Origin: a virus
Lineage: Duplodnaviria; Heunggongvirae; Uroviricota; Caudoviricetes
Direction: 5' to 3' (one strand)
DNA length: 64,000 nucleotides
Virus record (IMG/VR): IMGVR_UViG_3300027852_001421
In this document: positions 1 through 64,000 of the stretch, piece after piece
How the letters are laid out: each line of letters begins with the position of its first letter
Position numbering within the stretch: position 1 is the first letter of the stretch
The notes under the pieces: generated by a model
Told to the model about the DNA's origin: nothing
The model's input: only the letters and a program-made list of their open reading frames with translations
Database searches by the model: none
Translations under genes and position numbers: made by a program

Positions 1-1284
1 GGAGACATGCGCTTCCACAGCCTTGCGCTTTGGGCCTTCGACAACTGCAAAGTCGCCTCCCATGACGTTTGACCAATGCGCGCTCAACGCATCATGTGCG
101 GCAAGATACCCTTGGATGGCCTCTAGGTCTGAAGCGGATCGATGGGCCCGCGGATCCAGTGGCATACGAAATAGATCAACGGTTTCTTGAGGTCGTGCTG
201 TAGTGGCCCGCAAGAATACGGCATCGGGAAACATTGCCTTCAACACGCCAGCGTGACGGATGTTCGTTCCCAAACCATCCACAAAGCTCGTGGCGCCGGC
301 AATGCGGTCCCGGTTCACCTCCAGGTACCGTTGGCGAAGGCTACTCATGTCGTCCCTTGTGAGCCGCGATAGGGCTTCCCCATAGCCCTCTTCATGGCTG
401 GGGCCGCAGAGCCGGTGTAGATCGCGCTCAAACATGCGCGGCTCACCAACACGGCCCATGCTTTGGTCAGCTGTCGCAGCTGTGTAAAGCTCAGCAAGGC
501 CGGATGCGGGTGATCCGAGAATGAAGACCGGCCGCGGGCTACGGCCGATCTCAAGGCTGTTTTCCTTGATCCATTGTGCGGAAATATGGTCCTGGATGCT
601 CTGCGCCAGCCGGCCCTCTTCATCCCCTTCCGCCATCTCGACAGCGTGATGGATCTCATTGCCCTTCTTGAAGGCGTCCCAGGCCGCATCGAGGTCTCCT
701 AAGGCCTCGTGGATCAGGCCGGCTGCGAAACACATGTGACCTTGATCGATCCCATATTCGATCGGGCTTTCCCTGATCTCCTGGATAAGTCCACTCAAGA
801 CATTCCGTGTCTCCGGGATGGGATGCAGCCAGAGCAGCCGTGCAGTGACGATCCAGGCACCTGCATTAAACGGGTTCTGAGGCATGTATTGGTTCAAAAC
901 AGTGCCAGCCCATTCAAACTCATGGGCGCGCAGCAGGCTCTCTGCCCATAGGGCCCAAAGCCCCTGATTGCCGCTGCTATGCATAAAGGCCTCAGCAGCC
1001 TCGGCAGCGCCTCGAGCATCGCCTTCGCGCAACAGGGCTTTGACACAATGTTCATGGATCTCAGCATGTGCCGGGAACTGGGCCGCCCCGCGACGCGCAA
1101 GTTTGAGCAACCTGAGGTCATCGCCCCGTTCGCCGAGCAGATTCAGCACTGACATGTATCCTTCGGGCGTGTCGATCCCCAGCGCGTCGAACATCTGTAG
1201 GGCCTCATCCTCACGCTCTCTGGCAATCAGGGAAGTAATGATTTTCGCGGGGTTGATCTGCTGCATGGTGGCGGCTTTCGTCAT
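1..1284 (-). CDS. TPR-repeat protein with C-terminal sulfotransferase-like region; partial, runs off the left window edge
   Basis: Hand translation of the reverse strand gives an uninterrupted frame from ATG (1284-1282) down to position 1, at least 428 codons with no stop. The ORF track omits it, presumably because there is no in-window stop. N-terminal TPR-like helical repeats are followed by RPVFILGSPASG, resembling the PAPS-binding P-loop (5'-PSB) of sulfotransferases. Confidence 0.45.
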   Translation of the reverse strand, partial: MTKAATMQQINPAKIITSLIAREREDEALQMFDALGIDTPEGYMSVLNLLGERGDDLRLLKLARRGAAQFPAHAEIHEHCVKALLREGDARGAAEAAEAFMHSSGNQGLWALWAESLLRAHEFEWAGTVLNQYMPQNPFNAGAWIVTARLLWLHPIPETRNVLSGLIQEIRESPIEYGIDQGHMCFAAGLIHEALGDLDAAWDAFKKGNEIHHAVEMAEGDEEGRLAQSIQDHISAQWIKENSLEIGRSPRPVFILGSPASGLAELYTAATADQSMGRVGEPRMFERDLHRLCGPSHEEGYGEALSRLTRDDMSSLRQRYLEVNRDRIAGATSFVDGLGTNIRHAGVLKAMFPDAVFLRATTARPQETVDLFRMPLDPRAHRSASDLEAIQGYLAAHDALSAHWSNVMGGDFAVVEGPKRKAVEAHVS

Positions 1285-1479
1285 AGGAGTGCGGCTATTA
1301 GGTCCGAGGGCCTGTTGACGCCACTGTAACGCGTTGCGAAAACCAAGCGAAAGCTAGGGTCGGTCTCATTCTGGGGGTTATCCACAACTAAGCCTCTTGG
1401 GCTGCATGGAAGTGAAGCTTTCGAGCGGCTAGGTTTGCGAATAACGGCGCAAGAAGCGATACCTACAGATGGAGCACCC

Positions 1480-1914
1480 ATGTCGAAGCCACCTTTTGAA
1501 GATATGTTCGGCTGGAAGTCCGGTCGTCGAAACCGCAAGAGTTTTGCGCTTTTCATGCTCGCCCAGCTTGGCGTATCGCTGTCCCTCTTTGTGTTGATTG
1601 TCTCTCTGACTCAACTTGGAAATGCTAACGATGTTGTCATTGGGATTACCGGGCTTGGCACGTTCGTTGTTGGTGTGGGTCTTATAACGTCCCAATTCTG
1701 CGTTATGGCGCAGCGTTGCCGGGATATTGGCTACAGTGGATTCTTTGTGCTACTAAACTTTGTTCCCTTTATTGCGCTCCTGTTCCAGGTTCTCCTACTC
1801 ATCGTTCCAGGCAGTAAGGGGCCTAATAAATATGGACCTGATCCGCGTGACCCGAATGCGCGGGCCGATGGCCTCACCTCGGCCAACACCAATGCTTCTC
1901 TTCTGAACAAATGA
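1480..1914 (+). CDS. DUF805-family inner membrane protein (YhaH-like)
   Basis: GGAG 6 nt upstream of ATG 1480. Translation has GRRNRKSF, a multi-TM core, QRCRDIGYSGFF and C-terminal G-PNKYGPDP motifs typical of DUF805. Confidence 0.6.
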   Translation: MSKPPFEDMFGWKSGRRNRKSFALFMLAQLGVSLSLFVLIVSLTQLGNANDVVIGITGLGTFVVGVGLITSQFCVMAQRCRDIGYSGFFVLLNFVPFIALLFQVLLLIVPGSKGPNKYGPDPRDPNARADGLTSANTNASLLNK

Positions 1915-2249
1915 CGGCGCTCAGTGCAGCCACCGCAGAGGTCTTCGAGCGGTACAGCAAGCTCATTAAGGAGCAGCAAGCCTCCGGCATGGCAGATCCT
2001 CTCGCAGAGGATCGTTACCTCTCGCTCACAAACCTCCTTTGGATGTGTGACCAAGCAGTTGCGGAGCACGACAGCTTGCCGATCGACAAGATCTCGCGCT
2101 GGTTGGGATGTGTGCAGGGCTGCCTTGCATCACGCGGCCTCATCAGCATCGAGGCCGAACGTGATTTCACAAGGACCCTCTTCCACGGCGCCTATGCACA
2201 AGACGGTATCGAGATCCCTGGCCGGAGAGAGCGCGCGATCGAGCCCTGA
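1911..2249 (+). CDS. hypothetical protein
   Basis: 112-aa ORF with balanced composition. ATGA overlap with upstream DUF805 gene suggests translational coupling. Confidence 0.4.
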   Translation: MTALSAATAEVFERYSKLIKEQQASGMADPLAEDRYLSLTNLLWMCDQAVAEHDSLPIDKISRWLGCVQGCLASRGLISIEAERDFTRTLFHGAYAQDGIEIPGRRERAIEP

Positions 2250-2307
2250 TACAGGAGGGCTCAAATGCCATTTGCCAAAACCCCGGTCGAGGTCCATATT
2301 CACTGAC

Positions 2308-2724
2308 ATGGACAAACTTCGTATTCATCGTGGGCTGACGCGATATTCCTCCCCCGGCTGGGAGGTGCGATTGTTTCGATTTGCTCCAAACGTAACACCA
2401 ACACGCGAGGCCGCGCCCGAGCTCCGTCATGCCGGTCTTTTCCTTGCCTTTGGTGTTGGATTGAACAGGCCGGTTGTGCTTCCGCGGCAAATCCCCCTCT
2501 TCGGTGAAGTCGCGTCCTTTCCACAAGGTGGATGCTCTGGAGCGATATTCCTCACAACCGCTCATGATACCTTGCAGATCGATGATCTGAACGGACTCTC
2601 TGAATGTCTTTTTGGACTGGGACGCAGCAAAACAAAGATTGCTCTTAGCGCAAATGCTCAGAAGCTCGAAGAGATGTTTCGCCAGGTATTGGCGGACGCC
2701 TATCACGTACCAGCCGCGGCTTAG
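2308..2724 (+). CDS. hypothetical protein (139 aa)
   Basis: Internal ATG of the 1924..2724 track ORF. Only the part downstream of 2308 has protein-like composition and does not overlap the 1911..2249 ORF. Confidence 0.35.
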   Translation: MDKLRIHRGLTRYSSPGWEVRLFRFAPNVTPTREAAPELRHAGLFLAFGVGLNRPVVLPRQIPLFGEVASFPQGGCSGAIFLTTAHDTLQIDDLNGLSECLFGLGRSKTKIALSANAQKLEEMFRQVLADAYHVPAAA

Positions 2725-2727
2725 ACC

Positions 2728-3273
2728 TCAGGGCCCATCCTGCCCGTCCAGATCGCTATCGGTATTGGCTGGCGAAGTCTGGAAGGCGATCCTATTTCTT
2801 GCTTCGAGAAGGTGATCGGCACAATAGATAGCAAAGATACAGCCAGCCCTCAGGGTCTTCTCCGACAGGAATGCTTTAAAATGCTTCTGCGCATGGGCGT
2901 CCATTGCGACATTCATGTGATCAGATACCTGGATGCAGACATCCCGCACAGGCACGTCCCCATCGGAAATGTCATTCAGTGAGATATGGAGGTTCAAATC
3001 GTCAGGCAGGCTGCTCAGATTTGCAAGAGCGTCAAATCTGATCCGGCGCAGCTTGTCGACCGGGCTGATCTGATAGATATGCCCATCGTTGTGGTAGGCC
3101 CACTTCTTGAAGATGACTGAATGCCAGCCATCTTTGACCCCGACATCCTGCGCAACCCTATCAAGCGCCCTGTGGAGGGGGATGGCCTCACGACGGCTCA
3201 GATTCTTGGCATCTTCTTTAAGCTTGGGAATATGGTGAACCACACCCTCGATGCATGCGAACTCAAGCGGCAA
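2728..3273 (-). CDS. hypothetical protein with acidic C-terminus ending DGP
   Basis: 181-aa ORF with globular-looking composition. C-terminal tail ...SDLDGQDGP. Confidence 0.5.
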   Translation of the reverse strand: MPLEFACIEGVVHHIPKLKEDAKNLSRREAIPLHRALDRVAQDVGVKDGWHSVIFKKWAYHNDGHIYQISPVDKLRRIRFDALANLSSLPDDLNLHISLNDISDGDVPVRDVCIQVSDHMNVAMDAHAQKHFKAFLSEKTLRAGCIFAIYCADHLLEARNRIAFQTSPANTDSDLDGQDGP

Positions 3274-3487
3274 TTCTTGACCTCCCCAATAACATTTCCA
3301 AAATCAGAAACCCGAGGGTCTCATCAGAAAATGCGTCAGCGCCAGGCCTTTACTTAGTGAGGGGTCCGCCGACCCTATCGTTCTCGCATCATCTAGTACG
3401 AAATATTTGTTTCAGCAACACCCAGTGACCCCGGGTGGGGTCTGGCAGGGTGCAGCCATGAAATCCACAGCTGCACCTTCATAGCAC

Positions 3488-4357
3488 CTACTTCAAAGAG
3501 CGTGTGCTTTTTTGGAGCTTCTTCATCTTGAGGACAGCGAAGGCTTCCTGCTCACGCAACCTCCGGATCTGTGTCTTATACTCATCCTGAGTGATCTCAC
3601 CGCGCAGACGACGAAGCTTCAGAATGGACTCGGCATCACGATGATCTGCGATTTTGCTGCGCATGCCGTCCAATTTCTCACGGCTCTCCTGAACCTTATT
3701 GTCAAGATCGACAGTGAGGGGCGGGACAGCTACCGGCGGCAATGCGACAGGAGGGAGTGGAAGCGGTGGGACGGTTACGTCAGGCGTGTCGGAGGTGCTC
3801 TCATCGCTTGATCCGCTATTCGACTCTTTAGCTGTGTCGCCATCTTCAGTGGATCCTGTGGGGTCGCTTGTGTCAGGTGCTGTCCCATTCTGATCGGTCG
3901 AGCCGTCAGAATCATCTTCCGGTCCCATTTCGCGGTCATCATCTTCCTCGGCGGCCTCTTCTTCCGCCTCTTCGGCTTCTTTAGCCGCTTCCTCGGCGGC
4001 CTCTTCTTCCGCCTCTTCGGCTTCTTTAGCCGCTTCCTCGGCGGCTTTCTCAGCCTCTTTAGCAGCCTTCTCGGCTTCCTTCGCCGCCTTCTCGGCTTCC
4101 TTCGCCGCCTCTTTAGCGGCCTTCTCGGCTTCCTTCTCAGCTTTTTCGGCGTCCTTAGCAGCCTTCTCGGCTTCTTTTTCAGCTTCCTTCGCAGCCTTTT
4201 TGTCCTTCTTGCCTTCTTTGCCAGACTTGGAAGCAGCAAGGGTAACGAATGAAGGCAGAGTGGTGAAACTATGTGCTGAGGTGATATTGGCGGCGAAGCT
4301 GGGTGTCGTCACCAAGCAGAATGTCATAGCAATTGCGATACGTGATACCGAGTTCAT
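3488..4357 (-). CDS. secreted low-complexity repeat protein with SHOCT-like C-terminal motif
   Basis: AAGGAG 5 nt before ATG at 4357. Signal peptide MNSVSRIAIAMTFCLVTTPSFA, then (KEAEKAA)n repeats, an acidic block, a Pro-rich PPLPLPPVALPPVAVPP segment, and C-terminal LRRLRGEITQDEYKTQIRRL matching the SHOCT pattern L..G.IT.EEY. Confidence 0.65.
   Translation of the reverse strand: MNSVSRIAIAMTFCLVTTPSFAANITSAHSFTTLPSFVTLAASKSGKEGKKDKKAAKEAEKEAEKAAKDAEKAEKEAEKAAKEAAKEAEKAAKEAEKAAKEAEKAAEEAAKEAEEAEEEAAEEAAKEAEEAEEEAAEEDDDREMGPEDDSDGSTDQNGTAPDTSDPTGSTEDGDTAKESNSGSSDESTSDTPDVTVPPLPLPPVALPPVAVPPLTVDLDNKVQESREKLDGMRSKIADHRDAESILKLRRLRGEITQDEYKTQIRRLREQEAFAVLKMKKLQKSTRSLK
3948..4037. repeat. perfect 45-nt tandem duplication inside the repeat-protein gene, followed by degenerate 12-24-nt periodic repeats up to about 4200
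   Basis: cggcggcctcttcttccgcctcttcggcttctttagccgcttcct occurs twice back to back. It encodes the AEEAAKEAEEAEEEA repeats on the minus strand. Confidence 0.7.
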
Positions 4358-4599
4358 GTGGGATCTCCTTACGAGAAGATGCATCTTTAAGGTATAACTA
4401 GAATTTTCGCAAACGGTTCTATCTCATTTGCGTGAGAATCGACGTAACGCGAGGTTGCGGCTGCAAACCGGGCGGCGACGTGGTGGTTTGACCATATAAA
4501 TAATGAAAGATTGAGCCTATTAGCGGTTTTGCGAAAAATCGGCTTGCTAGTCTGTTTCCAGTATGTCAGAAAGTTTATGAAAGCCAAAAGGAGATGTTT

Positions 4600-5814
4600 A
4601 TGGTTTCGCCTGTTTTAAGAGGCATCAGTTGTTCGGACTACCGCGCAACTTTAGCAGATCTCGAAGAGGATGGATGGTCGATCAGCAAAACCAATGGAGG
4701 CCATCTAAAGCTAGAGCACCCAAAGGCCAGCAAAGCTATTTTCGGTCCATGCTCCCCATCGGATTATCGCTCCAGGCACAATGTAGTTAGGAAATGCAAT
4801 ATCGCGATCGGCGAAGCAGCACGAGAAGAGAAAGTCTTCGGTCCAGCTCCCAAACAAAAGGAACTATCCGACCGCGAGTTCACCAGCATCCTGAAGAGCA
4901 GTAAGAAAATGCGAAAAACAAACCGTCACAAGCATGTGCCGACACCGAGCCACTTCCTTACAGATGCTGCCTCACCCGCGGATCCAGCTACGCCGAAGCG
5001 CAAGCTCGGCACACTTGCCCTGCCCGCATCCAAACAGGCCGTAAAGGCCAGTGCAGAAATCGCATCATCGCCCATGCAGGCGGTTGCGAAAAAGCTGAAT
5101 ATTACCAGCGCGACAAATCAGAAAGCGCCACCTCAGAAGAATAAGTCGGCGCCTACCCTCTCCAACGACAAAGACAAGGACACCAATACCATGCTCGCTT
5201 CCGTTTCCCCTACACCAGCCCCCGCGCAGCCTCAGGCCCCGGCTCACACATCCACACCCGCACCGCAGCCTGTCTCCAGGAAGCCCGATCCTCGTCAGGC
5301 AGGTTCCACCGCCATTCCGTCGATCTCCGCCGACGTTCTTGCGCTTGCAATGAAAATCACATCCGGCGAGATGATGCAGGTCGAAGTGACGGCTGATATG
5401 GTTGGCCAGACGCTCTACTACGATGGTCAGATCGTCCTGTCGGGCGCGGTGACCTCGAAGCCTGCGAAGTCTCTGTCGGTGGTGCCTTCTGCGACAGCAG
5501 CAGCGCCTGCGGCGACCCCCGCTCCTATGCCTGCCGCGGCAAGCGATACGTCGCACTCCTCTGCCGTTGCGACCAGGGGTCTCTCTCAGAATGAAGCGAT
5601 CACGTCGACCATCCTCGAAGCGCTGAAGGTTCTCGGCCCCGAACTGGTGACATTCAAGGAATTGACCCATGCGACCCTGCCGGATCTGCCCTATAAAAGC
5701 TTTAATTCGGCGCGCTCCTCCCTGCCTCTTCACGTCAACCGCATGATCGCAAGCGGCATGATCGAGGAAGGGACCAAGGACAACCAGAAGGCCTACCGCG
5801 TTAAGGCGTCCTAA
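4600..5814 (+). CDS. multi-domain ORFan: HicA-like N-terminal domain, Pro/Ala/Thr-rich linker, C-terminal globular domain
   Basis: AAAGGAG precedes ATG 4600 (alternative ATG at 4594). N-terminus LADLEEDGWSISKTNGGHLKLEHPKASKAIFGP resembles the HicA/YcfA fold (GW...GSH...HP...P). Residues about 150-300 are a low-complexity PAPAQPQAP linker. Confidence 0.5.
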   Translation: MVSPVLRGISCSDYRATLADLEEDGWSISKTNGGHLKLEHPKASKAIFGPCSPSDYRSRHNVVRKCNIAIGEAAREEKVFGPAPKQKELSDREFTSILKSSKKMRKTNRHKHVPTPSHFLTDAASPADPATPKRKLGTLALPASKQAVKASAEIASSPMQAVAKKLNITSATNQKAPPQKNKSAPTLSNDKDKDTNTMLASVSPTPAPAQPQAPAHTSTPAPQPVSRKPDPRQAGSTAIPSISADVLALAMKITSGEMMQVEVTADMVGQTLYYDGQIVLSGAVTSKPAKSLSVVPSATAAAPAATPAPMPAAASDTSHSSAVATRGLSQNEAITSTILEALKVLGPELVTFKELTHATLPDLPYKSFNSARSSLPLHVNRMIASGMIEEGTKDNQKAYRVKAS

Positions 5815-5835
5815 ACTCTCAAGATATGTGGATAA

Positions 5836-5866
5836 GGGGAGGGTGCGTGTCGCCCTCCCCTTTTTA
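5836..5866 (+). terminator. Rho-independent terminator
   Basis: ggggagggt-gcgtgtc-gccctcccc hairpin followed by ttttta, directly after the stop of the 4600..5814 gene. Confidence 0.6.
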
Positions 5867-5876
5867 TTGTGCGAAA

Positions 5877-6485
5877 ATGAAAAACCAACATATTTACGCA
5901 AAGGGCGCGTCTGTGGGCAACTACAAGAGCAACAAATTCGACGGGAGCCTCGCTCTTCGTGTGACCATCGCCAGCCTTATCTGTCCATTCCCCATCGTTC
6001 TGCTGGTTCTCTTAGGGCCAACGCTCATGGCGCTTTTAGGGGGTCTGCCGGGGATGATCCTAACGATGATCCTTTGTTGCCTTGTTATTGCGCTGGTTGC
6101 AGAACTGCTCAAGTTGGTGCCCTTCCCCCTAGTGACAGTTATGAAGGACGACACGCCGCCTTCGGATTTGGAAATCGCGCGCACACGCCTGTGGCACACT
6201 TTCAGCGCACTGCCGCTGTCATTCGCTGCAGCTTTGCTCTGGACAGTCTCTGCCGCCTTGTCATTGGAGTATTATGCAGCGCCAATCATGCTGATCATTG
6301 TCAGCCCCATGACGATCGCATTTCTGATCCTGCACCTCGACAGCGAAACAGCCGCTGAGGCCCTGCGAAAATCACTGCGCACATTCATCCTGATGTTGCT
6401 GGTCTCATTTATGTTTTCCCCAGAGCCCGCTGAGTTGGACAGCGTGGGGGCAGCGGATAACGCATCTGATAGCTTTCCGCGGTAG
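5877..6485 (+). CDS. polytopic membrane protein (ORFan)
   Basis: Start MKNQHIY. Four or more hydrophobic helices. The TGCGAAAA motif overlaps the ATG (tgtgcgaaaATG). Confidence 0.55.
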   Translation: MKNQHIYAKGASVGNYKSNKFDGSLALRVTIASLICPFPIVLLVLLGPTLMALLGGLPGMILTMILCCLVIALVAELLKLVPFPLVTVMKDDTPPSDLEIARTRLWHTFSALPLSFAAALLWTVSAALSLEYYAAPIMLIIVSPMTIAFLILHLDSETAAEALRKSLRTFILMLLVSFMFSPEPAELDSVGAADNASDSFPR

Positions 6486-6491
6486 TGCTGT

Positions 6492-7385
6492 TCAGGCGCG
6501 TTCACGGTCACGGAACAAACGACACTGGCGCGCCGCGGCTTTGAGATCTGAGGGATTGGCCGGCAGAGGCCGTCCCGCAGCCCGCGCCGCATCCAGAGCA
6601 TCGGGATCTTTTGAGATCTGCGCCGCGTATTTCTGCACCCGATCTAGGGCATCGCTGACAGGATTGCTCAGCCGCGCTGCGCGCCCTGTTAGGCGCATTA
6701 CCGATGTGATCTCATCCACACCGGCCGAGCCTAATCGATCAAACCCGGAAAGCAGCCGCATCAGAGCATAGTCAATCGCAAGCTTGCGCAGTTCCTTGGC
6801 CTCGAATGAAGCCTGTGAGCCACAAAGCAGTGCCGCCTCCTCAAGAAGGATCAGCGTATTGATGTGCCGCAGGAAAGCTTTGCGATCGAGATCCAGTACA
6901 GCATCTTTGAGCATGAGATCGACGATCTCTGTGCCGCATTTGCGGATGCGCGCCTTTACAGAGGCGCTCTCATCCTCTTCGCCCTTCGGACCAGGCTCAG
7001 GTTTCAGCGACAAGCGCCGACGCATCCCCTCATTATAGCCATAGCGCATCTCATCGACCATGACGTCGGGGTCAGGTGAGGCTTCCAAACGCTGCATGGC
7101 GGCCTCGAGCGGCGTACCCTCCGCACCAAGGCCAAGGCACATGGCCATTCGCAATCGGATCGCCTTATCCTGATGGGACAGGATGGAGCGCAGCCAGACA
7201 TCATCAGCGGCATTCAGGAGATTGGGGTTCGGGCGACCTCGCCCCTCGAATTCTTTGAAGACCTGCGCTTCACGTGCTTCGATCAAACCTGCGAGACCGA
7301 TTTTGGAGAAACTGCTCTCGATGCTGTCCGCTCGTTGGACATCGATCATCAGGTCCTCAATCAAGGCAGTGTAATGTTCTGGCAT
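6492..7385 (-). CDS. hypothetical protein (297 aa)
   Basis: Long ORF with protein-like composition. No recognisable motif. Confidence 0.55.
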   Translation of the reverse strand: MPEHYTALIEDLMIDVQRADSIESSFSKIGLAGLIEAREAQVFKEFEGRGRPNPNLLNAADDVWLRSILSHQDKAIRLRMAMCLGLGAEGTPLEAAMQRLEASPDPDVMVDEMRYGYNEGMRRRLSLKPEPGPKGEEDESASVKARIRKCGTEIVDLMLKDAVLDLDRKAFLRHINTLILLEEAALLCGSQASFEAKELRKLAIDYALMRLLSGFDRLGSAGVDEITSVMRLTGRAARLSNPVSDALDRVQKYAAQISKDPDALDAARAAGRPLPANPSDLKAAARQCRLFRDRERA

Positions 7386-7771
7386 GCCGCATCCCTAGCT
7401 CTGATGCCATATAAAGCACATAGCACCGGGATTCTGAAAGCGCATACTGATAGACGCGAGGGTCGTCTCAAGTCTGTGGTTTAGGGGCGCTCGCCGCGCA
7501 CCGGCCACTTCAGCTTTGCTTTCAGCGACCCAACCATCTTGCCGACGCTGAAGCTCGAAAATGCGACGATACATACGAAGAGAATGAGGAAGGTCAGAAT
7601 AAGAAGGATCTGCACGATATGGCTCCTTGCCGGGTTTCCTCCATATTTATGCAGTTTGCGATTTTTCGCAAGACTACAAGCTGCGGTATTTGCCACCGAT
7701 CCCTCAGTATCCCCTTGCCGAGACCGCGCTCATCCTCCAAAAAGTTATCGCCACATACTTATGGGGGTTCA

Positions 7772-8419
7772 GTGGAGCGTCAGATTCCCAACAAGGAAAA
7801 GCAGTTCAGCCTGGCGCGTGAAGCTGCAATTCTAATTCCCAGATACCCCGAGCAAGACGACCTTCCTGATGGGTCTGCGATACTGGCTCCATTGGACTCC
7901 CAAGGGCGCATGTATCCTCAAGGCGACCACATCATCTATTGCGTGGAAGATGGGAGCGGTTATGGGATCCGTCTGTGGGACTTCCTGGACATGACGACGA
8001 ACGCCGCTTTGGGGATCAGGTACTCCGGCCGATATGGCCGGCTGGGCACCTGCCCCGGACGAGACGTTCTTATGGCCGCGATATACGATCTTGATCGCCT
8101 GGTTATCAGTCAGTTTCTGCAGCCGTCCCTTCTCGAAGATTGGGCCGAGGAAGACCGGGATGACCTCAAGCCCCCCTGCGCGCCCAGCGGAACCCGCGAT
8201 GTCGGGGCGACCCGGCGCCTTATCGGCAGCGGGCGCGCTCTTCTGCATAAAAAACCGGGTATCATCCAGTTCAGGAACGGACAGGTGCTTGTACAGACCA
8301 AGAATCACACGCAACCGGTGATCTTTGATCACGACGATGCTGCCTTGGCCGCGGAGTTAAGCGACGTTGATCTCCCCGGAGAAGTTAGGCGTAGGATATT
8401 CGGTCGGGAAGACGGGTAA
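7772..8419 (+). CDS. hypothetical protein (GTG start proposed)
   Basis: The track ORF 7619..8419 has no good ATG. GTG at 7772 is preceded by GGGGG. An antisense 166-aa ORF (7832..8332) overlaps it and strand choice is uncertain. Confidence 0.4.
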   Translation: MERQIPNKEKQFSLAREAAILIPRYPEQDDLPDGSAILAPLDSQGRMYPQGDHIIYCVEDGSGYGIRLWDFLDMTTNAALGIRYSGRYGRLGTCPGRDVLMAAIYDLDRLVISQFLQPSLLEDWAEEDRDDLKPPCAPSGTRDVGATRRLIGSGRALLHKKPGIIQFRNGQVLVQTKNHTQPVIFDHDDAALAAELSDVDLPGEVRRRIFGREDG

Positions 8420-8611
8420 GCCCTTGGCCCTTGCAGTCATGACACAGTGCAGAAGATAAGTCCGGAAACCCAGATTAAATCTCGGTACGCCACTTGCGAA
8501 AAACACCGAAAGACATATTTTATTACCAGAGAAACGAAACAGATTTTCAGCGTTATGAACTTTCACAAGGTCGACGCAAGATACCACGAAGTCAGATATT
8601 AGGAGCAAGAC

Positions 8612-9874
8612 ATGCCGACGATTAATGAAGCATTCAAAACCCATGGCATCCGTGCCGAATTCGAAGGCATGCCCGCGATGGTCGTGCCGGTAACGCCGGA
8701 GCTTGCAGAAACGCTCGACCAGGAAAAGGTGAAAAAGCCTGCTATTTCTGGCAATATGCTCTTGAGCTGGAACAACGGCGATGAGCGCAAAGGTTTGGTT
8801 ATCAACAGCCTCGCAGCCAAAGATATCAATCTCCTGATCAAACGCCAGGACGGCAGCGACAAGAAGGTCAATGCCACCAGCATGACAGATGCAGCGCTTC
8901 AGGCGCTCCGTCTGCGCAATGCGCACCGCGAAGATGTGGCTCAGGTCGAAGCAGCAAATGCCAAGGCGCAGGAAGAATATCAGGAAGCCGTCGAACGCGG
9001 CGAAAATCCCGCCGAGCCTGAAGAGCGCAAAACCGAATTCACTGATGCATCCTTCAAGGGCATCGACGGTCTGGCGACATGTCTCCGCAGCGTGATGATT
9101 GGGATCAAGGAAGATGTGCTTTCCGATATCAAGGTCAAAGGCAAAGCAGACTCGTTCCTTGGCGAAATGCGTGAACTGACGCGCGACGAGCTGACCAGCT
9201 CTGATAAGGCCAAAGCACTTGAGGCGCGCCGCCTGAAAGCTGAAATCGCGATGCTTGCTCCTGAACATGAGAAAGCATCCGCCGCTATTATGCCGGCCGC
9301 TTATGAAGGTGACGGTGAGGCCGCTCGCGATCTTATGGATGCTATGCCTCATGATCCGGAAGGTCTGAGTGCCGCACAGCAGTCCGTTATGGTGCAGGCA
9401 GGCAACATTGCTCTGGTTAACCGCCTCTTCTCGGTTGCGACAACCACGCCGGTCATGGCTGTCGAAAAGCGCGCCTTGTCGCATACTGGCTTTGCAACCT
9501 TCGCACAGAATCTCGCCAAACACGAGAATAAGGATGCGGGCGAAATGGTTCTTCCCCGCATGGCAGCCGTGACCGGCGATGCCATGGAAGCCTATAAATG
9601 GCAGGGTAAGATCTATACCAAAGATGGTGCAGATATCCTTCTGATGCGCGATGAATATGCCGCCTTCGCCTACGCATGGGACTCTGAGAGCCGCGTCGGT
9701 GATATCAACATCGAAGCGTCGGTTTTGACAAACCTGACCCAGGCTGATGTGCCGACTGAAGATGAGCTGGTAGATCTGAAGGAAATCCATGAAGCCCTGA
9801 AGTTCGACAACGGTGCTGAAGTGAACTTCGATTGGGACGATGAGCCCGAAGAGGAAGACGTCTTCGAAGCCTGA
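8612..9874 (+). CDS. hypothetical protein with acidic E-rich C-terminal tail
   Basis: AGGAG before ATG. 420 aa. C-terminus ...NFDWDDEPEEEDVFEA. Confidence 0.65.
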   Translation: MPTINEAFKTHGIRAEFEGMPAMVVPVTPELAETLDQEKVKKPAISGNMLLSWNNGDERKGLVINSLAAKDINLLIKRQDGSDKKVNATSMTDAALQALRLRNAHREDVAQVEAANAKAQEEYQEAVERGENPAEPEERKTEFTDASFKGIDGLATCLRSVMIGIKEDVLSDIKVKGKADSFLGEMRELTRDELTSSDKAKALEARRLKAEIAMLAPEHEKASAAIMPAAYEGDGEAARDLMDAMPHDPEGLSAAQQSVMVQAGNIALVNRLFSVATTTPVMAVEKRALSHTGFATFAQNLAKHENKDAGEMVLPRMAAVTGDAMEAYKWQGKIYTKDGADILLMRDEYAAFAYAWDSESRVGDINIEASVLTNLTQADVPTEDELVDLKEIHEALKFDNGAEVNFDWDDEPEEEDVFEA

Positions 9875-9899
9875 TCGCCAAGTCGATTTGCGAATAAAT

Positions 9900-9926
9900 A
9901 AAGGGGCGGTCTTTACCGCCCCTTTA
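9900..9926 (+). terminator. Rho-independent terminator
   Basis: aaggggcggt-cttt-accgcccctt perfect hairpin plus T-rich tail, 25 nt after the 9874 stop. Confidence 0.7.
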
Positions 9927-9953
9927 TGATCAGACCCGAGAGAGGACCCAGCC

Positions 9954-10691
9954 ATGAATGATACGCGTTTTCTAAAAATTCAGAAGGGCTACCACGATGC
10001 CGGTGGTCTGGTAACGGCCTATGCCATTCAGACAAAACAGCCGATGAGGAACGCCATCAATGAACTGCGCGACGCGGGCATGGTCTATGATTTCGACAAT
10101 GTCCTGAACGAAGGCCTCGCCTTCTCGAAGGTCATGATTGGCAAAGATGGCACCTTCACCGGTGTCCCTTCCGACATCGCCACCCGCGGCGGCACCGAAC
10201 ATGTCATGGCCCAGCCCAGCGAGGTCCGAAAGGTGCTCGCGGATCGCGTGGTCGCTCAACAGCGCATTGATCAGAGTCCATCTGCCAAACGTATCTTCGA
10301 ACAGGCCGCCGACCGCGTGGAGCGCAATGGTAGGCCCCTCCCGATGGGACTTCTAGGGCCCGTCTATGAGCGCGCGGCACGCGTCCTCGAGAAGGAATGG
10401 GAGGCCAGCGGCCGACAAGACAAAGCGGCCTTCCGGTCCGCGAAAGTTCTGATGACACTCGCGGTGACCCATGCGGCAAGCTATGCTCAAGTCGAGAGCT
10501 ACCATGCGGCAAAAAAGATGATGCCCTCGGCATTGCTCAAAAACGCGGCCCGGAAACTGACTGGCCGTGCGGATCCCGAACAAAAGCGTCAGATCTTGGA
10601 TCTGTCGATCTGGTCTGAACCGGATGATCCTTTCAAACCTGAAAAGCTAACCCCTCAAAGCCCAGAGCAGAGCTTGGGTGAGCCTGTCTGA
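9954..10691 (+). CDS. hypothetical protein (245 aa)
   Basis: ORF with good composition immediately downstream of the terminator. Confidence 0.6.
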   Translation: MNDTRFLKIQKGYHDAGGLVTAYAIQTKQPMRNAINELRDAGMVYDFDNVLNEGLAFSKVMIGKDGTFTGVPSDIATRGGTEHVMAQPSEVRKVLADRVVAQQRIDQSPSAKRIFEQAADRVERNGRPLPMGLLGPVYERAARVLEKEWEASGRQDKAAFRSAKVLMTLAVTHAASYAQVESYHAAKKMMPSALLKNAARKLTGRADPEQKRQILDLSIWSEPDDPFKPEKLTPQSPEQSLGEPV

Positions 10692-10710
10692 TCAACATTA
10701 GATCTGGGTT

Positions 10711-10778
10711 ATCTGTACGCGAATCCGGTCTAACAGACGTGGTTTGTGTACAGATAGACAACAATCACCAACCCAGAT
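10711..10778. promoter_or_regulatory. long imperfect inverted repeat between convergent genes (possible bidirectional terminator or operator)
   Basis: atctgggttatctgtac ... gtacagat...aacccagat. The 3' arm overlaps the last codons of the SDR gene. Confidence 0.3.
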
Positions 10779-11517
10779 GCTGCCCTGCATCCGCGCAGAT
10801 GAGCTGCCCCGTGACGCCAGGTGCATCGAGGAAATAGCCCAGCGCGCCGGTGATATCCTCAAGGTTTGACCCGCGTCCCAAAATCGTGCCCGCGCGCTGA
10901 TCTGCATACTCCTGATCTGTCAGGTCATCGCTTTTCAGCGTGGGGCCGGGCCCAATCCCATTGACGCGAATGGTGGGTCCAAGGGCCTGGGCGGTCGTCT
11001 TCGCCATGCCCCAAAGCGCCATCTTGGCCATCGTATAGGTCATGAACTCAGGTGTGAGATTGCGGACCCGCTGATCGATCATATTGACGATCAGCCCTGT
11101 CGCGCGCATTTCTCCACTCTCATCCTTGAGCTGTTCTAGACCTTGGTTTGCCATGGCCTGTGTCAGCACAAAGGGCGCGCGCAGGTTGCTGCCCATGGAC
11201 CGATCCCAGCTCTCACGCGTGGCTGTGGTGATCTGGTCGGCCTCGAAGATCGAGGCGTTGTTGACCAGACAGGTAATGGGCCCGCCCAGCGCCTCAGCCG
11301 CGCGCGGCAGAAGGGCCTGGGTTTGTTCTTCATCGAGAAGATCTGCCTGAACGGCAATAGCCTGGCGGCCCATTCCCTTGATCTCATCAACGACCAACTG
11401 CGCGTCTATTTCCGAGCTGCGATAATGCACAGCAACGTCAAATCCGCGGCCGGCAAGATAAAGGGCCATCGCACGGCCGAGGCGCACGCCGGCTCCGGTT
11501 ACCAGGGCATTTTTCAT
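10765..11517 (-). CDS. SDR-family oxidoreductase, pteridine-reductase/FolM-like
   Basis: N-terminal TGAGVRLGRAMA (variant of the TGxxxRIG cofactor motif of PTR1/FolM-type SDRs), central NNAS, and YxxxK-equivalent region. Start chosen at MKNALVTGAG. Confidence 0.75.
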   Translation of the reverse strand: MKNALVTGAGVRLGRAMALYLAGRGFDVAVHYRSSEIDAQLVVDEIKGMGRQAIAVQADLLDEEQTQALLPRAAEALGGPITCLVNNASIFEADQITTATRESWDRSMGSNLRAPFVLTQAMANQGLEQLKDESGEMRATGLIVNMIDQRVRNLTPEFMTYTMAKMALWGMAKTTAQALGPTIRVNGIGPGPTLKSDDLTDQEYADQRAGTILGRGSNLEDITGALGYFLDAPGVTGQLICADAGQHLGW

Positions 11518-11625
11518 TAATCTCGCGCCTTTCAATAGTTTGTCATATTCAGGGCCGCATGTAGAGCAGCGGCGCGGGGCAGACAAGCAACGCCGCGGAG
11601 TTCCGCCGCCCTTGGCCCTGCTGGA

Positions 11626-13131
11626 TCAAATGATGAAATTGGCCTCATCAGCCAGATCGCTTTCTTGATCGTCGCCCATCTCTACGAGGAAGCGCTCACC
11701 TGTTTCTTTCAGGCTCACGGAGAACAGCAGCTCGTCATCGATACTCACTTCGCTGATATCAAGATCCGCAAAACTGTCTACGCTCACCCCATTTCCAAAT
11801 TGGATAACGTCTTCTCCAGCTGTGAAATCCTTGATGATATCGAGTTGCGCGTATTTTTCTGTCTCTGTTCCTTCGAGGGAGTCCCAGACCTGCAGGTCGC
11901 CGGCGTCAAAGCGGTAGGTGTCCTTCCCTGCCCCGCCATATAGCGTGTCTGTGCCCGAGCCGCCCGTCAGTGTGTCATTGCCGGTGCCGCCGCGGAGAAG
12001 GTCATCACCGGATCCACCCACGAGATGATCATCTTCAGAGCCCCCGTAGAGCGTGTCATCCCCGGCGCCGCCACGGACTTCGTCCATATCCATACCCCCG
12101 GCCAGGTGGTCGTCGCCATTGCCACCATAGATCGTGTCATTGCCCTTACCTGCATCGACAACATCATCCCCATCACCGGCGCGGAACAAGCCATCTGCAT
12201 CGGGTGTCTTCTGAACATCCCAGATCCAATCATCACCATCGGTGCCAGCAATCGAGTCCTCCGTGTTCTTCATCATGTTCAGGTCTTCATCAAATGAGCC
12301 CTTGGGGACGTAGTTTTGCTGGTCGATGTAATCGACCACTGGCAGTGCAGACAGATCCTCGGGCATTTCAGAGAAATGCGTTTCAGCTCCGGCATGGCGC
12401 GCGCCTTCGAGCGCATAGAGCCCTTTGTCTCCGAGGCGCAGCCATTGCTGGTCGAGATACTCGACCACATCGACGCCTTCAGGAAGATCATGCAGAACCA
12501 GTTCTTGCCCCTCAAGGACGATCACATCGCGGGTGATATCGAAGTCCTCGATGCGACCCAAAATGGGGCTGTTGAGCTGACCGATATTGTCAAACTCGAT
12601 CGTGTCGTTGCCGGTGCCTGTGTAGACATGATGGCCGTCGTAGTTGCTTTCATTGGTCAGATCGAGAACGATGCGATCGTCGCCCTCCCCGCCGCCGACA
12701 TGAACCTGACCGAAACCTGGGATCGAGGAGATAAGCGTATCATCGCCATGGCCGCCCCAAAGCTCGCTGTATCCTTCTGATCCGTCTAGGATGATGATGT
12801 CGTCACCGCCCAAACCGCTGAACCGGTCTTCACCGCCATTGCCGGACATGATGTCTTTTGCGCCAGTGCCCGAGAGACGCTCATCTGCCGAGGTGCCTTG
12901 GATGCGATCACCTGGGATATCACTCTCCAGATCAAGCGTATCGATGACCGCCACACCATCATCGTAGGACCTGATGTCAAAGCCACCCTCTTCCGGGTCT
13001 GGCTGGGTCGGCTCCACTGGGTCCACGGGATCCGGGCGGGAGGGATCCAAGGGTTCAGAGGATTTACTGCTGGATCCGCCACTCATTCCGAAGGCGGCGC
13101 CGAGGCCAAGTAGGATCAATAGGAATTGCAT
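11626..13131 (-). CDS. RTX (hemolysin-type calcium-binding repeat) secreted protein
   Basis: Multiple GGxGxDxL/I nonapeptide repeats (GGNGDDHLAGG..GGAGDDTLYGG..GGSGDDLLRGGTGNDTLTGGSGTDTLYGGAGKDTY). Leaderless acidic C-terminus is consistent with a T1SS substrate. Confidence 0.75.
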   Translation of the reverse strand: MQFLLILLGLGAAFGMSGGSSSKSSEPLDPSRPDPVDPVEPTQPDPEEGGFDIRSYDDGVAVIDTLDLESDIPGDRIQGTSADERLSGTGAKDIMSGNGGEDRFSGLGGDDIIILDGSEGYSELWGGHGDDTLISSIPGFGQVHVGGGEGDDRIVLDLTNESNYDGHHVYTGTGNDTIEFDNIGQLNSPILGRIEDFDITRDVIVLEGQELVLHDLPEGVDVVEYLDQQWLRLGDKGLYALEGARHAGAETHFSEMPEDLSALPVVDYIDQQNYVPKGSFDEDLNMMKNTEDSIAGTDGDDWIWDVQKTPDADGLFRAGDGDDVVDAGKGNDTIYGGNGDDHLAGGMDMDEVRGGAGDDTLYGGSEDDHLVGGSGDDLLRGGTGNDTLTGGSGTDTLYGGAGKDTYRFDAGDLQVWDSLEGTETEKYAQLDIIKDFTAGEDVIQFGNGVSVDSFADLDISEVSIDDELLFSVSLKETGERFLVEMGDDQESDLADEANFII

Positions 13132-13135
13132 TCTG

Positions 13136-13360
13136 TCATTCCGCTATAGAAGGGAGTCTCTGTGTGATTGTCCGGAACCAGCGGGTCATGAGGCCCCAGA
13201 TCACCTGAGCTGCGCTCTGAGGGCGGCAGAGCGCCTCCAAGCGCGACATGCGCTCCTCATGGGTGATCTCGCCACGCTGATAGGCCAGGCGCGCCTCACG
13301 GGCGCCCAGCGTCACTGCATGCAGTCTTTGCGGCTGAGGAAGAGTCCCGTGATCCGCCAT
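13136..13360 (-). CDS. small SHOCT-like protein; its stop lies 4 nt before the RTX gene start
   Basis: LAYQRGEITHEERMSRLEAL matches the same SHOCT-like pattern as the 3488..4357 protein. Confidence 0.35.
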   Translation of the reverse strand: MADHGTLPQPQRLHAVTLGAREARLAYQRGEITHEERMSRLEALCRPQSAAQVIWGLMTRWFRTITQRLPSIAE

Positions 13361-13522
13361 TCCTGGATCAGCGGCTGTGAGGCGGATTGGCGTGGATGAT
13401 CCAAGCGATAATTGCTAGGAGCATGCCGCAGATCATTAGCCCCGTGCCCTGGCCGGTGTCGGCATTGTAAAGCCCACCCCCAACAGAGATCATCGAGATG
13501 GAAGCACCTGCAAGGAGATTGC

Positions 13523-14140
13523 TCATGCCACCACTTTCAGTGTCTGATGATGCGTGTAGCGCATCTTGCGCGCCATGATCTCTTCATGGGCGTCGGGCAC
13601 ATCCTCGAAGAAGTCATCCGGCAGGAAGTGAACCGCGATCCAGAAATCGAAGAGGTCCAATGTCAGAAGCTGCCTGTTGTTCTGCTCCGGACGATCGGGA
13701 TGGAAGCTGTCGTAGCCGTGGCGCAGAATCTTGCCCACGGTTTGCACGACCTTGGCGGCCCTGGTTGACAGGATGTGGAGCTGCTCCATTTCGGCAAGGT
13801 CCACGCCATTGACAACGATCGTATTGCCCAGAGCGGACATGTCGATCAAGGCTTCAGAGTACGGGCTTTCATAAGCAGCCTCGTTTTTCGCAAAGTAGTT
13901 CCCAAATGCCTCGATGCTGAGGTCATTCTGCATGAAATGAGCCACAGCCAGGAGCTCAGCGACTTCGCGCCCGAGATGGCCGATGTTGTCGTCGAGTACC
14001 CCCTCAAAGTTCTCGTCGTAGGGTCCATGTTTCAAGACCTGGGTTGCGGCCTGGACCACTTCGCCGGCTTCTTCGGAAAGCATAGCCAGACGTTCAGTTT
14101 CTGCAGCTGTCAGTTTGTTGAAGTTCTCATGTTTGCTCAT
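13523..14140 (-). CDS. tandem MazG-like nucleoside triphosphate pyrophosphohydrolase domain protein
   Basis: Two internal repeats each with the MazG/EE-x-GE helix signature (LAMLSEEAGEVVQAATQVLKHG and LHILSTRAAKVVQTVGKILRHG). Confidence 0.5.
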   Translation of the reverse strand: MSKHENFNKLTAAETERLAMLSEEAGEVVQAATQVLKHGPYDENFEGVLDDNIGHLGREVAELLAVAHFMQNDLSIEAFGNYFAKNEAAYESPYSEALIDMSALGNTIVVNGVDLAEMEQLHILSTRAAKVVQTVGKILRHGYDSFHPDRPEQNNRQLLTLDLFDFWIAVHFLPDDFFEDVPDAHEEIMARKMRYTHHQTLKVVA

Positions 14141-14178
14141 GGGGTTCGTCCTAAGATTTTGTGAAACTTGTTCGATAC

Positions 14179-14454
14179 TCAGTTCTGCAGCATATGCATC
14201 AGGGCACGCATAAGAAGCTTGCCGATCAAAATGGCGGAAAGAGTGACAGAGAGGGTGAGAACCACACTCTGGAGATTAGCCTGAAAGAGCAGATCCCCGT
14301 TGGGGAGCATCGCCCGACCATAGTCTTGCAGGATGGCGGCCAGGCTTTCAGCCCCCTGCCCGCCCGCGGCTTTGAGGAACATCACGACGATGGCGACATT
14401 CGCCACCAGCAATGCTGCTGGCGCTTTGAATACGGTATCGATCGGTGCGTTCAT
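14179..14454 (-). CDS. small membrane protein (about 91 aa)
   Basis: Internal ATG (MNAPIDTVF...) of the track ORF. Two hydrophobic helices. Confidence 0.4.
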   Translation of the reverse strand: MNAPIDTVFKAPAALLVANVAIVVMFLKAAGGQGAESLAAILQDYGRAMLPNGDLLFQANLQSVVLTLSVTLSAILIGKLLMRALMHMLQN

Positions 14455-14667
14455 GGTCAGTCTTTCCAACCTCTCTGCTTTGCGAAAACTATATGAACAC
14501 TGGTTATCCGACTCAAGTAAGGAGATGCAAGCGATTTGCGAAAAACGCGGAAAATTTATTGTAAGTATGACTGAATGCCAATGAGATGTGGACAACGAGC
14601 CCATAGGCCTTGTTGGTCGGTGTTGCGAAAAATAGATGTTACGAAGACATCAAAAGAGGCTGAGCTC

Positions 14668-15141
14668 ATGAAATCGACCGGATTTACCCTGGCCTGCGTT
14701 GCAGTCCTTTCAGCATGTACCGCTGCATCCGTGCCGCAATTTAAGAATGACGTGCCACATAGCATTCCATTGAACGGCCATGTCCGTCTTCTTGAGGAAG
14801 TCAGTGAAATCCGCCGCGCAGAAGGTCTCTCCATTGTAGCATCAAGCCCACAAGCTGATCAGGCCGCTCACCGCGCCGCCGCAGACATGGCGCGCCATGG
14901 TACTTTCAGCCATACCGGTACGGATGGATCCTCAGCCGCAGGCCGTCTGCGCGATGCGGGCTGTTCTTACGGTTTGGCCGAAAATATCGCCAAGGGTAAA
15001 GCGCTGAACACCAGTAACATCATTCAGACTTGGATGGACTCGCCTGGGCACCGCGAGAACATCCTGCGGCCGAACATGCTTTGGATGGGGATTGCGAAGG
15101 TCGACGACATCTGGGTCATGACCCTCGCAGAGCGGTGCTGA
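14668..15141 (+). CDS. CAP/SCP/PR-1-like domain lipoprotein (YkwD-like)
   Basis: AGAGG before ATG. Lipobox VLSAC. CAP signatures HTGTDGS and GHRENIL. Confidence 0.7.
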   Translation: MKSTGFTLACVAVLSACTAASVPQFKNDVPHSIPLNGHVRLLEEVSEIRRAEGLSIVASSPQADQAAHRAAADMARHGTFSHTGTDGSSAAGRLRDAGCSYGLAENIAKGKALNTSNIIQTWMDSPGHRENILRPNMLWMGIAKVDDIWVMTLAERC

Positions 15142-15147
15142 TTAAGT

Positions 15148-16044
15148 TCAGTTAGGCTGGTCAGGGTTGTTGTTGGACAGTTCCTGTTCGGCAACCACTC
15201 CCGCAGTAAAGGGATCCTCCACATGCTGATCCAGTGGAGCGAGAACAACCGCGACCCTATGAGGGCTGGGATATACGGGAATCTTTTCGCGGTCGATCTT
15301 AACCGCAACCCTCTCGGTAGGATTGACCGCCATGCGCTCGACAGGCTTTTGCGCGTCGATTACATCCGTCTGGCTGTAAGCGACGGTGGCATTGGGTTCA
15401 TTGGGGCCACTGGTCATGAAGCCCATAACCTGGGCTGCCTGATACACCGGTGGCTGCATTTCACCTATGGTCCGCTCCTGACTGTAAGGCTCATTTGCAA
15501 AGGCAATTTCAACTGAAGCAACGGTCGTATGGATGATGCCTTCGAGACCTTCGCGGAAGTGCTTGCCAACATCATCCCACCGCGCGCCATAATCAGCTTC
15601 GATCTTGGCATTCAGTGCTTCAGGATTGATGTTCTCATCCCCCTCGAGCGTGGACTTGTTGAAATGATAAATATGCCGACCGGGCATCTCGACGACTTCG
15701 AGATATCCATCCAAGGCTGCCTCATCCCACTCGCCGTTGATACCTTGGCTGTAGGCTTTCTCATAGATGCCGGTCATGTGACGACGAAGCGGTTCATGGG
15801 TCGCCGCCTTGACGGCCGACAGGCGTTCTTCAATGCCAAAATTCGACCAGCCATTCGCCTTCATCCCATCCGAGGCGCCAAGAAGGACTTCAGCCGCATA
15901 GTGCTTGGCTGGAAGATCCAGCATGCCGTTCAGGCTGTTTTCCGCCGCGGACCTGTCGGACATAGAGAGAACGGCGGTGGCGGCATAAAGGGTGGCGAGC
16001 GCGCCCCATGCGATGGTTGCTGTAGGGAGGTTTTTTCTGGCCAT
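15148..16044 (-). CDS. secreted hypothetical protein
   Basis: Start MARKNLPTATIAWGALATLYAATAVLS (signal peptide). AGGAAT before ATG. Confidence 0.55.
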   Translation of the reverse strand: MARKNLPTATIAWGALATLYAATAVLSMSDRSAAENSLNGMLDLPAKHYAAEVLLGASDGMKANGWSNFGIEERLSAVKAATHEPLRRHMTGIYEKAYSQGINGEWDEAALDGYLEVVEMPGRHIYHFNKSTLEGDENINPEALNAKIEADYGARWDDVGKHFREGLEGIIHTTVASVEIAFANEPYSQERTIGEMQPPVYQAAQVMGFMTSGPNEPNATVAYSQTDVIDAQKPVERMAVNPTERVAVKIDREKIPVYPSPHRVAVVLAPLDQHVEDPFTAGVVAEQELSNNNPDQPN

Positions 16045-16126
16045 GGGGAATTCCTGTTGGTTCTTGCTTTGGGACAAGTGTCAAACAGGATTGCGAAAAA
16101 GCCAAGGACAACTCTGCGGTGGTAAA

Positions 16127-16471
16127 TTATATCTCCGCAAAGGCAGGCTGTTTGAACAGATCGGCCACTGTGATCTCATGGAAGTCGAACGTGGATCCGA
16201 CCTCATCCTTCACAACGACCTCGGGGTCTGCGCCGCTTTCATCAAAGATGATCTCAAACGAACGGCTACGCCCATTAAAAATCTTGAGCGGCAGCGTACC
16301 AACAGCTTTTAGGGCTTCGAAATCAGCTGCACCAAAGAGCGAGGCCAGGCTGTTGGTGTCAGAGACTGTGGCACCATAGCTGAGATCTCGGTACTTCGCT
16401 GGGCCCTGCCCCGCTGAGGCCATCATCTCCGCCTTCAGTAGGCAGATATCGCCCATATAGATCGTGTGCAT
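16127..16471 (-). CDS. hypothetical protein (114 aa)
   Basis: AAGGAG 7 nt before ATG. The TGCGAAAAC motif lies immediately upstream of the RBS. Confidence 0.55.
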   Translation of the reverse strand: MHTIYMGDICLLKAEMMASAGQGPAKYRDLSYGATVSDTNSLASLFGAADFEALKAVGTLPLKIFNGRSRSFEIIFDESGADPEVVVKDEVGSTFDFHEITVADLFKQPAFAEI

Positions 16472-16501
16472 TGCAGAACTCCTTTTGTTTTCGCATGAGT
16501 A

Positions 16502-19039
16502 TCACTGGGCTGCCCAGATGATATCATGTTCCGGTTCTTCATCTTCTGCGAAAGGGTCATCGACCTCACCCTCCTGCACCTCTTCAACCTCAAGTTCGGC
16601 GGCCTCTTCCTCTGCAAGGCGAACCCAGATATTCCGGGGATCACTGCCCTCGACGAACTTAAACTCCTCCCCTTTGATATCTGACCCGGCGATGAACTTA
16701 TCAAGGCCAGACTTGCGAATTTTGCGCGGCAGCAGAGAACTTAGCTCATCCCAGGCATCTTGAAGGTGCTCTCTGTCCCAGGGATTGTAGCCGGCCGAGC
16801 GCACCGACAACGGCAGCAGCCTCATCATGTCCTGTTCGTGCCGGGTCTCCGCAAGCCCATCCGCATAGCGCTCAAGATCATGGATCTCTAGGCTTTGGAT
16901 ATGCTTGGCGAGCCGTTTCGCGGCTTCCTCAGCAGCTTCACAGGGCTCCGCATTGTCATAGGCATAGTTCTGGCGGACCTTGCACTGTAGGCTGGACACT
17001 TCACGTTCACTGCCATCTTCGTTCTTTACGGTACGGGATTTGACCGCCACATCCAGTTCCACTGTGCTCGAAATACCCTCTTCGGTTTCGAGCGAGAAGA
17101 TGAGCCGCGCTTCTTTGTTGCGTCCTTTGAGCACCGTATTGAGGTAGCCACCCACAGAGTGGTTTTCCTCTCGCCCCTGTTTGGTCAGTGCTTTGGCGCT
17201 GTTCAACTCTCGTGCGCGCATGCCATTCCCAAGATCGACTTCGCCGACGAGCGGCTCCCATACTTCTTCCGTGCTGATCTTCTGGATCTTATCGGCATAG
17301 CGATGGATGTTGCGGTGATACCGGGTTGATAGCTCCAGCAATTCAGAGATTTTGAAGTCTTCCAGTACAGCTTCAAGGGCCTTCCTGCTTGGCGAAACAT
17401 AGTCATTGTTGTTCGAAGCATATCCGCGTTCGGAATTCGTCTCGTTCCACTCAAGGCCGCGCTCCTCGGCAACTTCACGGATCTTGTTCATGGTCGCGGG
17501 CACATAGAGCGTGTTGGCCAAATAGTTCACCGCATCCTTTACCTGCTCGGCCGGGGTGGCGAGGATTTTGTCCATCATCTTATAAGGATCGCCGTCCCGC
17601 GCTACGCGCTGCATCGTTTCAGGCAGGGACGTCATGAAGATACCTTTGCCGAACTTTTCCAGCTCTTTCAGGAAGCGATGCTCCTTGCGACTGGTCGGTA
17701 ATTTGTCATGGGGAAGCTTCAGGAGCGTCTTGATCTCTTCCATTGGATCGCGAGGACTCGCGCCGGCACGCTGCCAGGTTAGCCCCTGTAGACGTTTCAC
17801 ATCCTTCACATCACAGCGCAGGAATTTTGCGATCACTGGTGCAAGGGGCGCGCGTGCGTCGATTGCCTCCCGAAGCGCGGGCTCTTCGTGCATTGACCTT
17901 GCGAGGATCGGATAGGCTTTCACCGCTTGCTGGCGCGCGATGGCTGCTTCGGTGTTGATTGTATCTGGATCGAGCAAAGTGCTGCTGCCATGGATCCCAC
18001 AGAGCCACTGTGCATGACCCAGTTGGGTAAGACCGGTACCACGCATGATGCGCAAGACTTCGGGGTCCATAGCGTCTGCGATGGCCCAGCGCATCAGATT
18101 GAGGCGGCTGTCGGCTTTGTTTTTCAGCATATGTTTGACTTGGTGCCGAAGCTTGTCATCAATCACGCGTCGGCTCGTTCTGTCGACGCCCAGCATGCTG
18201 TAGAGACCGTCGGATTTAAGGAATTCCAGCCCCTCAAGCGCCATAGCGCGGGCGCTGTTTGAATGGCGGTTCAACTCGATATCGCCCCGGCCGTGGGAGA
18301 TTTGCCAGTCTGGATGCCCCTTGTAAATTACTTCGAGCGCCTCGGCGACTGTCCTGAGGGGGGCAACGTCTCGATTGTTGGGCACCAGCGTCCTGCTGAT
18401 GAGAGCTCCGTCGGCGTTCACCGCAATAACCGAAAGCGCTTTGTTGTGACGCGACGAGTCATCCCTTGCGATGATCAGCCGGCGGAAGCCGGGGAACTGA
18501 TCCTTGTAGGAGACAAAGATACGCGCAGCCTCAATGTACTCGGCGTATCCTTTTTCCCAATCCTCCATGAGCTCCTTAAGCTTTGGCTTTTCCAGTTCGA
18601 GTTTGTGCTTCTTAGCCAGGGTTCTGAAAAGCGTATACTCCTCGGGGCGTTTCGCCACAGGTTCCATTTTCAGGAAGGGATTGAGGTCCTTCATCAGTGG
18701 GTCGTTTGCGATGAAATCGGAAACCGGGATGCGCTTGAAGCGCACGCCTTTCTCACTCTCGACGATCTCGGGCTCTGGATCAGTCTGAGGTGCCCTGCGG
18801 AATAGCGAAGCGGCCATGGATGGTACTGCTGCAGCAGGCGGTACCGTTTCCTGCGGCGCGGTCTCATCTGCCTCAGGCACCCATGGGGCGCCCTCTTCTT
18901 CGGCAGGTTCAACTTCGTTCGAGCCCCCATAGCGATAAAATTCGAAGAGCTCGACCAATGTTTCACCGCCGGGATGCGCTTCTTCAACCTCTTTGATAGG
19001 CGCCTTCGACGGGAGGAGGGACGATAGGAATCTGAACAT
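16502..19039 (-). CDS. large ORFan protein (845 aa) with acidic E-block C-terminus
   Basis: Uninterrupted 2.5-kb frame with high coding-like GC3. C-terminus EVQEGEVDDPFAEDEEPEHDIIWAAQ. No recognisable catalytic motif. Confidence 0.65.
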   Translation of the reverse strand: MFRFLSSLLPSKAPIKEVEEAHPGGETLVELFEFYRYGGSNEVEPAEEEGAPWVPEADETAPQETVPPAAAVPSMAASLFRRAPQTDPEPEIVESEKGVRFKRIPVSDFIANDPLMKDLNPFLKMEPVAKRPEEYTLFRTLAKKHKLELEKPKLKELMEDWEKGYAEYIEAARIFVSYKDQFPGFRRLIIARDDSSRHNKALSVIAVNADGALISRTLVPNNRDVAPLRTVAEALEVIYKGHPDWQISHGRGDIELNRHSNSARAMALEGLEFLKSDGLYSMLGVDRTSRRVIDDKLRHQVKHMLKNKADSRLNLMRWAIADAMDPEVLRIMRGTGLTQLGHAQWLCGIHGSSTLLDPDTINTEAAIARQQAVKAYPILARSMHEEPALREAIDARAPLAPVIAKFLRCDVKDVKRLQGLTWQRAGASPRDPMEEIKTLLKLPHDKLPTSRKEHRFLKELEKFGKGIFMTSLPETMQRVARDGDPYKMMDKILATPAEQVKDAVNYLANTLYVPATMNKIREVAEERGLEWNETNSERGYASNNNDYVSPSRKALEAVLEDFKISELLELSTRYHRNIHRYADKIQKISTEEVWEPLVGEVDLGNGMRARELNSAKALTKQGREENHSVGGYLNTVLKGRNKEARLIFSLETEEGISSTVELDVAVKSRTVKNEDGSEREVSSLQCKVRQNYAYDNAEPCEAAEEAAKRLAKHIQSLEIHDLERYADGLAETRHEQDMMRLLPLSVRSAGYNPWDREHLQDAWDELSSLLPRKIRKSGLDKFIAGSDIKGEEFKFVEGSDPRNIWVRLAEEEAAELEVEEVQEGEVDDPFAEDEEPEHDIIWAAQ

Positions 19040-19116
19040 CTTGATCTCGCATATTTGTTTGACGCCAGTGTCGTCGGGTCATGCGAAAAGAAGAAGGCAT
19101 TCCTACCGTCAGAGGG

Positions 19117-19971
19117 TCAGACGGACCGCTTCATATGCTTGTACTTCCGATCAAAGCTCGCGAGCTTCGGCAAGTCCATGGCGGCTGGCGACGCGCGCAT
19201 CTTGCCATGATCCAGGAACAGGCTGACAGCACGATCCCGATTGATGATCTTCATCGATTTGTCGTCCTGACGTGGCCCCCAGCCGACCCGCAGCAGATAG
19301 TTCAGCATGGCATCCGGATCGACACCGTCATCGCGGTAGCCCAGAAGACTTGCCGCGGCATCGCGTTTGGACATCTTCTTGCCGTCCATGGTAATCAAGC
19401 CGACATGAGCGAAGTCCGGCATAGGTGCCCCTAAGGCGCTGTAGAGCCCAGCATGGCGGAAGGTATTTGTCAGATGATCCATGCCGCGGATCACGAGGTT
19501 CACTCCAAGATCGATGTCATCGACCACGGAGGCGAAATGATAGACCGGCATGCCGTCGGCTTTGATCAGAACCTGATCACGCGCCAGATCATGCGCCTTG
19601 GCGCTGGGCAGCTGATCGCCGGAAATCAGATCGCTCCATGGCGCTGCCGCCCCACCCTTCATCAACACGGCGCCATTGTCGGCACGCATGGCGAGCCCGG
19701 CATCGAGGAGCTTGGCGGCAGCGGCATCATAGATGTCGCGCCGGTGCGACTGACGGTAGACGGCATCGGGCGCAAGCCCCAACCAATCGAGGCAGTCATG
19801 AATGACGTCGATCGAGGCGTGGTTGTTGCGCGAAAGATCCGTGTCATCGATGCGCAGGATGAAGCGACCGCCACTGGCGCGTGCAGACAACCAGTTGAAA
19901 TAGGCGGTGCGGGCGGTGCCGATGTGAAAGTCGCCTGTTGGCGATGGGGCAACGCGGGTCGTATAGGTCAC
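19117..19971 (-). CDS. gluQ: glutamyl-Q tRNA(Asp) synthetase (truncated GluRS paralog)
   Basis: Class I HIGH region PSPTGDFHIGTARTA and KMSKR motif. About 284 aa, lacking the anticodon-binding domain. GTG start with AAAGGA 9 nt upstream gives an N-terminus colinear with E. coli GluQRS. Confidence 0.8.
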   Translation of the reverse strand: MTYTTRVAPSPTGDFHIGTARTAYFNWLSARASGGRFILRIDDTDLSRNNHASIDVIHDCLDWLGLAPDAVYRQSHRRDIYDAAAAKLLDAGLAMRADNGAVLMKGGAAAPWSDLISGDQLPSAKAHDLARDQVLIKADGMPVYHFASVVDDIDLGVNLVIRGMDHLTNTFRHAGLYSALGAPMPDFAHVGLITMDGKKMSKRDAAASLLGYRDDGVDPDAMLNYLLRVGWGPRQDDKSMKIINRDRAVSLFLDHGKMRASPAAMDLPKLASFDRKYKHMKRSV

Positions 19972-19984
19972 TGTGAAAATCCTT

Positions 19985-20335
19985 TCAGACGCCAATTCGA
20001 TGTGCGTGAGCCTGCAGGTCTTCCGGGTCCGCGATGCGCGAGACGCAGAATGCCATTGGCTCATTGAGAGAAGCCGCAACCAGATCAGGAAACTCGGCTT
20101 TGAGGGTTCGGTATGAGGCCAGGGCTTCTTCATCGAAATACGATCCTGTGTGGACCGATGTGGGCAAGTAATCTCCGGATGTCGGATCAAAGAGGCGTTG
20201 TGCATCATGAGTTGATCTCTGTCGCGTTTGAAGAACCTTGCTACGCATCCATGCAGCTGCTTCACCCCGATCGGGGAAGCGGGGCAGCTCCGGATCTGGG
20301 GAACGTCGTTTGAAACGGCTCAACATGGACAACAT
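19985..20335 (-). CDS. hypothetical protein (116 aa)
   Basis: ORF directly upstream of gluQ on the same strand. Confidence 0.45.
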   Translation of the reverse strand: MLSMLSRFKRRSPDPELPRFPDRGEAAAWMRSKVLQTRQRSTHDAQRLFDPTSGDYLPTSVHTGSYFDEEALASYRTLKAEFPDLVAASLNEPMAFCVSRIADPEDLQAHAHRIGV

Positions 20336-20340
20336 CTTGG

Positions 20341-20416
20341 TCTCCTAAATTTGGCATCCGCAGCGAGGATCGAACTCGCGTCTTCGGGGTGAGGTCCCGG
20401 TATTCTGACCAATTGA
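20341..20416 (-). tRNA. tRNA, probable tRNA-Glu (anticodon CUC) with atypical features
   Basis: Cloverleaf drawn by hand. Acceptor GTCCGCA/TGCGGAT (G1-U72 wobble), D arm GTTC-AATTGGTCA-GAAT, anticodon arm CCGGG-ACCTCAC-CCCGA (C at position 33, one C-A mismatch), T arm GCGAG-TTCGATC-CTCGC, discriminator G, encoded CCA. Total 76 nt. Confidence 0.6.
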
Positions 20417-20429
20417 ACTATGCGGACGT

Positions 20430-20505
20430 GGTGGTGATTTTGGCATCTCCTACGAGTCTCGAACTCGTTTCTGCTGCTTGAAAGGCGACTGTTCTAACCG
20501 GGTGA
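20430..20505 (-). tRNA. tRNA-Glu (anticodon UUC)
   Basis: Acceptor GTCTCCT/AGGAGAT (again G1-U72), D arm GTTC-ACCCGGTTA-GAAC, anticodon arm GTCGC-CTTTCAA-GCAGC, T arm ACGAG-TTCGAGA-CTCGT, G73, CCA. Same architecture as the neighbouring tRNA, 13 nt apart. Confidence 0.6.
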
Positions 20506-20525
20506 ACTAAGGAGACGTAAGGGCA

Positions 20526-20551
20526 TAAAAAAACCCGCCTCAGGGGCGGGT
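20526..20551 (-). terminator. Rho-independent terminator (minus strand)
   Basis: acccgcc-tcagg-ggcgggt hairpin with an A-run on the plus strand, giving a T-run after the hairpin on the minus strand. It lies between the 20805..21227 gene and the tRNA pair. Confidence 0.55.
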
Positions 20552-20804
20552 GCATGGGTATCGGGCGCGAAACTGAACTCTGGCGTCAGCGCGTCTCTCG
20601 ATACCCGGATTGTTCTTCCTGAAAACGGAACATGGTCTTCTTCCTTTGATTACACAGAGTTTCTCGCACATGAGTTTGGACAGCGCAAGTATTATTTTCG
20701 CAAAATGCGGAATTGGCTTGCAAGCCCCGCTCAAGCAGGGTTCTTCACCCAATCCCCCTGGAAGCCCCGTCTGTTCACGGCGGGAATGGATAGGGTGAAA
20801 CACA

Positions 20805-21227
20805 TTATTTAATCTCCGCAAGGTTGCTGTTCTTCTCCAATTGCTGACCTGAGATGGCAAAAGCCTCCGGCACCCCTGCCAGCCCTGTAACTTCAAAAAG
20901 GACCTTCTCGCCTTTTTCATAGCAATACCCCACGTCATCGCTGACGCTGCTAAAGGCAAAGCTGCCGCCGCGCTCTATGCAGGTCGTTTCAATATCGAGC
21001 AAAGCCGCCTCGCGCTCCGCAAAGCGCTCGTTCTGAGCGTCGAGCTGGATGAAGTAGAACGAGGCTCCGAAAACGATTAGAGAGACTGCCTGTAACACAA
21101 ACCCAACCGGTCCACGGATGAGTTGATACTCGATTGCATCCCCTCTTTTCTTCCAGCGCCGCGTACGTTCCGCATCCTTTTCCCGCATCTGCGATGTGCC
21201 TTCGGCATACTCATGTTGTCTCGGCAT
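20805..21227 (-). CDS. membrane-anchored hypothetical protein
   Basis: 140 aa with one TM helix. A TTTTTCGCG motif abuts the ATG. Confidence 0.5.
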   Translation of the reverse strand: MPRQHEYAEGTSQMREKDAERTRRWKKRGDAIEYQLIRGPVGFVLQAVSLIVFGASFYFIQLDAQNERFAEREAALLDIETTCIERGGSFAFSSVSDDVGYCYEKGEKVLFEVTGLAGVPEAFAISGQQLEKNSNLAEIK

Positions 21228-21407
21228 CGCGAAAAACCCTCTCTATGTTAAAGTTTATATATTCGCACTTCTTGTTGGGGCAACCTGTCGCCGTAGGAAT
21301 AATTCTGCCCAGCGGGGCTTAAAACTTCTTTGAACCTCTGGATTATCGCAAGCCATCCCTATACTGGCGGCACCAATCGAGACGAGAAAAACGAGACCAC
21401 AGGCAGT

Positions 21408-21932
21408 ATGATCACAGCAACCCTCATCGGCTATCTCGCGATCGCCATCAGCATCACGAGTTATATGCTTCGTGATGACCACCGTCTGCGGGTGCTGAAC
21501 GTCATCTCATGCCTGTTCTGGACCAGCTATTTTGTGATGCTCGGTGAGTGGACCTCGGTCGCCAGCCTCTCTCTGGCCTGCGTGATGATCTGGGGTGCGC
21601 TCTATGGGTACAAACGTACTGCGAATGTCGCCTGGTACCTTTGCATTGCAGCGATCCCGGCCTCCTTTGTGGCTGTCGCCGCAGGACAGATCACAATGAT
21701 CGATACCCTCCCCTTCATCGGCGGTGCGGCCATCAATACCGGTGTCGCATTTCTAAGCCGCGGCAAGCTCACCCTCGCCTGCGCAGCAGGAGAATGTACC
21801 TGGGGTCTCTTTGCGGTGATGATTGGCGCCTGGCCAAGCGCCTTCATGGCCCTGTTCTCACTGGGCGCTTTGGCCTATCGGGAGTTCTCGCGCTTCAGCT
21901 ACGAACGCCAGATCGGGAACGCGCCCGCCTGA
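21408..21932 (+). CDS. YgjV-like inner membrane protein
   Basis: Start MITATLIGYLAIAISITSY. Five or six TM helices and about 175 aa, consistent with the Imp-YgjV family. Confidence 0.5.
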   Translation: MITATLIGYLAIAISITSYMLRDDHRLRVLNVISCLFWTSYFVMLGEWTSVASLSLACVMIWGALYGYKRTANVAWYLCIAAIPASFVAVAAGQITMIDTLPFIGGAAINTGVAFLSRGKLTLACAAGECTWGLFAVMIGAWPSAFMALFSLGALAYREFSRFSYERQIGNAPA

Positions 21933-21945
21933 GGCAGGCGCCCCG

Positions 21946-23223
21946 TCAAGGACAGGGGGCCTCCACGTCTAGGGCTGTCCGTAGGGTGATCTCAACATTC
22001 TCGCGGCAGGGCCCTTCTGATTTGATCTTGAGATCATGCCCGCAAAGACCTGCGATGACCTCGGCGAGGTTCTCGCTGCTAATCTCTGAGACAAAAGGCC
22101 CCTCCCCCATATCCATCACCGAGATCTCGATATTATCGCCCAGCTGATCAAGGCAAGTGACCCCCAGGCCATGATCAATGTCTACGCCCTGCCCTGCGCT
22201 GCGCGCGAGATCGGCCGAGATGATGCGGTCCAACTCTCTGAGATCCAAGGGCGCGTAGCGGATGGCGTCCTGCCATTCGTTTGGCCTGTTGGTGCGGTCG
22301 ATCACCTCGGTGCCAGGCAAGGGTGTCGTTCCGCGGTCGAGCGGGAACGGCCCTGCCCCGTGCCGCGTGGCATAGGCGCGGGTCATGTAGATGATCTCTA
22401 GATCCGTGATCCCGGCGTTTCGGGCGATTTCCACCATGTTCTTGGCGCCCGTATGAGACCGCGTCACATGAGGAAAGACCCCGAGATCCATATCGAGCTG
22501 CAAACCTTGAGCGCCTTCGAAAACCACCGCATCGCGATCGCACAAGGCATCATCCGACATGAGGGAGACAACAGCCCTATATCTGTGCAGATCTTTTGCA
22601 AACCGGCCAGTGAAGCCCGATACATCGCTCAGAACAGGCTTCAGGTGATCTGGGATATCTGTAAGCCCCAAGGCTGCCAGCCGCGCGGGCACCCAGACCG
22701 AGGCGATCTCTCTCAGGCGTGACATCAGGTCTGGCGAGGTAAGGTCCTGCATGGTGAGAGAAGGGCCATTCTCTTGGCGCTCGAGGGTTTCCCCAAACCC
22801 CAGGCCGCAAGAGCCATGTTTATCACCACCGCGGGCAATTTCAGCGGCTTGATTGATGGCCATGTCCCAAGGTGTGGTGATTGGCGAGCGTGGATCGGCT
22901 GTGATTTGCAGATCTCGAACGCCTTTGCGCGCGAGATCCTCCAGCTCCGAAAAGAAGACCATTGGATGGGAGACAAAGAAGCGCGACAGATGCGTGGCCG
23001 CGCCCCGGAAGGATCCGGAGCCGATATGGTGAAATACATGGTGGCGACCGTCGCCCATGGTGACCCCGTGGCCCGCCTGTGCGCCGCCATTGGAGCGCAC
23101 CACGGTCACTTGGCGCCCCTGCTCCACAAGCTGTGCTGTAAGTGCGTCTGTGCCCAGCCCCTTACCTTCATCACCCCAGCCGGCGCCGATGATCCCATAG
23201 ACTTTGCGGATGTCATTTCCCAT
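21946..23223 (-). CDS. adenylosuccinate synthetase (PurA)-family protein, divergent paralog
   Basis: IIGAGWGDEGKGLGTD (PurA P-loop GDEGKGK with the last K replaced by L), GGAQAGHGV (the GGNNAGHT region), VVFEGAQGLQLDMDLGVFPHVTRSHT (the FEGAQG..D.D.GTYP.VTSS region). Confidence 0.7.
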   Translation of the reverse strand: MGNDIRKVYGIIGAGWGDEGKGLGTDALTAQLVEQGRQVTVVRSNGGAQAGHGVTMGDGRHHVFHHIGSGSFRGAATHLSRFFVSHPMVFFSELEDLARKGVRDLQITADPRSPITTPWDMAINQAAEIARGGDKHGSCGLGFGETLERQENGPSLTMQDLTSPDLMSRLREIASVWVPARLAALGLTDIPDHLKPVLSDVSGFTGRFAKDLHRYRAVVSLMSDDALCDRDAVVFEGAQGLQLDMDLGVFPHVTRSHTGAKNMVEIARNAGITDLEIIYMTRAYATRHGAGPFPLDRGTTPLPGTEVIDRTNRPNEWQDAIRYAPLDLRELDRIISADLARSAGQGVDIDHGLGVTCLDQLGDNIEISVMDMGEGPFVSEISSENLAEVIAGLCGHDLKIKSEGPCRENVEITLRTALDVEAPCP

Positions 23224-23749
23224 TCAGGACCTCACTCTCTTGAGTGTCATGATGGACCGTATTTTCCTGCTCGGGAGACAGCCGTGCGCAGAGATCCGCG
23301 ATGTAGTCGGTAAACCAAGCGGCGGCCTCAGGTGTCGCATGCTCAGCGACCGCCATGGGCTTCACGCGACCATCAGGGAAAGTGAAATCGACATGGACAG
23401 CCACGCGCTCCCCACGCTCGGGAGAGGCGAAGCGTTTGTCGCTCCCTTCAGTGATCCGAACCGCAGCTGGATAGCCGGCCGTGATCCCATGCATCACCAT
23501 GCCCAGAGCCCCATCATCAAAATAACGCAACTTGTCGAAGTCCTTGTCGAAGAAAGCCCCATAGGGCTTTAGCGTGTTGGCCAGTTCCCCCAGGCCGTAC
23601 ATCCCAAGCTTCATTTCCATTTCGCGGAAGGTCTTACGCATGAGGGGGAAGTGGCGCTCGGGGATGCGCAGAACGATTTCGGCCTCGCTGTTTTGCGGAG
23701 TCTCGCTCAAGGCAGGAGATGCAGCACCGCAGGTAGGGCATTTTGTCAT
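23213..23749 (-). CDS. hypothetical protein with N-terminal CPxC zinc-ribbon-like motif
   Basis: MTKCPTCGAAS at the N-terminus. It overlaps the PurA-like gene start by 11 nt, suggesting an operon. Confidence 0.5.
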   Translation of the reverse strand: MTKCPTCGAASPALSETPQNSEAEIVLRIPERHFPLMRKTFREMEMKLGMYGLGELANTLKPYGAFFDKDFDKLRYFDDGALGMVMHGITAGYPAAVRITEGSDKRFASPERGERVAVHVDFTFPDGRVKPMAVAEHATPEAAAWFTDYIADLCARLSPEQENTVHHDTQESEVLNGK

Positions 23750-23803
23750 AGGTCTTCGCTCCGGGGGAATTGGGCCTGATAGGCTTTATTCAGGCTCTTC
23801 TGG

Positions 23804-24766
23804 TTAGGGCGTGGGCATCTCATCTTCCGTGGTCAGGTCACTGTCGGGAGATGTAGGAATACTGAGGCGTATATCTGTGGTTGAAATACGCCAGTCCGCT
23901 TTACCCGCTGCAATCCGAACCAGATGGTCCCCCTCAAAGCTTGCGGTGATGTCTTCAGGCGTCACACCAGTGAGCTCTTCCAAGGACCGCGCTTCAATCC
24001 AGCTATCTTCCATGGAAGCGATGAAGGTATCCGTTGCCTTGTTCTGGATTTTCTCATCTACAAAAAGAGACCAGGCTTCTTGGCCCCCAAACTCGAGAAT
24101 GAGATATTGGGTGCCGTCCTTGCGGACCTTCATTGAAGCTTCCTTGCAGAACAGACTATATACGAGCGCCGCGTTAGCCCCCTGTCTTGCCTTCCTCGGG
24201 CTAAGATCGAGATCGAGGAAGGCATCGAAAGACTTCTGGTAGTGCTGTGAAAATTTGGTTTCGAAATCCCGTAGGACGCGCGCGGCGGCCTCAATCTCGG
24301 GTGGGGTGATGTCGCCATTCCGGGCATCTTCCAGGCCGCGGTCGTAGAATGCGGCATAGCGCTCCATGGAGGACTGATTGCGCATTGTGGAGAGGTCATC
24401 CACAAGAGCCGCGCCCTCCGGTGGCATCTGGCTGCCCGCGGCAGCCCCCGTAAGATATTCTGCCTGGGCCGCTTGATATTCACCGAGGACTTGGCCCGGA
24501 TCATCAAGATGGTGAGGCATGATCGGAAGTAAGCTCATTGCATATTGCAGCCCTTGGACAACGGCGATGCCACCGATACCCCAGACGGAGTACATTCTGG
24601 ACCACTTCGCTTTTGCGGTGCCTTTAGCGGTTTCGAGAGCTAGGGTCCCGATCCTTTGATACAGCGGCGTATCAGTGCTGGTCAGGCGGTCCTTGAAAGA
24701 TCGAAGTTCTTCTTTCTTCTTCTCAATGCTGGCCCGTGTTGCCGTTTTGATGCGCTTCATCTGCAT
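23804..24766 (-). CDS. hypothetical protein with one internal TM segment; C-terminus DLTTEDEMPTP
   Basis: 320-aa ORF with a hydrophobic segment WGIGGIAVVQGLQYAMSLL. Confidence 0.5.
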   Translation of the reverse strand: MQMKRIKTATRASIEKKKEELRSFKDRLTSTDTPLYQRIGTLALETAKGTAKAKWSRMYSVWGIGGIAVVQGLQYAMSLLPIMPHHLDDPGQVLGEYQAAQAEYLTGAAAGSQMPPEGAALVDDLSTMRNQSSMERYAAFYDRGLEDARNGDITPPEIEAAARVLRDFETKFSQHYQKSFDAFLDLDLSPRKARQGANAALVYSLFCKEASMKVRKDGTQYLILEFGGQEAWSLFVDEKIQNKATDTFIASMEDSWIEARSLEELTGVTPEDITASFEGDHLVRIAAGKADWRISTTDIRLSIPTSPDSDLTTEDEMPTP

Positions 24767-24780
24767 GCCTTTCTGTCAGT

Positions 24781-25194
24781 TCAGTCGAGCTCGATCTCAT
24801 CTTCAGGCTCGTCTTCGGGCTCATATCTCTGGATCCAATCCTCGATCGTGAGGACATGGGCCTCACAGGCAGCGGCGCCCAGGGGTCCAAAGGCGCCATG
24901 ACAGCCGCTCGGGCGCTGCGCTGTTTTGTGGAACACGGCGGCCCCATATACCTGAAGTTCTTCATCGGCCATCTCAGAAACTGCAGGGTCAGGCTTGATG
25001 TCCTGAGCCTTGATTTTTCCCATGACCACGGACCAGAGCGCTTCGGTCATCGAAGGTGCAACCCATTCGTCGGTCAACTCCAGCGATCCATCGAGAAGGC
25101 CGCCGCCGCGCTGAGAAAGTTCCCGGAGAACCAGGGCTGGTACGGAGTTGAAATCCTCTTCTGTGAAGGCTTCAGGGTGTTTGGGATCAGGCAT
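24781..25194 (-). CDS. small acidic protein; C-terminus YEPEDEPEDEIELD
   Basis: 137-aa ORF, 14 nt upstream of the next gene. Confidence 0.5.
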   Translation of the reverse strand: MPDPKHPEAFTEEDFNSVPALVLRELSQRGGGLLDGSLELTDEWVAPSMTEALWSVVMGKIKAQDIKPDPAVSEMADEELQVYGAAVFHKTAQRPSGCHGAFGPLGAAACEAHVLTIEDWIQRYEPEDEPEDEIELD

Positions 25195-25305
25195 GATTGG
25201 CTCCGGTCTAGGTAAGATACAACCCTACAAGAGGGCTGTGAAAAATCTTACAGTGATGCTCTTTCAAGGACGTAATGTCCGGGCGTTTCCACCCGGACCA
25301 CTGAC

Positions 25306-26229
25306 TCACAGCCGCTGAACACCGCGGGACTGGCCAGTCTTGGCCGGCACGCCCTTCAGGGCATTGGCCACGGTCAGCGCAGTCGAGCCAGACCAGCTCG
25401 CAGCCACATCGGAGGCCAGGGCCCCTTCGGTTACCTGGATCAGCGACACAACTGTCTCGGCCAGGGCATTGACGTCCTCGAGCTGAATGGTGCGCTCGGG
25501 CAGGATCTGGCGCCAGGTAGTGAGGACGTGATCGCGCGACTGGCCCCAGTTGCAGTAGCCCTCGTTGACCAGTGCGATGTGGAAGACCTCCCAATCGCGT
25601 TGAACCATACGGATGATGTCGGCCGCCGAGAGATCCGCCTCGACCGAGATGCCCAAAACACGCTCAATCTCTGCTTTGGTCATGCCATCGTGGATCGGCT
25701 CGTCGCCAATGGTGAAGAGGTAGCCCTTGCGGCCGCGTTTCTCGATCGCATCGGCGCGGACCTTGGTTGCGGCGAAAAGATGGGCCGACGAGTAGGATTC
25801 ACCGCCGTTTCCGCCCCCTGCCCCTTCAAGCCAGAGCTTGCGGGCCTGTTCAGCGACGCGAATATCGGCTTCGAACTGGGTTACCTGCAATGGCGCCCGG
25901 TCGGTTTTCGCATCCCCCACGCCCATGATCATGATATGCGGATCAGTGACCGGCTTGCGGTCATAGATCTGGGTCGCCAGAGTGTTGAGCCCGTCGCGCA
26001 TCAGCTTCTCAGCAATCATGCCCATGGAGCCGGTCACATCCGAGGCGAGGATGATCGGGGTCGACAGCGGGTTGTCCGCGGAGTCCCGGCTTTCACGGAA
26101 TTCGATCTTTGCAGGGTTGAATTCGTCTTTCATGTTGCGCGAGGTGAAAATCTGGCTTTGCGATTTACCCGCGGTGTTCTGTGCTGTGTAGCCGGCCCAA
26201 GCCGAGCTGTCCCAACGTCCGTCTCCCAT
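25306..26229 (-). CDS. von Willebrand factor A (VWA) domain protein
   Basis: AAGGAG 7 nt before ATG. MIDAS-like ILASDVTGSMG (DxTxS), then the downstream hydrophobic beta-strand pattern of a VWA fold. Confidence 0.65.
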   Translation of the reverse strand: MGDGRWDSSAWAGYTAQNTAGKSQSQIFTSRNMKDEFNPAKIEFRESRDSADNPLSTPIILASDVTGSMGMIAEKLMRDGLNTLATQIYDRKPVTDPHIMIMGVGDAKTDRAPLQVTQFEADIRVAEQARKLWLEGAGGGNGGESYSSAHLFAATKVRADAIEKRGRKGYLFTIGDEPIHDGMTKAEIERVLGISVEADLSAADIIRMVQRDWEVFHIALVNEGYCNWGQSRDHVLTTWRQILPERTIQLEDVNALAETVVSLIQVTEGALASDVAASWSGSTALTVANALKGVPAKTGQSRGVQRL

Positions 26230-26284
26230 TTCGATACTCCTTCATATGGTGTTACCCATGGTATAAATGATTAAGTTGCATTGT

Positions 26285-26315
26285 ACAAGTTGTAATGTGC
26301 AACTTAATAATTACG
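26285..26315. promoter_or_regulatory. palindromic candidate operator AAGTTGCA-N-TGCAACTT (a related copy at 27362-27392 is not listed separately)
   Basis: aagttgcattgtacaagttgtaatgtgcaacttaat downstream of the J-domain gene, and taacttgtatcatgcaacttaatatt between the J-domain gene and the divergent NrtR-like gene. Confidence 0.35.
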
Positions 26316-27324
26316 CGTATACACCAACCCCCGCACCGCTATATTTTGCAAAGCGCCGGACACCCCAGGCATCGGTCAAAGCCTTCTGCCATTTGGCGTA
26401 ATCGGCAATGCCATCTTGGCCTGGCGGGAGCATCAGCCAGTTTCGGATGGGCTCCGGAAGATTTAAGCTGGCGAGCTTGCTCAAAGAAGGTGCCCCTAAG
26501 GCCTCGCAGGTGGTGCGCCGGATTAATTCAAGATCCAAAGATGGATCGACTGTCACGCCCGGAACCGCGAGCTGGGGTGAAAGCTGCAGCGTCCGGTTGG
26601 GCAGCATTGCAGGGCGCATGCCGGCTTCAGTGGCAAAGCCCCAGCCAGCGACCAGGCGCACAGCATGGGTTTCGGGGTCGACCATGACAGTGTCAGGGCT
26701 AATGGCGCCATGCACCAAGCCTGCCCAAGTCAACCAGGCTGCGATGTTCATTAGGCCAGAGCAGAGCCAGGCCGCGTGTTTTGGTGCCATCGGGCCGTCG
26801 CTTGCAATGAGGTCTGCCAGAAGCACGTCTCCCTGCCGGCGTTCATGGGTGATCAAGATCCCGCCGCCCTGCAGATCGATCCGCGATTTGTGGCGGGGTA
26901 GAAACATCCGCATCTGCTTTTCCATCTTTGCATCGGCAAATTTGAAACCGGCCAGGGTGCGCAGCTCGGCTTCGGCGATATCCGCGAGATCGGCCTCGAA
27001 GATCTGGCCGATACTGACTGGACCAACCATCAAAAGACCAATGTCTGTCTCATGGCGCGACAGGTACCGCATGGCCTGGCGCTTGCCGGTGGTGGTGGTG
27101 AAGATCTGCTGATCGATCGGCCGCCGCGGTGCGCCGCGGGCGGCGTCCCGTAGGGTGACGAGCTTGGCAAAGACCTCATGAGCCTTCGGGTCCGGGCAGT
27201 GGTCCGGGTGCCAGCGTGCGGCGAGTGTGCGAAAAGACTTTTTGTCAGCCTTCTCATCTCCAGAGAAAATCTTGGCTGCTTCACTGAGACCCATGTTGAG
27301 AATGCGTTCTGCTGAAAGGTTCAT
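26311..27324 (-). CDS. J-domain (DnaJ-like) protein with uncharacterised C-terminal domain
   Basis: N-terminal KKSFRTLAARWHPDHCPD (HPD tripeptide with flanking J-domain helices). TGGAG before ATG 27324. Confidence 0.65.
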   Translation of the reverse strand: MNLSAERILNMGLSEAAKIFSGDEKADKKSFRTLAARWHPDHCPDPKAHEVFAKLVTLRDAARGAPRRPIDQQIFTTTTGKRQAMRYLSRHETDIGLLMVGPVSIGQIFEADLADIAEAELRTLAGFKFADAKMEKQMRMFLPRHKSRIDLQGGGILITHERRQGDVLLADLIASDGPMAPKHAAWLCSGLMNIAAWLTWAGLVHGAISPDTVMVDPETHAVRLVAGWGFATEAGMRPAMLPNRTLQLSPQLAVPGVTVDPSLDLELIRRTTCEALGAPSLSKLASLNLPEPIRNWLMLPPGQDGIADYAKWQKALTDAWGVRRFAKYSGAGVGVYA

Positions 27325-27459
27325 AATGGGCTCCAATATCACTGTTGTAGTTAAACTAAGTAAATAACTTGTATCATGCAACTTAATATTCTATATCTGA
27401 TTAAACGATGTAATTTAGGGGGCTTGGATAGAACCGGCCGCCTCTCGGCAGGAGACAAC

Positions 27460-28155
27460 ATGACAGAGACGCCATTACCAAAGGATGCCGCCTATAACCC
27501 GATTTGTACCGTTGATGCTGTTCTTCTGACCATTGAGGGCGATTGCCTAAAGGTGCTTTTACACCGTCGGCCTAAGGCGCCTTTTGAGGGGTGTTGGGCG
27601 CTTGTTGGCGGCTACATTCACCGCGATGAGGATCAGGGCGTTCTGGAGGCTGTGCAGCGCATCCTACGTGACAAGGCAGGACTGCCTGCGCTGCACCTTG
27701 AACAGCTGCAGACCTACTCCGGTCCCAAGCGGGATCCACGCGGCTGGTCTGTCTCAGTAGCCCATCTCGGTTTAGTGCCGCGCGCGCAACTTGAGCTTCC
27801 TCAAGACCCTGATGTTTTGCTGACAGATGTGGAAGAACTGCCCGAACTGGCTTTCGACCACCGAACCATACTTGATGATGCGGTGGCACGCCTGCGCGGA
27901 AAGAGCGCCTATTCCACTCTGCCAGCGTCATTCCTCGATGCGCTCTTCACTCTGCCCGAACTGCACCGTGCCTATGAGATTGTCCTGGGGGTGAAGCTCG
28001 ATCCAAGTTCGTTCCGACGCAAAGCCCTCGACCGCGGCATGATTGAAGATAGCGGTGAGATGCGCACCGATGGGAGCCGGCGTCCAGCAAAACTATACCG
28101 TCTTTGCGCGCCAGCCCAGACATTCGATCAGACCTTCGCGCCGCAGCAGTGGTGA
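27460..28155 (+). CDS. NrtR-like regulator (degenerate Nudix domain plus C-terminal winged helix)
   Basis: AGGAGACAAC-ATG. Nudix-box remnant GGYIHRDEDQGVLEAVQRILRDKAGL with the catalytic RE/EE positions substituted (RI, DK), as in non-catalytic NrtR proteins. A C-terminal region of about 80 aa is consistent with a wHTH. Confidence 0.6.
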   Translation: MTETPLPKDAAYNPICTVDAVLLTIEGDCLKVLLHRRPKAPFEGCWALVGGYIHRDEDQGVLEAVQRILRDKAGLPALHLEQLQTYSGPKRDPRGWSVSVAHLGLVPRAQLELPQDPDVLLTDVEELPELAFDHRTILDDAVARLRGKSAYSTLPASFLDALFTLPELHRAYEIVLGVKLDPSSFRRKALDRGMIEDSGEMRTDGSRRPAKLYRLCAPAQTFDQTFAPQQW

Positions 28156-28157
28156 CC

Positions 28158-29507
28158 ATGCCGGGGATTGAGGGTTATAAGATCTATCCAACGCCGGGCG
28201 ACCTGTCGCCCGTGCTGCGCCAATATTGCATGGAGGCCGGGAACAGCGGCATCTTTATCTTCCACCACCGGTTCTGCGTCTGCCCCTTTCCTCTGGCATT
28301 CCCGCTGCCGCTCGAAGATCTGCTTCATGAGCGTGAAAAGGCTGCCATGGCAGCACTCGCGGCCGGAGACACGTGGTCCTACCTGCAGCGCAACGAAAAG
28401 CCTTACCGGCCTGAAGCCCTGATGGAGCTGGTCAATGAAGGCTATTTCTCCAGCAAGCCAGAGGATTACTGGCGGCTCGTGCGCAAGGTTTGGGTGGATA
28501 GCGATCTGCCCGAAGATGACCCCTACTGGGCGGAAATGCTCGACGTAGAGATTGGGGGTATTCAGGCCATGATGGGCAAAGAGGATAGCGCCGCCTTGGA
28601 AGCGATGCCCGCGATCATTCAAGTCTGGCGCGGTGTTGAGGGTTTGGATGCGGCAGCGGCGCAGGAGGCTGTGACATCTGGCCATAGCTGGAGCATTGAC
28701 CAGAAGATCGCAGAGCGCTTTGCGAAAAGCTTTGCACGGAGTACCGGTGGCGCCTGGGTCGCAAGCGCCCAGATCCCGAAAACTCAGGTCGTTGCTTATC
28801 TGACCAATCGCGGCGAGGCGGAGATCATCCTTCGGCCGCGCGATATTGCCGATCTGAAGTTTAACCTGACCTCTCTCGGGTCGAAGGTGCAGGGGTTTTC
28901 AGACCTTCGGGATAGACTGCCCAAGAAACAGCATAACGGAGAGACCATGACCTTCACTGACAAGATCAAAGCGCACCTTGAGAGCTTCAAGAACGACGAA
29001 GAGGGCCACAAGCTCTTCCCACTCGCGGATTGGCGCTATGAAGTCGATAACGATGACACCAGCCTGGGCTATGACGATTGGCTTTCGGACAAGATCGACT
29101 TCGAAGTCGATGATATTGTGGATACCGTCGACCGCTTTATCTATCGCGGCTGCAAAGCCACCGACGGCGAGATCTCCGAGATTGAGTTCAACCGCGATGT
29201 GGTCGACACCTTCTCGACCCTGCGGATCATCGATGACGAAGCTGTTGATCGCGCCAATGGGTTTTTGAACGAGAAGCCTGAAAAGCCCGTCTTCGGTGAA
29301 AGCTTCGGCGCTGTACCCTCTGATGTTGCCGCAGATCTTTCGCGGATCGCGCATCTTGGCATGGTCTTTTTTGAAGGCCGCTGTAGCGTAGAAAAGCTGA
29401 TCTCTGTTATGGCCGAGACAGCCACAAAATATGACATGGAGGGTGACGGCGCGGAGGCCGTCCGCGCGCGGGCCGGTCATACCCCGGACGAAACCCCGCA
29501 ACCTTGA
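28158..29507 (+). CDS. ORFan protein translationally coupled to the NrtR-like gene; weak R-S-E ADP-ribosyltransferase-like motif set
   Basis: ATG 3 nt after the NrtR stop. N-terminal half contains VWRGVEG, then SGHSWSIDQ (STS-like), then NRGEAEIIL (E-x-E). C-terminal half is very acidic. Confidence 0.45.
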   Translation: MPGIEGYKIYPTPGDLSPVLRQYCMEAGNSGIFIFHHRFCVCPFPLAFPLPLEDLLHEREKAAMAALAAGDTWSYLQRNEKPYRPEALMELVNEGYFSSKPEDYWRLVRKVWVDSDLPEDDPYWAEMLDVEIGGIQAMMGKEDSAALEAMPAIIQVWRGVEGLDAAAAQEAVTSGHSWSIDQKIAERFAKSFARSTGGAWVASAQIPKTQVVAYLTNRGEAEIILRPRDIADLKFNLTSLGSKVQGFSDLRDRLPKKQHNGETMTFTDKIKAHLESFKNDEEGHKLFPLADWRYEVDNDDTSLGYDDWLSDKIDFEVDDIVDTVDRFIYRGCKATDGEISEIEFNRDVVDTFSTLRIIDDEAVDRANGFLNEKPEKPVFGESFGAVPSDVAADLSRIAHLGMVFFEGRCSVEKLISVMAETATKYDMEGDGAEAVRARAGHTPDETPQP

Positions 29508-29552
29508 TGATGTGAGCTTCTGGGGCGCCCGTGGCGCCCCGAAATTGCTGCG

Positions 29553-30185
29553 TTACACGCCGGCTATAGGCGCGTAATAGTCGACGTGGCCCGGTACCTG
29601 GCTCGGATCAATGACCGCGCGCCAGATCCGATCATCGATCAAGTCTGACAGATCATTGGCGATATCGGCCTCATCACCGATCAGCGGTGCGGCATGGAAA
29701 TCAAAGAAGAGATCACGCTGAGCATCATCCCATTCCGAGACCGGGCCCCAGTCATCTGCATCCTTCGGGTACTTTGAGAACGGAACGAAGCCTGGACGCT
29801 CGGTAAGCTCTGCCTCGACCCGGTCACGCCATTCTTCTTTGCGCGCATCATCCATCGAGGCGAAAGCCTCCTCGAGATCGCGCAGGGGATAGGTCACGAT
29901 GATCTCATCATTGCCCATCGCGTAATCCCGTGGCGAAATGATCTTCTGGAAAGACATGTCGAGATCGGAGATCTCCGCAGCCTTCTGGGTGTAGGCTTGG
30001 ATATAGGCAAGGTGTACCTCAGCCCAACGCACATTCGAGCTGCAGATCTCTTGCTGCTCTGCCCCCTCATCATTTGTGTTGATCTGTTCCAGCGCGATAT
30101 CCATCATTTGATCATGAATGGTATTATAAAGCCCTGAAAAGGGCAGTTTGACAGTGACGCGGTCAGTCTCGGGGGCTTTTGACAT
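29553..30185 (-). CDS. hypothetical acidic protein (210 aa)
   Basis: AAGGAG 7 nt before ATG at 30185. Confidence 0.55.
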   Translation of the reverse strand: MSKAPETDRVTVKLPFSGLYNTIHDQMMDIALEQINTNDEGAEQQEICSSNVRWAEVHLAYIQAYTQKAAEISDLDMSFQKIISPRDYAMGNDEIIVTYPLRDLEEAFASMDDARKEEWRDRVEAELTERPGFVPFSKYPKDADDWGPVSEWDDAQRDLFFDFHAAPLIGDEADIANDLSDLIDDRIWRAVIDPSQVPGHVDYYAPIAGV

Positions 30186-30466
30186 GAGTTGGATCTCCTT
30201 GGTTGCCTCCAATATGGAGGCATCCCGCGAAAAAGAAGATTCCGTTCAGACTGTCAGGAAGGTCGAACCGAAGGTGACGAGCGTTCCTGCGACCCCCATG
30301 TCGAAGAGGTAGACGCAAAGGGCAGTCACGAAGAGCGAGATGAAAAACTTATGTCCAAACCTGTCCAAGTCGGTATTCCTCCAGTAGATAGATAATCTAT
30401 GCTTGCTTTGTTTTTCGCAACACCTTAGATAAGCCAGACCAAGATATTCAAAGAGGGACGAGAGAG

Positions 30467-31039
30467 ATGGAAGTTAATCTGCGCAAAGCGAATGCAATCC
30501 AGCACGAGATCAAGAATGCGATCCGCGCACTCGAAGCCCCTACCCGCGTCGATATCACCGAGTTTGAAAACGGTGAAGATGCTATTGCGAAAACAAAAGA
30601 GAAGGCGCTTGAAGCGCGTCGCTCCTGGGACGATCTGACCAAGACCCTCTACGACATCCGTCGTAAGGTCGGCGTGGCAAACACCACCTCCGGGATCGAC
30701 ACGGCCCTTTCCGAGGTTGCTGAGATCGACGATCGCGTTGCGATGCTGCGCCATCTCGTGGCACCCTCCGCTCAGCGTATGGAGCCTGAGGTCCTGGCCG
30801 GTCGTTTGAATAAGTTGAAAGACTCGCCGCGGGAAACGCATCATTATGCGATGCCCGACGAAAAGGTCACCACTGGCATCTACACGGCTGATGAGATCGA
30901 AGCCTTCAACGCCGAGATTGCAAATCTGCGCCGGCGCAAGCGCGCGTTGCAGGATGATCTGCTCGCTATGAACGTACAGAATACGATCGGGCTCACCGAT
31001 GAGAGCATTACATGCCTCCAGGGTGCCGGTATCGTTTAA
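30467..31039 (+). CDS. hypothetical coiled-coil protein (190 aa)
   Basis: GGGACGAGAGAG-ATG. TTTTTCGCA motif about 50 nt upstream. Heptad-rich sequence. The antisense 239-aa track ORF is judged a shadow. Confidence 0.55.
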   Translation: MEVNLRKANAIQHEIKNAIRALEAPTRVDITEFENGEDAIAKTKEKALEARRSWDDLTKTLYDIRRKVGVANTTSGIDTALSEVAEIDDRVAMLRHLVAPSAQRMEPEVLAGRLNKLKDSPRETHHYAMPDEKVTTGIYTADEIEAFNAEIANLRRRKRALQDDLLAMNVQNTIGLTDESITCLQGAGIV

Positions 31040-31373
31040 GTTTGATGGCACGTCGCCGCCCACGGGTGGCGATAACCATCCGGAAAGGGAGTTGAGAGAC
31101 AGGTTATTTATGCGGTCATTCACCGCATGATCCTCAAGCTTCACTGCTTGCTATGGCTCATAAAAAGGCGTGTTCCGGTGTCACCCAGGCCCTACCAGAA
31201 GCCAAGTGCATTTTGATCACCGGTTTAAGCCTCTTTTGCACAGTTGCTTCTTGCATCTTGCCATCCTCGCGGAGTGCTTATTGCTTTACCTGGCTATCGC
31301 CCCTTTCCGTCAAATACCCCTAAAGGCGCAAGATCAGCGGGCGCACGCACATGCGGTCGCCCTGCCCGACGGC

Positions 31374-31955
31374 TCACTTGTCTAGGTAGACCATGATGGT
31401 GCCCTCATCCGGGCAGGCAGCACCAAGATCCGCAGGTGTCGGTCGCCCATTGATGACGGTGGCATTACGACCTTCCGATACGGTCATGTTGCGGACGCTC
31501 AACCCTGAGGCTTCGGAAATTGACATCATCTGCTCGCCGACCCGCAGGCAGACGGATTTGGGGATGTTGACCAACTCCAGCCTCAATCCAGCAGGATCGG
31601 TTGGCATGTTGCTACCGATCCAAAATTCACCCCCCCAGGCATGCTCAAGAATTTCATTCGTCTCATCGAAATGGAAGGCGCTCCCCTCTGTCAGGAAACC
31701 CGCCTTGTGCAGGATGAGAGGGATGTTCGCGCCATCGAGGTCCGAGAGGTCCCCTTCCTGCGACAGGTTCAACGTTGCGGGGAGCATGGCCGCCATGCCG
31801 CGGGTGGTTGCATCAATCTTGGAACTCTCTTGAGCTTGTTGAAAAAAGACGATGCCGCCTACGATCACTGCCAAGGCGATGACGAGGTAGAGCACCCCTT
31901 CAATGAGGGAAATCCCGCGCCGGCGCGCAGAGGTGCGTAGGGAGATAAATTGCAT
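31374..31955 (-). CDS. prepilin-type N-terminal cleavage/methylation domain protein (type IV pilin or pseudopilin-like), orphan
   Basis: MQFISLRTSARRRG-ISLIEGVLYLVIALAVIVGGIVFF. Basic leader, G at -1 and E at +5, then a hydrophobic helix: a class III signal peptide. Confidence 0.6.
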   Translation of the reverse strand: MQFISLRTSARRRGISLIEGVLYLVIALAVIVGGIVFFQQAQESSKIDATTRGMAAMLPATLNLSQEGDLSDLDGANIPLILHKAGFLTEGSAFHFDETNEILEHAWGGEFWIGSNMPTDPAGLRLELVNIPKSVCLRVGEQMMSISEASGLSVRNMTVSEGRNATVINGRPTPADLGAACPDEGTIMVYLDK

Positions 31956-32161
31956 GTTGGATACCTTGAGCTGTTTCTGCTCATTAGGATGCCACAGTCA
32001 GTTTTTCGCATCATTCCCGGTACAGTGGAAACTTGTGGCCAAATGATCCCATGGGAGGCAATACAAGCTCCAGTTTCTCCATGAAATAGGGGGATAATGA
32101 GAGCAAAGCATTTGGATTTATAGCGAGGTTCTGAGAAACCCATTCCTACGCCAAATCATGC

Positions 32162-32716
32162 TCAACCGGCGTGCAGCTCATTATTTCCAAAGATATTTGG
32201 CGATAAATACAGCCCGCGGCGCCAGAACCAATGCGGGGGTTTATCATAGGTGAACGTGGGGATAGTCTCCCACGAGCCCCTGGCAACAACCTCCTTCATG
32301 ACATCCCGTGCAGCTGTCTCGAAGTGCTGACATCGCGTAATCTCCTCATCGATTCTGAAGGTAACGTCATAGGCCCAGACCTGAGACGCATAGCGCAATG
32401 TCACAGCAGTTTCCGAGTGGGCTTGAACGGAACCATCAGGGTAAAATTCGCATGACACCTTCATAGGTCGGAACGTGTCATGCTGAGTATGCTCAACCCA
32501 GGCCACCACTTTAATGTCGCCAACAGCCCTTACCTTGATGCGCTCTTCTGCCAAGAGCTTTTCGCCGGGTGTGGTCGCCGCCAGGAAGACGTCGGCTGCC
32601 CTATTCTTTGGGGATCGGACCTCGATCCCAGCGAACCACATGATGCCATAGACGACCGCGATATAGGCCATCACGCGCACGGTCACCTCCCAGATGTTCA
32701 AACGTTTTTCGCTCAT
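32162..32716 (-). CDS. membrane-anchored protein, paralog of 32768..33301
   Basis: N-terminal TM helix. Shared C-terminal blocks (KV.C.F..DG.V.A..E, RC.HFE.AA, W..IP.F.Y) with the upstream gene. Confidence 0.55.
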   Translation of the reverse strand: MSEKRLNIWEVTVRVMAYIAVVYGIMWFAGIEVRSPKNRAADVFLAATTPGEKLLAEERIKVRAVGDIKVVAWVEHTQHDTFRPMKVSCEFYPDGSVQAHSETAVTLRYASQVWAYDVTFRIDEEITRCQHFETAARDVMKEVVARGSWETIPTFTYDKPPHWFWRRGLYLSPNIFGNNELHAG

Positions 32717-32767
32717 GAAGGTGGTCCTATGCTTCCTGGAGGCCGATGGCGTGTTGGCCCCACAATA

Positions 32768-33301
32768 TCAGTGGTATTTGAATTCCGGGATGGATTTCCA
32801 AAACCCATCCTTCACCGCACTCTCCATTCCGCGTTGAGCGGCCATTTCAAAATGCGCACAGCGTGCGATCGCCTCGTCGATCTTGCCGGTCACTTTGTAG
32901 TTCGAGAGATTGGTGCTCCAACGCCCGCTCACAAGAACTTCGGCATAGGCATCGACTCCGCCATCCCGGCTGAAAACGCAGGTGACCTTGGTCCGACGTG
33001 TGTCGCGATATTTTCGGCCGCTCACCATAGCCACGATGGTCTTGTCCTCGCCGCGGCCGGTCAAGATCATCCCTTCCTCGAGCAAACCGCCGCTGTCTCG
33101 GGTGGCATTCAGGAAATTCTCAGCAGCTTTGGTCCGAGATGTGCGCACATCAGCCCCAATTGCCCATGCGAAACCGATCGTGATTGCAAAGACCGCACCC
33201 AGAACGAAGCAGGCGCCAATGATGCTGGTAATGAAGTCTTTCACAGGCGTGTTTTGCTCAGGGAGGCCCCGCTCGAGATCTTGTTTGTCTGTCGATGACA
33301 T
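32768..33301 (-). CDS. membrane-anchored protein, paralog of 32162..32716
   Basis: Start MSSTDKQ (alternative ATG 18 nt upstream at 33319). Same domain organisation as the downstream paralog. Confidence 0.55.
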   Translation of the reverse strand: MSSTDKQDLERGLPEQNTPVKDFITSIIGACFVLGAVFAITIGFAWAIGADVRTSRTKAAENFLNATRDSGGLLEEGMILTGRGEDKTIVAMVSGRKYRDTRRTKVTCVFSRDGGVDAYAEVLVSGRWSTNLSNYKVTGKIDEAIARCAHFEMAAQRGMESAVKDGFWKSIPEFKYH

Positions 33302-33403
33302 TGGCTTTTCTCTTCTCATGGATATTTGACAGCGCCCTGTGGTGCGGTCTTCTTGGCGATCAGCTATGCCAGGAAATCTGGCGCGCAATCCTAAAAGAGA
33401 AGG

Positions 33404-33527
33404 CTCTCCCAGAGATTTGCGGAGCAAACTCGTCGGAGCAACGCGCATCGCTGAAGCGATACGCTGGCTCGCACTTCCTTCGGAAATGCTGCCGCCTGTC
33501 ACTCCCTGACGGGAGTGACTATGCGAA
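33404..33527 (+). repeat. approximately 125-nt intergenic element, copy 1 of 2 (other copy 57469..57593), containing palindrome GCGCATCGC-N4-GCGAT(A/G)CGC and ending in hairpin plus TATGCGAAAA
   Basis: About 85% identity to 57469..57593 over the core ctctcccagagattt...cgctggctc(g/a)cac....ctgtcac. Confidence 0.55.
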
Positions 33528-33969
33528 AATAAAATATGATGATGTATTGTGTTTGCGAAAATCACTATCTATCTAGGTGGTATCAGAGAGGCCCCGGAGC
33601 TCGTAAGAAGAGTCCCGGTCTTTAAAACCGGTTGTCTGGGGGCGGAGCCCAGCGGGGTCACCATCTGAACCGTACTGCGAAAAATGTGGATTGACCTCTT
33701 TACAGTAGATCAAGCATCCCTATATTCAAATCACGATGAACAGAACCCCCCTGCCCCATGCAGGTCACTTGAAAGGACAGATCATGAGCAAGGATTAAAC
33801 CAGCGTCTCACTCCGCACCAAAGACGACACGGCGCCTCCTGGCGACGATGCATATCGTGGGTTTACCCGCGAGCTGAAGACCACCGCTTCACCGTCGAGC
33901 TCCGCTCAGCAGGTTGAAGGCCTCGGTGATGATCTTCGCCTCTATTCCATTCTCAGAACAGATATCACC

Positions 33970-34305
33970 ATGTCGCAAGGCAAGGCGAATGCCCAATGTG
34001 GTCACGCCTATGTCGCAGCTGCAATCGGTGCTCTGGGCACGCCTGAAGGCGATGCCTATGCCTCTCTGAGCCCTGGAACCAAGATCTGCCTCGATGGCGG
34101 ATCTCTTCAGAAGATGCAGCTCCTGATCGAGCAGATCTCCCTGCAGGGCATTCCCTGCTTTCCCATCATCGACCGCGATCATGTGGAGCTGCCTGACTTT
34201 GATGGCTCTCCGATCCTGACGGCCATTGGCCTCGGGCCCTTCACGCGTGCCGATACGCCACGCGCTCTGCGCAAACTAAAGCTTTTTAAAGGACTTCAAG
34301 CATGA
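33970..34305 (+). CDS. peptidyl-tRNA hydrolase, PTH2 (archaeal/eukaryotic-type) family; annotated from first ATG but homology continues upstream
   Basis: MSQGKANAQCGHA matches the PTH2 GKGK(I/V)AAQC(S/A)HA catalytic region. C-terminal GLGPFT...RKLKLF matches the GIGPGP...GHLKLY end of PTH2. The in-frame upstream codons LRLYSILRTDIT align with the first beta-strand of PTH2, yet no ATG/GTG/TTG precedes them before an in-frame TAA at 33796. Confidence 0.6.
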   Translation: MSQGKANAQCGHAYVAAAIGALGTPEGDAYASLSPGTKICLDGGSLQKMQLLIEQISLQGIPCFPIIDRDHVELPDFDGSPILTAIGLGPFTRADTPRALRKLKLFKGLQA

Positions 34306-34775
34306 CCGACTTTTCCAATTGTCCCGACTGTGGCGGCTACACCCCAGAGGGCACGCCACTTTGCACGACCTGCAACAGCACCGGCCGGCGCCAGCTGACC
34401 GAGGAGCATATCGATCTGGCGATCAGTGCCAAGGAATGGGCCGACGAAGAAGTTGATCGCTTCTTCTCCGAATGGTGCCGTATCAACAGTAAGCATCACG
34501 GTTACGGTGTGGCCAGCTGGGAGATCGGCTCGAAGCTCCACATCACCCAGGACACCTCCTGCATGGGCTGCGCCAGCAGTGAGGACCACAGCTTCCCTGC
34601 TGAGTGGTTCTACGCCACCGGTGATGTGCGGACTGCGCTGATCGAAAAAGACCTCAAAGATAAACAGGCAGCTGAGCTCCAGCTTCGCAACAGCTCTCGC
34701 GTGGCCCGCATCGAGCGGCTCAAGAAAGAAGCCGCGGAGCTGGAAGCTGACATCATGAAGGGGGCCCCGGCATGA
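34302..34775 (+). CDS. zinc-ribbon-containing hypothetical protein
   Basis: ATGA overlap with pth2. N-terminal CPDCGG...CTTCNSTG. Confidence 0.55.
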   Translation: MTDFSNCPDCGGYTPEGTPLCTTCNSTGRRQLTEEHIDLAISAKEWADEEVDRFFSEWCRINSKHHGYGVASWEIGSKLHITQDTSCMGCASSEDHSFPAEWFYATGDVRTALIEKDLKDKQAAELQLRNSSRVARIERLKKEAAELEADIMKGAPA

Positions 34776-35248
34776 GAAAAGCACCCTTCCAGAACAGCCA
34801 GCAGTGGAAGATCGAGCGCGAACATTCGCGGATGAAGAGCCACTACAATCAGAAGATCATTCAGATGCGCATCGAGGGCGGCCACGGTCTGACTTGGCTG
34901 CCGCACCTCGACCCCAAGATGAGCGACAGCGATTTGTCGATCGCCTTTTACTGGCTCCTGCGCCCTTGGGATGACAGCCCGGCCGCGCGCCTTGGTCTGC
35001 TCACGCGCGCCTGCCCGCCAGGCGATAAGGATGCCTATCTCCTTCACCGCTTCCTGCTCAAGGGCTGGATCAAGGAGTTCGAACACCGCCAGCGCCGTCT
35101 CAAAGCGCGCTGGAGCGCCCCCGGTGGCGACCCGGACGCGCGCAGCCTCTGCATGCGCAACCGGGCCATCATTACCCGCCTGATTTCGATCTTGCGGGCC
35201 TCGCGACGCTATGCCGGCCAGATGGCCGACCTGGCGCACACCCTGTGA
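34772..35248 (+). CDS. hypothetical protein (158 aa)
   Basis: ATGA overlap with the upstream gene, so third gene of the operon. Confidence 0.5.
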   Translation: MRKAPFQNSQQWKIEREHSRMKSHYNQKIIQMRIEGGHGLTWLPHLDPKMSDSDLSIAFYWLLRPWDDSPAARLGLLTRACPPGDKDAYLLHRFLLKGWIKEFEHRQRRLKARWSAPGGDPDARSLCMRNRAIITRLISILRASRRYAGQMADLAHTL

Positions 35249-35306
35249 CCCCAGCAGCCGGGTCGTAATGGTGCGGTCCCGGCGTCCAACAAAAAGGAAT
35301 TTGGAC

Positions 35307-35726
35307 ATGACGACGACAGTGACAAAAGCAACATTCCCTACAGTATCTGAAGAGATGAAGGCTGCGGCAGCACGCTACCCCGATTGCCTTACGGCGATGC
35401 TGGAGCTCCAGAAGGCGACCGCCTTCAAGGGTTGGTATACGGTCTCCAACGAGGCCGACCAGTCTGCCTACTTCGCTGACAAGCTCGAGTTGAAAACAAA
35501 GGAAGACTACATCGAGATGCGCGATGCTTTGAAAGCCTGGCTGCGTCTCATGGAGACCACGCAGCGCAGCCTGAAAGAGATGACATCTCGTCCGGGGGAT
35601 CAGTCAGCACCCCAGATGCACAAACACTTCGGGGCAGGTCTGGTGACCCAGCTCATCGAGATCCGCCGCGCGGGTAAGGTTTGGTCTGCGGCTCAGGCGA
35701 AGAGCAAACTCGAAGCTGCGGCATGA
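35307..35726 (+). CDS. hypothetical protein (139 aa)
   Basis: AAAGGAAT 6 nt before ATG 35307. Confidence 0.55.
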   Translation: MTTTVTKATFPTVSEEMKAAAARYPDCLTAMLELQKATAFKGWYTVSNEADQSAYFADKLELKTKEDYIEMRDALKAWLRLMETTQRSLKEMTSRPGDQSAPQMHKHFGAGLVTQLIEIRRAGKVWSAAQAKSKLEAAA

Positions 35727-35764
35727 ATAAGCTGGTGGCGGGCTCTGCCGCCGCCCTAGCGGTT

Positions 35765-36031
35765 TTATGGCTCAACAGGATCTTCGTTCTGATCGGGATG
35801 TGGACCTTCGGCGACATTGTCGCGGCGCTTGAAGTTCGCCGGCTCCAGGTCGGAAAGGATATCGAGGCTCTTGGGGTCGTAGTCCTGATTTCCATCATCC
35901 GGGTGCGGCCTTCCATGCTCAACGTGATCCGTAGAGTATGGCGGTGTATCATGCACTTTGATCAGGCTGGGGTCGTACCCCATCTCTGCATCGTCATCTA
36001 CCGAGGTTTCGGGCTCATCGGATTTGGGCAA
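35765..36031 (-). CDS. small acidic protein (TTG start); C-terminus QNEDPVEP
   Basis: Perfect GAAGGAGG 7 nt upstream of TTG. Acidic, Pro-terminated tail like other ORFans here. Antisense to a plus-strand ORF, so strand assignment is by RBS quality. Confidence 0.45.
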   Translation of the reverse strand: MPKSDEPETSVDDDAEMGYDPSLIKVHDTPPYSTDHVEHGRPHPDDGNQDYDPKSLDILSDLEPANFKRRDNVAEGPHPDQNEDPVEP

Positions 36032-36061
36032 TGTCGTCCTCCTTCGCAGTTCCCGCTGAAC

Positions 36062-36283
36062 TCATGCAACAGCAGGTTTGATCTCTCGTGTCGAATAGGT
36101 ATGCCCTGCCAGATCACGGTTGCGGAAGAACTGGTCCATTGCCCAATCCGGCCGATCCGTGGGGAAGCAGGCAACAATCCTGTTCTTGCCATCTAGGATC
36201 TCGAGCATCACCCGCGGTCCCTCGGCGCGCTCAGGCCCGCCTGCAGGCTCAGCTGTCATCACGGTTTTTCCACCCTTATTCAT
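36062..36283 (-). CDS. small hypothetical protein (73 aa)
   Basis: TAAGG before ATG. Immediately upstream (same strand) of the 35765..36031 gene. Confidence 0.4.
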   Translation of the reverse strand: MNKGGKTVMTAEPAGGPERAEGPRVMLEILDGKNRIVACFPTDRPDWAMDQFFRNRDLAGHTYSTREIKPAVA

Positions 36284-36426
36284 AGAACCTTACTCCTCGC
36301 TTCACAACTCAAGCCTATGCTGGACCCGATATCGCGAAAATGCATAGTTATTGGTTATCCACAGAAAGCCGCGCTGCGCTGGCTGTGGGATCTAGAAAGC
36401 CACCTCTTTGCGGATAGTCTGGTGGC

Positions 36427-36744
36427 ATGGATGATAAACACTCTCTCGAATGCCTAGACCCCATGTCCCAGGACTGGGATCCAACGCCGCGCTGGCTGCG
36501 CCGCCTGTTTCGAGGCGTCGTGGGTCTCTTTGGCCTGGCGATGCTTCTGGCGGCCTGGTCGGTTTTCACGTTGGAATCCACCATCAAATGCAAATATCAG
36601 GGTGTCTGTGAAACGCCATCGATCATTGGCCCTCATGCCTTCGGGACACTTTGGCCGCTGATTACCATTGGGCTCTTTTGCCTATGGCTAGCCTGGCGCA
36701 TGTCCGGCGGGACTTCAAAGAACGGGAAGATCCAAAAGCCGTAG
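36427..36744 (+). CDS. small membrane protein (2 TM)
   Basis: 105-aa ORF with two hydrophobic helices. Confidence 0.45.
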   Translation: MDDKHSLECLDPMSQDWDPTPRWLRRLFRGVVGLFGLAMLLAAWSVFTLESTIKCKYQGVCETPSIIGPHAFGTLWPLITIGLFCLWLAWRMSGGTSKNGKIQKP

Positions 36745-36921
36745 CGGCTTTTCTTTTTCGGTCCTGCGGTCTGCCTCATCAAAGAGCTTATCGGTGCTCG
36801 AGGGTACTGTCGGGAAAGCATAGGACCGATAGAGGGGCTCAACCTCGTCGGCCGGAGGTTTCCGTGCCTCTGTATTGCCGCTCAAAAGCGATATGAGGGT
36901 TGCGAGGGTTGTTCTGATCAT
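36715..36921 (-). CDS. small secreted protein (about 68 aa)
   Basis: GGAGAA 6 nt before ATG 36921. Signal-peptide-like MIRTTLATLISLLSGNTEA. Confidence 0.35.
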   Translation of the reverse strand: MIRTTLATLISLLSGNTEARKPPADEVEPLYRSYAFPTVPSSTDKLFDEADRRTEKEKPLRLLDLPVL

Positions 36922-37013
36922 CCGGTTTCTCCGATTACACAGAACAACCATATGCCGCCGTTTTTCGCATCCAACCCTAGCAGGTAATTTTACCCCTCCA
37001 GACACTGAAGGTT

Positions 37014-37460
37014 TTACAGGCCTGGTTCTTCTGACGGTGCCGCAAGGCGGAAGCGCTCCAGATCGGCATCACCGATCATAGACAAGAACTCCGTAGCGCG
37101 GCGCGCGGCGTCGCTGGGCAGCACATCTGCAAGATGGTCTCCCTCTTCCGCTTTGACCATGGCCGAGAGGGTTTGGATGTCGAAATCGAATGGGTCAGCC
37201 GATGCCAGGCAAAGACGCTCGCCCGCGCCGGGCGCCGGGAAGTCGCAATCGCCGCGATCATATCCCTTGTCGATCGTCCGTCCCGTCCCCGCATCTAGCA
37301 AGAACCAAAGGGCCCCTTGGCGAAAAGTTTCATCAAGCTCGATCATATCCGCACCAAGCTCCTCACCTGGCGGCCCCATAACGATCACGCCCTGGCGATC
37401 TGGATCGCGCAGGACGTAGAAATGCTCATCGAACTGTTTTTCGTCGAACATCGGCTTCAC
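37014..37460 (-). CDS. hypothetical acidic protein (148 aa)
   Basis: Adjacent to the upstream gene with no gap, suggesting an operon. Confidence 0.55.
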   Translation of the reverse strand: MKPMFDEKQFDEHFYVLRDPDRQGVIVMGPPGEELGADMIELDETFRQGALWFLLDAGTGRTIDKGYDRGDCDFPAPGAGERLCLASADPFDFDIQTLSAMVKAEEGDHLADVLPSDAARRATEFLSMIGDADLERFRLAAPSEEPGL

Positions 37461-38384
37461 TTATTCTGGCTCCTGATCGTCAAGATTCAACTCGAACTTC
37501 ACAGGCTCAGCAAAGGGGTTGACGGGTCTGGGGAGTGCCTCAGTTTTCCCGCTGAGGCGCATCATGACAGCTTCATCAATATCCGGGCCAGACTCAGGGA
37601 GATCAACAGTCACAGGCTCTCCCCGCTGGGGGTGGGTACGGCCCATCGACTGCTGGATGTTGCTTTCCGAAACTGGCTCGTACTTGGTTCGGTCCTTCTT
37701 GGCCGCGTAAGCGGGGAGCTCCTCTTCATAAAGCGCAGGGCTCTGTGGTTTGCGCGGAATGCGACCCAAGTCCTGCAACGGCGCGTGATCCCCGGTGTAA
37801 GAAAGCTGACGGCGCGATTTGAACATTGGGGAAACTCCCGCAGCAACGGGCTCGATCCCTTTCACCGTCTTGGCGAACTTAGCGGATACCTTCAGCGCGT
37901 GAAGCTTGTCGAAGTTATGAGCCTCACCAAGCATGACCACATCCACGGGCTTCTGCCCTTTGCGGTGGAGGCGGCTTTTCGACTGCTCGAGTTCAATCTC
38001 AGGCATCGGATGCATGCGTCGGTCGCCATGTCCCACTAAAAGCTTGCTGAGCTCTTCAGGGTCCATTTCCCGAACCGCTTTGATCATCTCTTCTTGAAAC
38101 GGGCGAAGTTTCACCATGCCCAGCTTGCTCCGATCACGGGCTTCGGCCTGAAGCCTTGCTTTTGTGCCCTTCTCGCAGTTCTCGGTGAATTCGATCGTGG
38201 CGTTCTCTGGCAGGCTGTACCCCATGTTGAACTTATGCATGGATACGACAGCCGTGCCGCCATCCCTAATGTGGGCGAGCATATCTCTGATGTCCTGGGG
38301 CCGAGCAAAGCCGCGGGCTTCGCGGCGCACGGCCTCAAGCATCATTTCTTGATCATCTGCTGTAAATACGAGTTTGCCGGACAT
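37461..38384 (-). CDS. hypothetical protein; C-terminus FELNLDDQEPE
   Basis: 307-aa ORF. Confidence 0.6.
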   Translation of the reverse strand: MSGKLVFTADDQEMMLEAVRREARGFARPQDIRDMLAHIRDGGTAVVSMHKFNMGYSLPENATIEFTENCEKGTKARLQAEARDRSKLGMVKLRPFQEEMIKAVREMDPEELSKLLVGHGDRRMHPMPEIELEQSKSRLHRKGQKPVDVVMLGEAHNFDKLHALKVSAKFAKTVKGIEPVAAGVSPMFKSRRQLSYTGDHAPLQDLGRIPRKPQSPALYEEELPAYAAKKDRTKYEPVSESNIQQSMGRTHPQRGEPVTVDLPESGPDIDEAVMMRLSGKTEALPRPVNPFAEPVKFELNLDDQEPE

Positions 38385-38522
38385 GGATCGATTTCCTGTG
38401 AATATTTGATGTTATCCTATTATGGGAGGAGGTAGCGAAAAATCCCAACTTATCTCTAACGGTGGGTTGCCCTCGGACCTTATTCAAGACAGTTTTAGAG
38501 TGATTAATATTGGGAGTTCCAA

Positions 38523-39146
38523 GTGAACCGTGATGCAGCCAAGACCTTCCTGTCCCAGTACACGCCTGCCACAGCCGTCCAGACCGTCTCTCAGTTGCGC
38601 TACCACAGATCATATCACGCCTTATTGGGCCTCGGCCGGCTTTCATGTGACGATGATCGCAGCTCTAGCCTGCTGGCACTCTCCTGCGCTGTCTATGGTT
38701 GGATGCCAACCATCCTCAGAGCGTTTGAGCCGGAAAGGTTTAACAAAAACGATCCGGTATCGGCGATCAGAGAGATCAAAACCGCGGCTGAGGCCGTCAC
38801 GTTTCTCACCGCCATGGAAAAACGTGCGCCGCTCAATGGCTCCTGGATCGGCACGAGCAAGCTGATGCATATGCTTAATCCTGGCATCTTTCCGATCTGG
38901 GACGGCCGGGTGGCTGCGCGGTTCGGCCCTATCAGTGATTACAGCACCAACCTGAAGCGGACCTACATCTCTTATCTAGGCTTCATGCACGAAGAGATCC
39001 CCCACCGCTTTGATCTTATCGGCGCTACGCGTGATCACATCAACAGCACGCAGGGCTACCAAGCGACAGACATGCGCTGCCTCGAGCTGCTTCTCTTCGC
39101 TTACGATCCACTGGATGGCTCCGCAGAGATCGCCATGGTCGCGTAG
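38523..39146 (+). CDS. hypothetical protein (GTG start)
   Basis: GGGAG 7 nt before GTG. AGCGAAAAA motif 80 nt upstream. Confidence 0.5.
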   Translation: MNRDAAKTFLSQYTPATAVQTVSQLRYHRSYHALLGLGRLSCDDDRSSSLLALSCAVYGWMPTILRAFEPERFNKNDPVSAIREIKTAAEAVTFLTAMEKRAPLNGSWIGTSKLMHMLNPGIFPIWDGRVAARFGPISDYSTNLKRTYISYLGFMHEEIPHRFDLIGATRDHINSTQGYQATDMRCLELLLFAYDPLDGSAEIAMVA

Positions 39147-39282
39147 CTTGCTGAGCGGAGCTTAAGCACGCCCTGGCGAACCGGCTGGGACTACATGACA
39201 GTCGTGTTTCTATTTTTCAGATGCCGCTATGGCCTTTCATGCACGGGACATATCCTGCTGGAAGAACAAAGTGAGGTTAGAT

Positions 39283-40245
39283 ATGTCCAAGAAATTAACT
39301 GCTGAGCAGGCGTCGGAACGTCTTCTGGGACTGGCGCGCGGTATCGCACATCAGACCGAAACCGAGCCTGGTCTGACCCGCGAGCAGAAATGCGAGAAGA
39401 CAGCCTATGGGTTGCTGGCGCTGCTCGATGGCAAGACACCGCATTTTCCGCGCTGCCTGCTTGCTCCGCAACAGCTTGAAGAAGTCATCGCCGAAGCGAA
39501 AGCTGAGGGCATGCCTTGGTACAATGAAGACATCTTCAGCAGCCCCGGCCTCTCGGATCACTTCATGGCCCGACTGAAAGATCCCTCCTGGCTTCCAGAT
39601 CGCACAGATGCTGCGCCCTACTCCGCCGATGAAATTCGCGATCAGATCGTCCGCTCTTTTATGGGCACTGCTGAATACTGGGCAAAGAATGACAAGACGG
39701 ATGAGTTGAAGCGCTGTGAAGGTGTGGCCTTCAGCTGTTTTGCCGCGCTCGACGGGGTGAGCTTGAGCGGGCAGATGATGGAGATCTCGCTTGATGCTGA
39801 AGATATTGCGGGCCGTGTCGAGATGGGCGCATTCCAGCCCGAGGTCCTGCAGCCTTATCTGCACGAGACCTATCACAGTATCGACCCCATCGAGATCGAG
39901 ATCCCGACGCCGGGAGCGCTGAACCTCTATACGGTCAGTGTTTCAAATTCTTTGGAGGACACGGAATATTATGTGGTCGCTCGCGACTGCACACATGCGG
40001 CAGAGATCTACGTACAAGCCGTTATCGATGACATTCTTTCCGCCGATCTGGAAGAGATGGAGCAAGAGGCCGCTCTTACTGTCGAGAGAGTTGGCAAGAA
40101 TGCGACGGGCGAGCCGCGTTGGATTGGGTGGGCTAGTGATGATGTAATCACACGGCGCATGAGGCCTTATGATGGGGAGGTCGTCGATCTTGCAAATCTC
40201 GAAAACTGGAAGGCTTACCAGAGTGACGAGGAGTTGGAGCCGTGA
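39283..40245 (+). CDS. ORFan protein; C-terminus KAYQSDEELEP
   Basis: GTGAGG before ATG 39283. 320 aa. Confidence 0.6.
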   Translation: MSKKLTAEQASERLLGLARGIAHQTETEPGLTREQKCEKTAYGLLALLDGKTPHFPRCLLAPQQLEEVIAEAKAEGMPWYNEDIFSSPGLSDHFMARLKDPSWLPDRTDAAPYSADEIRDQIVRSFMGTAEYWAKNDKTDELKRCEGVAFSCFAALDGVSLSGQMMEISLDAEDIAGRVEMGAFQPEVLQPYLHETYHSIDPIEIEIPTPGALNLYTVSVSNSLEDTEYYVVARDCTHAAEIYVQAVIDDILSADLEEMEQEAALTVERVGKNATGEPRWIGWASDDVITRRMRPYDGEVVDLANLENWKAYQSDEELEP

Positions 40246-40844
40246 GCCACGCCCCGATCGAGATCATCGCGCATAAGTCTTCGGGCTATGGCCCGCGGAC
40301 CTATGCCAACGCCCATGAGGGTGATCTGACGATCGCTGTGGCCGCCAACTACAAGACTGTCGGCGAGCGCCTGACCCACAAGGCGGCCGGGGACAAGTTC
40401 CTCGCCCTGCCCCTGGCTATGGATGCGCTCGAGGCTGCGCGTCTGATGTACCGCACGCTGCGGGATCGTGACCTGAAGAACCCGGTGATCAACGTCGCAG
40501 GCAACGGCATGCAGACGATGAACCGCAATGGCTTCACCCAGGAGTTCGTGAACATCCGGCTCCTGGAGATCCTGAGCCCGGTCCATAAGCATTGGCCGAT
40601 CGCAAAGGTGATCTCCGGCGGCCAGACCGGCGCCGATATGGCGGGCGGTATCGCGGCGCACGCGTTGGGCATCCCCGTGAAGCTGCATTTCCCCGCGGGG
40701 TTCAAGCAGCGCTATGCGGATGGTGTGGATCGGCCCTTCTCGAAAGACGAGATCCTCCAGCAGGTGACTGATGGTGTGGCTGCGCTGAAGCAAGAAGCCC
40801 AGAAGAGGCGTGAGCAGGCTCAGGAAGATGCGCCATCACCGTAG
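40242..40844 (+). CDS. SLOG-superfamily protein, molybdenum-cofactor-carrier-like, apparently circularly permuted
   Basis: GTGA overlap with the upstream gene. SGGQTGADMAGGIAAHALGIP (the GGQTG(V/A)D signature that is normally N-terminal) lies at residues about 120-140, while the N-terminal half (EGDLTIAV...GERLT...GDKFLAL) resembles the usual C-terminal half of that family. Confidence 0.5.
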   Translation: MSHAPIEIIAHKSSGYGPRTYANAHEGDLTIAVAANYKTVGERLTHKAAGDKFLALPLAMDALEAARLMYRTLRDRDLKNPVINVAGNGMQTMNRNGFTQEFVNIRLLEILSPVHKHWPIAKVISGGQTGADMAGGIAAHALGIPVKLHFPAGFKQRYADGVDRPFSKDEILQQVTDGVAALKQEAQKRREQAQEDAPSP

Positions 40845-40845
40845 G

Positions 40846-41151
40846 CTAAGAGAGATCCTTCATCGCTCTGTCGATCAGCTTCTGATCGTAAATCTCCCCT
40901 TCAGGTGTGGAAATGACGATAATGATTTTACCATTCCGATACTTGTAAGAGATATCCAGCGGTGGCACGTCGTGCTTGAATGCAGCCATTGGGCGCAAGA
41001 TCAGTTCCTGGACCACCTTATTGATGTTCGGACTGGCTTCCTGACGCAGGTGCTCCCATGCGGCCAAACCGACATATGCGTGACCACCTGCGCCTTCATA
41101 GGCCGAGATCATCTGGTCCAATGCAGCACAGGGGGTGCCATCCATAACCAT
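40846..41151 (-). CDS. small hypothetical protein (about 100 aa)
   Basis: Internal ATG of the track ORF. Overlaps the 3' end of the upstream nuclease-like gene by about 42 nt. Confidence 0.4.
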   Translation of the reverse strand: MVMDGTPCAALDQMISAYEGAGGHAYVGLAAWEHLRQEASPNINKVVQELILRPMAAFKHDVPPLDISYKYRNGKIIIVISTPEGEIYDQKLIDRAMKDLS

Positions 41152-41897
41152 GAGAACAGGCTTGTAGCCAGAGTCCCGGCAATCCAAAGGCAGCTGAGCT
41201 CATCCCGGCTCCTGCCGCGGCCGCTGGCTGCGCCCGTGATCCTCGTCTTCACCTCGTAGGCAAAATCTTCAACGATACAGTCGATTTGCCGACCAACTTC
41301 CCCCTCACCAAAACGCGTGATGGGGGAATCCTTATCTGAGTAAGACTGACCACAAAGACAGGAAGTAATAACCTTTTCTGTCAGATAGCCAGCTTCAGCC
41401 GCCGAGCGGTTGTCGATGGTGCCCCAGAACTTTCTCCATAGGATATTCGCAATGGTTGATTTGGCGTCCTTGAACCCGTTTTCCAATACCGCACGGTTCG
41501 CAAGTTGCTCAGAAACTGGCAGTTCTTGATTTTCTTCAATCCACTGGAAGCGCAGGCGACGCTTCACAACCTCATAAACCAGCTCGAAAACGGCAGGAAA
41601 ATCATCGATCTTCTGTTCTGCCTCAAGATAAAGGTCGACGAAATCCTCAACCTCGAGCGGTTCAACAAACCAATAAGCAGAAGTATCAAAGATATCATCC
41701 GTCAAACGCATTTCTGGCGTTACCGTCGTGAGCGTCTTTTCAGTTGCGCAGATCTGCTCGACAAGAGCGACGATTTTCGCAAGGGCGCCATCATGAAAAC
41801 GATAGGCCGACAACCCGTTCTTACCGACTTCACGGAGTTTGGAAATTTGCTTTTTCTGCGTACTTGAAAGCCGCTTGTCTCTGGATGTCTTCTGCAT
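41109..41897 (-). CDS. PD-(D/E)xK nuclease-fold protein (YraN/restriction-endonuclease-like C-terminal domain)
   Basis: C-terminal GRQIDCIVEDFAYEVKTR (hhhD ... EVK motif). The last about 30 residues are low-complexity and overlap the next ORF, so the true C-terminus is uncertain. Confidence 0.5.
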   Translation of the reverse strand: MQKTSRDKRLSSTQKKQISKLREVGKNGLSAYRFHDGALAKIVALVEQICATEKTLTTVTPEMRLTDDIFDTSAYWFVEPLEVEDFVDLYLEAEQKIDDFPAVFELVYEVVKRRLRFQWIEENQELPVSEQLANRAVLENGFKDAKSTIANILWRKFWGTIDNRSAAEAGYLTEKVITSCLCGQSYSDKDSPITRFGEGEVGRQIDCIVEDFAYEVKTRITGAASGRGRSRDELSCLWIAGTLATSLFSWLWMAPPVLHWTR

Positions 41898-42103
41898 GGC
41901 GGGACCTTCAAAATATTCACCCGCATATTAGGCCAGGTAGGCTTTCGGGCCTACCTTTGGAACTTCTTTATCCACATAATTAAGCGCTATCACTTCACCC
42001 TTCCCCGATGGGTTCGGTACACCGACGAAAGGGCGAAGTCAGCTCTCATCTATAAAACATCTGTCAATCGAACAACATCAACCAACCACGCCTCCTAGAG
42101 CTA

Positions 42104-42562
42104 TCAGTACCGGCAGTTCGTATAGAAGCCGCTGGAAACCGTGATGCAGTGGGCCACATTGTTGCTCCGACCCAGGGTCAGTGGTGCAACCTGCGGCGTG
42201 GGCATCGGCTGATAGCCATAATTTGTCCCGAAATCCATATTCATCATCCGGTCTGCCAATGCGCTCTTCTGAGCACTGACCTGGGCCTGACGCTGCATCG
42301 CGACCTGCTGGTTGTACTTCCACATCTCCAGCTGCTGGTTGGTTAATGCCGCGCGGCGCTCCCCTGTGGGTTGACCAGCATCCGTATGGCACATCGCCAC
42401 GGCCTGACCCGGGAAGGGCGCCGCCCGCGGGCAGGCTGCATCTCCGAACATGAAGTAGTGCCCTCCCAAGAAGGTCGGTTGTGCTACGCGCACTTGCGTG
42501 GTTGGGCCGCCGCATGCTGTGAGTGAAAAGGCCGCCACGGCCATTGCGATTACAGTTCTCAT
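42104..42562 (-). CDS. lipoprotein (hypothetical)
   Basis: GAGGTG before ATG. Lipobox SLTAC. Confidence 0.55.
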   Translation of the reverse strand: MRTVIAMAVAAFSLTACGGPTTQVRVAQPTFLGGHYFMFGDAACPRAAPFPGQAVAMCHTDAGQPTGERRAALTNQQLEMWKYNQQVAMQRQAQVSAQKSALADRMMNMDFGTNYGYQPMPTPQVAPLTLGRSNNVAHCITVSSGFYTNCRY

Positions 42563-42673
42563 CGAAAAACACCTCAATCAATTTGCCATCAAATACAGAC
42601 AGCACATGCATTCAGAGAGAGGCGGAATTGGGTCGACTTCAGGGCCTTTCAGCGAAGTTCCTTCATGGTGGAA

Positions 42674-44008
42674 TTACAGCTCCGGCAGCGCAGGACCCTT
42701 AAGCTCGCACACCGGAGCCCCAAAGGGGTCCGCCACTGCGCTGTGATCCAAACCCACAGACCTGCCAGCTTCCGAGAAACTTGTCTGAAGTGTTTCGAGG
42801 TCTGCCTCGCTTGCTCCACGGTCCGAGAGCACCCGGCGCCAGCTTTTGCCCACCATGTGGCTCATATCATTGGCAATCTCGATCGCGCGTACCTGAGAGA
42901 CACCAAGGCTGGCGGCACCCATCACAGCATTCTCCAATGTCGCCTCCCGGCCGCAACCCGCCTTACCGAGGTGCATGAAGAGGCTGCGGCTCGTCGAGAA
43001 GCCTGTAGAAGGTGTGACGTCATAGACCGGGCTCGGCTCATAGAGCCCCTGATCGTTCAGCAGAAAGGCATGGTTCCGGTAGTGGTCATCTGTATTGCCA
43101 CATAGGACATTCATGACCATCCGCTTATAGATGGTCTCGCCAGCATCCTCCGCAGCGCCATAGCGGCGCATCCCATCATAGAGGTCCGCATAGCCGGAGG
43201 CGGCCCGGTCCATCTCATGGGCCCCGAGCAGGGTAAGGCCCGAGATCATATGACGCCGGTGGAGCTTGCCGCTCTCATCAGGCTCGCGGTCAAAGCGTTT
43301 CAGAAGCAATGTCGGACGCCCGGCCACATCAATGATGTCGCGTTCGCAAACCGCGAGGCCCGCCATCTCACACAGATCGAGGCAGCCCGCCTCGGCCGCG
43401 GCCATGGTGATGCTGTCGCTCTCGATGCCGAACTTGGCCAACCAGGGATGATCATTGATCGTCACCGTGCCCTTGGGGCGCGCGCCACCCAGATCAGCAC
43501 CGGGTGAAACGTGGTCAAGCAGGTGATCCGGCACATGGCGGCCCGTCTTGAAGGTGTCGACCATCTCCTGAAAAGCCTCGAGCGTGCCGAGATCAGAGGA
43601 GACATCGGGCAGACCCACATCGAGGATTTGACCGGGCCCTTCCGTGGTGGGGCCGAACTGCACACCGCCGATCCGCGTGCCGCGCTGGGAGACCAGGAGA
43701 TACTCGGCCTCGGAGGCATTCCGGCCCTCGGTGCGCTTCATGTAGAGATCGATGAGCTTGCGCCCCCAGGCGTCCGGAGCGGCATCGCGGATCCCGTTAA
43801 ACAGGGTGAAGTCCTCATGGGTGCGCAGATGGTCTTTGCCCAAAGGCATCTGGACGGGGTCGATGGCCACTGCGTCGGGGCGCTCGAGGTACTTGCGGCC
43901 GTAGTCGAAATCTGAGCGCGAATAACGTCCGTCTTCTGTGATTACCAAACGTCCGACCGGTACAGTTTCGCCGTGCAGTTCAAGAAATACGATTGCCTTA
44001 TGTTCCAT
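42674..44008 (-). CDS. hipA: HipA-family serine/threonine kinase toxin
   Basis: HipA N-terminal coupling domain pattern, DLGGARPKGTV, and catalytic NTDDHYRNHAFLL (NxDDHxxN loop). 444 aa. Confidence 0.8.
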   Translation of the reverse strand: MEHKAIVFLELHGETVPVGRLVITEDGRYSRSDFDYGRKYLERPDAVAIDPVQMPLGKDHLRTHEDFTLFNGIRDAAPDAWGRKLIDLYMKRTEGRNASEAEYLLVSQRGTRIGGVQFGPTTEGPGQILDVGLPDVSSDLGTLEAFQEMVDTFKTGRHVPDHLLDHVSPGADLGGARPKGTVTINDHPWLAKFGIESDSITMAAAEAGCLDLCEMAGLAVCERDIIDVAGRPTLLLKRFDREPDESGKLHRRHMISGLTLLGAHEMDRAASGYADLYDGMRRYGAAEDAGETIYKRMVMNVLCGNTDDHYRNHAFLLNDQGLYEPSPVYDVTPSTGFSTSRSLFMHLGKAGCGREATLENAVMGAASLGVSQVRAIEIANDMSHMVGKSWRRVLSDRGASEADLETLQTSFSEAGRSVGLDHSAVADPFGAPVCELKGPALPEL

Positions 44009-44706
44009 CAGAAATCCAATTCATTGTCGCTGGCCGAGACCGGCTCGGGCGTTTCGTTATCGACCTGTGTTATGGGGCCGCGCCGGCCCGCAATGCGGTC
44101 ATGGAGATTGTCGTTGAGATTGGCTTGCTGCACAGGATCAGTCTTGCTGCAAAAAGCGGACAGAACCTGATCATCAAGCCCCATGACCCAAGCCGCTGTG
44201 GCAATTGCGCCAAAGCTGATCCGGTCATCCCCCTTCTCCATGCGGATGACAGTACGCCTTCCTACGTTCATCCTATCGGCAAGCTGCTCCTGGCTCATCA
44301 CTCGAGCACGACGTGCCGCACTGATGTCCTGTCCGAATTGCTCGATTTCAGAGATCGGTTCAGCAGGTGCTGCTTTGATCTCCGCAGCGCGATTTTGATG
44401 AATACGCCTCTTCAAATTCAGACGCGCCTCACGCTGTCGAACGGCGTCCTTTGCGCCCTCAAATGCAGACAGGATTTGTTGCTGCATTCCCATAACGCGT
44501 GCCCCGGCGACATAGGTGCCGAAGCTCACTCGGTCGTCCCCTTTTTCCATGCGGATAACCGTTTGTCGTGTAACGTCGATCTGATCTGCCAATTGCCCCT
44601 GACTCAGATTCCGCGCGCGACGCGCAGCGCTGAAATCACGGCCGAAATCAGCCAGCTTCTCAAGCAGCTTGTCTGGCATCGTCTCATAGATCTTCCGCTC
44701 TCTCAT
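44008..44706 (-). CDS. hipB: HipB-like antitoxin with two tandem XRE-type HTH domains
   Basis: Two copies of ARRARN/VLSQ.QLAD.....RQT.IRMEKGDDR.SFG. ATGA overlap with hipA. Start taken at ATG 44706 (GAGGG RBS); alternative GTG at 44724. Confidence 0.7.
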   Translation of the reverse strand: MRERKIYETMPDKLLEKLADFGRDFSAARRARNLSQGQLADQIDVTRQTVIRMEKGDDRVSFGTYVAGARVMGMQQQILSAFEGAKDAVRQREARLNLKRRIHQNRAAEIKAAPAEPISEIEQFGQDISAARRARVMSQEQLADRMNVGRRTVIRMEKGDDRISFGAIATAAWVMGLDDQVLSAFCSKTDPVQQANLNDNLHDRIAGRRGPITQVDNETPEPVSASDNELDF

Positions 44707-44856
44707 GCTGCCCTCATGTGTCACATGGATTACAATTTCCGCTTAATGTGCCAGATAAGTAACATATAAGATACCCATTTGTCTAAGAGAAGCAGAGCAT
44801 AACCCTCTCAGTCCATCATCACTCAAGACAAAGAAAATCCAAAATGGGGAAGGAAT

Positions 44857-45945
44857 TCAGTCTTCGATCAGGCTTTCATCATCGGGATCGTCCAAACTGG
44901 GTGGGCGTCCTTGCAGTTGCAGCTGACGGACCGACATCAGTTCTTCGTATGTGGGGATAGGTGAATACTCCAAGCAGTCAGTCGCTTTGTTAACCCCAGT
45001 TGGCAGGGTTCGACCGCGCTGCTTAAAGCATACCATTGGCGTGCTGCCGGAATTGCTGATCGCACCATAGCGGCATTGCAGGCAAGTCCTGGTAGGAATG
45101 CCCCTGTCGTAATGCGCGCGCCTAAGTATAGCATCATACCGCTCTATGATCCTGTAACGTGCGAACTCATGGGTCACGACTTCCCAATGAATGATGCTCC
45201 GCTTGGCCAAGACCTTCTTCAGAGCACGACAGCTCTGTGTGGTGAGCAGGACCTTACCACTTTTGAACACGACAAATACGCACTGCTCTATCGGGCAAAG
45301 CTTGCATTGGCCTACCTTTCTCTCCGCCAAAGGAGACAGATTGAAACCTCGGCCGCGGTCACTGTCGATGGTGATACCGGACTTGAGTCTGGCGATGTCC
45401 TTTTCGGATGAAACCTTCGTCTCCAGGATCGGCAGGCCACTGGCCAGCTTCTCCGGCGCGCAAGGGTGGGAGACCTCGATCTCTATAAGCAGCCGGGCCG
45501 CCTGCCCCGCCTTCGTTAGGAGCACATCCGCAATGAATCCCTCGACGCCAACTTCTTCTTTGGCTGTGTCGAGCCACTGGGTCAGGTCAAAGACCTCCGG
45601 CGTCTCTGATTTACTGCAACCCTCAGGAAAGAACTGCGCGGCCGACATGCACCGGACCTTACGGTTGCGGGTGAGCTTGTAAGGCCTCCCATCGCGGCAC
45701 GCCGTGGCGAACCCCGCCACCACAGCCATCTTTGCGGCGCGGTGGAGATAGGTTTCATGAGAGCAATCGATATCTGCGTCAGACATATGACGGAAGTGAT
45801 GGACACGAATCTTGCCGAGCACCGGCAGCATGCCATTGCCGCAACCCAGGCAGATATAGGGACCGCGCGCATCACGCTCCTCGGTCGACAGATCTTTGAC
45901 GTCGACAAGCTCGCCCAGGCCATTGGTGCAGAACCGCGCCTTCAT
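44857..45945 (-). CDS. CoiA-like (competence protein CoiA family) nuclease-related protein with Cys-rich C-terminal half
   Basis: N-terminal YICLGCGNGMLPVLGKIRVHHFRHMSD...CSHETYLHRAAK (CxxC...HFxH signature). ADVLL....LLIEIEVSH nuclease-like block. GAGGTGG RBS. C-terminus SLDDPDDESLIED. Confidence 0.55.
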   Translation of the reverse strand: MKARFCTNGLGELVDVKDLSTEERDARGPYICLGCGNGMLPVLGKIRVHHFRHMSDADIDCSHETYLHRAAKMAVVAGFATACRDGRPYKLTRNRKVRCMSAAQFFPEGCSKSETPEVFDLTQWLDTAKEEVGVEGFIADVLLTKAGQAARLLIEIEVSHPCAPEKLASGLPILETKVSSEKDIARLKSGITIDSDRGRGFNLSPLAERKVGQCKLCPIEQCVFVVFKSGKVLLTTQSCRALKKVLAKRSIIHWEVVTHEFARYRIIERYDAILRRAHYDRGIPTRTCLQCRYGAISNSGSTPMVCFKQRGRTLPTGVNKATDCLEYSPIPTYEELMSVRQLQLQGRPPSLDDPDDESLIED

Positions 45946-46028
45946 TTATGGTACCACCTCGCCTACCCTTGCCAAAACCATGGCAGATTACCAATCTGGC
46001 GGCAAATACGACGGTATGGGATCTGAAT

Positions 46029-46937
46029 ATGACTTCTAGCAGTGATCTAAATCGAGAGCCGCCATTCGATACCAATATGACCGATGCTCTGGGCCTCTAT
46101 GTCTATGCGCTCTTTGATCCAAGAGATGGCTGTCCGTTCTATGTCGGTAAAGGCGGCGGCAAACATGGGAATGATCGCGTCCTGCATCACTTCCTAGAGG
46201 CCAGAGAGAACATCAGGACTTCGACAGATCAGCCTCGCGCCGGCAAGGAACGTGCCAAGGTCAGAAGAATTCAACAGATTTGGCGCGACGGTCATGAAGT
46301 CGAATGGAAGATCATCAGACGTCACCTGCGTGATGAAGAAGAGGCCCTGAATGTAGAAGCTGCTTTGATGGATGCGTTTGCCGCCTGCGGTCACGAGCTC
46401 ACGAATATTCAAGGTGGCCACAGAAGCGCCCGCCAAGGGTTCGTCGAGCGAGATAGCCTGCGGGAGTTGGCGGCACCCCCGATCATGGGGCATGATTTTC
46501 CAGCCGAGCTGCGAAACCGACCGATCTTTATATTCAACATTGGCACCAAGGTCGGCAAGATGTGGAAGAAGATCGACCGGATCAAATACCCCAAGGAGAG
46601 ACCTGATTACGTTAAGGCAACACAATGCTGCTGGAAGCTGGGGCCATATTGGCCAAATCAGGATGACGCCCTTGCTGTGGGGGTCGTGGCAGGCATCAGC
46701 CGCTCCGCGATCGGTATTGCCAATTGGACACCTTGCTACAATGACCCGGATCGGTGGCAGATCACGCCTTTAGATTTGGCTTCGGAAACGCACCAAGCTG
46801 TGGTGAACAGAAAGTTCAGCGAGATATTGGAACCCGTAAAAGGGTACCTGCAGCTCGGGGGCTTTGCTGTCATCGAAATCTCCAATACCGGGGAATGCAT
46901 TTTCCGAAGAGGTTCTAAAAGCAGTATCGCCACCTGA
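46029..46937 (+). CDS. GIY-YIG nuclease domain protein with uncharacterised C-terminal domain
   Basis: GLYVYALFDPRDGCPFYVGKGGG...R...H, then RIQQIW.DGHEVEW.II, then EALNVEAALMDAF, the canonical GIY-YIG element order. Confidence 0.6.
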   Translation: MTSSSDLNREPPFDTNMTDALGLYVYALFDPRDGCPFYVGKGGGKHGNDRVLHHFLEARENIRTSTDQPRAGKERAKVRRIQQIWRDGHEVEWKIIRRHLRDEEEALNVEAALMDAFAACGHELTNIQGGHRSARQGFVERDSLRELAAPPIMGHDFPAELRNRPIFIFNIGTKVGKMWKKIDRIKYPKERPDYVKATQCCWKLGPYWPNQDDALAVGVVAGISRSAIGIANWTPCYNDPDRWQITPLDLASETHQAVVNRKFSEILEPVKGYLQLGGFAVIEISNTGECIFRRGSKSSIAT

Positions 46938-46950
46938 GCTGCGTTTCCTA

Positions 46951-48102
46951 TTACCTAAAAGCGTCTCGGGATGCCTTGAAGGACGCTACCAGGGCATCAT
47001 GAACCACAGGTTCTGGCGGTGCTTCCCCCTCCTCGCAGTCTCCCCCCAAGCTCACGAGCTCTGAGAGCGCCGCAGAGCGCCCAGGACGGCCCTCAAGACC
47101 AAAGGCGCGGCGCACATCTGCCAAGGTCTCCATGGTGATCACATGGGCGCGTTTGCGGCCCTCCTCGAGGATGTGGGCCACCAACCCTTCGTCAGCTGCG
47201 GCTTCAGCGCGACGCATCCGCATCGGCGCCAACATGTCCTGCAAGATCCCGTCCAAGCGACGCTTCAGAACCATATCGCCGAGCCCGCCGGCGCGGTACT
47301 GATCCTTAAGTTCGGCGACAGCATCGCTGTCCGGATCAAATGCATCGAGCATCGCAAAGACAACATTGCCCTCGACCTTGCCAGGATCAGAGACCTTCAG
47401 GTGACCGGGATCGGTGAACATCCGCAAGACCGCCGCGCGGATCTCCTCCGGGCTGTCGCGGAGCGCGATGGCATTTCCGGCGGACTTTGACATCTTGCCC
47501 GCCCCGTCGATGCCCGGTAGGCGCGGTGCGTTGCTCTGGATCAAGGTCGGGGTGACCAGCACGTTGCGCCCCGCCATGCGGTTTACCTTTCCCGCGATCT
47601 CACTGGTGATCTCCACAAGCGGCGCCTGGTCGGCGCCCGCGGGCACAATGTCCGCGCCAAAGGCTGTGATGTCGGCCGCCTGGCTCACGGGGTAGCAAAG
47701 AAAGCCCGCCGGGGTGCCATCGCCAAAGCCGCGCTGGGCGATCTCCTCACGGATTGTGGGGATGCGCATCAGCCGCGGCACGGTGACCAGGTTCATATAG
47801 AGCATGGTCAGCTCGTTGAGTGCCGGCAGATCGGATTGACGTACGATGGTCACCCGTTCCGGGTCGATGCCGGCCGCAATGTAATCGAGCACCACCTCGC
47901 GCACATTGGCCGCCACATCAGCGGCGCGCCCGGCGTTGTCTGTCAGCGCCTGCATGTCAGCCACCAGAATGGTCACATCGTTCTTGTCCTGCAGAGCGGC
48001 GCGCGCCTGAAGGGTGCCGGCCAGATGGCCGAGATGCAGCGGACCGGTGGGCCGGTCGCCGGTGAGAATGGTTTTGCCTTCGAGGGTCGAGAGATCTTGC
48101 AT
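46951..48102 (-). CDS. trpS: tryptophan--tRNA ligase
   Basis: HIGH-type TGPLHLGHLAG and KMSKS motifs. 383 aa with a C-terminal extension of about 40 aa. Confidence 0.85.
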   Translation of the reverse strand: MQDLSTLEGKTILTGDRPTGPLHLGHLAGTLQARAALQDKNDVTILVADMQALTDNAGRAADVAANVREVVLDYIAAGIDPERVTIVRQSDLPALNELTMLYMNLVTVPRLMRIPTIREEIAQRGFGDGTPAGFLCYPVSQAADITAFGADIVPAGADQAPLVEITSEIAGKVNRMAGRNVLVTPTLIQSNAPRLPGIDGAGKMSKSAGNAIALRDSPEEIRAAVLRMFTDPGHLKVSDPGKVEGNVVFAMLDAFDPDSDAVAELKDQYRAGGLGDMVLKRRLDGILQDMLAPMRMRRAEAAADEGLVAHILEEGRKRAHVITMETLADVRRAFGLEGRPGRSAALSELVSLGGDCEEGEAPPEPVVHDALVASFKASRDAFR

Positions 48103-48214
48103 GGTCTTGTCCTTTATGAAGAGAGGACAGCCACATGATGGGAAGGGTCTTTCAGGACATCACAAGCCGCATCACGCGGCCGGTCCTGGGGTTGGTCACA
48201 GGAATTGGGCCGCC

Positions 48215-48312
48215 TCAGAGAGGCAGCCACCAATTGATCGCGCAGATGGGTTTATCCTGTTTCATAAGCTGATCTTAGAAAGCGCGAGGCAGAAAGGCAA
48301 TGCGAAAAACAC
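48215..48312 (-). promoter_or_regulatory. trpS leader: TTTTTCGCA motif, sigma70-like promoter (TTGCCT-17-TAAGAT) and 16-codon leader ORF MKQDKPICAINWWLPL with tandem Trp codons
   Basis: Read on the minus strand. The leader ATG is 6 nt after the -10 hexamer (leaderless geometry); TGG TGG at plus coordinates 48228-48233. Confidence 0.45.
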
Positions 48313-48398
48313 GCCATTCGGCAGGAGGTCATGGAAAAAGCCCAGTGGGGTGATCCACTGGGCTTTGGCATTCTGGCGCCTAGCGCCCGGTGGGGACC

Positions 48399-48863
48399 TT
48401 AACCTGCATCCTTCGACGCTGGCGACGTGATCGTAGCCGCTCCTTCAGGGGTGGCGTCTTTCAGCATTTTCAGGCCACCGTAGAGCGCCAAGCCAGCCCC
48501 AATGAAGTAAACCGGCATGCCGATGCTGGCCAGTTGCAAGAGCTCACCCACACCGCTGATGGGCAGATCACCTGCAGCCGAGCTGAGGCGCATCATGGCA
48601 AGTACGGCCAACACAAAAGGGAGCGCACCGGCCGCCACGGCCATGCGTGCATCGAGGCGCCCCGTCGCGGCCATGCCGCAGGTAGCGGCTGCGAGAATGA
48701 AGCTGCCGAGGAATACGAGGACGCCAAATGACATCATGTCACCCCCGGCCCTCAGGAGGTAGCTTGGCGAAAAGCTCCCAAGCCAGGTGCTGACCCAGGG
48801 CAGGAAGAAACTGATGGCCGTAGCGGCCGTGCCGCCGATGATGAGTTTGGTGTTCTTATTCAT
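48399..48863 (-). CDS. polytopic membrane protein (154 aa)
   Basis: Four hydrophobic helices. Confidence 0.55.
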   Translation of the reverse strand: MNKNTKLIIGGTAATAISFFLPWVSTWLGSFSPSYLLRAGGDMMSFGVLVFLGSFILAAATCGMAATGRLDARMAVAAGALPFVLAVLAMMRLSSAAGDLPISGVGELLQLASIGMPVYFIGAGLALYGGLKMLKDATPEGAATITSPASKDAG

Positions 48864-48931
48864 TGGGTCGTATTCCTTATTTGTCTGGGAAAGTCAGTAT
48901 TGCCGAGGCGGGTTCGCCTCGGCATTTATGT

Positions 48932-49267
48932 TCAGCATTGCTTGTAGATACGCGCGACGCCGCGGCTGTAGACAATTAGGTCGTCAAAGCTAGAACCAAT
49001 GAACGCGCGCTCGGTCCATGTGCTCCCTTCCCCGCTACAGAACATGTCGTAGAGCTTTGCTTCCGGCATATCCCGAAGGCTGGTGATGCTGGTGAGCTCG
49101 CAGGTTGTCTCAATGAAACGGATCTTGTTGCCCGAAATCATGACCTGCGTCTCCGGGTAGGCGCCGCTGCAGTGCTGGGGGTCCATAGCCCAGGTTCCCT
49201 GAATGGAACCTGCGGCGGCCGGTAAGGCGAGAAGACCAAATACGGTTGAGAGAATGAGGTTGCGCAT
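48932..49267 (-). CDS. small secreted Cys-containing protein
   Basis: AAGGAG before ATG 49267. Signal peptide MRNLILSTVFGLLALPAAAG. Confidence 0.5.
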   Translation of the reverse strand: MRNLILSTVFGLLALPAAAGSIQGTWAMDPQHCSGAYPETQVMISGNKIRFIETTCELTSITSLRDMPEAKLYDMFCSGEGSTWTERAFIGSSFDDLIVYSRGVARIYKQC

Positions 49268-49435
49268 AAATACTCCTTGATTGCGTAATACCGATATCGC
49301 GGCAGCCGGGCGGCCATGACAGGCTCTCACCATTAAATTACATTTTTCGTTGTCAGAAAACCTCGGTTTGGGGTATTTCGCAGGCGATTTCAAGGTCAAT
49401 GCGGTTCACCCTGCCACATTTGGGTGGCCCCCCAG

Positions 49436-49792
49436 TCAATGCCGACTTTCAGGTCGAACGATCTCGAGGGAAGCTTGAACAGCAATAAGTCGGTCAGATT
49501 GCTTTCTGAGGTCCTGCGCGATTTCGCCGATGAGATCATAGTGGTGCTTATCGATGGTTTTACCATTGTGCCAATGTTGCGCCGGTTCTGTGCAGAGCCG
49601 CTCAAGGCTGAAGGTATTGCTGCCAAATTCCTCCTCATCAAGGAACACGGTTATGCTAATATCCTTGTTGTGCCAGCCGGTTAAGAAGTTCAACATATAC
49701 CCCTCAGAGCGCATTTTGAGCACCTCATCTTTGTACGATTGCGCTATCCGATCGAGCATCCATTCAGGGATATCAAATCTCTCTTCAGTCAT
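49436..49792 (-). CDS. hypothetical protein (118 aa)
   Basis: AAGGAG 8 nt before ATG. Confidence 0.55.
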   Translation of the reverse strand: MTEERFDIPEWMLDRIAQSYKDEVLKMRSEGYMLNFLTGWHNKDISITVFLDEEEFGSNTFSLERLCTEPAQHWHNGKTIDKHHYDLIGEIAQDLRKQSDRLIAVQASLEIVRPESRH

Positions 49793-50019
49793 AACCTTAC
49801 TCCTTTTTCAGTTCGATGGAGATCATGTCAGGCGGAGTTCTCAACTGACGCAAGCCGCAATTTTGCAATGATACGGTATGAGACGCTATGCGACTAAAAA
49901 AACTTCGACGGTGCCTTTCGTCCTGCGGGGAAATCGGTCCGTGAGCGTGACAGCCTGTGCGAAAACAAATATCTCTAGGCGAATCATCTAACTGTTCACG
50001 GCGTTACATCGGGGGAGTC

Positions 50020-50904
50020 ATGCTTAACTTGGATCATCTGTCCGATGGCGATCGTGCTCGTGTGTTTTTCGACCCGCCTCGGGTCGAGGACAGCATCGAA
50101 ATCAATTCCGCTGAAGGGCCTGTCCTCGCGGTCGCCGGCATGCGCTACATCCAAGACGAAACCCACCGCCGTGCCTGGGCCATGCCGACAATTCTCGATC
50201 TCAAGGGCGCGGACATCGTCAGCGTTGAGGTTATCGAGACGGCGGATGGAATTGTCCGGCGCCGGGCGGAAGTAGCGCGCGGTGAACTGGTCTTTCCTGA
50301 TCCTCCGGCTGATCCGGGTGAAATCGAGGACGCGCTTGACCACCTGGCCGCCCTGATTGCACGGGAACCTGACAAGCGGATCATCCGTGGCCGGCAGCGC
50401 CAGCTGCACGTGCAATTCGATGATATCGCCGATCAGATCTCACTGGCTGCATCAAAACGACAGTATGTACTGACCCGCGCCTTGACCGGGGGCGACTTCC
50501 ATCCTTGGGAGACCCGGGACCCCCATGTCTTCCGCAACGGCACAGTCCGTCCCCTCCCGGCTGATTTCGAGCCGGACCCAGCAGCCCGGCGCGACCGGCC
50601 GCGGCGTTTAGAAGAAGCGGTGCGCATCTTCGGTGAGGCTGAGCGTGAAGTGCGCTCCCTGCTGTCCGCTCTGCGTGCCCAGGGCTTCGACGTGCGGCGG
50701 CCGCATCCCAATGCTCAGGAGATCAGATCGCGGTACCGCCAAGGCCGCTCCGCTGTCGATCTCGGCATTACTGTAACCGGAAATGGCCTATGGCAGGTCA
50801 TGCGTGTCCCACCGGAGAACAAGACCAAGGGAAAGGTCTTGCGCCAGGTCATGGCCCGCGGGGAATGGGAACGCCTGGAGGCGGTCCTTATGGCTCTGGT
50901 GTAA
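50020..50904 (+). CDS. hypothetical protein (294 aa)
   Basis: GGGGGAG before ATG 50020. TGCGAAAAC motif about 55 nt upstream. Confidence 0.55.
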   Translation: MLNLDHLSDGDRARVFFDPPRVEDSIEINSAEGPVLAVAGMRYIQDETHRRAWAMPTILDLKGADIVSVEVIETADGIVRRRAEVARGELVFPDPPADPGEIEDALDHLAALIAREPDKRIIRGRQRQLHVQFDDIADQISLAASKRQYVLTRALTGGDFHPWETRDPHVFRNGTVRPLPADFEPDPAARRDRPRRLEEAVRIFGEAEREVRSLLSALRAQGFDVRRPHPNAQEIRSRYRQGRSAVDLGITVTGNGLWQVMRVPPENKTKGKVLRQVMARGEWERLEAVLMALV

Positions 50905-51337
50905 GTGCCTTTTCTGGCTGCGCTTGCGGTGACCGGCTCATGACCGGCCCTTCATCCATGAAAGATGCTTCCGCGGGGATAAAGCCCCTCCTGCTGTACC
51001 AGTTGGTGAGGTTCATTTCGTTGAGCGGGCCGGTAGGCACCACTTCCATACGCAGAGCAATTTCATGTTTGTCTGCCAAAGCGCAAAGAGCCTCAAGCAT
51101 ACGCGTGCCGTGCCCCTGCCCTAGCATCGGGCGCCGGACCTTGATCAGACTGACGCTGACCTCCTGATCTTCATGGATGTCATCGAGACAGAAGGCCCCG
51201 ATTTCCACGCCCTCATGCGCAAAACGATAAAAACCGTCGACATCCGGCCAAAGCGCATCTGCTTCAGCCAGGAAGGCTGCGGCCGGTGACAGGTCTTGAT
51301 CAGCGGGCGCCGCATCGTGCTGGTCGTAATGTGTCAT
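50888..51337 (-). CDS. GNAT-family N-acetyltransferase
   Basis: VRRPMLGQGHGTRMLEAL (motif A, R/Q-x-x-G-x-G/A) plus a downstream acidic/hydrophobic motif B region. 149 aa. Confidence 0.65.
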   Translation of the reverse strand: MTHYDQHDAAPADQDLSPAAAFLAEADALWPDVDGFYRFAHEGVEIGAFCLDDIHEDQEVSVSLIKVRRPMLGQGHGTRMLEALCALADKHEIALRMEVVPTGPLNEMNLTNWYSRRGFIPAEASFMDEGPVMSRSPQAQPEKALTPEP

Positions 51338-51553
51338 AAGAGCTCCGCAATCTTGTGTTCCGCTCAGCATAGCCCCTATCGCCGAAAACCGGGCATCCTG
51401 CCCGGGGAGGATAATTTCAGTTATTCTTGGTCTTTTCATACAGTCTCTCCAGAATCCCGATAAAGAAGTCTCGCTTTAAAATTCGCATATCTTGTCTTGA
51501 AGTGGATAAGGGCCCACATAATATTGATAGAAGGATCACAGGGGGCATGAACG

Positions 51554-51781
51554 ATGAGCTTTTCCAAAACCAAAGAGTTTCAGGAGATGAAGCGCAGCCT
51601 GCAAGAACGCAGCCAGGCGAGCCGCAAGGAGCATGCACAAGCCATGGCAGCCGCCGAGATCGACCAGGAAGCAGACCTCTCGGGCAGCACACTTCTGTCT
51701 CCCGCGGAGTTCAAATTCGCGATGGCCACCGGTGTGGATCCGCAAGGAGCCTACACCGATGAGCAAGAGGAAGATCACTAA
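51554..51781 (+). CDS. small acidic protein (possible antitoxin-like partner); C-terminus TDEQEEDH
   Basis: 75-aa ORF overlapping the start of the downstream RelE/ParE-like gene by 23 nt. Confidence 0.4.
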   Translation: MSFSKTKEFQEMKRSLQERSQASRKEHAQAMAAAEIDQEADLSGSTLLSPAEFKFAMATGVDPQGAYTDEQEEDH

Positions 51782-52433
51782 GGTCGAGATTTCCAAGCTC
51801 TTTTGGAAGGACCTCGCGAAAGCGCGCAACAACCCGGATTACTGGACGATCCGCAAACAGATCGGTGAGATGGTCAGCAAGACCGCCGCGGGAGAGCCAG
51901 GGGGCGACAACCCTTTCTCCGGCAAGCGCTTTGCTGGCATCCGGCATATGCATGTCGCCGCCAAGCTCATTGTCTTTACCACCTACCCCGACGATGACAC
52001 GATGCGCATCTGCGCGCTGAAGAAGCATGACTTCTATGGTTTCAAGCGTGAGCGCAAAGGTATGGCCGAAAAGGCTGCGCAAAAGATCTGGAACGCGTCG
52101 AACAGCCCGGCCGTGGGCTCTCCAGGCTGGGGCACGATCAAATGGTCAGACCCCGGCGAGATTCCGGGGCACCCGGAGCTGCCGGAGTGTTCTTCGGAGA
52201 CGCTCAACACGCTTTATCAGGAGGTTCTCGATGAGATCGACAGCCTCGAGAAGCTCGATGTGCAGATCGCAGGCATGTCGAACCGGACCGGTCAGCGTGT
52301 CGCGGAATCCTGGATTGAAAGCCTGATCGAGGCACAGGAGGCTGTGGAGATGCAGATCCTGAAGCAGGCGCGCCGCAAGCCAGATGCATTGCCTGTGGCG
52401 GAGTTTGAGCGTTGGACCCTATCACCTGAATAG
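51759..52433 (+). CDS. RelE/ParE-like toxin-fold N-terminal domain fused to an about 130-aa C-terminal extension
   Basis: GIRHMHVAAKLIVFTTYPDDDTMRICALKKHDFYG resembles the RelE/ParE/YafQ beta-sheet (R...YRIIY..DD....I..I.HR.D.Y), preceded by the usual two helices. Confidence 0.45.
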   Translation: MSKRKITKVEISKLFWKDLAKARNNPDYWTIRKQIGEMVSKTAAGEPGGDNPFSGKRFAGIRHMHVAAKLIVFTTYPDDDTMRICALKKHDFYGFKRERKGMAEKAAQKIWNASNSPAVGSPGWGTIKWSDPGEIPGHPELPECSSETLNTLYQEVLDEIDSLEKLDVQIAGMSNRTGQRVAESWIESLIEAQEAVEMQILKQARRKPDALPVAEFERWTLSPE

Positions 52434-52581
52434 GAAGCCGCGCCCGCGGTAGCGGACCGGAACCCTGCCAGTTTGACCTATTAAGAATTGTGCCCTACCG
52501 TTTCATCTGTGTTGCGCCACCAGCTGGGTGAACGTGACGATGCAATTTTCAGACTCCGCGAATTTTCAAGAAAGGTCATAT

Positions 52582-53574
52582 ATGCCCAAATTCCTTGATG
52601 GTGCTAAATTACTCCAGCGCATGAATACCGAACTAAGACACTCAAAAAGCGCCGATCTCGCAGTCGCATTCTGGGGTGCCGGCGCGGCAGATGCGCTTGG
52701 CATCCAAGATGGAGCCAAGTTGCGGATCGTCTGCAACCTGATGAGCGGCGGCACGAACCCCAAAGAGATCAGCAAGCTTCAGGCGGGCGGTGCTGAGGTA
52801 CGCCAGCTTAACGATCTTCACGCAAAGATTGGCGTGATCGGAAATATGTCCTTCGTGGGGTCATCGAACATGTCGGCCAATGGCCTCGGCGCGGAGGGAC
52901 GCGCTGCACATTGGAGAGAGGCAAATGCTGTTTATGCAAAGGCTCGACCCGAAATTGCAAAGATGTTCAAAGGTTACTGGAAAGCTTCAGAGCCCATTAC
53001 AGAGGATGACCTGACAGCAGCCGCAGCCGCTTGGGCCAACCGGCAGCGTGGCAATGCAGTGGTGGCTGCGCGCAAAGGCGATCGAGGCTTGATCGACGTC
53101 CTGCGCAGCGCGCCTGAAGAACTGGATGCGCTCAATGTAAGAATGGTGGTCTTCGACACGATGACCGACCCGGATGAACTGGAGGTTCTCGATACGGCGG
53201 ACCAACAAGCCCAGGAAATGTACGGCCCTACCTTCTCCGTGTATTGGGACTGGGAGAGCATGGCGAAAGCCGCCCAATCCGCCTATCTCGTCTCATTCGA
53301 CTGGCCTGCGCGCGGCGGTATAGCGCGGGGCACGGTCCTTCGGCGCAATGCAGATGAGTTCTCGGATTTCGAAAAGGATGGCAGCATCTTCCATCCTGCC
53401 TATGAGGTCGAAAGCATTGAAGGGATGACGGTCGATGCGGGCGACAAAGCCGCCCTGCGCAAGGCATTCTCAGCCTATGTCAAAGCCGGTGCGACTGGAG
53501 AAGAGGATGAAGATCGGGCCTACAACTTCCCCATTTCGGAGTTGGCGCCCTATCTTCCACCGGCCAACAGCTGA
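52582..53574 (+). CDS. PLD-like (HKD-motif) domain protein, degenerate motif
   Basis: HAKIGVIGNMSFVGSSNMSANG: H-x-K then G in place of D, then the G/S-S-x-N tail of the HKD signature. Acidic C-terminal region. Confidence 0.5.
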   Translation: MPKFLDGAKLLQRMNTELRHSKSADLAVAFWGAGAADALGIQDGAKLRIVCNLMSGGTNPKEISKLQAGGAEVRQLNDLHAKIGVIGNMSFVGSSNMSANGLGAEGRAAHWREANAVYAKARPEIAKMFKGYWKASEPITEDDLTAAAAAWANRQRGNAVVAARKGDRGLIDVLRSAPEELDALNVRMVVFDTMTDPDELEVLDTADQQAQEMYGPTFSVYWDWESMAKAAQSAYLVSFDWPARGGIARGTVLRRNADEFSDFEKDGSIFHPAYEVESIEGMTVDAGDKAALRKAFSAYVKAGATGEEDEDRAYNFPISELAPYLPPANS

Positions 53575-53575
53575 G

Positions 53576-54790
53576 TCAGATACAGTTGCGCCAGGCCAGA
53601 GCAATGGATTGGCGCGCTGCTTCATCCAAGGCGCTCTCCTCACGGAAATTCCCCATAACCCGAGGAGCATCCAAAGAAAACTCCACCTGAGTGGCAGATG
53701 AAAACCTGTCACTCAGACCGATCATCGAGGCCCGGATCAGGATCATATCCCCGTTGTAACGGACATCGAGGTTCCGCCTCGTGATTTTGTGAAGCTGGCC
53801 ATCGATAACGACCTCCACAGCATCGAGCGGCAAATCATCTGGGTTCGGATAGGATGGGGTCCGCAGATCCATTATTATCATCATCATGGGTTTGCGATCA
53901 TTTAAGCAATACATCGTAATTTGCTCCAGCATGGAGTCGGAGCGTCTCGGCTTTGCAGCTGTAACCAGTCCGGTGCTGTAAGGCTCCATAAACCACGCCG
54001 CGAGGCCACTGCCGGAAGCGATGTTGAGCTCATCAATCTCATCCGCTGTGGGGAAGTATAGATCGTTGCTCTGTGTTGAAGATGCAAAGGCGACAACCCG
54101 TGGATCAATACCCATTTCGACAGCATACATGAGGATTTGGCCTGTGATCGCCTGGGCTACTGAGAGCGTGCTGGACCTTATTTGGGCAGCTTGTTCAGCA
54201 GTCACCAGATCGCTGTTATCCTCGCCGCCGCCGTAAAACTGATGGAAGCCCAGGGAGGCGTCATTCGTGGGGTAGTAGGGAGATTCCACAAAGCGTACTT
54301 CCCCGCCTAGAAAAGCATAGGCGCAGGAGCTTGCGCATATGCCGGGCTCGACGCCATCGTACCAGCTATCGCAAGGCGTGTTGTAGCTCTCATGCGTTCT
54401 TTCGGTCCGGCCAATATGTGCGGTGAGCCCGGCCTTCCGAAACAAACGACCCAACTCCAAGCCGGCAGACAGGTTTCCTCCTGGAGAATGCAAAACCAGC
54501 TGGCTCCCGCCCCAACTGCCGCCATCGTCGTTCAGGAATTCCCGGAAGCGGGCTGGTGTGTCTGGCTGAATGACGCCCGTAGCGGCGATCCAAGCTGAGG
54601 TGTTCGAGTTCCCTTTGCTTGTCGCCCAGGAGAACGTCATGGGGGCATCGAAGGCGCCGGGTTCAAGTGCTGCGGGCACTGCGCAGGCATCAGCTTGTTG
54701 CTGTGCAGATGCGCTGGAAGCGGCAAGCGTAAAAAGAACGCCAGCACAGGCTGAAAATACCGTAGTCCCGAGTTTTTCGTATGCGGACAT
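53576..54790 (-). CDS. secreted protein with ClpP/crotonase-fold serine-peptidase-like region
   Basis: Signal peptide MSAYEKLGTTVFSACAGVLFTLAASSASA. LVLHSPGGNLSAGLELGRLF and GICASSCAYAFLGG resemble the ClpP/SppA INSPGG...G.AAS blocks. Confidence 0.45.
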   Translation of the reverse strand: MSAYEKLGTTVFSACAGVLFTLAASSASAQQQADACAVPAALEPGAFDAPMTFSWATSKGNSNTSAWIAATGVIQPDTPARFREFLNDDGGSWGGSQLVLHSPGGNLSAGLELGRLFRKAGLTAHIGRTERTHESYNTPCDSWYDGVEPGICASSCAYAFLGGEVRFVESPYYPTNDASLGFHQFYGGGEDNSDLVTAEQAAQIRSSTLSVAQAITGQILMYAVEMGIDPRVVAFASSTQSNDLYFPTADEIDELNIASGSGLAAWFMEPYSTGLVTAAKPRRSDSMLEQITMYCLNDRKPMMMIIMDLRTPSYPNPDDLPLDAVEVVIDGQLHKITRRNLDVRYNGDMILIRASMIGLSDRFSSATQVEFSLDAPRVMGNFREESALDEAARQSIALAWRNCI

Positions 54791-54944
54791 CACCACATGT
54801 GAAGCTCTACCCAATCTCATCCGGATACCATCCTTTGCAAACAGCCGACCACAGACCCTATAGGGATACAACTATGGCACGCGATGCGGATTATCGATGA
54901 GTTTCTTCGGTATTGCGAAATAATCCCCGTGGAACTTCAGGGAG

Positions 54945-55535
54945 CTATGGTCCCGCCATCTCGATATCGTCATCTTCATCGAGAGAGATGTCGGGCGCAT
55001 CGAAGATCTCTTGCAAGCGTTCCAGCTCGCTGCGCTCTGCAGAGGGTTCAGGTAGGTGGAATGGATCATGAACCTCGTGAGGTGATATCACAATGCCATC
55101 CAGGGCCGAAGCTTTGTCGATCGTCATCATAGCGCGGCGGGTGGCAGTACCGTACAAATCCTTTTCGTGAAAGCCGAACAGGCCCCTCAGACCACCTGCC
55201 TTTTGCACCTCCGATCGCAGTTTTCTCTCCATATCTGTACGTGCGCTTAGATATCTCTCTTGAGAATCCGCAGGGAAGGCGTGATCCTCGTGCCCAGCCA
55301 TTCGGCGCAGGGCACCCCAATGCAAATTCAAGACATCAACGACTTCGACTAGGGCTGGCATGTAAATCGCACCAGTAGCCGCGCGACTGTTAAGTTCCTT
55401 TCTCAACCCCTGAAGCCCAATCAGGCCATGGATTTGGCCACTACAGATATCGATCTCGGCAAGGACCTCATCGATCTGTTCTGTCTGACTAGCATCTGGT
55501 TGCGTCACGGTTTTCTCCGTTCGCAGCAAGGTCAT
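54945..55535 (-). CDS. operon gene A: small acidic protein; paralog of gene D in its body; C-terminal tail LERLQEIFDAPDISLDEDDDIEMAGP
   Basis: ATGA overlap with gene B. Shares about 25 C-terminal residues and about 84 nt of DNA with gene B. Confidence 0.55.
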   Translation of the reverse strand: MTLLRTEKTVTQPDASQTEQIDEVLAEIDICSGQIHGLIGLQGLRKELNSRAATGAIYMPALVEVVDVLNLHWGALRRMAGHEDHAFPADSQERYLSARTDMERKLRSEVQKAGGLRGLFGFHEKDLYGTATRRAMMTIDKASALDGIVISPHEVHDPFHLPEPSAERSELERLQEIFDAPDISLDEDDDIEMAGP

Positions 55536-56209
55536 GGTCCCGCCATCTCGATGTCGTCGCTATCCTCAATAGATACGTCGGGCGCATCGAAGATCTCTTG
55601 CAAACGTTCCAGCACGATGTCCCGAAGCTCGGTCTCGCTCCGCGGCCGCGGAATGTTCGGATGGTGGATCGATTGACCGATCTGCGGAAATTCATCCGCA
55701 AGCTCCACCATGATGGCATCGATGACACTCGCGCGATCATAGACGCCCTCTTCAATGCCCTTCTGGCCAGTGGCGACCAACAGTTTGAAGAAGAACTCCG
55801 CGTGGCGCGCGCCCTGGATGTTGTCCAGCCAGCTGCCGCCGAGTGGCCATTGGCCATAACTGTCGTGGCATTGCTTCATGACCTCATTGGGGTCCAGGCC
55901 CAGGATGACGAACTTCTCCTTCCGGTCCCAGTGGCGCATGAGGCGGTAGTGCAGATCGTACCCTTTCAGGCATCCGTAGCGGCTCTCGTCCAGTGCGGCT
56001 TCACGGATACGCGTTCCACAGTTCTTTGCTGAGGTTTCGAAGTCTTCACCGTAGCCACTGGGAGCAAAATCCGGGTCTGAAACTTGCTCGTAGAAACCAG
56101 TATCCAACACCGCCCCGCCGCGCGAAGTGGATCTGCAGATGATCGTATCTGCAAAGTCATCCAGTGTACGTTTGCCGGGCGAATAGTATTTCTTGGAAAG
56201 CTGCATCAT
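55532..56209 (-). CDS. operon gene B: unrelated body carrying the same C-terminal tail LERLQEIFDAPDVSIEDSDDIEMAGP
   Basis: DNA 55534..55617 is about 85% identical to 54947..55030. Confidence 0.55.
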   Translation of the reverse strand: MMQLSKKYYSPGKRTLDDFADTIICRSTSRGGAVLDTGFYEQVSDPDFAPSGYGEDFETSAKNCGTRIREAALDESRYGCLKGYDLHYRLMRHWDRKEKFVILGLDPNEVMKQCHDSYGQWPLGGSWLDNIQGARHAEFFFKLLVATGQKGIEEGVYDRASVIDAIMVELADEFPQIGQSIHHPNIPRPRSETELRDIVLERLQEIFDAPDVSIEDSDDIEMAGP

Positions 56210-56210
56210 T

Positions 56211-56825
56211 TCAGGGCTCCATTTCGCAGTCGTCGTCTTTGTCGCAGCTGTCCTCAGGAGAACCTCGGACAGGGCGCCAATCTTCGCGCAGGCCCTTCTC
56301 CATCAGTTCAATGCTGTCCCAGCCATCAAGCCTGACCAGGTAGCTAATCTCCCGATCATCGAAGTCGCCAAAGCTCGTGCCACGGGGAAGCATATGGTCT
56401 TTTTGGAACTGCTTTGGATGTTCCAGCCATTTCTCGACTTTGAGGGCAACGGCCGCGAGGGACTTGTGGAAACCTTCCTTGTCGTGGATCTCTTCGCCGT
56501 TGCGATTAGAGAACTTGCTGAAGGCCTCACCGACAATGGTGTCGACCTTATCAAGTAGGATTGCCGAGGTCAGATACATCTCGATCTTGCCCTTGGGATC
56601 GTGCCCCGCTGCCAGAGCATTCCAGGCCGCGCCCTCATCGAAGCGGCGGCCTTCCAGACCCTCAAATGTTCCGAGCTTCCCGGCATCCCGGGCGCGCTGC
56701 ATCGCTTTCACGACGAGCTCTTCACGCGCGCAGCGGTGCAGGTAGACTCCGAAGGTCCGATCATAGGCGTGCTCATGATCGAAGATCGGGTCGAAGAAGG
56801 CCTTGGTGATGAGTCTATCGGTCAT
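56211..56825 (-). CDS. operon gene C: hypothetical protein; C-terminus DSCDKDDDCEMEP
   Basis: 1-nt gap to gene B and 6-nt gap to gene D. Confidence 0.5.
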   Translation of the reverse strand: MTDRLITKAFFDPIFDHEHAYDRTFGVYLHRCAREELVVKAMQRARDAGKLGTFEGLEGRRFDEGAAWNALAAGHDPKGKIEMYLTSAILLDKVDTIVGEAFSKFSNRNGEEIHDKEGFHKSLAAVALKVEKWLEHPKQFQKDHMLPRGTSFGDFDDREISYLVRLDGWDSIELMEKGLREDWRPVRGSPEDSCDKDDDCEMEP

Positions 56826-56831
56826 ATCAGA

Positions 56832-57341
56832 TCACCAGGCCGGGCTGTCGTAGTCAGGTCGGGTATGCTCTGCAGAGATCTTTGGCCGACCAAAAGGATC
56901 GCTGACACTCAGCGGCGCGCACTTGATGTCCGTGTATCCGCAGGCTTTCTCAATGGCTAAGATGGCGCGCTCCGCGATGTCCTGTCCGGCGTTCTTCTTG
57001 TGCAGGCCGAGGACCCCACGAATTCCGCTGGTCTTTTGAATCTCTTCTTTCACTCCAGAGGCAATCTCATCCCGGGCCGCGAAGCGACGCTCAACCCCAG
57101 CCTGGGCCTCATCTGAGATCTCAGAGATGCCGCGCCTGTCTTGCATGCCGAGATAGGAATGCTGGGACTCAATCGCGGATTTGATTTCCGACAGGGTTTT
57201 GACATCGATCGGTCCAGTGACCTTTTCGACGCCGACAAGCAGGCTGACATCGAGAAGGCCCTCGATTTGGCCTTGGCAGACATCAAGCTCTGCCATTGTC
57301 TCTCGGATACGGGCGGTCTTGCTGCGGAACGGGTTTTTCAT
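56832..57341 (-). CDS. operon gene D: paralog of gene A body (no DIEMAGP tail)
   Basis: TAGGAG 8 nt before ATG 57341. ELDVCQGQIEGLL and IRGVLGLHKKN blocks align with EIDICSGQIHGLI and LRGLFGFHEKD of gene A. Confidence 0.55.
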   Translation of the reverse strand: MKNPFRSKTARIRETMAELDVCQGQIEGLLDVSLLVGVEKVTGPIDVKTLSEIKSAIESQHSYLGMQDRRGISEISDEAQAGVERRFAARDEIASGVKEEIQKTSGIRGVLGLHKKNAGQDIAERAILAIEKACGYTDIKCAPLSVSDPFGRPKISAEHTRPDYDSPAW

Positions 57342-57402
57342 GGTGGAACTCCTAATGCTTGAAGGAATTCTGCGCGGAGGGCACGAAAATTCAAACAACC
57401 AA

Positions 57403-57658
57403 GTGGCTCTCGCACATCCCAAGAGATGTGCTGCCACCCTCACTCCAGCTCCGCTGAAGTGAGTATGCCTCTCCCAGAGATTTCCGGAGGAAACTCGTCG
57501 GAGCGACGCGCATCGCTTATGCGATGCGCTGGCTCACACCTCCATCCGGAGGTGTTGCCGACTGTCACACTGACTTCGCCAGTATGACTAGGCTCTCGCA
57601 CATCTAAAGAGATGTGCTGCCGCCCTCACTTCAGCTGCGCTGGAGTGAGTATGCGAAA
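57403..57658 (+). repeat. two about 68-nt direct repeats (57403..57470 and 57590..57658), each with two hairpins, flanking copy 2 of the 125-nt element (57469..57593)
   Basis: ggctctcgcacatc(cc/ta)aagagatgtgctgcc(a/g)ccctcact(c/t)cagct(c/g)cgctg(a/g)agtgagtatgc, about 90% identical; the second copy ends in TATGCGAAAAA. Confidence 0.55.
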
Positions 57659-57822
57659 AATCGTTGACCGGATGTAATCTCTGGCTTACATAGGCCTCAT
57701 GATGAACATGATCGCCTCCACCACGACGACAACAACCACCCATCCCGGGCGGAGCGTTGTCGTGTGAGTTGATCGGATCAACATACCAGACTTTGAACCC
57801 CGCCACCGACGCGGGGTTTTTT
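57652..57822 (+). promoter_or_regulatory. thrS-paralog leader: TGCGAAAAA motif, sigma70-like promoter TTGACC-17-TACATA, leaderless 22-codon leader peptide with 7 consecutive Thr codons (57699..57767), intrinsic terminator (57798..57822)
   Basis: ATG ATG AAC ATG ATC GCC TCC ACC ACG ACG ACA ACA ACC ACC CAT ... TGA; ccccgc-caccgac-gcgggg followed by tttttt, 45 nt before the thrS-like ATG. Confidence 0.6.
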
Positions 57823-57866
57823 ATTGTCTCGCGTCCAATCTGACACCCCTCAAAAGGACCAAGACA

Positions 57867-59117
57867 ATGAATGAGAACAGCCCCCAAGACCTGAATATTC
57901 CACAAGAGCAAGGCATGGACCCGCTGGACCATCGCGTGCTCGCGCGCCGCCTCGATCTCTATCACATCGAGGAAGATGCCCCGGGCATGATCTACTGGCA
58001 CTCTGCCGGCTGGCAGATCTACCGCGAGCTCGAAGACTACATCCGCGGCCGCATGCGCAGCCTGGGCTACGGCGAGGTGCGTTCGCCGCAGCTGCTGCCC
58101 CAGTCCCTCTGGGAGGCGTCAGGTCACTGGGAGAAGTTCGGCGAGAACATGTTCGCAGTGCCGGCGCGCGAGGAAGGCGGCCGGGACATGGCACTGAAGC
58201 CTATGAGCTGCCCCTGCCACCTGCAGATCTTCAACTCCGACCTGCGTTCCTGGCGTGATCTGCCGATGCGCATTGCCGAGTTCGGCCAGTGCCACCGCGA
58301 TGAGGCTTCTGGATCGATGCACGGGTTGATGCGCACCAAGGCCTTCGAGCAGGACGATGCCCATGTGATATGCGATGCCGATCAGGTCCGCGGCGAGGTG
58401 GCGCGTTTCGTTGAGCTGCTGAAGGAAGTTTATGCCGCCTTGGGTTTTGCCGATTTTGAAGTGGCGCTGTCGCTGCGCCCCGAAAAGCGTGCCGGCAATG
58501 ATGCAGATTGGGATCACGCGGAAAAGGAACTGCTGGAAGCGGCCCTCTCCTGCGGGCTCGACCCGAGGCTGCAGCTCGGCGAAGGCGCCTTCTACGGGCC
58601 CAAACTGGAGTTCGCGCTGCGCGACAAGAAAGGCCGTTCCTGGCAGTGTGGCACCATCCAGCTCGATATGGTCCTGCCGGGCCGTCTGGACGCCTCCTAT
58701 GTTGGTAAAGACGGCGCTAAACATGTGCCGGTCATGCTGCACCACGCGGTGCTGGGATCCCTGGGGCGCTTTATCGGCATCCTTCTTGAGCATTGTGAAG
58801 GCCGCCTGCCCCTTTGGTTGGCACCGGTGCAGGTGGCGGTGCTGCCAATCGGGGACGACCAGCGCGACGCCGCAGTTGCGGTCATGGATCAGCTGCGCGC
58901 GGCGGGGCTGCGCCCTGCCCTTTTTGATCAGTCCGAAGGGCTCGGCCGCCGGATCGTCATGGTCCGCGATCAGTTGATCCCGGTACAGATCGTGATTGGC
59001 AAACGGGAGGTGGAGCGCGGCGAAGTGATGCTGCAGATCGGCGGAGGCAAAGAGGCGCTGTCGTCGGCCGCGGCCATCGCGCGGCTGGATGAGCTTGCCG
59101 GGGTGCCGAAGGGGTGA
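57867..59117 (+). CDS. thrS: threonine--tRNA ligase paralog lacking the N-terminal TGS and editing domains (catalytic core plus anticodon-binding domain only)
   Basis: Begins about 20 residues before DHRVLARRLDLYHIEEDAPGMIYWH, which aligns with E. coli ThrRS from about residue 243. Class II motifs FRELE..IR, PMSCPCHLQIF, AEFGQCHRDEASGSMHGLMRTKAFEQDDAHV, GEGAFYGPKLEF and HHAVLGSLGRFIGIL all present. 416 aa versus about 640 for the full enzyme. Confidence 0.8.
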   Translation: MNENSPQDLNIPQEQGMDPLDHRVLARRLDLYHIEEDAPGMIYWHSAGWQIYRELEDYIRGRMRSLGYGEVRSPQLLPQSLWEASGHWEKFGENMFAVPAREEGGRDMALKPMSCPCHLQIFNSDLRSWRDLPMRIAEFGQCHRDEASGSMHGLMRTKAFEQDDAHVICDADQVRGEVARFVELLKEVYAALGFADFEVALSLRPEKRAGNDADWDHAEKELLEAALSCGLDPRLQLGEGAFYGPKLEFALRDKKGRSWQCGTIQLDMVLPGRLDASYVGKDGAKHVPVMLHHAVLGSLGRFIGILLEHCEGRLPLWLAPVQVAVLPIGDDQRDAAVAVMDQLRAAGLRPALFDQSEGLGRRIVMVRDQLIPVQIVIGKREVERGEVMLQIGGGKEALSSAAAIARLDELAGVPKG

Positions 59118-59324
59118 TGCATATCAGGCCGCTGAGAGGCGGCCTGCACTCTTTGATAAATCCGATAAAATTCCCTGCCGGAATGTTGGGTGACGTTTCG
59201 GTGGCGACACATGGTCAACCATAAGTGTGGATAACCTATCGTATCTGCGAAAACCGAGATTGTAGGGGCGTATTTTGCCCATAGCTGAACCGCGAGTTAA
59301 ACGCCCAACGCAAAGGTTCAACTA

Positions 59325-60275
59325 ATGCTTATTTCCGCAACGGCGATCTATGTCGCCATCTTCACCGTCGTGTTTCTCCTGATGGCCGCGTCGACCGTCG
59401 TCATCACACAGCAACAACACGTCAAGATCATCTCCACGTTCGGCAGGTTCTCCTCCGTCAAAAAATCTGGCTTGTCGTTCAAAGCGCCCTGGCCGTTCCA
59501 GGCGGCATCCCCGAACTTCTCTTTGAAGATCCGTGAGATCTCTGAAGATGTTAATGTGAAGTCTTCGGATAATGCCTTCGTGTTGGTGCCAATCCGCGTT
59601 CAGTTCTGCGTAGATGAAGATACAGCGCAGGACGCCTTCTACAAGCTGAACAACCCTGAGGGCCAGATCCGGTCCTACGTCGTCAATCAGGTGCGCTCCA
59701 CGGCCTCCAGCCTGTCGTTCAATCAGCTCTTTCAGGCTCGTGACACTTTCGAAGATGGTGTCGAAGGCACTCTGACCGAGAAGATGTCCGGTTTCGGCTT
59801 CCGGATTGAGAACGTGCTCGTTGATGACCCGCAGCCCTCGGAAGAACTCCGCCAGGCCTTCGACCGCGTCATCGCATCTGAGCGTCTGAAAGAAGCTGCG
59901 ATCAATGAAGGTGAAGCTGCGAAAACGCTGTCGATTGCAAAATCGCGCGCCGAAGGCGAAGCAATGAACATCAAAGCCGAAGCCTATGCGTCCTTCCGCA
60001 AAAAGGTGGCCGAAGGCAACGCAGAAGCGCTGCAGGCCTTTGTGGGCAGCACCGGCCTTTCGGCCAGCGCCGGCCTCGACTTCTTCACGTCGATCAATGA
60101 GATGGAAGCGCTGCGTGACGCTGCATCCGCGGGTGGCAGTGTGGTCTTTGTGACGGCCGCGGCAAAGGAAACCAAAGACGCTGCGACCATGGGCATGATC
60201 GCCGCAGGTCAGCAGGTGAAAACCCCAGCCAAAGCGACACCGCGCAAGGCAGCACAGCCAGCCAAAGCCAAGTAA
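59325..60275 (+). CDS. SPFH/band-7 (stomatin/prohibitin/HflKC-like) membrane protein
   Basis: N-terminal TM helix then VVITQQQHVKIISTFGRFSSVKKSGLSFKAPWPFQ and the rest of the SPFH domain. Ala/Lys-rich C-terminal tail. Confidence 0.7.
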   Translation: MLISATAIYVAIFTVVFLLMAASTVVITQQQHVKIISTFGRFSSVKKSGLSFKAPWPFQAASPNFSLKIREISEDVNVKSSDNAFVLVPIRVQFCVDEDTAQDAFYKLNNPEGQIRSYVVNQVRSTASSLSFNQLFQARDTFEDGVEGTLTEKMSGFGFRIENVLVDDPQPSEELRQAFDRVIASERLKEAAINEGEAAKTLSIAKSRAEGEAMNIKAEAYASFRKKVAEGNAEALQAFVGSTGLSASAGLDFFTSINEMEALRDAASAGGSVVFVTAAAKETKDAATMGMIAAGQQVKTPAKATPRKAAQPAKAK

Positions 60276-60396
60276 CGGCAATTCCGTATTGCAAAGTCAT
60301 CGGGCGCCAGGAAACTGGCGCCCTTCCTATTTTTGATATGCGCATTTTTCGCACTGTGATAAGCTATTCTGAATACACCCGACAAAGGATACCAAA

Positions 60397-61041
60397 ATGA
60401 CCGTAAAGTCCTCCGGCCAGATGGCCTTCCCCACCTATACTGGCGCGCGCTGCTACATGATACCCTTCATCCAGGGGCGTGCTGAAAGCCTGCCTGAAGC
60501 CTATGCGGGCTATGGTGATGTGGTGGAACGCTTCGCCCTGCCCGGCCAGGAGGGCGAGTTGGGTCTCATCACCATCGACGAGAGCATGGTAGCCGCCGGC
60601 GCATCGCAGCGTGGCTACGGCGCCGGGGATCGCACGATCCATACGGAAGCCTGCCTGCGCGAAAGCCTTCTGACCTGGGGGCCGAGCTCTCCCACCTGGG
60701 GCGACGGGCCCGGCTTTGTCGAGCTGGAGCGCGAAACGCGTGTGCTGATCGCCAACTCAATTCCGGACACCTGCATGATCTGGGACCTTGATGTCGAAGA
60801 CACCACAGCGGACGGCGATCTCTCGGCGCGCGCGGCCGAGTTCCCGCGGACATCAGGGCGTATGATGGCGGCCGGTGAAGTGGTGGAAATCGGGATCTTC
60901 ACCCCGCATGAGCCAATCGCACAGGCGGAGGCTGGGCCGCGCCAGTTCTTCCGGATCGTTGGTAAAGGGGTCCACGGCCGTGAAGAATATTTCACCCGGA
61001 ATCCAGTTCTGGAGAAGCGGGTGGGTCTGGCACAGCTTTAA
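60397..61041 (+). CDS. hypothetical protein (214 aa)
   Basis: TTTTTCGCA motif 50 nt upstream. Globular composition. Confidence 0.5.
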   Translation: MTVKSSGQMAFPTYTGARCYMIPFIQGRAESLPEAYAGYGDVVERFALPGQEGELGLITIDESMVAAGASQRGYGAGDRTIHTEACLRESLLTWGPSSPTWGDGPGFVELERETRVLIANSIPDTCMIWDLDVEDTTADGDLSARAAEFPRTSGRMMAAGEVVEIGIFTPHEPIAQAEAGPRQFFRIVGKGVHGREEYFTRNPVLEKRVGLAQL

Positions 61042-61251
61042 GACATACCTCCCTCGCGGCCGTTGCGCAGGATCCGAACCTCGCGCTGATCGACTGACAT
61101 AATGAGAAGATGGCCGAGTTTGACGAAGAAGAACTCGATGCCGAGCCTTCGTAAACGAGAAAGGCCCCGACAGTGATGCCGGGGCCTATGTTTCGATCTT
61201 TGCCCAAACAGGGCGAGCCACTCTTGCCTAGTATTCAGGATTTCTCAGATT

Positions 61252-62559
61252 CTAGGTTCTGCGGTTTCTCTTTAGTTTCACTTTGGGTCTCACGTGAACA
61301 GCATCAGGGTCAACAGGACGCTCAATAGGGTCCTTAACCTTGATCGCCTTGACCTTCTGTTCGTACCCAGAGGACGGGAAAACATCTCGGATATAGGGGT
61401 TCGAATCCAGCACCTTGTTGATCGCCAGGTTCGACAGGAGCTCCAGCCGCTTTTCCTGTCGTGGGCTCACATCTCCGATCTGGAGATCGTTGGTAATGGC
61501 CTCATGAGCGTAGCGGTAAGGATTGACCTCATTCATTACGAAATCACAGTAGGCCCGCACCCATGAAATTGGTCGTGCCCCACTGTCAGTGTTGGCGCGC
61601 GCCAAGGGAAGGTAGTTCTCAAAGCGTTTCAACGCATCACCGGGGCTTTTTGCATCATGTCGCCAATAGAACTCGGAGAAGTCATCCGAATGATAATCTG
61701 CACTTCGATACGCTGCCGCTTCCAGCTTTACTGGAGACTTCTTTGAGTAGGTCAGCATAAGATTGACGGCATCCGCCACATGAACACGGGATGGAGCTTT
61801 CACATTGATCCGCTCCGCAAGTTGATGGGAGTGATGGCCTCCAATATCATTGCTGAACATACATGCTTCAGCAAAATCTTCGACCTGCTTGGATGTCAGT
61901 CCCAAGACGTCCTCTGCCGCCAGATCCTTTCGAAGCAGCTTCGGCAGTAGAGCGGCAATATCTGTGAGAGCACCGATTACCTTCTCACGGTAGGGTTCAG
62001 CCTTCTGATGCGTTTCATTGAGGAGGGCTCTGATCTCCGGAGATTCATTTTCCCCCTCCTCACGGGAGGCATTTTCGAGCTCCTCTTCGCCTTGATCGAA
62101 GATCTTATCCAGTTTTTCGATCTCTACGACATTCCGATAGATTTCCTGGACAAGCTCATAGGCCCGCGCGGCGAGTTCCGCTCGGGCGGCGATATCTCCG
62201 GAGTCGATATAGGTTTCACGCCAGGACTGAACATTTGCCATCTGGTTTTGAGCCACGGTCAGCTTTTCGACGCGATAAGCAAGCCAGATCGCGATCGCGG
62301 AACCTGCAAGACCGATGGAGACGCCGACCACGCCCGAAAACCAGTCCGACACCGATCCCCAACGCGCCTTGTCCCCGTCAAACTCATCTCCTTGCATGAA
62401 GTTCTGGCCAAACTGATGGCTCAACCAAGTGGTGCCGAGGGCCAGCCCGACAAAGAGAAACAAGATGCCGAACAGTGCGCCGGCTGATTTCAAGCCCGGT
62501 GAGGCTCGCTTTCTCAGTTTAGGTTTATGGTTTGCTGCTGCGAGGTCTGAAGAAGTCAC
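61252..62559 (-). CDS. membrane-anchored hypothetical protein (2 N-terminal TM helices, 435 aa)
   Basis: Long ORF with hydrophobic segments at residues about 25-45 and 65-90. Confidence 0.55.
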   Translation of the reverse strand: MTSSDLAAANHKPKLRKRASPGLKSAGALFGILFLFVGLALGTTWLSHQFGQNFMQGDEFDGDKARWGSVSDWFSGVVGVSIGLAGSAIAIWLAYRVEKLTVAQNQMANVQSWRETYIDSGDIAARAELAARAYELVQEIYRNVVEIEKLDKIFDQGEEELENASREEGENESPEIRALLNETHQKAEPYREKVIGALTDIAALLPKLLRKDLAAEDVLGLTSKQVEDFAEACMFSNDIGGHHSHQLAERINVKAPSRVHVADAVNLMLTYSKKSPVKLEAAAYRSADYHSDDFSEFYWRHDAKSPGDALKRFENYLPLARANTDSGARPISWVRAYCDFVMNEVNPYRYAHEAITNDLQIGDVSPRQEKRLELLSNLAINKVLDSNPYIRDVFPSSGYEQKVKAIKVKDPIERPVDPDAVHVRPKVKLKRNRRT

Positions 62560-62757
62560 TTTTATACCTGTATCAATTCTAATCTATGGTGCGCGAAAAA
62601 TACGCAACTACGTCAAATTCTGATCTGCGCACCGGGGCTGATCGTCTTTCGGTTGTAAAGGGATGTCAATCTCCCTCATACTGTTATATGCTTGCTTTGG
62701 CTTAGTTATTTTCATGAGCCCAACATAATGTCTCCTTAAATTCGAAAGGAACGACAG

Positions 62758-63252
62758 ATGAAAGTAGAGCTCCGCTTTAGAAATACAGATCAGGGAGACA
62801 CGATTGCCTATCTCCGCACGGCTGGTGCTGCACCGGACGGCGGCCAGGCAGTGCGGTCGGAAGATGACTACGAGCATCTCGTTAAAGGTGTCATGGGCGC
62901 CCGGAACCGGCGACGCGAGATCCTGATCACCTCCAGCATGGAAAACGCCCGCACGGTGGCGCTCCTGCGCCGCGGTGACAGTCTTGGCGAAGCCCTGATC
63001 ACCGAGCTGGCTGATAATGTCTATGCCGTGGGCCTCACAACGCGCGATGGTGCCTATGACGATGGCATGCCGCTGATCTATGACTTGCGAGAAGTGGGAC
63101 GACCTCTCGAACTCCTGGGGGACTTCCAGCCATTGAACGACATCCACGTCGAGGTTGCCAATGGCCCACTTGAGTTGATCACGGCAGACCCCTGTGAGCC
63201 TGGCATCGAAGTCACCCAGATCGATGAAGACGAACTCGACATGGCAATGTGA
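62758..63252 (+). CDS. hypothetical protein (164 aa); C-terminus IDEDELDMAM
   Basis: AAAGGAA 7 nt before ATG. Confidence 0.5.
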   Translation: MKVELRFRNTDQGDTIAYLRTAGAAPDGGQAVRSEDDYEHLVKGVMGARNRRREILITSSMENARTVALLRRGDSLGEALITELADNVYAVGLTTRDGAYDDGMPLIYDLREVGRPLELLGDFQPLNDIHVEVANGPLELITADPCEPGIEVTQIDEDELDMAM

Positions 63253-63280
63253 TCTGTTGGCCGGGCCCTGCCCGGCCGCT

Positions 63281-64000
63281 CTATTTATCCTCTGCGGTAT
63301 CTTCAGCGTTTCTTGTAGCCTCGAGAAGCTGCTCGTACAGGTCTTCTGAAGATGAATATAGGGCCTCCCATGCCTCCCATTCGAGCCTCTGGGCCTCAAG
63401 CCAGATTTCAACGTAATAATCCGCGGCATCCTCGAAGGACGGATCGCGAAGGACCTTGTCGAACGCCAGGGCCGCCAGCGCATAGCTATTGCCGACGTTG
63501 GCGTGGTTGCCGTAGCCACAGGTCTGATCAGCAAAGTTCATCATTTGCTCAATCTCAATGATCGTGAGAGGCAGAATGAAATCGCTGAGTGCTTCCGGCG
63601 TCTCTTTGATCTCGGCAAATATGTTGATCGTCTCGCGGGCGCCTTGGGTGAAGAGGGCCTTGATAGAAGCCTTGCTGAGGTTACCCACCTCTCTGCATTG
63701 ATCATCCCTGCAGAGCTCCAGATCGCCGCGAGCAATTATGGGTTCAAGACAATCATCGCAGATGGTGCATTTCGCGGGGATATCCTGAGGTGCCAGGGTC
63801 CATACATAGCGCCGTTTCTGTCCCTCGGTACCATAGAGCTGCGTGCCATCGTGCTCCCAGTAGCCCACTTTGCGGCGACAGAGCGCACATCCGGTGTCTT
63901 CGACCTGGCTGCTGCTGTAGTACCACCCGGGGGTGTAGATGTTATCCACCTCGGGCACACCTGGACCTGTGTCGCGGGAGAAATCGGGCTTCTCGGTCAT
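63281..64000 (-). CDS. hypothetical Cys-rich protein (239 aa); its start codon is the last three bases of the window
   Basis: ORF begins with ATG at 64000-63998. Several CxxC pairs. C-terminus NAEDTAEDK. Confidence 0.5.
   Translation of the reverse strand: MTEKPDFSRDTGPGVPEVDNIYTPGWYYSSSQVEDTGCALCRRKVGYWEHDGTQLYGTEGQKRRYVWTLAPQDIPAKCTICDDCLEPIIARGDLELCRDDQCREVGNLSKASIKALFTQGARETINIFAEIKETPEALSDFILPLTIIEIEQMMNFADQTCGYGNHANVGNSYALAALAFDKVLRDPSFEDAADYYVEIWLEAQRLEWEAWEALYSSSEDLYEQLLEATRNAEDTAEDK

Follow-up and report, generated by a model that had tools for sequence, protein, structure and literature searches.

A hairpin-built, probably mobile repeat family beside a common intergenic word in a megaphage-like lineage

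Two intergenic regions of a 64-kb stretch of viral DNA (the window) carry similar blocks of about 120 nt, one upstream of a PTH2-like gene and the other upstream of a ThrRS-like gene, each with a divergent minus-strand gene on its other side. The question raised by this locus is why two translation-related operons should have such a block in common. The original prediction, which described these neighbors correctly, including a paralogous pair of membrane proteins, offered a small RNA, a shared cis-regulatory module for translation-stress genes, or a MITE-like element. Bacterial chromosomes are well known to harbor small mobile repeats that do not code for protein, whereas such repeats are rarely described in phage genomes.

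Modular repeats at three loci

The repeats occur in a short and a long form. The short form, S, is a module of about 60 nt composed, in order, of GGCTC(TC), a hairpin, TGCCGMC, a second hairpin, and TA. The long form, B, is a four-hairpin element of about 120 nt that consists of an S-type module plus two extra 5′ hairpins (H1 and H2) behind a second GGCTC. Alignment of the units indicates that the linkers GGCTC(TC), TGCCGMC, and TA are conserved and the stems variable. The features of the two sites, in window coordinates, are as follows:

32768–33301, minus strand: 177-aa membrane protein, divergent neighbor of site 1 (paralog at 32162–32716, 39% identical)
33402–33521, plus strand: site 1, B copy 1, from sequence and fold, ends uncertain by about 3 nt; GGCTC, H1 (33406–33438), H2 palindrome (33443–33464), GGCTC (33466–33470), H3 (33471–33489), TGCCGCC (33490–33496), H4 (33498–33519), TA
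33466–33521, plus strand: S-type unit U1, the 3′ half of the site-1 B (covariance model R1, 60.9 bits, E 4e-15; alignments)
33522–33529, plus strand: TGCGAAAA adjoining the site-1 element on its 3′ side, identified by sequence
33970–34305, plus strand: PTH2-like gene downstream of site 1 (Pfam PF01981, E 1.7e-9)
56832–57341, minus strand: 169-aa protein with no Pfam family, divergent neighbor of site 2
57405–57465, plus strand: site 2, S unit U2 (GGCTCTC, H3, TGCCACC, H4, TA; R1, 86 bits)
57466–57468: TGC after U2
57468–57590, plus strand: site 2, B copy 2, from sequence and fold; H1 (57471–57503), H2 (57508–57529), GGCTC (57531–57535), H3 (57536–57555), TGCCGAC (57556–57562), H4 (57564–57588), TA
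57591–57651, plus strand: site 2, S unit U4 (R1, 88.6 bits; 90% identity to U2)
57652–57659, plus strand: TGCGAAAA abutting the site-2 array, identified by sequence; conserved in L005 (array absent) and L007 (single unit)
57699–57767: Thr-rich leader ORF, 5′ of the ThrRS-like gene
57795–57825: terminator, 5′ of the ThrRS-like gene
57867–59117, plus strand: ThrRS-like gene downstream of site 2, with class II core and anticodon-binding domain

The two B copies are 79% identical globally and 84% identical over their first 100 nt, and the stretches 33404–33481 and 57469–57546 align without gaps at 88% identity, which bears out the pair of similar intergenic copies originally reported. The direct repeats said to bracket copy 2 are also present, at 57405–57468 and 57591–57654 (64 nt each, 91% identical to each other), and they are S forms of the same family. 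Overlooked at the time was that the 3′ half of each ~125-nt copy is the same two-hairpin unit as these flanking repeats. All pieces (60–125 nt) are non-coding, and the reading frames that run across them are long spurious frames only.

A third copy lies at site 3, on contig L011 of the same lineage, upstream of an unrelated 549-aa gene that is followed by a ClpB-like gene. It shows 79–83% identity globally and 85–90% over the first 100 nt. The three sites thus hold the arrays [B], [S][B][S], and [B][S], respectively. They have the left end SCTCTCCC in common without having a flank in common. Immediately left of the inserts stand ...GAGAA, ...CAAGT, and ...GCTTA; the right flank reads TGCG... 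every time. Local duplication or chance similarity, which the presence of only two sites within the window might suggest, is refuted by this third copy in an unrelated context on another contig and retains next to no probability; all three sites are, moreover, empty in relatives.

Filled and empty sites beside a common word

Empty sites were found at all three loci in relatives whose flanking proteins are 57–96% identical, with homologues P0005–P0008 as anchors for site 1 and P0001–P0004 for site 2. At site 1, the corresponding intergenic region of L027, L029, L030, and L031 (flanking protein 82–92% identical) lacks the element. At site 2, which holds three pieces in the window, there is no insert in L004 (85% identical) or L005 (57%), and the closest relatives, L006, L007, L008, and L015 (94%), carry a single orthologous S unit and no other insert; B is missing from L004, L005, L006, L007, and L008. 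At site 3, the insert of L011 is absent from L033, L037, and L038 (90–96% identical). On these comparisons, three loci unrelated to one another show insertion polymorphism for a sequence whose ends are defined. Because the 10–20 nt to the left of each insert cannot be aligned with the empty alleles, the position of the junction is known only to within about 3 nt.

At 3/3 sites, the right end of the insert stops 0–3 nt short of (T)TGCGAAAA, on its upstream side and in a single orientation; on the minus strand of the window, the element is 3′ of TTTTCGCA(TA). No 8-mer in the window is more strongly over-represented than TGCGAAAA, which has 34 copies (21 of them intergenic) against 1.4 expected and is enriched 10–65 times in every locus of the lineage. 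Roughly two thirds of its intergenic sites fall in divergent regions. Among 139 motif sites, those with an element are extreme outliers in upstream folding energy. The word is retained at the empty sites of relatives, including that corresponding to site 1. The original prediction had treated TATGCGAAAA, directly after the 3′ hairpin, as part of the element. Its position is right for copy 1 (33520–33529); at copy 2 it comes after the second of the bracketing repeats (57650–57659) and not after the ~125-nt block, and in both cases it belongs to the genome-wide 8-mer, which also occurs where the element is absent.

At site 2, TGCGAAAA is followed by TTGACC (57664–57669), a 17-nt spacer, and TACATA (57687–57692), and this region may be promoter-like. 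No second promoter box stands at a fixed distance from TGCGAAAA. A literature search for the 8-mer returned primer sequences only, and the nearest isolated phage, Atu_ph07 (37% GC), has no TGCGAAAA in 41 kb.

As read from the aligned alleles, copies are shown to have inserted immediately 5′ of (T)TGCGAAAA, always in the same orientation. At least three insertion sites beside this word, empty in close relatives, argue for mobile DNA and against a shared regulator of translation genes. The proposed translation-stress module found no support: in relatives without the element, both genes (PTH2 and ThrRS-like) are still in place, as are the Thr leader and the promoter-like motif, and the context of the third copy is of another kind. 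No gene gain or loss accompanies the element at the sites compared. By these comparisons, the two "translation" operons have the element in common through insertion and not through common control, a caution against taking shared upstream repeats for regulons.

Fold, and regulatory or RNA functions

The element folds 3.5–6 sd more stably than shuffled sequence. Covariation, suggested earlier as a check, is present: the seven units compared have 83% of their cells paired and nine pairs changed on both sides, a result reached by 0/500 shuffles. The B core is 96.6% paired, with three compensatory pairs. Single hairpins of 19–25 nt are imperfect palindromes, and H2 has the form GCGCATCGC-N4-GCGATGCGC, a 9-bp palindrome without mismatch in copy 2 and with a single one in copy 1, exactly as first noted. 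The end hairpins, H1 and H4, are unlike in sequence and shape. The strand opposite the motif is the better folder in 7/8 pieces and forms more G-U pairs. The covariation of the stems suggests that the hairpins are maintained and that the structure itself is under selection.

Such a structure could act in cis, either by forming the 5′ leader when the divergent minus-strand gene is transcribed leftward or by serving as an array of operators or insulators placed between back-to-back promoters; the insert would then have been recruited, with its mobility secondary. The minus strand, which folds better and is richer in G-U pairs, is the sense strand of the divergent gene; H2 is a palindrome of operator type; and a weak sigma-70-like match on the minus strand, TTCGCA-N17-TATTTT, was seen by eye just right of site 1. 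All three copies also lie in divergent promoter regions, but this is uninformative, since most intergenic TGCGAAAA sites are divergent anyway. Relatives that lack the element retain the genes, leader, and motifs, and the promoter scan gave no convincing match. In addition, a conserved block separates each element from the start codon of the divergent gene; if this block holds that gene's promoter, the element would be untranscribed. We consider a cis-acting role improbable.

A gene for a small RNA or an RNA decoy, such as a phage-borne anti-defense RNA duplicated by happenstance, would fit the very stable multi-hairpin fold (z −3.8 to −6) and its compensatory changes, and solitary repeat-like RNAs are known in phages (PMC10651486). 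However, promoter and terminator scans around both sites found nothing convincing that frames the element, which lies upstream of the adjacent promoter-like motif and not downstream, and it is dispensable in close relatives. Rfam searches at gathering and E-value thresholds, a further check proposed at the outset, detected no family over the element and nothing there with E < 0.4; only two tRNAs in the window reached the threshold. Together, these observations make an RNA gene highly improbable. One specific candidate, a TIGR array of the dual-repeat or stem-loop type, was rejected. Such arrays have variable 8–12-nt spacers, box C/D flanks, and an adjacent Nop-domain Tas protein (PMC12045711), whereas here the unpaired linkers are conserved, the stems vary, and no nearby Nop-domain protein appears among the 25 Pfam families listed out of 32 with a match. 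The idea of a CRISPR-repeat mimic was dropped on by-eye comparison.

Relation to known mobile repeats and possible mode of spread

The family is probably small, non-coding, hairpin-built mobile DNA of an uncultured marine megaphage-like lineage (contigs reach 656 kb; genome about 650 kb), placed immediately 5′ of TGCGAAAA. It is best read as a low-copy, non-autonomous, target-specific element akin to REP, BOX, and IS200/IS605-derived elements.

Like IS200/IS605-derived elements and REP/REPIN–RAYT systems, the element is small and non-coding and consists of imperfect palindromes able to fold when single-stranded, with one strand the better folder. REP units are palindromes of 20–40 nt, a size matched by the 19–25-nt hairpins. 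As in IS200/IS605-derived and REP elements, neither terminal inverted repeats nor target-site duplications are present: the best end-to-end match is 44–70% over 10–16 nt and differs between copies, and flank comparison found no duplication at the three sites. As in IS200/IS605-derived elements, a fixed short word adjoins the insert in one orientation without being duplicated, here (T)TGCGAAAA at 3/3 sites. There is no second motif on the left flank of the insert, such as a PeSL-like mini-circle would have left behind, and the A-tracts resembling it there are also found at empty sites. IS200/IS605 ends are alike, whereas H1 and H4 are dissimilar. The GTAG-type head of REP sequences is absent, the linkers described above standing in its place, and copy number is very low compared with the tens to hundreds of REP/REPIN copies per genome. 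The target word is 8 nt long and promoter-associated, and the host replicon is megaphage-like. Among the Pfam matches listed for the 70 window ORFs and the retrieved loci, which cover a minor part of the ~650-kb genome, there is no Y1/HUH transposase or RAYT and no transposase or integrase of any other kind. By analogy, and tentatively, the hairpins could be single-stranded recognition structures of the minus strand, with an IS200/IS605- or REP-type enzyme moving the element in trans, a mechanism that we consider less likely than not.

Pneumococcal BOX elements, with their boxA-boxB(n)-boxC modules, and enterobacterial BIMEs similarly join hairpin-forming boxes through conserved linkers; they vary between strains in the number of tandem middle units and lie in intergenic regions near promoters. 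The resemblance is one of modular layout, and no sequence relationship to them was detected. BOX and BIME families are chromosomal, with tens to hundreds of copies, and none is known to stand at a fixed distance from a promoter word. MITEs such as Correia/NEMIS are likewise short, non-coding, dispersed, strain-polymorphic, and found in promoter regions. Of the three candidates first offered, the MITE-like one comes closest: insertion polymorphism with defined ends at three loci supports it, but both hallmarks of MITEs, terminal inverted repeats and a target-site duplication, are missing.

PeSL cassettes of T4-type phages (PMC2839356) are also phage intergenic repeats with a promoter motif and stem-loops at spots of genome plasticity. 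A PeSL contains its promoter, its stem-loop serves as a terminator, and such cassettes border ORFs that are shuffled (PMC2839356). Here, by contrast, the promoter-like word and boxes pre-exist at empty sites with the insert upstream of them, and there are four or more hairpins, defined ends, and no accompanying gene gain or loss. Shuffling of the PeSL type, documented in T4-type phages (PMC2839356), nonetheless suggests another route, in which TGCGAAAA promoter regions would serve as short homology patches and a hairpin block would be copied between promoters by illegitimate or short-homology recombination. The right junction coincides with the motif every time, the sequence left of the inserts cannot be aligned to empty sites, no transposase is among the listed matches, and in L036 a gene cassette of about 690 nt with its own TGCGAAAA motifs occupies the intergenic spot of the L011 element. 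However, three independent copies with the same left end and no common flank are not expected of recombination with one illegitimate junction, no motif is duplicated left of the insert, and stem covariation suggests selection on structure. We regard this route as unlikely.

If the family is mobile DNA, as we prefer, repeated insertion at one motif would build tandem arrays in which the unit closest to the motif is the youngest, and site 2 may have grown in this way from [S] to [S][B][S]. The landing spot between back-to-back promoters suggests that the insert is tolerated, and it would be dispensable for regulating the neighboring PTH2 or ThrRS-like genes. Copies differ by 10–20%, so no recent movement is documented. 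It is rather unlikely that an undescribed phage mechanism, such as a recombinase, nuclease, or guide-RNA-type system, reads the TGCGAAAA word or its bound protein or open complex and adds hairpin modules serially at the 5′ edge, which would make the element a promoter-homing megaphage parasite, or that the hairpin arrays, as they grew, were recruited to insulate divergent promoters from each other. With filled and empty alleles cleanly distinguished at three loci, modular hairpins, and strict placement next to the commonest promoter-associated word of the lineage, the family is a tractable case for studying how selfish DNA spreads in giant phage genomes and whether this reshapes promoter regions.

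Exact-pattern scans of IMG/VR and GTDB genomes found no H1–H2 core. A generic small-unit pattern gave only chance-level matches in GTDB and none in IMG/VR; in JGI metagenomes, 2/9 matches were real (L011 and L015). The 1.4-kb region had no blastn match in plasmid and phage collections, and covariance model R1 and blastn-short over 470 kb detected no copy beyond the three sites. About 77 kb of contiguous genome contains two of these sites, and the sequence of relatives, about 250 kb in all, contains one more; with three occupied sites only, copy number is low and the sample small. A contig from another sample, L003, ends within the element, a behavior typical of assemblies at repeats.

Anatomy of a modular hairpin element

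The two look-alike intergenic stretches of the original prediction are real: 33404-33481 and 57469-57546 align without gaps at 88% identity, and the two copies are 79% identical globally over their full ~120 nt and 84% identical over the first 100 nt. The direct repeats said to bracket copy 2 are borne out as well (57405-57468 and 57591-57654, 91% identical), as are the palindrome, the CCGGAGG-like boxes and the TATGCGAAAA tail, except that the tail of copy 2 adjoins the second bracketing repeat rather than the 125-nt copy.

Sequence reading and folding place all copies in a single modular family with two forms. The short form S (~60 nt) consists of GGCTC(TC), hairpin H3, TGCCGMC, hairpin H4 and TA, and the long form B (~120 nt) of GGCTC, hairpin H1, CRAC, hairpin H2 and T, followed by an S-type unit. 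This shared layout makes the bracketing repeats (U2, U4) the same unit as the 3' halves of the 125-nt copies (U1, U3), and U1-U4 score 61-89 bits with a covariance model built on these units. The window holds two arrays:

33402-33521, site 1, a single B
57405-57651, site 2, S-B-S

Three B copies, including one found outside the window, have the left end SCTCTCCC in common, and their flanks are not shared. Pairing is kept while the stems vary, with 83% of cells paired across seven units and nine pairs changed on both sides, values reached in none of 500 shuffles. The B core shows 96.6% pairing and three compensatory pairs. The window minus strand, opposite the one that bears TGCGAAAA (an 8-mer found genome-wide), gives the more stable fold in seven of eight pieces and is richer in G-U pairs. 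Neither a terminal inverted repeat at the element ends nor a target-site duplication at its flanks is detectable. No Rfam family matches the element. A TIGR array was rejected, the Nop family being absent among the 25 of 32 matching Pfam families listed, and likeness to CRISPR repeats was compared by eye only.

Filled and empty sites

The corresponding intergenic regions were fetched from relatives, anchored on the flanking proteins. In L004 and L005, at 85% and 57% protein identity, site 2 is empty; L006, L007, L008 and L015 (94%) hold exactly one S unit where the window has S-B-S. At site 1, a ~119-nt insert is missing from L027, L029, L030 and L031 (82-92%), and the rest of the region is alignable. 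The end of the L029 contig (1-100, reverse strand) is an inverted duplication of neighbouring sequence, probably an assembly artefact.

A third copy was found in an unrelated context outside the window. This locus, L011 (site 3), was the one further true locus that a generic small-unit pattern recovered from JGI metagenomes, and carries a B copy and then an S unit between a 212-aa gene and a 549-aa gene. It has no gene in common with the window, but GC content and motif enrichment are the same. In L033, L037 (a 656-kb contig) and L038, the intergenic region at this position measures 166 nt and lacks the element. Together, these comparisons show the element at three independent sites, each of them empty in several relatives. 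Searches of GTDB representative genomes, IMG/VR and the plasmid and phage collections found no copy at the sensitivities applied, and copy number is low.

Two features lie upstream of the 416-aa ThrRS-like gene next to site 2:

57699-57767, Thr-rich leader ORF (MMNMIASTTTTTTTHPGRSVVV and stop)
57795-57825, intrinsic terminator

Both features and the TGCGAAAA/TTGACC region are conserved across all site-2 relatives, with or without the element. The suggestion of a shared regulator of translation genes is not supported: relatives keep genes, leader and motifs without the element, and the gene that follows the third copy is an unrelated one.

Target word and possible mode of movement

The right end of the insert lies 0-3 nt upstream of (T)TGCGAAAA at each of the three sites, always in one orientation, and relatives with an empty site have the motif as well. 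TGCGAAAA is the top over-represented 8-mer in the window (34 copies versus 1.4 expected):

4530, 14537, 33522, 33554, 33676, 57652, examples among the 34 TGCGAAAA sites

It is enriched 10-65 times in every lineage locus and absent from the 41 kb examined of Agrobacterium jumbo phage Atu_ph07. In the window, 21 of the 34 copies are intergenic and the majority are aimed at a gene downstream; there is no second box at a constant spacing. TGCGAAAA is probably a promoter word or regulator-binding word specific to the lineage. Upstream of 139 motif sites, folding energy averages -15.5 kcal/mol (sd 6); element-bearing sites are extreme outliers at -30 to -33 kcal/mol, indicating that hairpins do not generally accompany the motif. 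Regions adjoining it may be general insertion hot spots. Perfect DnaA-box-like nonamers (TTATCCACA / TGTGGATAA) occur near TGCGAAAA sites at about 1380, 5840 and 59225.

The element has defined ends, no coding capacity and hairpins under selection; it occurs in unrelated contexts, as filled and empty alleles, and has grown in tandem at one target. Taken together, these features make it probably a non-autonomous mobile element, strictly specific in target and orientation. The arrays may have grown by one insertion after another at the motif's 5' edge, the newest unit lying closest to it. Of the identities first proposed, a MITE-like element comes nearest the truth, but the missing terminal inverted repeats and target-site duplications set it apart from MITEs as defined.

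On the window minus strand, which is also the better-folding strand, the element sits 3' of TTTTCGCA(TA), a likeness to IS200/IS605-derived elements and REPs, which move as single strands. Against such a mechanism, the end hairpins of this element are unlike each other, and no Y1 transposase, RAYT or integrase was seen among the matches listed for 70 window ORFs and in the Pfam lists of ~250 kb of relatives; movement of this type is rather unlikely. A PeSL-like recombination origin (PMC2839356) is possible. It would accord with a ~690-nt cassette (L036:3980-4836) that has an ORF of 133 aa, includes TGCGAAAA motifs of its own and occupies the intergenic spot of the L011 element, but not with the exact left end shared between copies. 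At sites 1 and 2, a conserved block between each copy and the start codon of the divergent gene could hold that gene's promoter, in which case the element would sit between two back-to-back promoters. Within the class of small hairpin repeats, the element is notable for promoter-word targeting and its giant-phage host.

Host lineage and neighbouring genes

An identical ThrRS-like protein is encoded on the 112.6-kb ENA metagenome contig ERZ27237540:k141_1676534 and two JGI contigs, whose intergenic DNA is identical to that of the window; one contig, L003, starts inside the element. Relatives are found on contigs as long as 656 kb (JGI Ga0208018_100003), others measuring 642 and 375 kb. Gene content includes three aminoacyl-tRNA-synthetase-like genes, two tRNA-Glu, PTH2, PurZ-type adenylosuccinate synthetase, HipA, RTX repeats and PilS-like pilins, and the majority of window ORFs are without a Pfam family. 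The lineage's conserved 549-aa protein has its only isolated-phage match in Atu_ph07 (31% identity), with a ClpB-like gene following in both, and no match in the plasmid collection. Contig size, gene content and the Atu_ph07 match suggest that the lineage is a marine megaphage-like element.

For a mobile or viral genome, the 64 kb are dense in translation genes, counting the tRNA-Glu pair, PTH2 and the three synthetase-like genes, one of them of class Ic:

46951-48102 (-), synthetase-like, class Ib
57867-59117 (+), synthetase-like, class IIb
20352-20516 (-), tRNA-Glu pair

An adenylosuccinate-synthetase-like gene at 21946-23223 (-) has its best match in the phage PurZ family (phrog_1211, E 5e-55). 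PurZ is a mark of phages replacing adenine by 2-aminoadenine. The leader/terminator block 57699-57825 is almost invariant even at 57% flanking-protein identity, and looks like a threonine attenuator of the phage-borne ThrRS-like gene; its match to Rfam Thr_leader is below threshold (E 0.059).

A ~90-nt block at 33575-33665 is invariant in L027, L030 and L031, its flanks being variable. It holds the hairpin CCGGU-CUUUAAA-ACCGG, with an anticodon-loop-like shape that would read UUA. The block has a weak tRNA-Sec match (E 1.1), no ARAGORN call and a fold stability that is not unusual (z -1.4), and may represent a structured RNA, tRNA-like or otherwise, ahead of the uORF and PTH2 genes. Elsewhere, 3920-4210 (-) is a long series of repeats with periods of 9, 12 and 21 nt; it lies within a 298-aa ORF (3488-4384) and encodes a low-complexity tract rich in Glu, Ala and Lys.

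What the first reader, a model, noticed from the sequence alone, without database searches (positions are those of the whole stretch)
33736..34775. PTH2-type peptidyl-tRNA hydrolase in a bacterium, with catalytic-core homology extending upstream of its first AUG behind an in-frame 20-codon uORF
Bacteria normally use Pth1. Here a clear PTH2 homolog (GKANAQCGHA and GLGPFT...RKLKLF) heads a four-gene operon with a zinc-ribbon protein, with ATGA overlaps. The first ATG (33970) would delete the first beta-strand, yet the in-frame upstream codons LRLYSILRTDIT align with that strand (VVRNDLKMGKGK region of PTH2). No ATG, GTG or TTG exists in frame between an in-frame TAA (33796-33798) and 33970. That TAA terminates a short same-frame ORF MNRTPLPHAGHLKGQIMSKD (33736-33798). 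Possible explanations are initiation at a non-canonical codon (for example CTG 33874 or ATT 33949), stop-codon readthrough or reinitiation coupling, or a sequencing error or pseudogene.
Basis: partly seen in the sequence, partly recalled or inferred. Interest (0 to 1): 0.6.

Follow-up and report, generated by a model that had tools for sequence, protein, structure and literature searches.

The report
Suppressor tRNA gates a PTH2 gene
A peptidyl-tRNA hydrolase gene on a large mobile element opens with a four-codon reading frame that ends in a stop codon, and a tRNA gene 120 bases upstream carries the matching anticodon, so the enzyme can apparently be made only when that stop-reading tRNA is active; I found no earlier report of such a natural tRNA-operated gene switch.

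Summary
The PTH2 domain, including its first beta-strand, starts 11-12 codons upstream of the first ATG (33970). The frame is closed by TAA 33796-98, and no ATG, GTG or TTG lies between.

It lies on the same strand, 120 nt upstream of a Shine-Dalgarno sequence plus ATG AGC AAG GAT TAA (33784-33798).

In 13 distinct relatives the same design recurs: SD, ATG, 1-6 sense codons, an in-frame stop, then PTH2 with no start codon of its own. These relatives are marine metagenome and MAG loci plus two jumbo phages. In all 13 the stop (TAA, TAG or TGA) matches the anticodon (UUA, CUA or UCA) of a suppressor tRNA of the same element. Close relatives have switched both together at least three times.

Megaplasmid relatives place PTH2 in the +1 frame of the mini-ORF. 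They carry a neighbouring tRNA whose enlarged anticodon loop is complementary to a 4-base codon at the shift site.

Best reading: PTH2, and probably its operon, is translated only by tRNA-dependent read-through of UAA 33796.

No report of this pairing turned up in the literature I could search. Everything here is computational, and the biological purpose is inferred, not shown.

The parts
33547..33575 (+). Promoter-like site for the tRNA gene: TTGTGT, 17-nt spacer, TATCTA. The spacer contains TGCGAAAA (33554-33561).
   Evidence: My reading of the sequence. The same TTGnnn-N17(TGCGAAAA)-TAnnTn arrangement lies upstream of the tRNA in L008, L017, L019, L020, L021 and L022. The consensus scan did not call it.
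33590..33663 (+). tRNA gene with anticodon UUA (ochre suppressor). 7-bp acceptor stem, anticodon loop CU-UUA-AA, discriminator A, encoded CCA. Atypical D-loop (GUAAGAA) and T-loop (GGCGGAG).
   Evidence: Found by ARAGORN at 80% threshold. Family alignment A3: 97.6% of cells paired, 14 of 21 pairs with compensatory changes, 0 of 500 shuffles as good. Relatives were called at default settings. Not recognised by Rfam tRNA models.
33699..33726 (+). Sigma-70-like promoter for the PTH2 operon: TTTACA, 16-nt spacer, TATATT.
   Evidence: Consensus scan, 10 of 12 matches. Both hexamers are conserved in the alignment with relatives.
33772..33777 (+). Shine-Dalgarno sequence AAAGGA, 6 nt before ATG 33784.
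   Evidence: Invariant in all TAA-clade loci. An equivalent AAGGA, GGAGGA or AGGAG sits before the mini-ORF in every other lineage.
33784..33798 (+). Mini-ORF ATG AGC AAG GAT TAA (MSKD-stop). This is the proposed true initiation site of PTH2.
   Evidence: Conserved as ATG NGC AAG GAT TAA in 14 loci. Mini-ORFs of 2-7 codons, counting the ATG, end at the in-frame stop in all other lineages.
33796..33798 (+). In-frame UAA, the proposed recoding site read by tRNA(UUA).
   Evidence: The stop identity matches the suppressor anticodon in 13 of 13 distinct tRNA/PTH2 pairs.
33799..34305 (+). PTH2 reading frame, 168 codons plus TGA. Residues 1-45 form a poorly conserved, low-confidence N-terminal extension. 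The PTH2 fold runs from residue 46.
   Evidence: Pfam, PDB alignment, AlphaFold with Foldseek, homologues.
33934..33957 (+). Beta-strand 1 of the PTH2 fold (LRLYSILR). It lies entirely upstream of the first ATG.
   Evidence: DSSP strand 46-53 in the model. Coding-type substitution pattern across 12 lineages.
33970..33972 (+). Conserved internal Met of the D-x-x-M-x-x-GK motif. It is not a start codon, although gene callers use it.
   Evidence: Invariant column in alignment A2. It aligns with the internal Met of archaeal Pth2. No SD precedes it. 58 of 150 family representatives are called from exactly this residue.
34302..34775 (+). Cys-rich (zinc-ribbon-like) 157-aa protein. Its ATG overlaps the PTH2 stop (ATGA).
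   Evidence: ORF list. Weak DZR_2 hit only. Homologues follow PTH2 in L007, L008, L021, L026 and L023.
34772..35248 (+). 158-aa protein of unknown function with an ATGA overlap. It is a distant paralogue of the next gene.
35307..35726 (+). 139-aa all-helical protein. It is the most constant partner of PTH2 in the alphaproteobacterial-type loci.

Best explanation
The tRNA gene at 33590-33663 (anticodon UUA) and the PTH2 operon form a matched pair.

Proposed sequence of events:
1. Ribosomes bind the Shine-Dalgarno sequence at 33772-77 and start at AUG 33784.
2. They read three sense codons and meet UAA 33796.
3. If the element's own ochre-suppressor tRNA is present and charged, it inserts an amino acid. 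Translation then continues in frame into a protein of about 173 residues (MSKD-X-TSVSL...) that contains the complete PTH2 fold.
4. If not, release factors end synthesis after a tetrapeptide. No PTH2 is made, because the frame has no start codon of its own.
5. The next two genes overlap by ATGA, so they are probably translationally coupled and gated too.

PTH2 output would therefore report the decoding activity of that tRNA.

Shown here: the anatomy, its conservation, and the co-variation of stop codon and anticodon.

Inferred: that the tRNA is charged and reads the stop on the ribosome. Also inferred is the purpose. I favour a feedback or feed-forward link in which the hydrolase recycles or limits the peptidyl or aminoacyl form of this suppressor tRNA. 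This would be analogous to RF2 controlling its own synthesis at an early in-frame UGA.
For: 1. PTH2 homology and the first beta-strand lie upstream of the first ATG, behind an in-frame TAA, with no canonical start between.
2. Those upstream codons are under protein-level selection in 12 lineages.
3. A strong SD plus ATG lies in frame 1-6 sense codons before the stop in every lineage. The mini-ORF peptides differ: MSKD, MRKD, MS, MTNM, MTC, MTLTN, MLMN, MTM, MIGEHF, MKY.
4. A tRNA with a stop-reading anticodon lies upstream on the same strand in all marine loci, and the anticodon always matches the stop:
   - UUA with TAA: window, L001-type, L007, L008-type.
   - CUA with TAG: L017, L019, L020, L023, L026.
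   - UCA with TGA: L021, L022.
5. The match persists when the tRNA is far from the gene:
   - Phosso has TAG in PTH2 and a single tRNA(CUA) 270 kb away.
   - Its relative Atu_ph07 has TGA and a single suppressor tRNA(UCA), whose target the authors could not name (PMC6102473).
6. The tRNA family shows strong cloverleaf co-variation.
7. Megaplasmid relatives show a parallel frameshift version, with 4-base complementarity between tRNA loop and mRNA: GCUA/UAGC, GUCA/UGAC, UUCA/UGAA, AAUG/CAUU.
8. Family members with an ordinary ATG have no such tRNA in the flanks scanned, in L010 and L030. L042 also starts at an ordinary ATG, but only about 1.6 kb of its flank was scanned.
9. No other gene in the window carries the signature.
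Against: - There is no experimental evidence of any kind.
- The window's tRNA is atypical. It fails default ARAGORN and the Rfam tRNA model, with only 17.9 bits to tRNA-Sec. It lacks the G18G19 and T-psi-C consensus, and its minimum-free-energy fold is not a clean cloverleaf. Its fitness for EF-Tu and the ribosome is therefore unproven.
- Its amino-acid identity is unknown.
- UAA is read by both release factors, so suppression may be inefficient.
- The 45-codon stretch between the stop and beta-1 shows no third-position bias.
- No read-through-stimulating RNA structure was found.
- In L001-type relatives the tRNA lies about 900 nt away, and an in-frame TTG exists that the window lacks.
- Not every suppressor-bearing jumbo phage uses the design. 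PTH2 in XacN1 has a normal ATG.
Confidence: 0.8

Rival explanations
1. PTH2 initiates at a non-canonical codon downstream of the stop (CTG 33874, ATT 33949, or re-initiation after the mini-ORF). The mini-ORF is merely a coupling or regulatory leader, and the tRNA is unrelated to decoding.
For: Near-cognate codons exist in frame. TAA-clade relatives have an in-frame TTG at the position of 33838, which gene callers use. Termination-reinitiation is an established bacterial phenomenon (general knowledge).
Against: - No candidate codon is conserved. The window has CCT where relatives have TTG, and L019 has only ATC and ATA in the gap.
- No SD precedes any candidate.
- This reading does not explain why the mini-ORF is always in frame.
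- It does not explain why the stop identity tracks the anticodon in 13 of 13 pairs, including tRNAs 270 kb away.
- Thr-Ser directly after the stop is kept with different Ser codons, AGC against TCT.
Confidence: 0.07
2. Read-through happens through near-cognate host tRNAs when termination is compromised. The site would be a sensor of release-factor activity, and the neighbouring tRNA would serve another role.
For: The early in-frame stop resembles prfB logic. Termination on very short ORFs is known to be inefficient (general knowledge from the minigene literature).
Against: A release-factor sensor would not need the stop to equal the anticodon of a co-resident suppressor tRNA, nor concerted switches among TAA, TAG and TGA. 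The frameshift version with 4-base complementarity is also unexplained by this reading.
Confidence: 0.05
3. The tRNA-like RNA pairs directly with the leader (anticodon to 'specifier' stop codon, as in a T-box) and controls transcription or mRNA structure without being decoded.
For: Anticodon-codon complementarity is all that is strictly shown. Terminator-like hairpins lie just upstream of the SD in several relatives.
Against: It leaves PTH2 without a start codon. It does not explain the in-frame SD-ATG or the exact frame relations (0 frame for triplet anticodons, +1 frame for 4-base loops). No T-box or other Rfam element was found. No conserved leader structure was found.
Confidence: 0.04
4. 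The active product is the 111-aa protein from ATG 33970, or the gene is a decaying pseudogene or assembly error.
For: Gene callers annotate this start in many relatives.
Against: - The Met is an invariant internal residue of the fold, and no SD precedes it.
- The truncated product would lack beta-1.
- The upstream codons are under purifying selection.
- The same stop-containing design is kept in more than 20 assemblies, three stop codons and several lineages.
Confidence: 0.03

Closest known systems
Suppressor tRNAs of stop-codon-recoded phages (for example crAss-like and Lak phages; bioRxiv 10.1101/2021.08.26.457843)
   Same: A mobile element encodes its own suppressor tRNA. Genes with in-frame stops can be expressed only when that tRNA is active. 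This has been proposed as a regulatory switch.
   Different: In those phages tens to hundreds of late genes are recoded throughout their length. Here a single gene is the target, at one site within the first 2-7 codons, behind a mini-ORF. The site co-evolves one-to-one with the tRNA, and all three stops and apparent 4-base codons are used in different lineages.
prfB (RF2) autoregulatory +1 frameshift at an early in-frame UGA (PMC12421855)
   Same: A translation-factor gene starts with a short ORF closed by an in-frame stop. Passing the stop is required for synthesis and sets the level of the factor.
   Different: In prfB no dedicated tRNA is involved; a P-site tRNA slips on CUU U. The sensed quantity there is the product itself. 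Here the sensed quantity is a separate tRNA, and feedback by PTH2 on that tRNA is only inferred.
Selenocysteine and pyrrolysine decoding
   Same: A dedicated tRNA reads a stop codon in particular genes.
   Different: Those systems use one fixed stop (UGA or UAG), special amino acids, and dedicated factors or mRNA hairpins (SECIS, PYLIS). Here all three stops occur, no downstream hairpin was found, and the tRNA is only 17.9 bits to the tRNA-Sec model. The 'tRNA-Pyl' labels are just the software's name for a CUA anticodon.
Archaeal and eukaryotic Pth2 (PF01981; PDB 2zv3, 1xty, 1q7s)
   Same: Same fold (TM-score 0.72-0.86 on target length). Same GK..AQ..HA and D..H motifs.
   Different: The sequence is divergent, below the NCBIfam equivalog cut-offs. 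The gene is carried by bacterial mobile elements, has a variable N-terminal extension, and is expressed through recoding. Its substrate is untested.
Frameshift-suppressor tRNAs (sufB2, sufJ) and engineered UAGN decoders (PMC7803779, PMC4238358, PMC4764823)
   Same: The megaplasmid relatives pair an enlarged anticodon loop with a 4-base codon, three of the four codon types beginning with a stop (UAGC, UGAC, UGAA).
   Different: Those tRNAs are laboratory mutants or engineered molecules. The ones seen here would be natural, conserved, and matched to a natural target. They lie in relatives, not in this window.
Phage lambda bar minigenes and Pth (general knowledge, not checked here)
   Same: Very short ORFs and peptidyl-tRNA hydrolase are functionally linked through drop-off of short peptidyl-tRNAs.
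   Different: The bar minigenes are toxic decoys acting in trans on the host Pth. Here the mini-ORF is the 5' end of the hydrolase gene itself.

Membership tests
PTH2 peptidyl-tRNA hydrolase (PF01981) | Sequence match above Pfam's curated threshold, over the full domain | tested here: met
   48.9 bits against a cut-off of 23, profile positions 2-115 of 115. This holds only when the codons upstream of the first ATG are included.
PTH2 peptidyl-tRNA hydrolase (PF01981) | PTH2 alpha/beta fold with a central beta-1 strand | tested here: met
   AlphaFold pLDDT is about 90 over the core, with beta-1 at residues 46-53. The 13 best Foldseek PDB hits are all PTH2.
PTH2 peptidyl-tRNA hydrolase (PF01981) | Equivalence to archaeal Pth2 (NCBIfam equivalog cut-offs) and hydrolase activity on peptidyl-tRNA | tested here: not met
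   42.3 bits against a cut-off of 126 (NF003314) and 29.7 against 82 (TIGR00283). This is a divergent clade. Enzyme activity cannot be tested with these tools.
tRNA | Cloverleaf supported by co-variation, with a 7-nt anticodon loop, U33 and purine 37 | tested here: met
   21 pairs, 97.6% of cells paired, 14 pairs with compensatory changes, 0 of 500 shuffles as good. The loop is C-U-UUA-A-A.
tRNA | Detection by curated models (Rfam RF00005 gathering score; ARAGORN default) | tested here: not met
   The window copy was not found. Relatives pass: L022 scores 48.4 bits in Rfam, and L017, L019, L023 and L026 pass default ARAGORN.
tRNA | Conserved D-loop GG and T-loop T-psi-C-R-A tertiary-contact nucleotides | tested here: not met
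   The window and its nearest relatives have D-loop GUAAGAA and T-loop GGCGGAG or GUCGGAG. L022, L023 and Phosso have canonical T-loops.
Programmed stop-codon read-through by a dedicated suppressor tRNA | Conserved in-frame stop with coding sequence continuing in the same frame and no alternative start | tested here: met
Programmed stop-codon read-through by a dedicated suppressor tRNA | Cognate suppressor tRNA encoded by the same element, co-varying with the stop | tested here: met
   13 of 13 distinct pairs match, with at least three concerted switches between close relatives.
Programmed stop-codon read-through by a dedicated suppressor tRNA | Read-through protein actually made; tRNA aminoacylated | not testable with these tools
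   This needs mass spectrometry, ribosome profiling, reporter assays and acylation assays.
Selenocysteine insertion | UGA only, a SECIS hairpin just downstream, and a tRNA-Sec 8/5 or 9/4 structure | tested here: not met
   TAA, TAG and TGA are all used. No significant downstream structure was found. The acceptor/T arrangement is 7/5, and the tRNA-Sec score is 17.9 bits against a gathering score of 47.
RF2-type autoregulatory recoding | The gene product acts on the recoding event, closing a feedback loop | not testable with these tools
   Inferred only, from the recurrent choice of a tRNA hydrolase as the gated gene.

The most novel reading that the evidence does not exclude
Large mobile elements that carry their own tRNA sets (jumbo phages, megaplasmids, and the element in this window) share a previously unrecognised two-part device. 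One part is a dedicated non-standard decoder tRNA: a nonsense suppressor, or in some lineages a natural four-base (+1) decoder. The other part is a single conserved target, the first few codons of the element's PTH2 gene. The hydrolase in turn acts on that tRNA, closing a homeostatic loop. If so, this would include the first natural quadruplet-decoding tRNAs with a defined physiological target. It would also name the long-unknown target of 'orphan' suppressor tRNAs in phages such as Atu_ph07.
Probability: 0.35. Interest if true: 0.95.

Novelty: new variant of a known kind. Interest (0 to 1): 0.9.

Why it matters
It would be a natural example of a gene switched by a dedicated suppressor tRNA, a design so far known mainly from synthetic biology.

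It offers a concrete target for at least some of the lone suppressor tRNAs that phage papers report. The Atu_ph07 authors could not name a specific target (PMC6102473).

It shows that PTH2 genes of this clade are widely mis-annotated as N-terminally truncated: 58 of the 150 best cluster representatives start at the internal Met.

It supplies matched natural tRNA/codon pairs, including candidate four-base decoders, which could be useful for genetic-code expansion.

It links peptidyl-tRNA recycling to non-standard decoding in a way that can be tested directly.

Tried and rejected
- **Sequencing error or pseudogene.** Rejected: the same leader occurs in 14 TAA-clade loci and in other lineages.
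- **The 20-codon uORF as the functional unit.** Rejected: ATG 33736 is not conserved.
- **TTG at the position of 33838 as the real start.** Rejected: it is absent in the window and has no SD.
- **A read-through-stimulating or SECIS-like hairpin after the stop.** Folds of eight leaders gave z-scores between -0.9 and +1.1, and nothing was conserved.
- **Known RNA families.** None except ordinary tRNAs.
- **Other suppressor targets in the window.** A scan for SD-ATG-short ORF-stop-long ORF found only PTH2. A second hit at about 61038 on the minus strand (ATG TCT TAA then SCARP...) translates to low-complexity antisense-like sequence, and I dismissed it.
- **The tRNA family in IMG/VR viral contigs.** No match.
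- **The genome-contig scan.** It returned one distant locus only.
- **Cognate tRNA for Rhizobium pRlX5.** Not found within 5 kb.
- **Generalising to all suppressor-bearing jumbo phages.** This failed. PTH2 in XacN1, Xoo-sp13, RsoM2USA, RAS14 and SCTP-2 has ordinary ATG starts.
- **Negative-control look-up of P0013.** Not on record.
- **Literature.** Ten searches found no description of the pairing.
Full report
**1. The observation**

Translation of 33736-34305 in one frame gives MNRTPLPHAGHLKGQIMSKD*TSVSL...GDDLRLYSILRTDITMSQGKANAQCGHA.... Pfam PTH2 matches residues 47-163 of the post-stop frame over essentially the whole profile (positions 2-115 of 115, E 9e-13). Homology therefore begins at 33937, before the first ATG at 33970.

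Residue 2 of the 115-aa M. jannaschii enzyme aligns with residue 47. An AlphaFold model places beta-1 at residues 46-53 and leaves residues 1-45 disordered. Its best PDB neighbours are all PTH2. There is no ATG, GTG or TTG in frame between TAA 33796-98 and 33970.

**2. Relatives show the same puzzle**

Close homologues (88-90% identity) are called from a TTG that the window lacks; the window has CCT there. The DNA alignment shows that the most conserved part of the region is not this codon. It is GAAAGGAcagatcATGnGCAAGGATTAA plus the next 20 nt.

In more distant homologues (about 70% identity and lower) the first in-frame stop upstream of beta-1 is again the stop of a tiny, in-frame ORF led by an SD. 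The forms are ATG AGC TAG, ATG ACC AAT ATG TAG, ATG ACT TGC TAG, ATG ACT CTT ACA AAT TGA, ATG TTG ATG AAT TGA, ATG TCG TAG and ATG ACC ATG TAG. Beta-1 follows 5-20 codons later, with no canonical start before it.

The 12 codons preceding the conserved internal Met evolve as coding sequence. Substitutions by codon position are 303/99/517, and Arg, Leu and Ser switch between codon families. The strand is therefore translated, yet it has no start of its own.

**3. The missing piece is a tRNA**

Default ARAGORN finds a tRNA with anticodon CUA 50-215 nt upstream, on the same strand, in exactly the loci whose in-frame stop is TAG. At 80% threshold the same family appears everywhere:
- Anticodon UUA at window 33590-33663 and in all TAA-clade loci.
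- Anticodon CUA in the TAG loci.
- Anticodon UCA in the two TGA loci.

An alignment of ten distinct members supports the cloverleaf: 97.6% of cells are paired, 14 of 21 pairs show compensatory change, and no shuffle or slid register comes close.

The window's tRNA has a 7-bp acceptor stem, the loop CU-UUA-AA, discriminator A and an encoded CCA. Its D- and T-loops are unusual, which explains why Rfam and default ARAGORN miss it. Members with the same backbone differ in anticodon exactly as their PTH2 genes differ in stop codon; L021 against L017, L019 and L020 is one case, and the TAA clade is another.

**4. The match does not depend on adjacency**

Two related jumbo phages have the same PTH2 leader:
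- Atu_ph07: SD, ATG ATT GGC GAA CAC TTT TGA, then PTH2.
- Phosso: SD, ATG AAG TAT TAG, then PTH2.

The Atu_ph07 paper reports a single suppressor tRNA, anticodon UCA, for which it named no specific target gene (PMC6102473). Within the three 50-kb stretches of Phosso examined, which include its main tRNA cluster, the only suppressor tRNA annotated has anticodon CUA and lies 270 kb from the gene. Its anticodon arm equals that of the marine tRNAs.

In total, 13 distinct pairs all match, with at least three concerted switches between close relatives.

**5. A frameshift version in relatives**

On megaplasmids of 0.7-1.3 Mb (Pseudomonas pMPPla107 and pBASL58, Vibrio, Bosea, Rhizobium) and in one metagenomic locus, the PTH2 frame is +1 relative to an SD-led mini-ORF. 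In all but the Rhizobium plasmid, a tRNA just upstream has an anticodon arm two nucleotides longer than normal. That arm can be read as a 9-nt loop, or as an extra weak closing pair. Four of its bases are complementary to a 4-base codon at the end of the mini-ORF:

| tRNA loop bases | mRNA codon | Where |
|---|---|---|
| GCUA | UAG-C | three Pseudomonas plasmids, Vibrio |
| GUCA | UGA-C | pBASL58 |
| UUCA | UGA-A | L025 |
| AAUG | C-AUU | two Bosea plasmids |

Reading the 4-base codon puts the ribosome into the PTH2 frame in every case. This is suggestive rather than proven. It is hard to explain unless these tRNAs decode the site. No cognate tRNA was found within 5 kb in the Rhizobium plasmid.

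**6. Controls and limits**

Family members with an ordinary ATG before beta-1 have no such tRNA in the flanks scanned: a Pirellulales MAG and a Variovorax plasmid. phiM12 also has an ordinary ATG, but only about 1.6 kb of its flank was scanned, and its full tRNA set was not checked.

The more canonical PTH2 genes of XacN1, Xoo-sp13, RsoM2USA, RAS14 and SCTP-2 also start normally, although XacN1 carries CUA suppressors (PMC5852040). The device is therefore specific to one PTH2 clade and does not explain every orphan suppressor.

Among the 150 best 50%-identity cluster representatives of the clade, 58 are called from exactly the internal Met. This suggests that missing canonical starts are common, but I could not fetch their DNA.

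**7. Mechanism**

The simplest reading is as follows. Initiation occurs at AUG 33784. Release factors then compete with the charged suppressor tRNA at UAA 33796. Only the read-through product contains a complete PTH2.

Placing the site within the first 2-7 codons minimises wasted synthesis. It also exploits the known inefficiency of termination on very short nascent chains; this point is general knowledge and was not tested here. The two downstream genes overlap by ATGA and would follow.

Why a peptidyl-tRNA hydrolase is the gated gene is inferred only. The recurrence of this one enzyme in all lineages and both decoding modes suggests a functional link between hydrolase and tRNA. The hydrolase might recycle the short peptidyl-suppressor-tRNA that drops off at this very site. 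Alternatively it might limit the charged pool of a potentially harmful suppressor. I rate the decoding step at about 0.8 and any specific purpose at about 0.3-0.4.

**8. Context**

The window looks like part of a giant mobile element:
- Mostly ORFs without family hits.
- Two tRNA-Glu genes.
- A TrpRS, a ThrRS lacking its N-terminal part, and a divergent PurA-like gene.
- A HipA kinase and an RTX protein.

Relatives lie on contigs of 375-656 kb. A 139-aa helical protein is the constant downstream partner of PTH2, and a 190-aa and a 219-aa protein recur upstream; none has a recognisable family.

**9. Novelty**

Ten full-text searches found nothing that links a suppressor tRNA to a PTH2 gene. The parts are familiar: suppressor tRNAs, read-through, and early in-frame stops in translation-factor genes. 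The one-tRNA-one-site pairing and its frameshift counterpart are not. I therefore file it as a new variant of a known kind, with high interest.

Noticed in passing
L025, L029/L036 (Vibrio plasmids), L031 (pMPPla107), L034, L035 (pBASL58), L038, L032/L037 (Bosea plasmids), just upstream of their PTH2 genes: These are candidate natural four-base (+1 frameshift) decoder tRNAs. The anticodon arm is two nt longer than normal, and four loop bases are complementary to a 4-base codon (UAGC, UGAC, UGAA or CAUU) at the end of a mini-ORF. PTH2 lies in the +1 frame of that mini-ORF. One of them (L034) has a long variable arm, while others are type-I bodies with the same loop.
   Followed up: partly
L040 (Atu_ph07, MF403008, about 198.9 kb) and L041/L045 (Phosso, PV764938, 176.6 kb and 446731-446806): The single 'orphan' suppressor tRNA of each jumbo phage (UCA and CUA) matches the in-frame stop (TGA and TAG) that follows a mini-ORF at the head of its PTH2 gene. 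Both genes are annotated from the internal Met.
   Followed up: yes
window, 34 sites including 33522, 33554 and 33676: The octamer TGCGAAAA occurs 34 times, against 2.95 expected and a maximum of 8 in shuffles. It lies 23 times on the plus strand and 11 on the minus, in genes and between them, with no extended consensus. One copy sits in the spacer of the tRNA's promoter-like site, at the same position in distant relatives. Its function is unknown.
   Followed up: partly
window 33799-33818: The 20 nt right after the recoded TAA (ACCAGCGTCTCACTCCGCAC) are nearly invariant at the nucleotide level in all TAA-clade loci (single-base differences in L003/L011 and L007), while the rest of the N-terminal extension evolves fast. 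A related CCGCA(C/T) motif lies 14-19 nt after the recoding site in megaplasmid relatives, read in different frames. This may be an RNA-level signal. No stable hairpin was found.
   Followed up: partly
L017, L019, L020, L021, L026, about 20-40 nt upstream of the SD of the mini-ORF: A conserved GC-rich hairpin followed by a T-rich run (terminator-like) lies between the tRNA and the PTH2 leader. It may terminate the tRNA transcript or act as an attenuator. In L022 and L023 the tRNA ends only about 20-35 nt before the mini-ORF's ATG, which suggests co-transcription.
   Followed up: no
window 46951-48099 (-), 57867-59114 (+), 21946-23220 (-), 20352-20516 (-), 42674-44005 (-): The element carries a TrpRS, a ThrRS lacking the N-terminal editing region, a divergent adenylosuccinate-synthetase-like gene, two tRNA-Glu genes and a HipA kinase. 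A TrpRS-type gene (tRNA-synt_1b) also lies 2-3 kb from the cassette in L017, L020 and L022. It could be the enzyme that charges the suppressor, but this is untested.
   Followed up: partly
L001-L006, L011, L013 (about 900 nt) and L007 (about 1.1 kb) between tRNA and PTH2: In these close relatives, extra DNA separates the tRNA from the PTH2 leader. In the L001-type loci this includes a called ORF of 184-221 aa. In the window the two are 120 nt apart.
   Followed up: no
protein family level (P0032, P0044-P0184): 58 of the 150 best 50%-identity cluster representatives of this PTH2 clade start exactly at the conserved internal Met and lack beta-1. Systematic N-terminal mis-annotation is likely.
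   Followed up: partly
window 34772-35248 and 35307-35726: The third and fourth genes of the operon are distant paralogues of each other (about 35% identity over 70 residues to each other's orthologues).
   Followed up: no
window about 61029-61058 (-): A second SD-ATG-TCT-TAA sequence is followed by an open frame beginning SCARP, which recalls the SSCAR motif after the recoding site in megaplasmid PTH2 genes. The frame translates to low-complexity antisense-like sequence opposite a 214-aa plus-strand ORF. I judged it to be chance.
   Followed up: partly

Follow-up and report, generated by a model that had tools for sequence, protein, structure and literature searches.

An acidic, proline-terminated tail common to two unrelated proteins of a marine mobile element: a probable young chimera and a candidate docking motif

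Gene A, the last of four genes packed on the minus strand of the DNA analysed here (the window, 64,000 nucleotides), appears to be a young chimera that received its C-terminal tail from the adjacent gene B by one recombination; the final octapeptide of that tail would be a docking motif, and a common reader of C-termini would serve a whole class of similarly ended proteins. Taken together, this reading is given a probability of about 0.6. Gene A is known from one clonal genotype, a single strain of a marine mobile element that has not been cultured: four contigs show no difference over the 2,581 nt compared from A to D, and a fifth contig has 1 nt changed in the 2,079 nt that it covers.

Organization of the D-C-B-A locus

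The features of the locus are listed below. Related genomes are given by their L or P labels.

56832-57341, minus strand: gene D, ORF of 169 aa counted from ATG
56211-56825, minus strand: gene C, 204 aa, acidic; C-terminus ...DKDDDCEMEP
55532-56209, minus strand: gene B, 225 aa; forms the conserved core of the locus, and the tail natively belongs to it
54945-55535, minus strand: gene A, 196 aa from an ATG that overlaps the stop of B
55534-55619, minus strand: repeat copy 1, the final 26 codons of B, LERLQEIFDAPDVSIEDSDDIEMAGP, and the stop
54947-55032, minus strand: repeat copy 2, the final 26 codons of A, LERLQEIFDAPDISLDEDDDIEMAGP, and the stop
55033-55533, minus strand: body of A, the segment between both repeat copies
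54924-54943, minus strand: weak terminator-like hairpin immediately 3' of the A stop (consensus scan only)
54919-54890, minus strand: promoter-like site for the next gene, after the hairpin (consensus scan only)
53576-54820, minus strand: ORF of 414 aa with an N-terminal signal-peptide-like segment; a presence/absence gene of the hypervariable locus
57405-57654: second repeat-flanked insertion, 64-nt direct repeats around a 122-nt segment

The four genes follow each other with gaps of 6 nt and 1 nt and then a 4-nt ATGA overlap, in agreement with the close packing described in an earlier note on this DNA. An alternative start of A, GTG at 55508 with GGAG 6 nt upstream, is aligned to Met1 of D. 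The last codons of C (ATG GAG CCC TGA) include the GGAG ribosome-binding site of B, an overlap that can account for part of the conservation of the ...MEP end of C. The same kind of overlap was considered as the cause of the B tail and rejected, as most genomes have no closely following gene there. Orthologues of D measure 168-170 aa in L012, L019 and P0012-P0015 and keep a C-terminus of their own, ...RPDYDSPAW; D is predicted to be helical because the model of the A/D family is a four-helix bundle.

The locus is an indel hotspot, in which D, A and the 414-aa gene each vary among relatives. The 414-aa gene is absent in L012 and is represented in L001-type genomes only by a 3' remnant. The repeats of the second insertion (57405-57468 and 57591-57654) are 91% identical, the first 100 nt of the segment between them recur at 33404-33502 (86%), and L019 has a single repeat copy at this site and no insert. 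The ancestral unit would be D-C-B, which adjoins a truncated ThrRS under control of a Thr attenuator.

A tail common to unrelated proteins

The earlier note had reported about 84 nt of similar DNA at the ends of A and B. The similarity forms a direct repeat of 86 nt (54947-55032 and 55534-55619) that is 85% identical, contains a perfect block of 27 nt and is one of three repeats in a self-BLAST of the whole window (E=2.8e-20). A and D proved to be paralogues, as that note had proposed, with 32% identity over 161 aa (E=4e-24; Smith-Waterman z=37). A and B share their final 26 residues, but the similarity of their tail-less bodies does not reach significance (z=2.4, 17/500 shuffles), and D and B gave z=-0.25 on shuffling. 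A recent duplication of the whole gene, which the note had named as the finding that would overturn its proposal, was not found, since DNA similarity is confined to the 86 nt; the lack of significant similarity between the bodies therefore excludes it. An old C-terminal domain common to A and B was also considered, as the BLASTP alignment ran upstream of the tail, but shuffling was not significant there and the candidate was rejected. In this pre-tail region of A and B, an 'RSE' match combined with a 21-nt deletion is possible from the alignment.

Origin of gene A

The tail is present on all close orthologues of B, also in genomes that lack A. The D family amounts to 5 clusters among 1.84 billion representative proteins, and of these A alone carries the tail (0/4 for the others). 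A DNA pattern back-translated from the tail, run on the collections that could be scanned, located the exact tail on A and on orthologues of B and on no other proteins there. A profile of the tail run against an index of 5.8 billion proteins listed 5 candidates, without scores.

The body of A was not found in any sampled relative when the window was compared with L001, L018, L019, L023 and L012. In these five genomes the B tail runs straight into the flank that follows the A tail in the window. Positions 55032 to 53066 of the window are collinear with 1538 to 3506 of L023 (84.5%), and repeat copy 2 is thus collinear with the B tail and downstream flank of L018/L023-type genomes. The linker allele of A differs at 4 positions from that of L018/L023 and at 9 from that of the window's own B. 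Because the tail is native to B and absent from the other D-family clusters, and because the flank of the A tail is collinear with that of B in these relatives, A is a chimera, composed of a D-family body (residues 1 to about 170) and a B-family tail (final 26 residues). The GC3 of A is 0.56 vs 0.66-0.70 for B, C and D, and this, with the identity of only 32% to D, indicates that A did not arise by recent local copying of D.

A D-family ORF that had diverged and had its own GGAG-GTG start would, in one lineage, have been joined in frame to the final 26 codons of B. The join would leave an 86-bp direct repeat on both sides of the A body, with B retaining its tail and A exchanging a D-type end (...PDYDSPAW) for a B-type end. 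At the level of sequence the locus shows these steps, i.e. the join, the repeat left behind and the tail swap. The second repeat-flanked insertion, 2 kb away in the same locus, counts for an origin by recombination. The chance that such a join falls in frame is one in three, and the fusion could be neutral. The single recombination accounts for the sharing of the tail by A and B, and the exact tail occurs on these two families only; the earlier suggestion of a recurrently transferable tag was accordingly not borne out.

The opposite polarity of these events, loss of A and not gain, was also considered. If D-C-B-A with two tails were ancestral, the chimera would be old and the relatives lacking A would have lost it by deletion between the 86-bp repeats. 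Depending on which side of the linker the crossover fell, both linker alleles seen in genomes without A would then result directly: the L018/L023 linker is like that of A and the L001 linker like that of B, both with the downstream flank of A. L001 is, moreover, clearly a deletion derivative at the neighbouring 414-aa gene. Against this order of events, at least three independent losses would be required, one of them in L019, which lacks A and is the closest relative by the bodies of D, C and B (89.6%), and the outgroup L012 also lacks A. The conserved blocks of the two repeat copies differ at 2/60 nt vs 4-11 between orthologous alleles, and the copies are therefore either young or homogenised by conversion. 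We regard an ancestral A as unlikely, at odds of roughly those of the compositional-cap explanation discussed below.

Architecture and constraint of the tail

The C-terminal module of B consists of LERLxEIFDxPD, which closes the last helix, then a linker of 6 residues and the acidic DDIEMAGP with its free carboxylate. AlphaFold (AF2) models B as all-alpha and A as a four-helix bundle followed by a low-confidence helix (166-179) and a disordered end; the tail after the last helix has pLDDT <50 and is disordered. Among five alleles of B, pN/pS was 0.14 for the body, 0.11 for the helix end, 0.67 for the linker and 0.07 for the terminal octapeptide (pS 0.63), these being pooled pairwise values that are phylogenetically non-independent and come, for the tail, from short regions. 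By this measure DDIEMAGP is under strong purifying selection and the adjacent linker is nearly neutral. For the last 8 residues of C the value was 0.05 vs 0.18 for its body, and for those of D 0.23 vs 0.42, so that both termini are constrained no less than their own bodies.

The terminal motif of B is kept only in the clade of at least 84% identity. It is replaced by ...EPGM or ...GPGM at 77% and 68% and is different again at 40-50% identity, and there is therefore no deep motif. Within its clade, the extreme end of the tail looks, from its pattern of substitution, like a functional short linear motif. The octapeptide would be a docking motif read together with the free C-terminus by a putative partner, and the tail swap would recruit the D-like helical bundle of A to the putative partner of B rather than to that of D.

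Acidic, proline-terminated C-termini across the element family

The acidic C-terminal tails that the earlier note had listed elsewhere in the window (9874, 16502, 24781, 23804, 2728, 35765, 37461, 40245 and 44857) all re-read as given there, and over-representation of such ends was found. The set used for the window comprised 69 genes from codon-model gene calls. A net charge of -3 or lower in the last 10 residues was present in 15/69 genes vs 8.8% of interior windows (p=9e-4), a terminal Pro in 13/69 vs a Pro frequency of 5.0% (p=4e-5), and PxP-COOH in 5/69 vs 0.42% (p=1e-5). The relatives behaved likewise, with acidic ends on 10/20 genes of L013 (p=1.5e-6) and Pro ends on 11/20 genes of L015 and on 4/10 genes of L037 and L038, while the 56 annotated CDS of a Rhodobacterales plasmid used as control had no bias (acidic 3/56, Pro 3/56, PxP 0/56). 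These class-wide statistics rest in part on post hoc definitions and cover about 130 genes and the single 56-gene control.

The neighbours of B differ by lineage and are unrelated proteins, and they carry such ends all the same: EMEP closes both C of the window and a 224-aa protein of L038, and the terminal residues common to unrelated neighbours are EMAGP and EMEP in the window, EPGM and GPGM in L013 and PxP in L015. Genes 1 and 2 of L013 were considered as diverged D and C and rejected, as homology was undetectable. The ends of the other ORFans are alike in composition and not in sequence. The B tail would thus belong to a broader, composition-defined class of acidic, Pro-terminated ends. 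A docking or recognition function common to these C-termini is plausible from their sequences, and we infer from their over-representation that a common reader of the C-terminus, not chance, would lie behind them.

Pro-ended genes of the window draw on each of the four Pro codons and each of the three stops, and the bias is therefore at the amino-acid level; a DNA-level motif behind these ends was rejected on the same mixture of codons. This mixture also weighs against a translational explanation, in which [D/E]-Pro-stop would be selected as a slow termination context for termination-reinitiation coupling or regulation. Position -1 shows a strong preference for Pro, CCG-TGA dominates the Pro ends of L015, where several overlap the next start as GTGA or ATGA, and the element carries translation genes. 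Stalling of termination by a C-terminal Pro has been reported in E. coli (Hayes 2002, as cited in PMC7246954). A slow termination context would, however, leave unexplained both the acidic stretch at 3-10 residues upstream and the conservation of D-D-I-E-M-A-G, and for many Pro-ended genes the next gene is not close by, which makes a translational cause very improbable.

Less easily set aside, though still unlikely, is the explanation that the A tail is a neutral recombination scar and that acidic, Pro-terminated ends serve as generic caps, which protect or solubilise the protein and have no specific reader. Such caps would be disordered, acidic and bristle-like, with Pro resisting C-terminal proteolysis or C-degron recognition, and would be favoured on mobile-element proteins. 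Families have composition alone in common, the motif drifts fast across lineages, A is confined to a single genotype, and the locus gains or loses D, A and the 414-aa gene readily. C-terminal residues are also known to influence expression in bacteria, with a taxon-dependent Pro bias (PMC7246954). A compositional cap does not, however, account for an octapeptide that stays constant in the B clade through many synonymous changes next to a free linker, a pattern more specific than composition, nor for unrelated neighbours that converge on the same terminal residues.

A third explanation takes the tails as an export or translocation signal (E-block, type IV, type I or other) whose coupling protein would come from another part of the replicon or from the host; A would have taken over the signal of B and become a substrate. 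The tails are C-terminal, disordered, acidic, defined by composition and found on many unrelated proteins, conservation lies at their very end, and the window encodes, at 11626-13131, an RTX protein whose end is of the classical D-x-x-hydrophobic type. Acidic, Glu-rich C-termini of Legionella are bound by basic patches of DotM (PMC5802825). The earlier statement that secretion machinery is absent from the window was upheld: no T4SS, T1SS or other component was found in its 64 kb or in 6 kb beyond. The tails also occur on housekeeping-type enzymes (an RtcB homologue of L015 and a PurA-like protein of the window), 20-55% of all genes would need to be substrates, Pro-terminated E-block signals are not known, and the family is tied to Rhodobacterales-like hosts, of which T4B systems are, to our knowledge, not typical. 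We consider export doubtful, more so than a cap without a reader and less so than a translational cause.

Host and replicon

The window is part of a large, ORFan-rich replicon of uncultured marine bacteria, probably Alphaproteobacteria, and this replicon may be a phage, a plasmid or a chromid. Megablast and tblastn gave no matches to known phages or plasmids, B was not found in IMG/VR, and no phage structural hallmark was found within the 64-kb window. The flank beyond the window encodes SorA-like and cytochrome c genes. Translation genes on the element include aaRSs, tRNA-Glu and PTH2, and the related element L015 carries RtcB. The element family is linked to Rhodobacterales-like hosts, and a relative of B (49% identity) is found in assembly GCA_021389875.1, labelled Cereibacter sphaeroides. 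A, B, C and D had no significant match in Pfam, NCBIfam, PADLOC, PDB sequences or PDB/BFVD folds.

Implications

The case shows, at base-pair level, that exchange of the C-terminal peptide alone offers a mobile element a way to rewire a protein, with the state before the event kept in relatives. It also offers a concrete peptide of eight residues (DDIEMAGP-COOH) for which evolutionary constraint predicts a binding partner, and a bias towards acidic and Pro ends that is not explained by composition, a DNA motif or ordinary Rhodobacterales gene ends. A common reader, should there be one, would be a new C-terminal recognition system and a handle on dozens of ORFans. The element family, which carries aaRS and tRNA genes, is itself completely uncharacterised, and the relative labelled Cereibacter sphaeroides may allow experiments.

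The boldest extension, which we hold to be improbable but a little less so than export, is that this replicon family of marine and freshwater Alphaproteobacteria tags a fifth to half of its proteins with an acidic, Pro-terminated C-terminal peptide for a dedicated putative receptor. The flavours of the tag would then be lineage-specific ([D/E]n...P-x-P, E-P, EMAGP, EPGM), the tag would be an address for export, packaging, compartment targeting or controlled turnover, and A and B would be a tag caught moving between families.

Comparison with known systems

The Dot/Icm E-block is likewise an acidic, composition-defined C-terminal signal on many unrelated proteins, read by a basic receptor surface (PMC5802825). 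It differs in that there are no T4SS genes in the window or its flanks, that enzymes such as those tagged here are unlikely effectors, and that the end here is Pro. With 9-10 D/E among the 16 final residues, A and B resemble an E-block in composition only. No Pfam or PHROG match to the DotL/DotM/DotN complex was obtained among about 75 ORFs of the window or the flanking genes of L034. Nothing was found to support the Dot/Icm link raised earlier, which is an analogy only. With respect to RTX-type type I signals, A to D have no HemolysinCabind repeats and no ABC/MFP genes were seen in the window; its sole RTX protein is unrelated and ends in ...EANFII. PEP-CTERM/exosortase signals are not matched either, as the several chains concerned stop at ...PEP or ...MEP, where a TM helix would have to follow, and signal peptides are absent from A to D.

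Likenesses are also found among replication proteins. The C-terminal tip of SSB (...DDDIPF) is a hub-binding linear motif on a disordered linker. The proteins examined here have the same order of parts: the folded domain is followed by a disordered linker of low conservation and then by a short, strongly conserved acidic tip with a free carboxylate. DDIEMAGP and DDDIPF are also alike in the D-D-(D)-I core. The case here differs in that A and B are not OB-folds (the AF2 models are all-alpha for B and a four-helix bundle for A), that the end is Pro and not Phe, and that the motif belongs to a narrow clade; none of A to D has an SSB match in Pfam.

The helicase-primase gp4 of phage T7 has an acidic tail comparable to that of gp2.5 and binds the same polymerase with it; in T7 the last residue of these tails is aromatic, and the proteins that bear them are identified components of replication. 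The gp2.5 tail contacts both gp5, the T7 DNA polymerase, and the T7 helicase (PMC4124056). As in gp2.5, an acidic, flexible C-terminal tail would dock partners encoded by the same element, whereas the tails described here end in Pro, their owners have no recognisable fold or family, and the tail became common to A and B by DNA duplication and not by convergence.

Illegitimate or short-homology recombination gives rise to mosaic genes in phages and plasmids, as in the shuffling of cassettes within hyperplastic regions of T4-type phages. The present locus resembles such mosaic formation in the lineage-specific insertion of an ORF, the flanking repeats, the hypervariable setting and the new in-frame fusion. 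It differs in that the repeat is the coding 3' end of a gene, and the event would therefore duplicate a functional C-terminal peptide, not a regulatory cassette.

Operon organization and the shared tail

The ORFs and gaps of the D-C-B-A unit were re-read on the minus strand and returned the tight packing and coordinates that the earlier note had described.

56832-57341 (-), D, 169 aa from ATG
56211-56825 (-), C, 204 aa
55532-56209 (-), B, 225 aa
54945-55535 (-), A, 196 aa
53576-54820 (-), 414-aa gene downstream of A

Spacings of 6 nt and 1 nt are followed by a 4-nt ATGA overlap of B and A. Acidic products are predicted for A, B and C (pI 4.8, 4.8 and 5.1) and a near-neutral one for D (6.0). 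D and A are paralogues, as proposed (32% identity, E=4e-24), and A ends in the same 26 residues as the unrelated B. At the DNA level this was recovered by a repeat finder as an 86-nt direct repeat (54947-55032 vs 55534-55619, 85% identity), one of just three repeats in a self-BLAST of the whole window (E=2.8e-20). Read codon by codon, the common stretch comprises 26 codons plus the stop, with 1 difference in 36 nt over LERLQEIFDAPD, 9 in 18 nt over a six-codon linker and 1 in 24 nt over the end DDIEMAGP. Identity over the full A and B genes, which the earlier note had named as evidence against its reading, was checked and not found: the tail-less A compared with B gave z=2.4, a value reached by 17 of 500 shuffles. 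D and B had no similarity in the shuffle comparison.

Ownership of the tail

Orthologues of B were recovered from six other lineages at 40-100% identity, and every one at >=84% identity ends in ...EMAGP, including those of A-less genomes in which B is last in the unit (related loci L001-L006, L018, L019/L020, L023 and L032). When 1.84 billion representative proteins were searched exhaustively with HMMER and an A+D profile, only five clusters emerged, namely A, D and three more proteins of 168-170 aa ending ...SPSW, ...DRLEL and ...LDPG; the acidic tail was on 0 of the 4 D-family clusters other than A. In alignment, A tracks the D family to ...DPFxxPxxSAE and then carries B's sequence instead of the D-type ...HTRPDYDSPAW. 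A back-translated DIEMAGP-stop pattern matched, among real ORFs in 241 million metagenome records, B orthologues only, and had no match in IMG/VR; in tblastn over the window and every related locus retrieved, the tail lay nowhere but on A and B. Since the tail is on all B orthologues at >=84% identity, on no other D-family cluster and nowhere else in these searches, it is native to B and was grafted once onto a D-family body. The proposal of a transferable tag on unrelated proteins was thus not borne out: in these searches the exact tail is confined to A and to B orthologues, and its sharing goes back to a single tail-swap event.

Origin of gene A

In L001, L018 and L023, the B tail runs straight into the flank that follows the A tail in the window, and window 55032->53066 (A tail, flank, 414-aa gene) is collinear with L023 1538->3506 (B tail, flank, 414-aa gene) at 84.5%, so that the repeat copies bracket a 501-nt A body (repeat, insert, repeat). 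The B stop is TGA in the window, which produces the ATGA overlap, vs TAG or TAA in relatives. A GGAG lies 27 nt downstream and a GTG 6 nt further on, aligned with Met1 of D; the inserted ORF probably came with a start of its own. The tail of A is itself mosaic: over the two conserved blocks it is nearest to the B of the window, at 2 differences in 60 nt (4-11 for orthologous alleles), and over the linker it carries the L018/L023 allele (4 differences, vs 9 to the window's B). These comparisons show A to be a chimera from one recombination that duplicated the last 86 bp of B. Gain in the window lineage is the more parsimonious reading: five other lineages lack A, among them the closest relative (L019) and the outgroup (L012). 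The opposite polarity, loss of A in relatives through repeat-mediated deletion, is unlikely, although such a loss could also yield both linker alleles of the A-less genomes. A single genotype accounts for all A-bearing contigs, which come from several samples: four are identical over the 2,581 nt of operon compared, and a fifth, covering 2,079 nt of it, differs at 1 nt.

Variability of the locus

By its gene content in relatives, the D-C-B-A locus is a hotspot of indels. L001 and L023 lack D, and L012 lacks the 414-aa gene. L001-type genomes retain only its last ~180 nt (L001/L003 10688-10864 vs window 53576-53752; called as a 56-aa ORF in L003), and are therefore deletion derivatives. The following elements were also compared.

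57405-57654, second repeat-insert-repeat between D and ThrRS, 64-nt direct repeats (91% identical) around a 122-nt insert
33404-33530, further copy region of the insert

Each 64-nt repeat holds two hairpins, and a copy of the insert's first 100 nt at 33404-33502 (86%) shows compensatory changes in the stem (cacctcc/ggaggtg vs cacttcc/ggaaatg). L019 has a single 64-nt repeat without the insert. Insert and repeats had no Rfam match; the copies may represent a small structured RNA or a MITE-like family. Gene gain and loss are concentrated in the ThrRS-PLD interval.

Constraint on the termini

In the AlphaFold model of B, LERLQEIF closes the last helix (190-208) and residues 210-225 after it are disordered; A was modelled likewise, at lower confidence. 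Pooled Nei-Gojobori pN/pS over five B alleles was 0.14 for the body, 0.11 for the helix end, 0.67 for the linker and 0.07 for the terminal octapeptide (pS 0.63). The octapeptide is under purifying selection, and short linear motifs classically show this arrangement of a near-neutral linker before a strongly constrained, disordered C-terminal peptide. A neutral scar joined to generic protective caps is an unlikely account of the tail. The termini of D and C, too, are no less constrained than the bodies (0.23 vs 0.42 in D, 0.05 vs 0.18 in C), with the caveat for C that its end ATG-GAG-CCC-TGA contains the GGAG for B. The motif lacks deep conservation: B orthologues at 77% identity end in ...EPGM, those at 68% in ...GPGM, and those at 40-50% in ...TPDP, ...VMEP or other sequences.

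Acidic, Pro-ended C-termini

The C-termini of the window's 69 genes (codon-usage model) were set against interior stretches of those proteins, and other lineages were scored on deposited gene calls.

C-terminal ends in the window, relatives and control
Window, last-10 net charge <= -3: 15/69; expected 8.8% of interior windows; p=9e-4
Window, last residue Pro: 13/69; expected Pro frequency 5.0%; p=4e-5
Window, PxP end: 5/69; expected 0.42%; p=1e-5
L013 (syntenic relative): acidic 10/20 (p=1.5e-6); Pro 4/20; PxP 3/20
L015 (contig labelled Cereibacter sphaeroides; GCA_021389875.1 JAIRAS010000116.1, 1-15533): acidic 6/20; Pro 11/20; PxP 8/20
L037 and L038: Pro 4/10
Control, Dinoroseobacter shibae pDSHI01 (56 annotated CDS): acidic 3/56; Pro 3/56; PxP 0/56

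In Fisher tests against pDSHI01, partly post hoc and on modest numbers like the other C-terminal statistics, p was lowest for the Pro ends of L015 (7e-6), followed by the acidic ends of L013 (3.5e-5), with the window at 0.008-0.02. Acidic, Pro-ended termini, which the earlier note had seen on many other ORFs, are over-represented in the element family. Pro-ended window genes use each of the four Pro codons and each of the three stops, which places the bias at the amino-acid level; Pro ends in L015 are mostly CCG-TGA. A termination-level effect of Pro-stop is very improbable. The bias is extreme in related elements: besides the L015 and L013 counts, the ends are acidic and Pro-rich in each of the five L038 proteins. 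The L015 RtcB homologue has the acidic end ..DEDAAPGF. Neighbours of B are mutually unrelated across lineages, yet within one genome they share terminal flavours (EMAGP/EMEP in the window, EPGM/GPGM in L013, PxP in L015). Choosing the longest ORF takes the wrong strand at 8357-9955 (-), where the codon-usage model favours 8612-9874 (+) (score 124, end ...DDEPEEEDVFEA), and the model likewise favours 35765-36031 (-) (end ...QNEDPVEP) over 35681-36196 (+), so that naive ORF lists under-count acidic tails. Given that bacterial C-termini are enriched in K/R and that Pro bias varies with taxon (PMC7246954), the pattern is unusual but not unprecedented in kind.

Gene content and relatives

The window is ORFan-rich and carries the following features.

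57867-59117, truncated ThrRS-like gene
57699-57826 (+), Thr-attenuator-like leader upstream of it
57699-57767, leader ORF MMNMIASTTTTTTTHPGRSVVV (stop), 22 codons, seven consecutive Thr codons
57795-57826, GC-rich hairpin and T-run after the leader ORF
46951-48102, TrpRS/TyrRS-type synthetase
19117-20516 (-), truncated GluRS/GlnRS-like gene (382 aa, tRNA-synt_1c) and tRNA-Glu pair
21946-23223 (-), PurA/PurZ-like (adenylosuccinate-synthetase-like), best PHROG phrog_1211, annotated PurZ-type, 5e-55
42674-44008 (-), HipA (toxin-antitoxin-type)
11626-13131 (-), RTX calcium-binding-repeat protein

The leader is almost invariant in four lineages, and its Rfam Thr_leader match is weak (22.9 bits, E=0.059); Thr-codon attenuation of a truncated accessory ThrRS would be unusual. 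Two tRNA-Glu genes in tandem (anticodons CTC and TTC) adjoin the GluRS/GlnRS-like gene, and with the synthetases the element has decoding components of its own. The PurA/PurZ-like protein shares 36% identity with PurA/PurZ from large Rhizobium phages and may be either PurA or a diaminopurine (Z-genome) PurZ. Further window genes encode PTH2, NUDIX/NrtR, Band_7 and a GIY-YIG nuclease. L012 carries PIN/PhdYeFM and HTH-HipA toxin-antitoxin-type genes (1138-1796 and 11106-12826), and in L034 genes for a SorA-like molybdoenzyme and cytochrome c lie just past the window's right end. No phage structural hallmark was found in the 64-kb window. Relatives lie on contigs of up to 375 kb. Known phages, plasmids and IMG/VR gave no match, and distant B homologues were in Rhodobacter and Cereibacter-labelled assemblies. 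The replicon may be a megaplasmid, a chromid or a giant phage; the HipA, PIN/PhdYeFM, RTX, SorA-like and cytochrome c content looks more plasmid- or chromid-like than phage-like.

Possible role of the tail

What stands of the earlier note is a functional-looking peptide and a C-terminal bias, without the mobile tag. The peptide in the A/B swap looks genuinely functional: the terminal octapeptide could be a docking motif read at a free C-terminus, and the swap would then move A from D's partner to B's. Use of the tail as an export signal is rather improbable, as a secretion apparatus is absent from the genes of the 64-kb window, in agreement with the earlier note. The C-terminal signature of this uncharacterised element family is unexplained and statistically supported, and it would gain in interest with the discovery of a common reader for such ends. 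Among the closest functional analogies is the C-terminal tip of SSB; T7 gp4 presumably has a tail similar to that of gp2.5. [quoted passage not shown]
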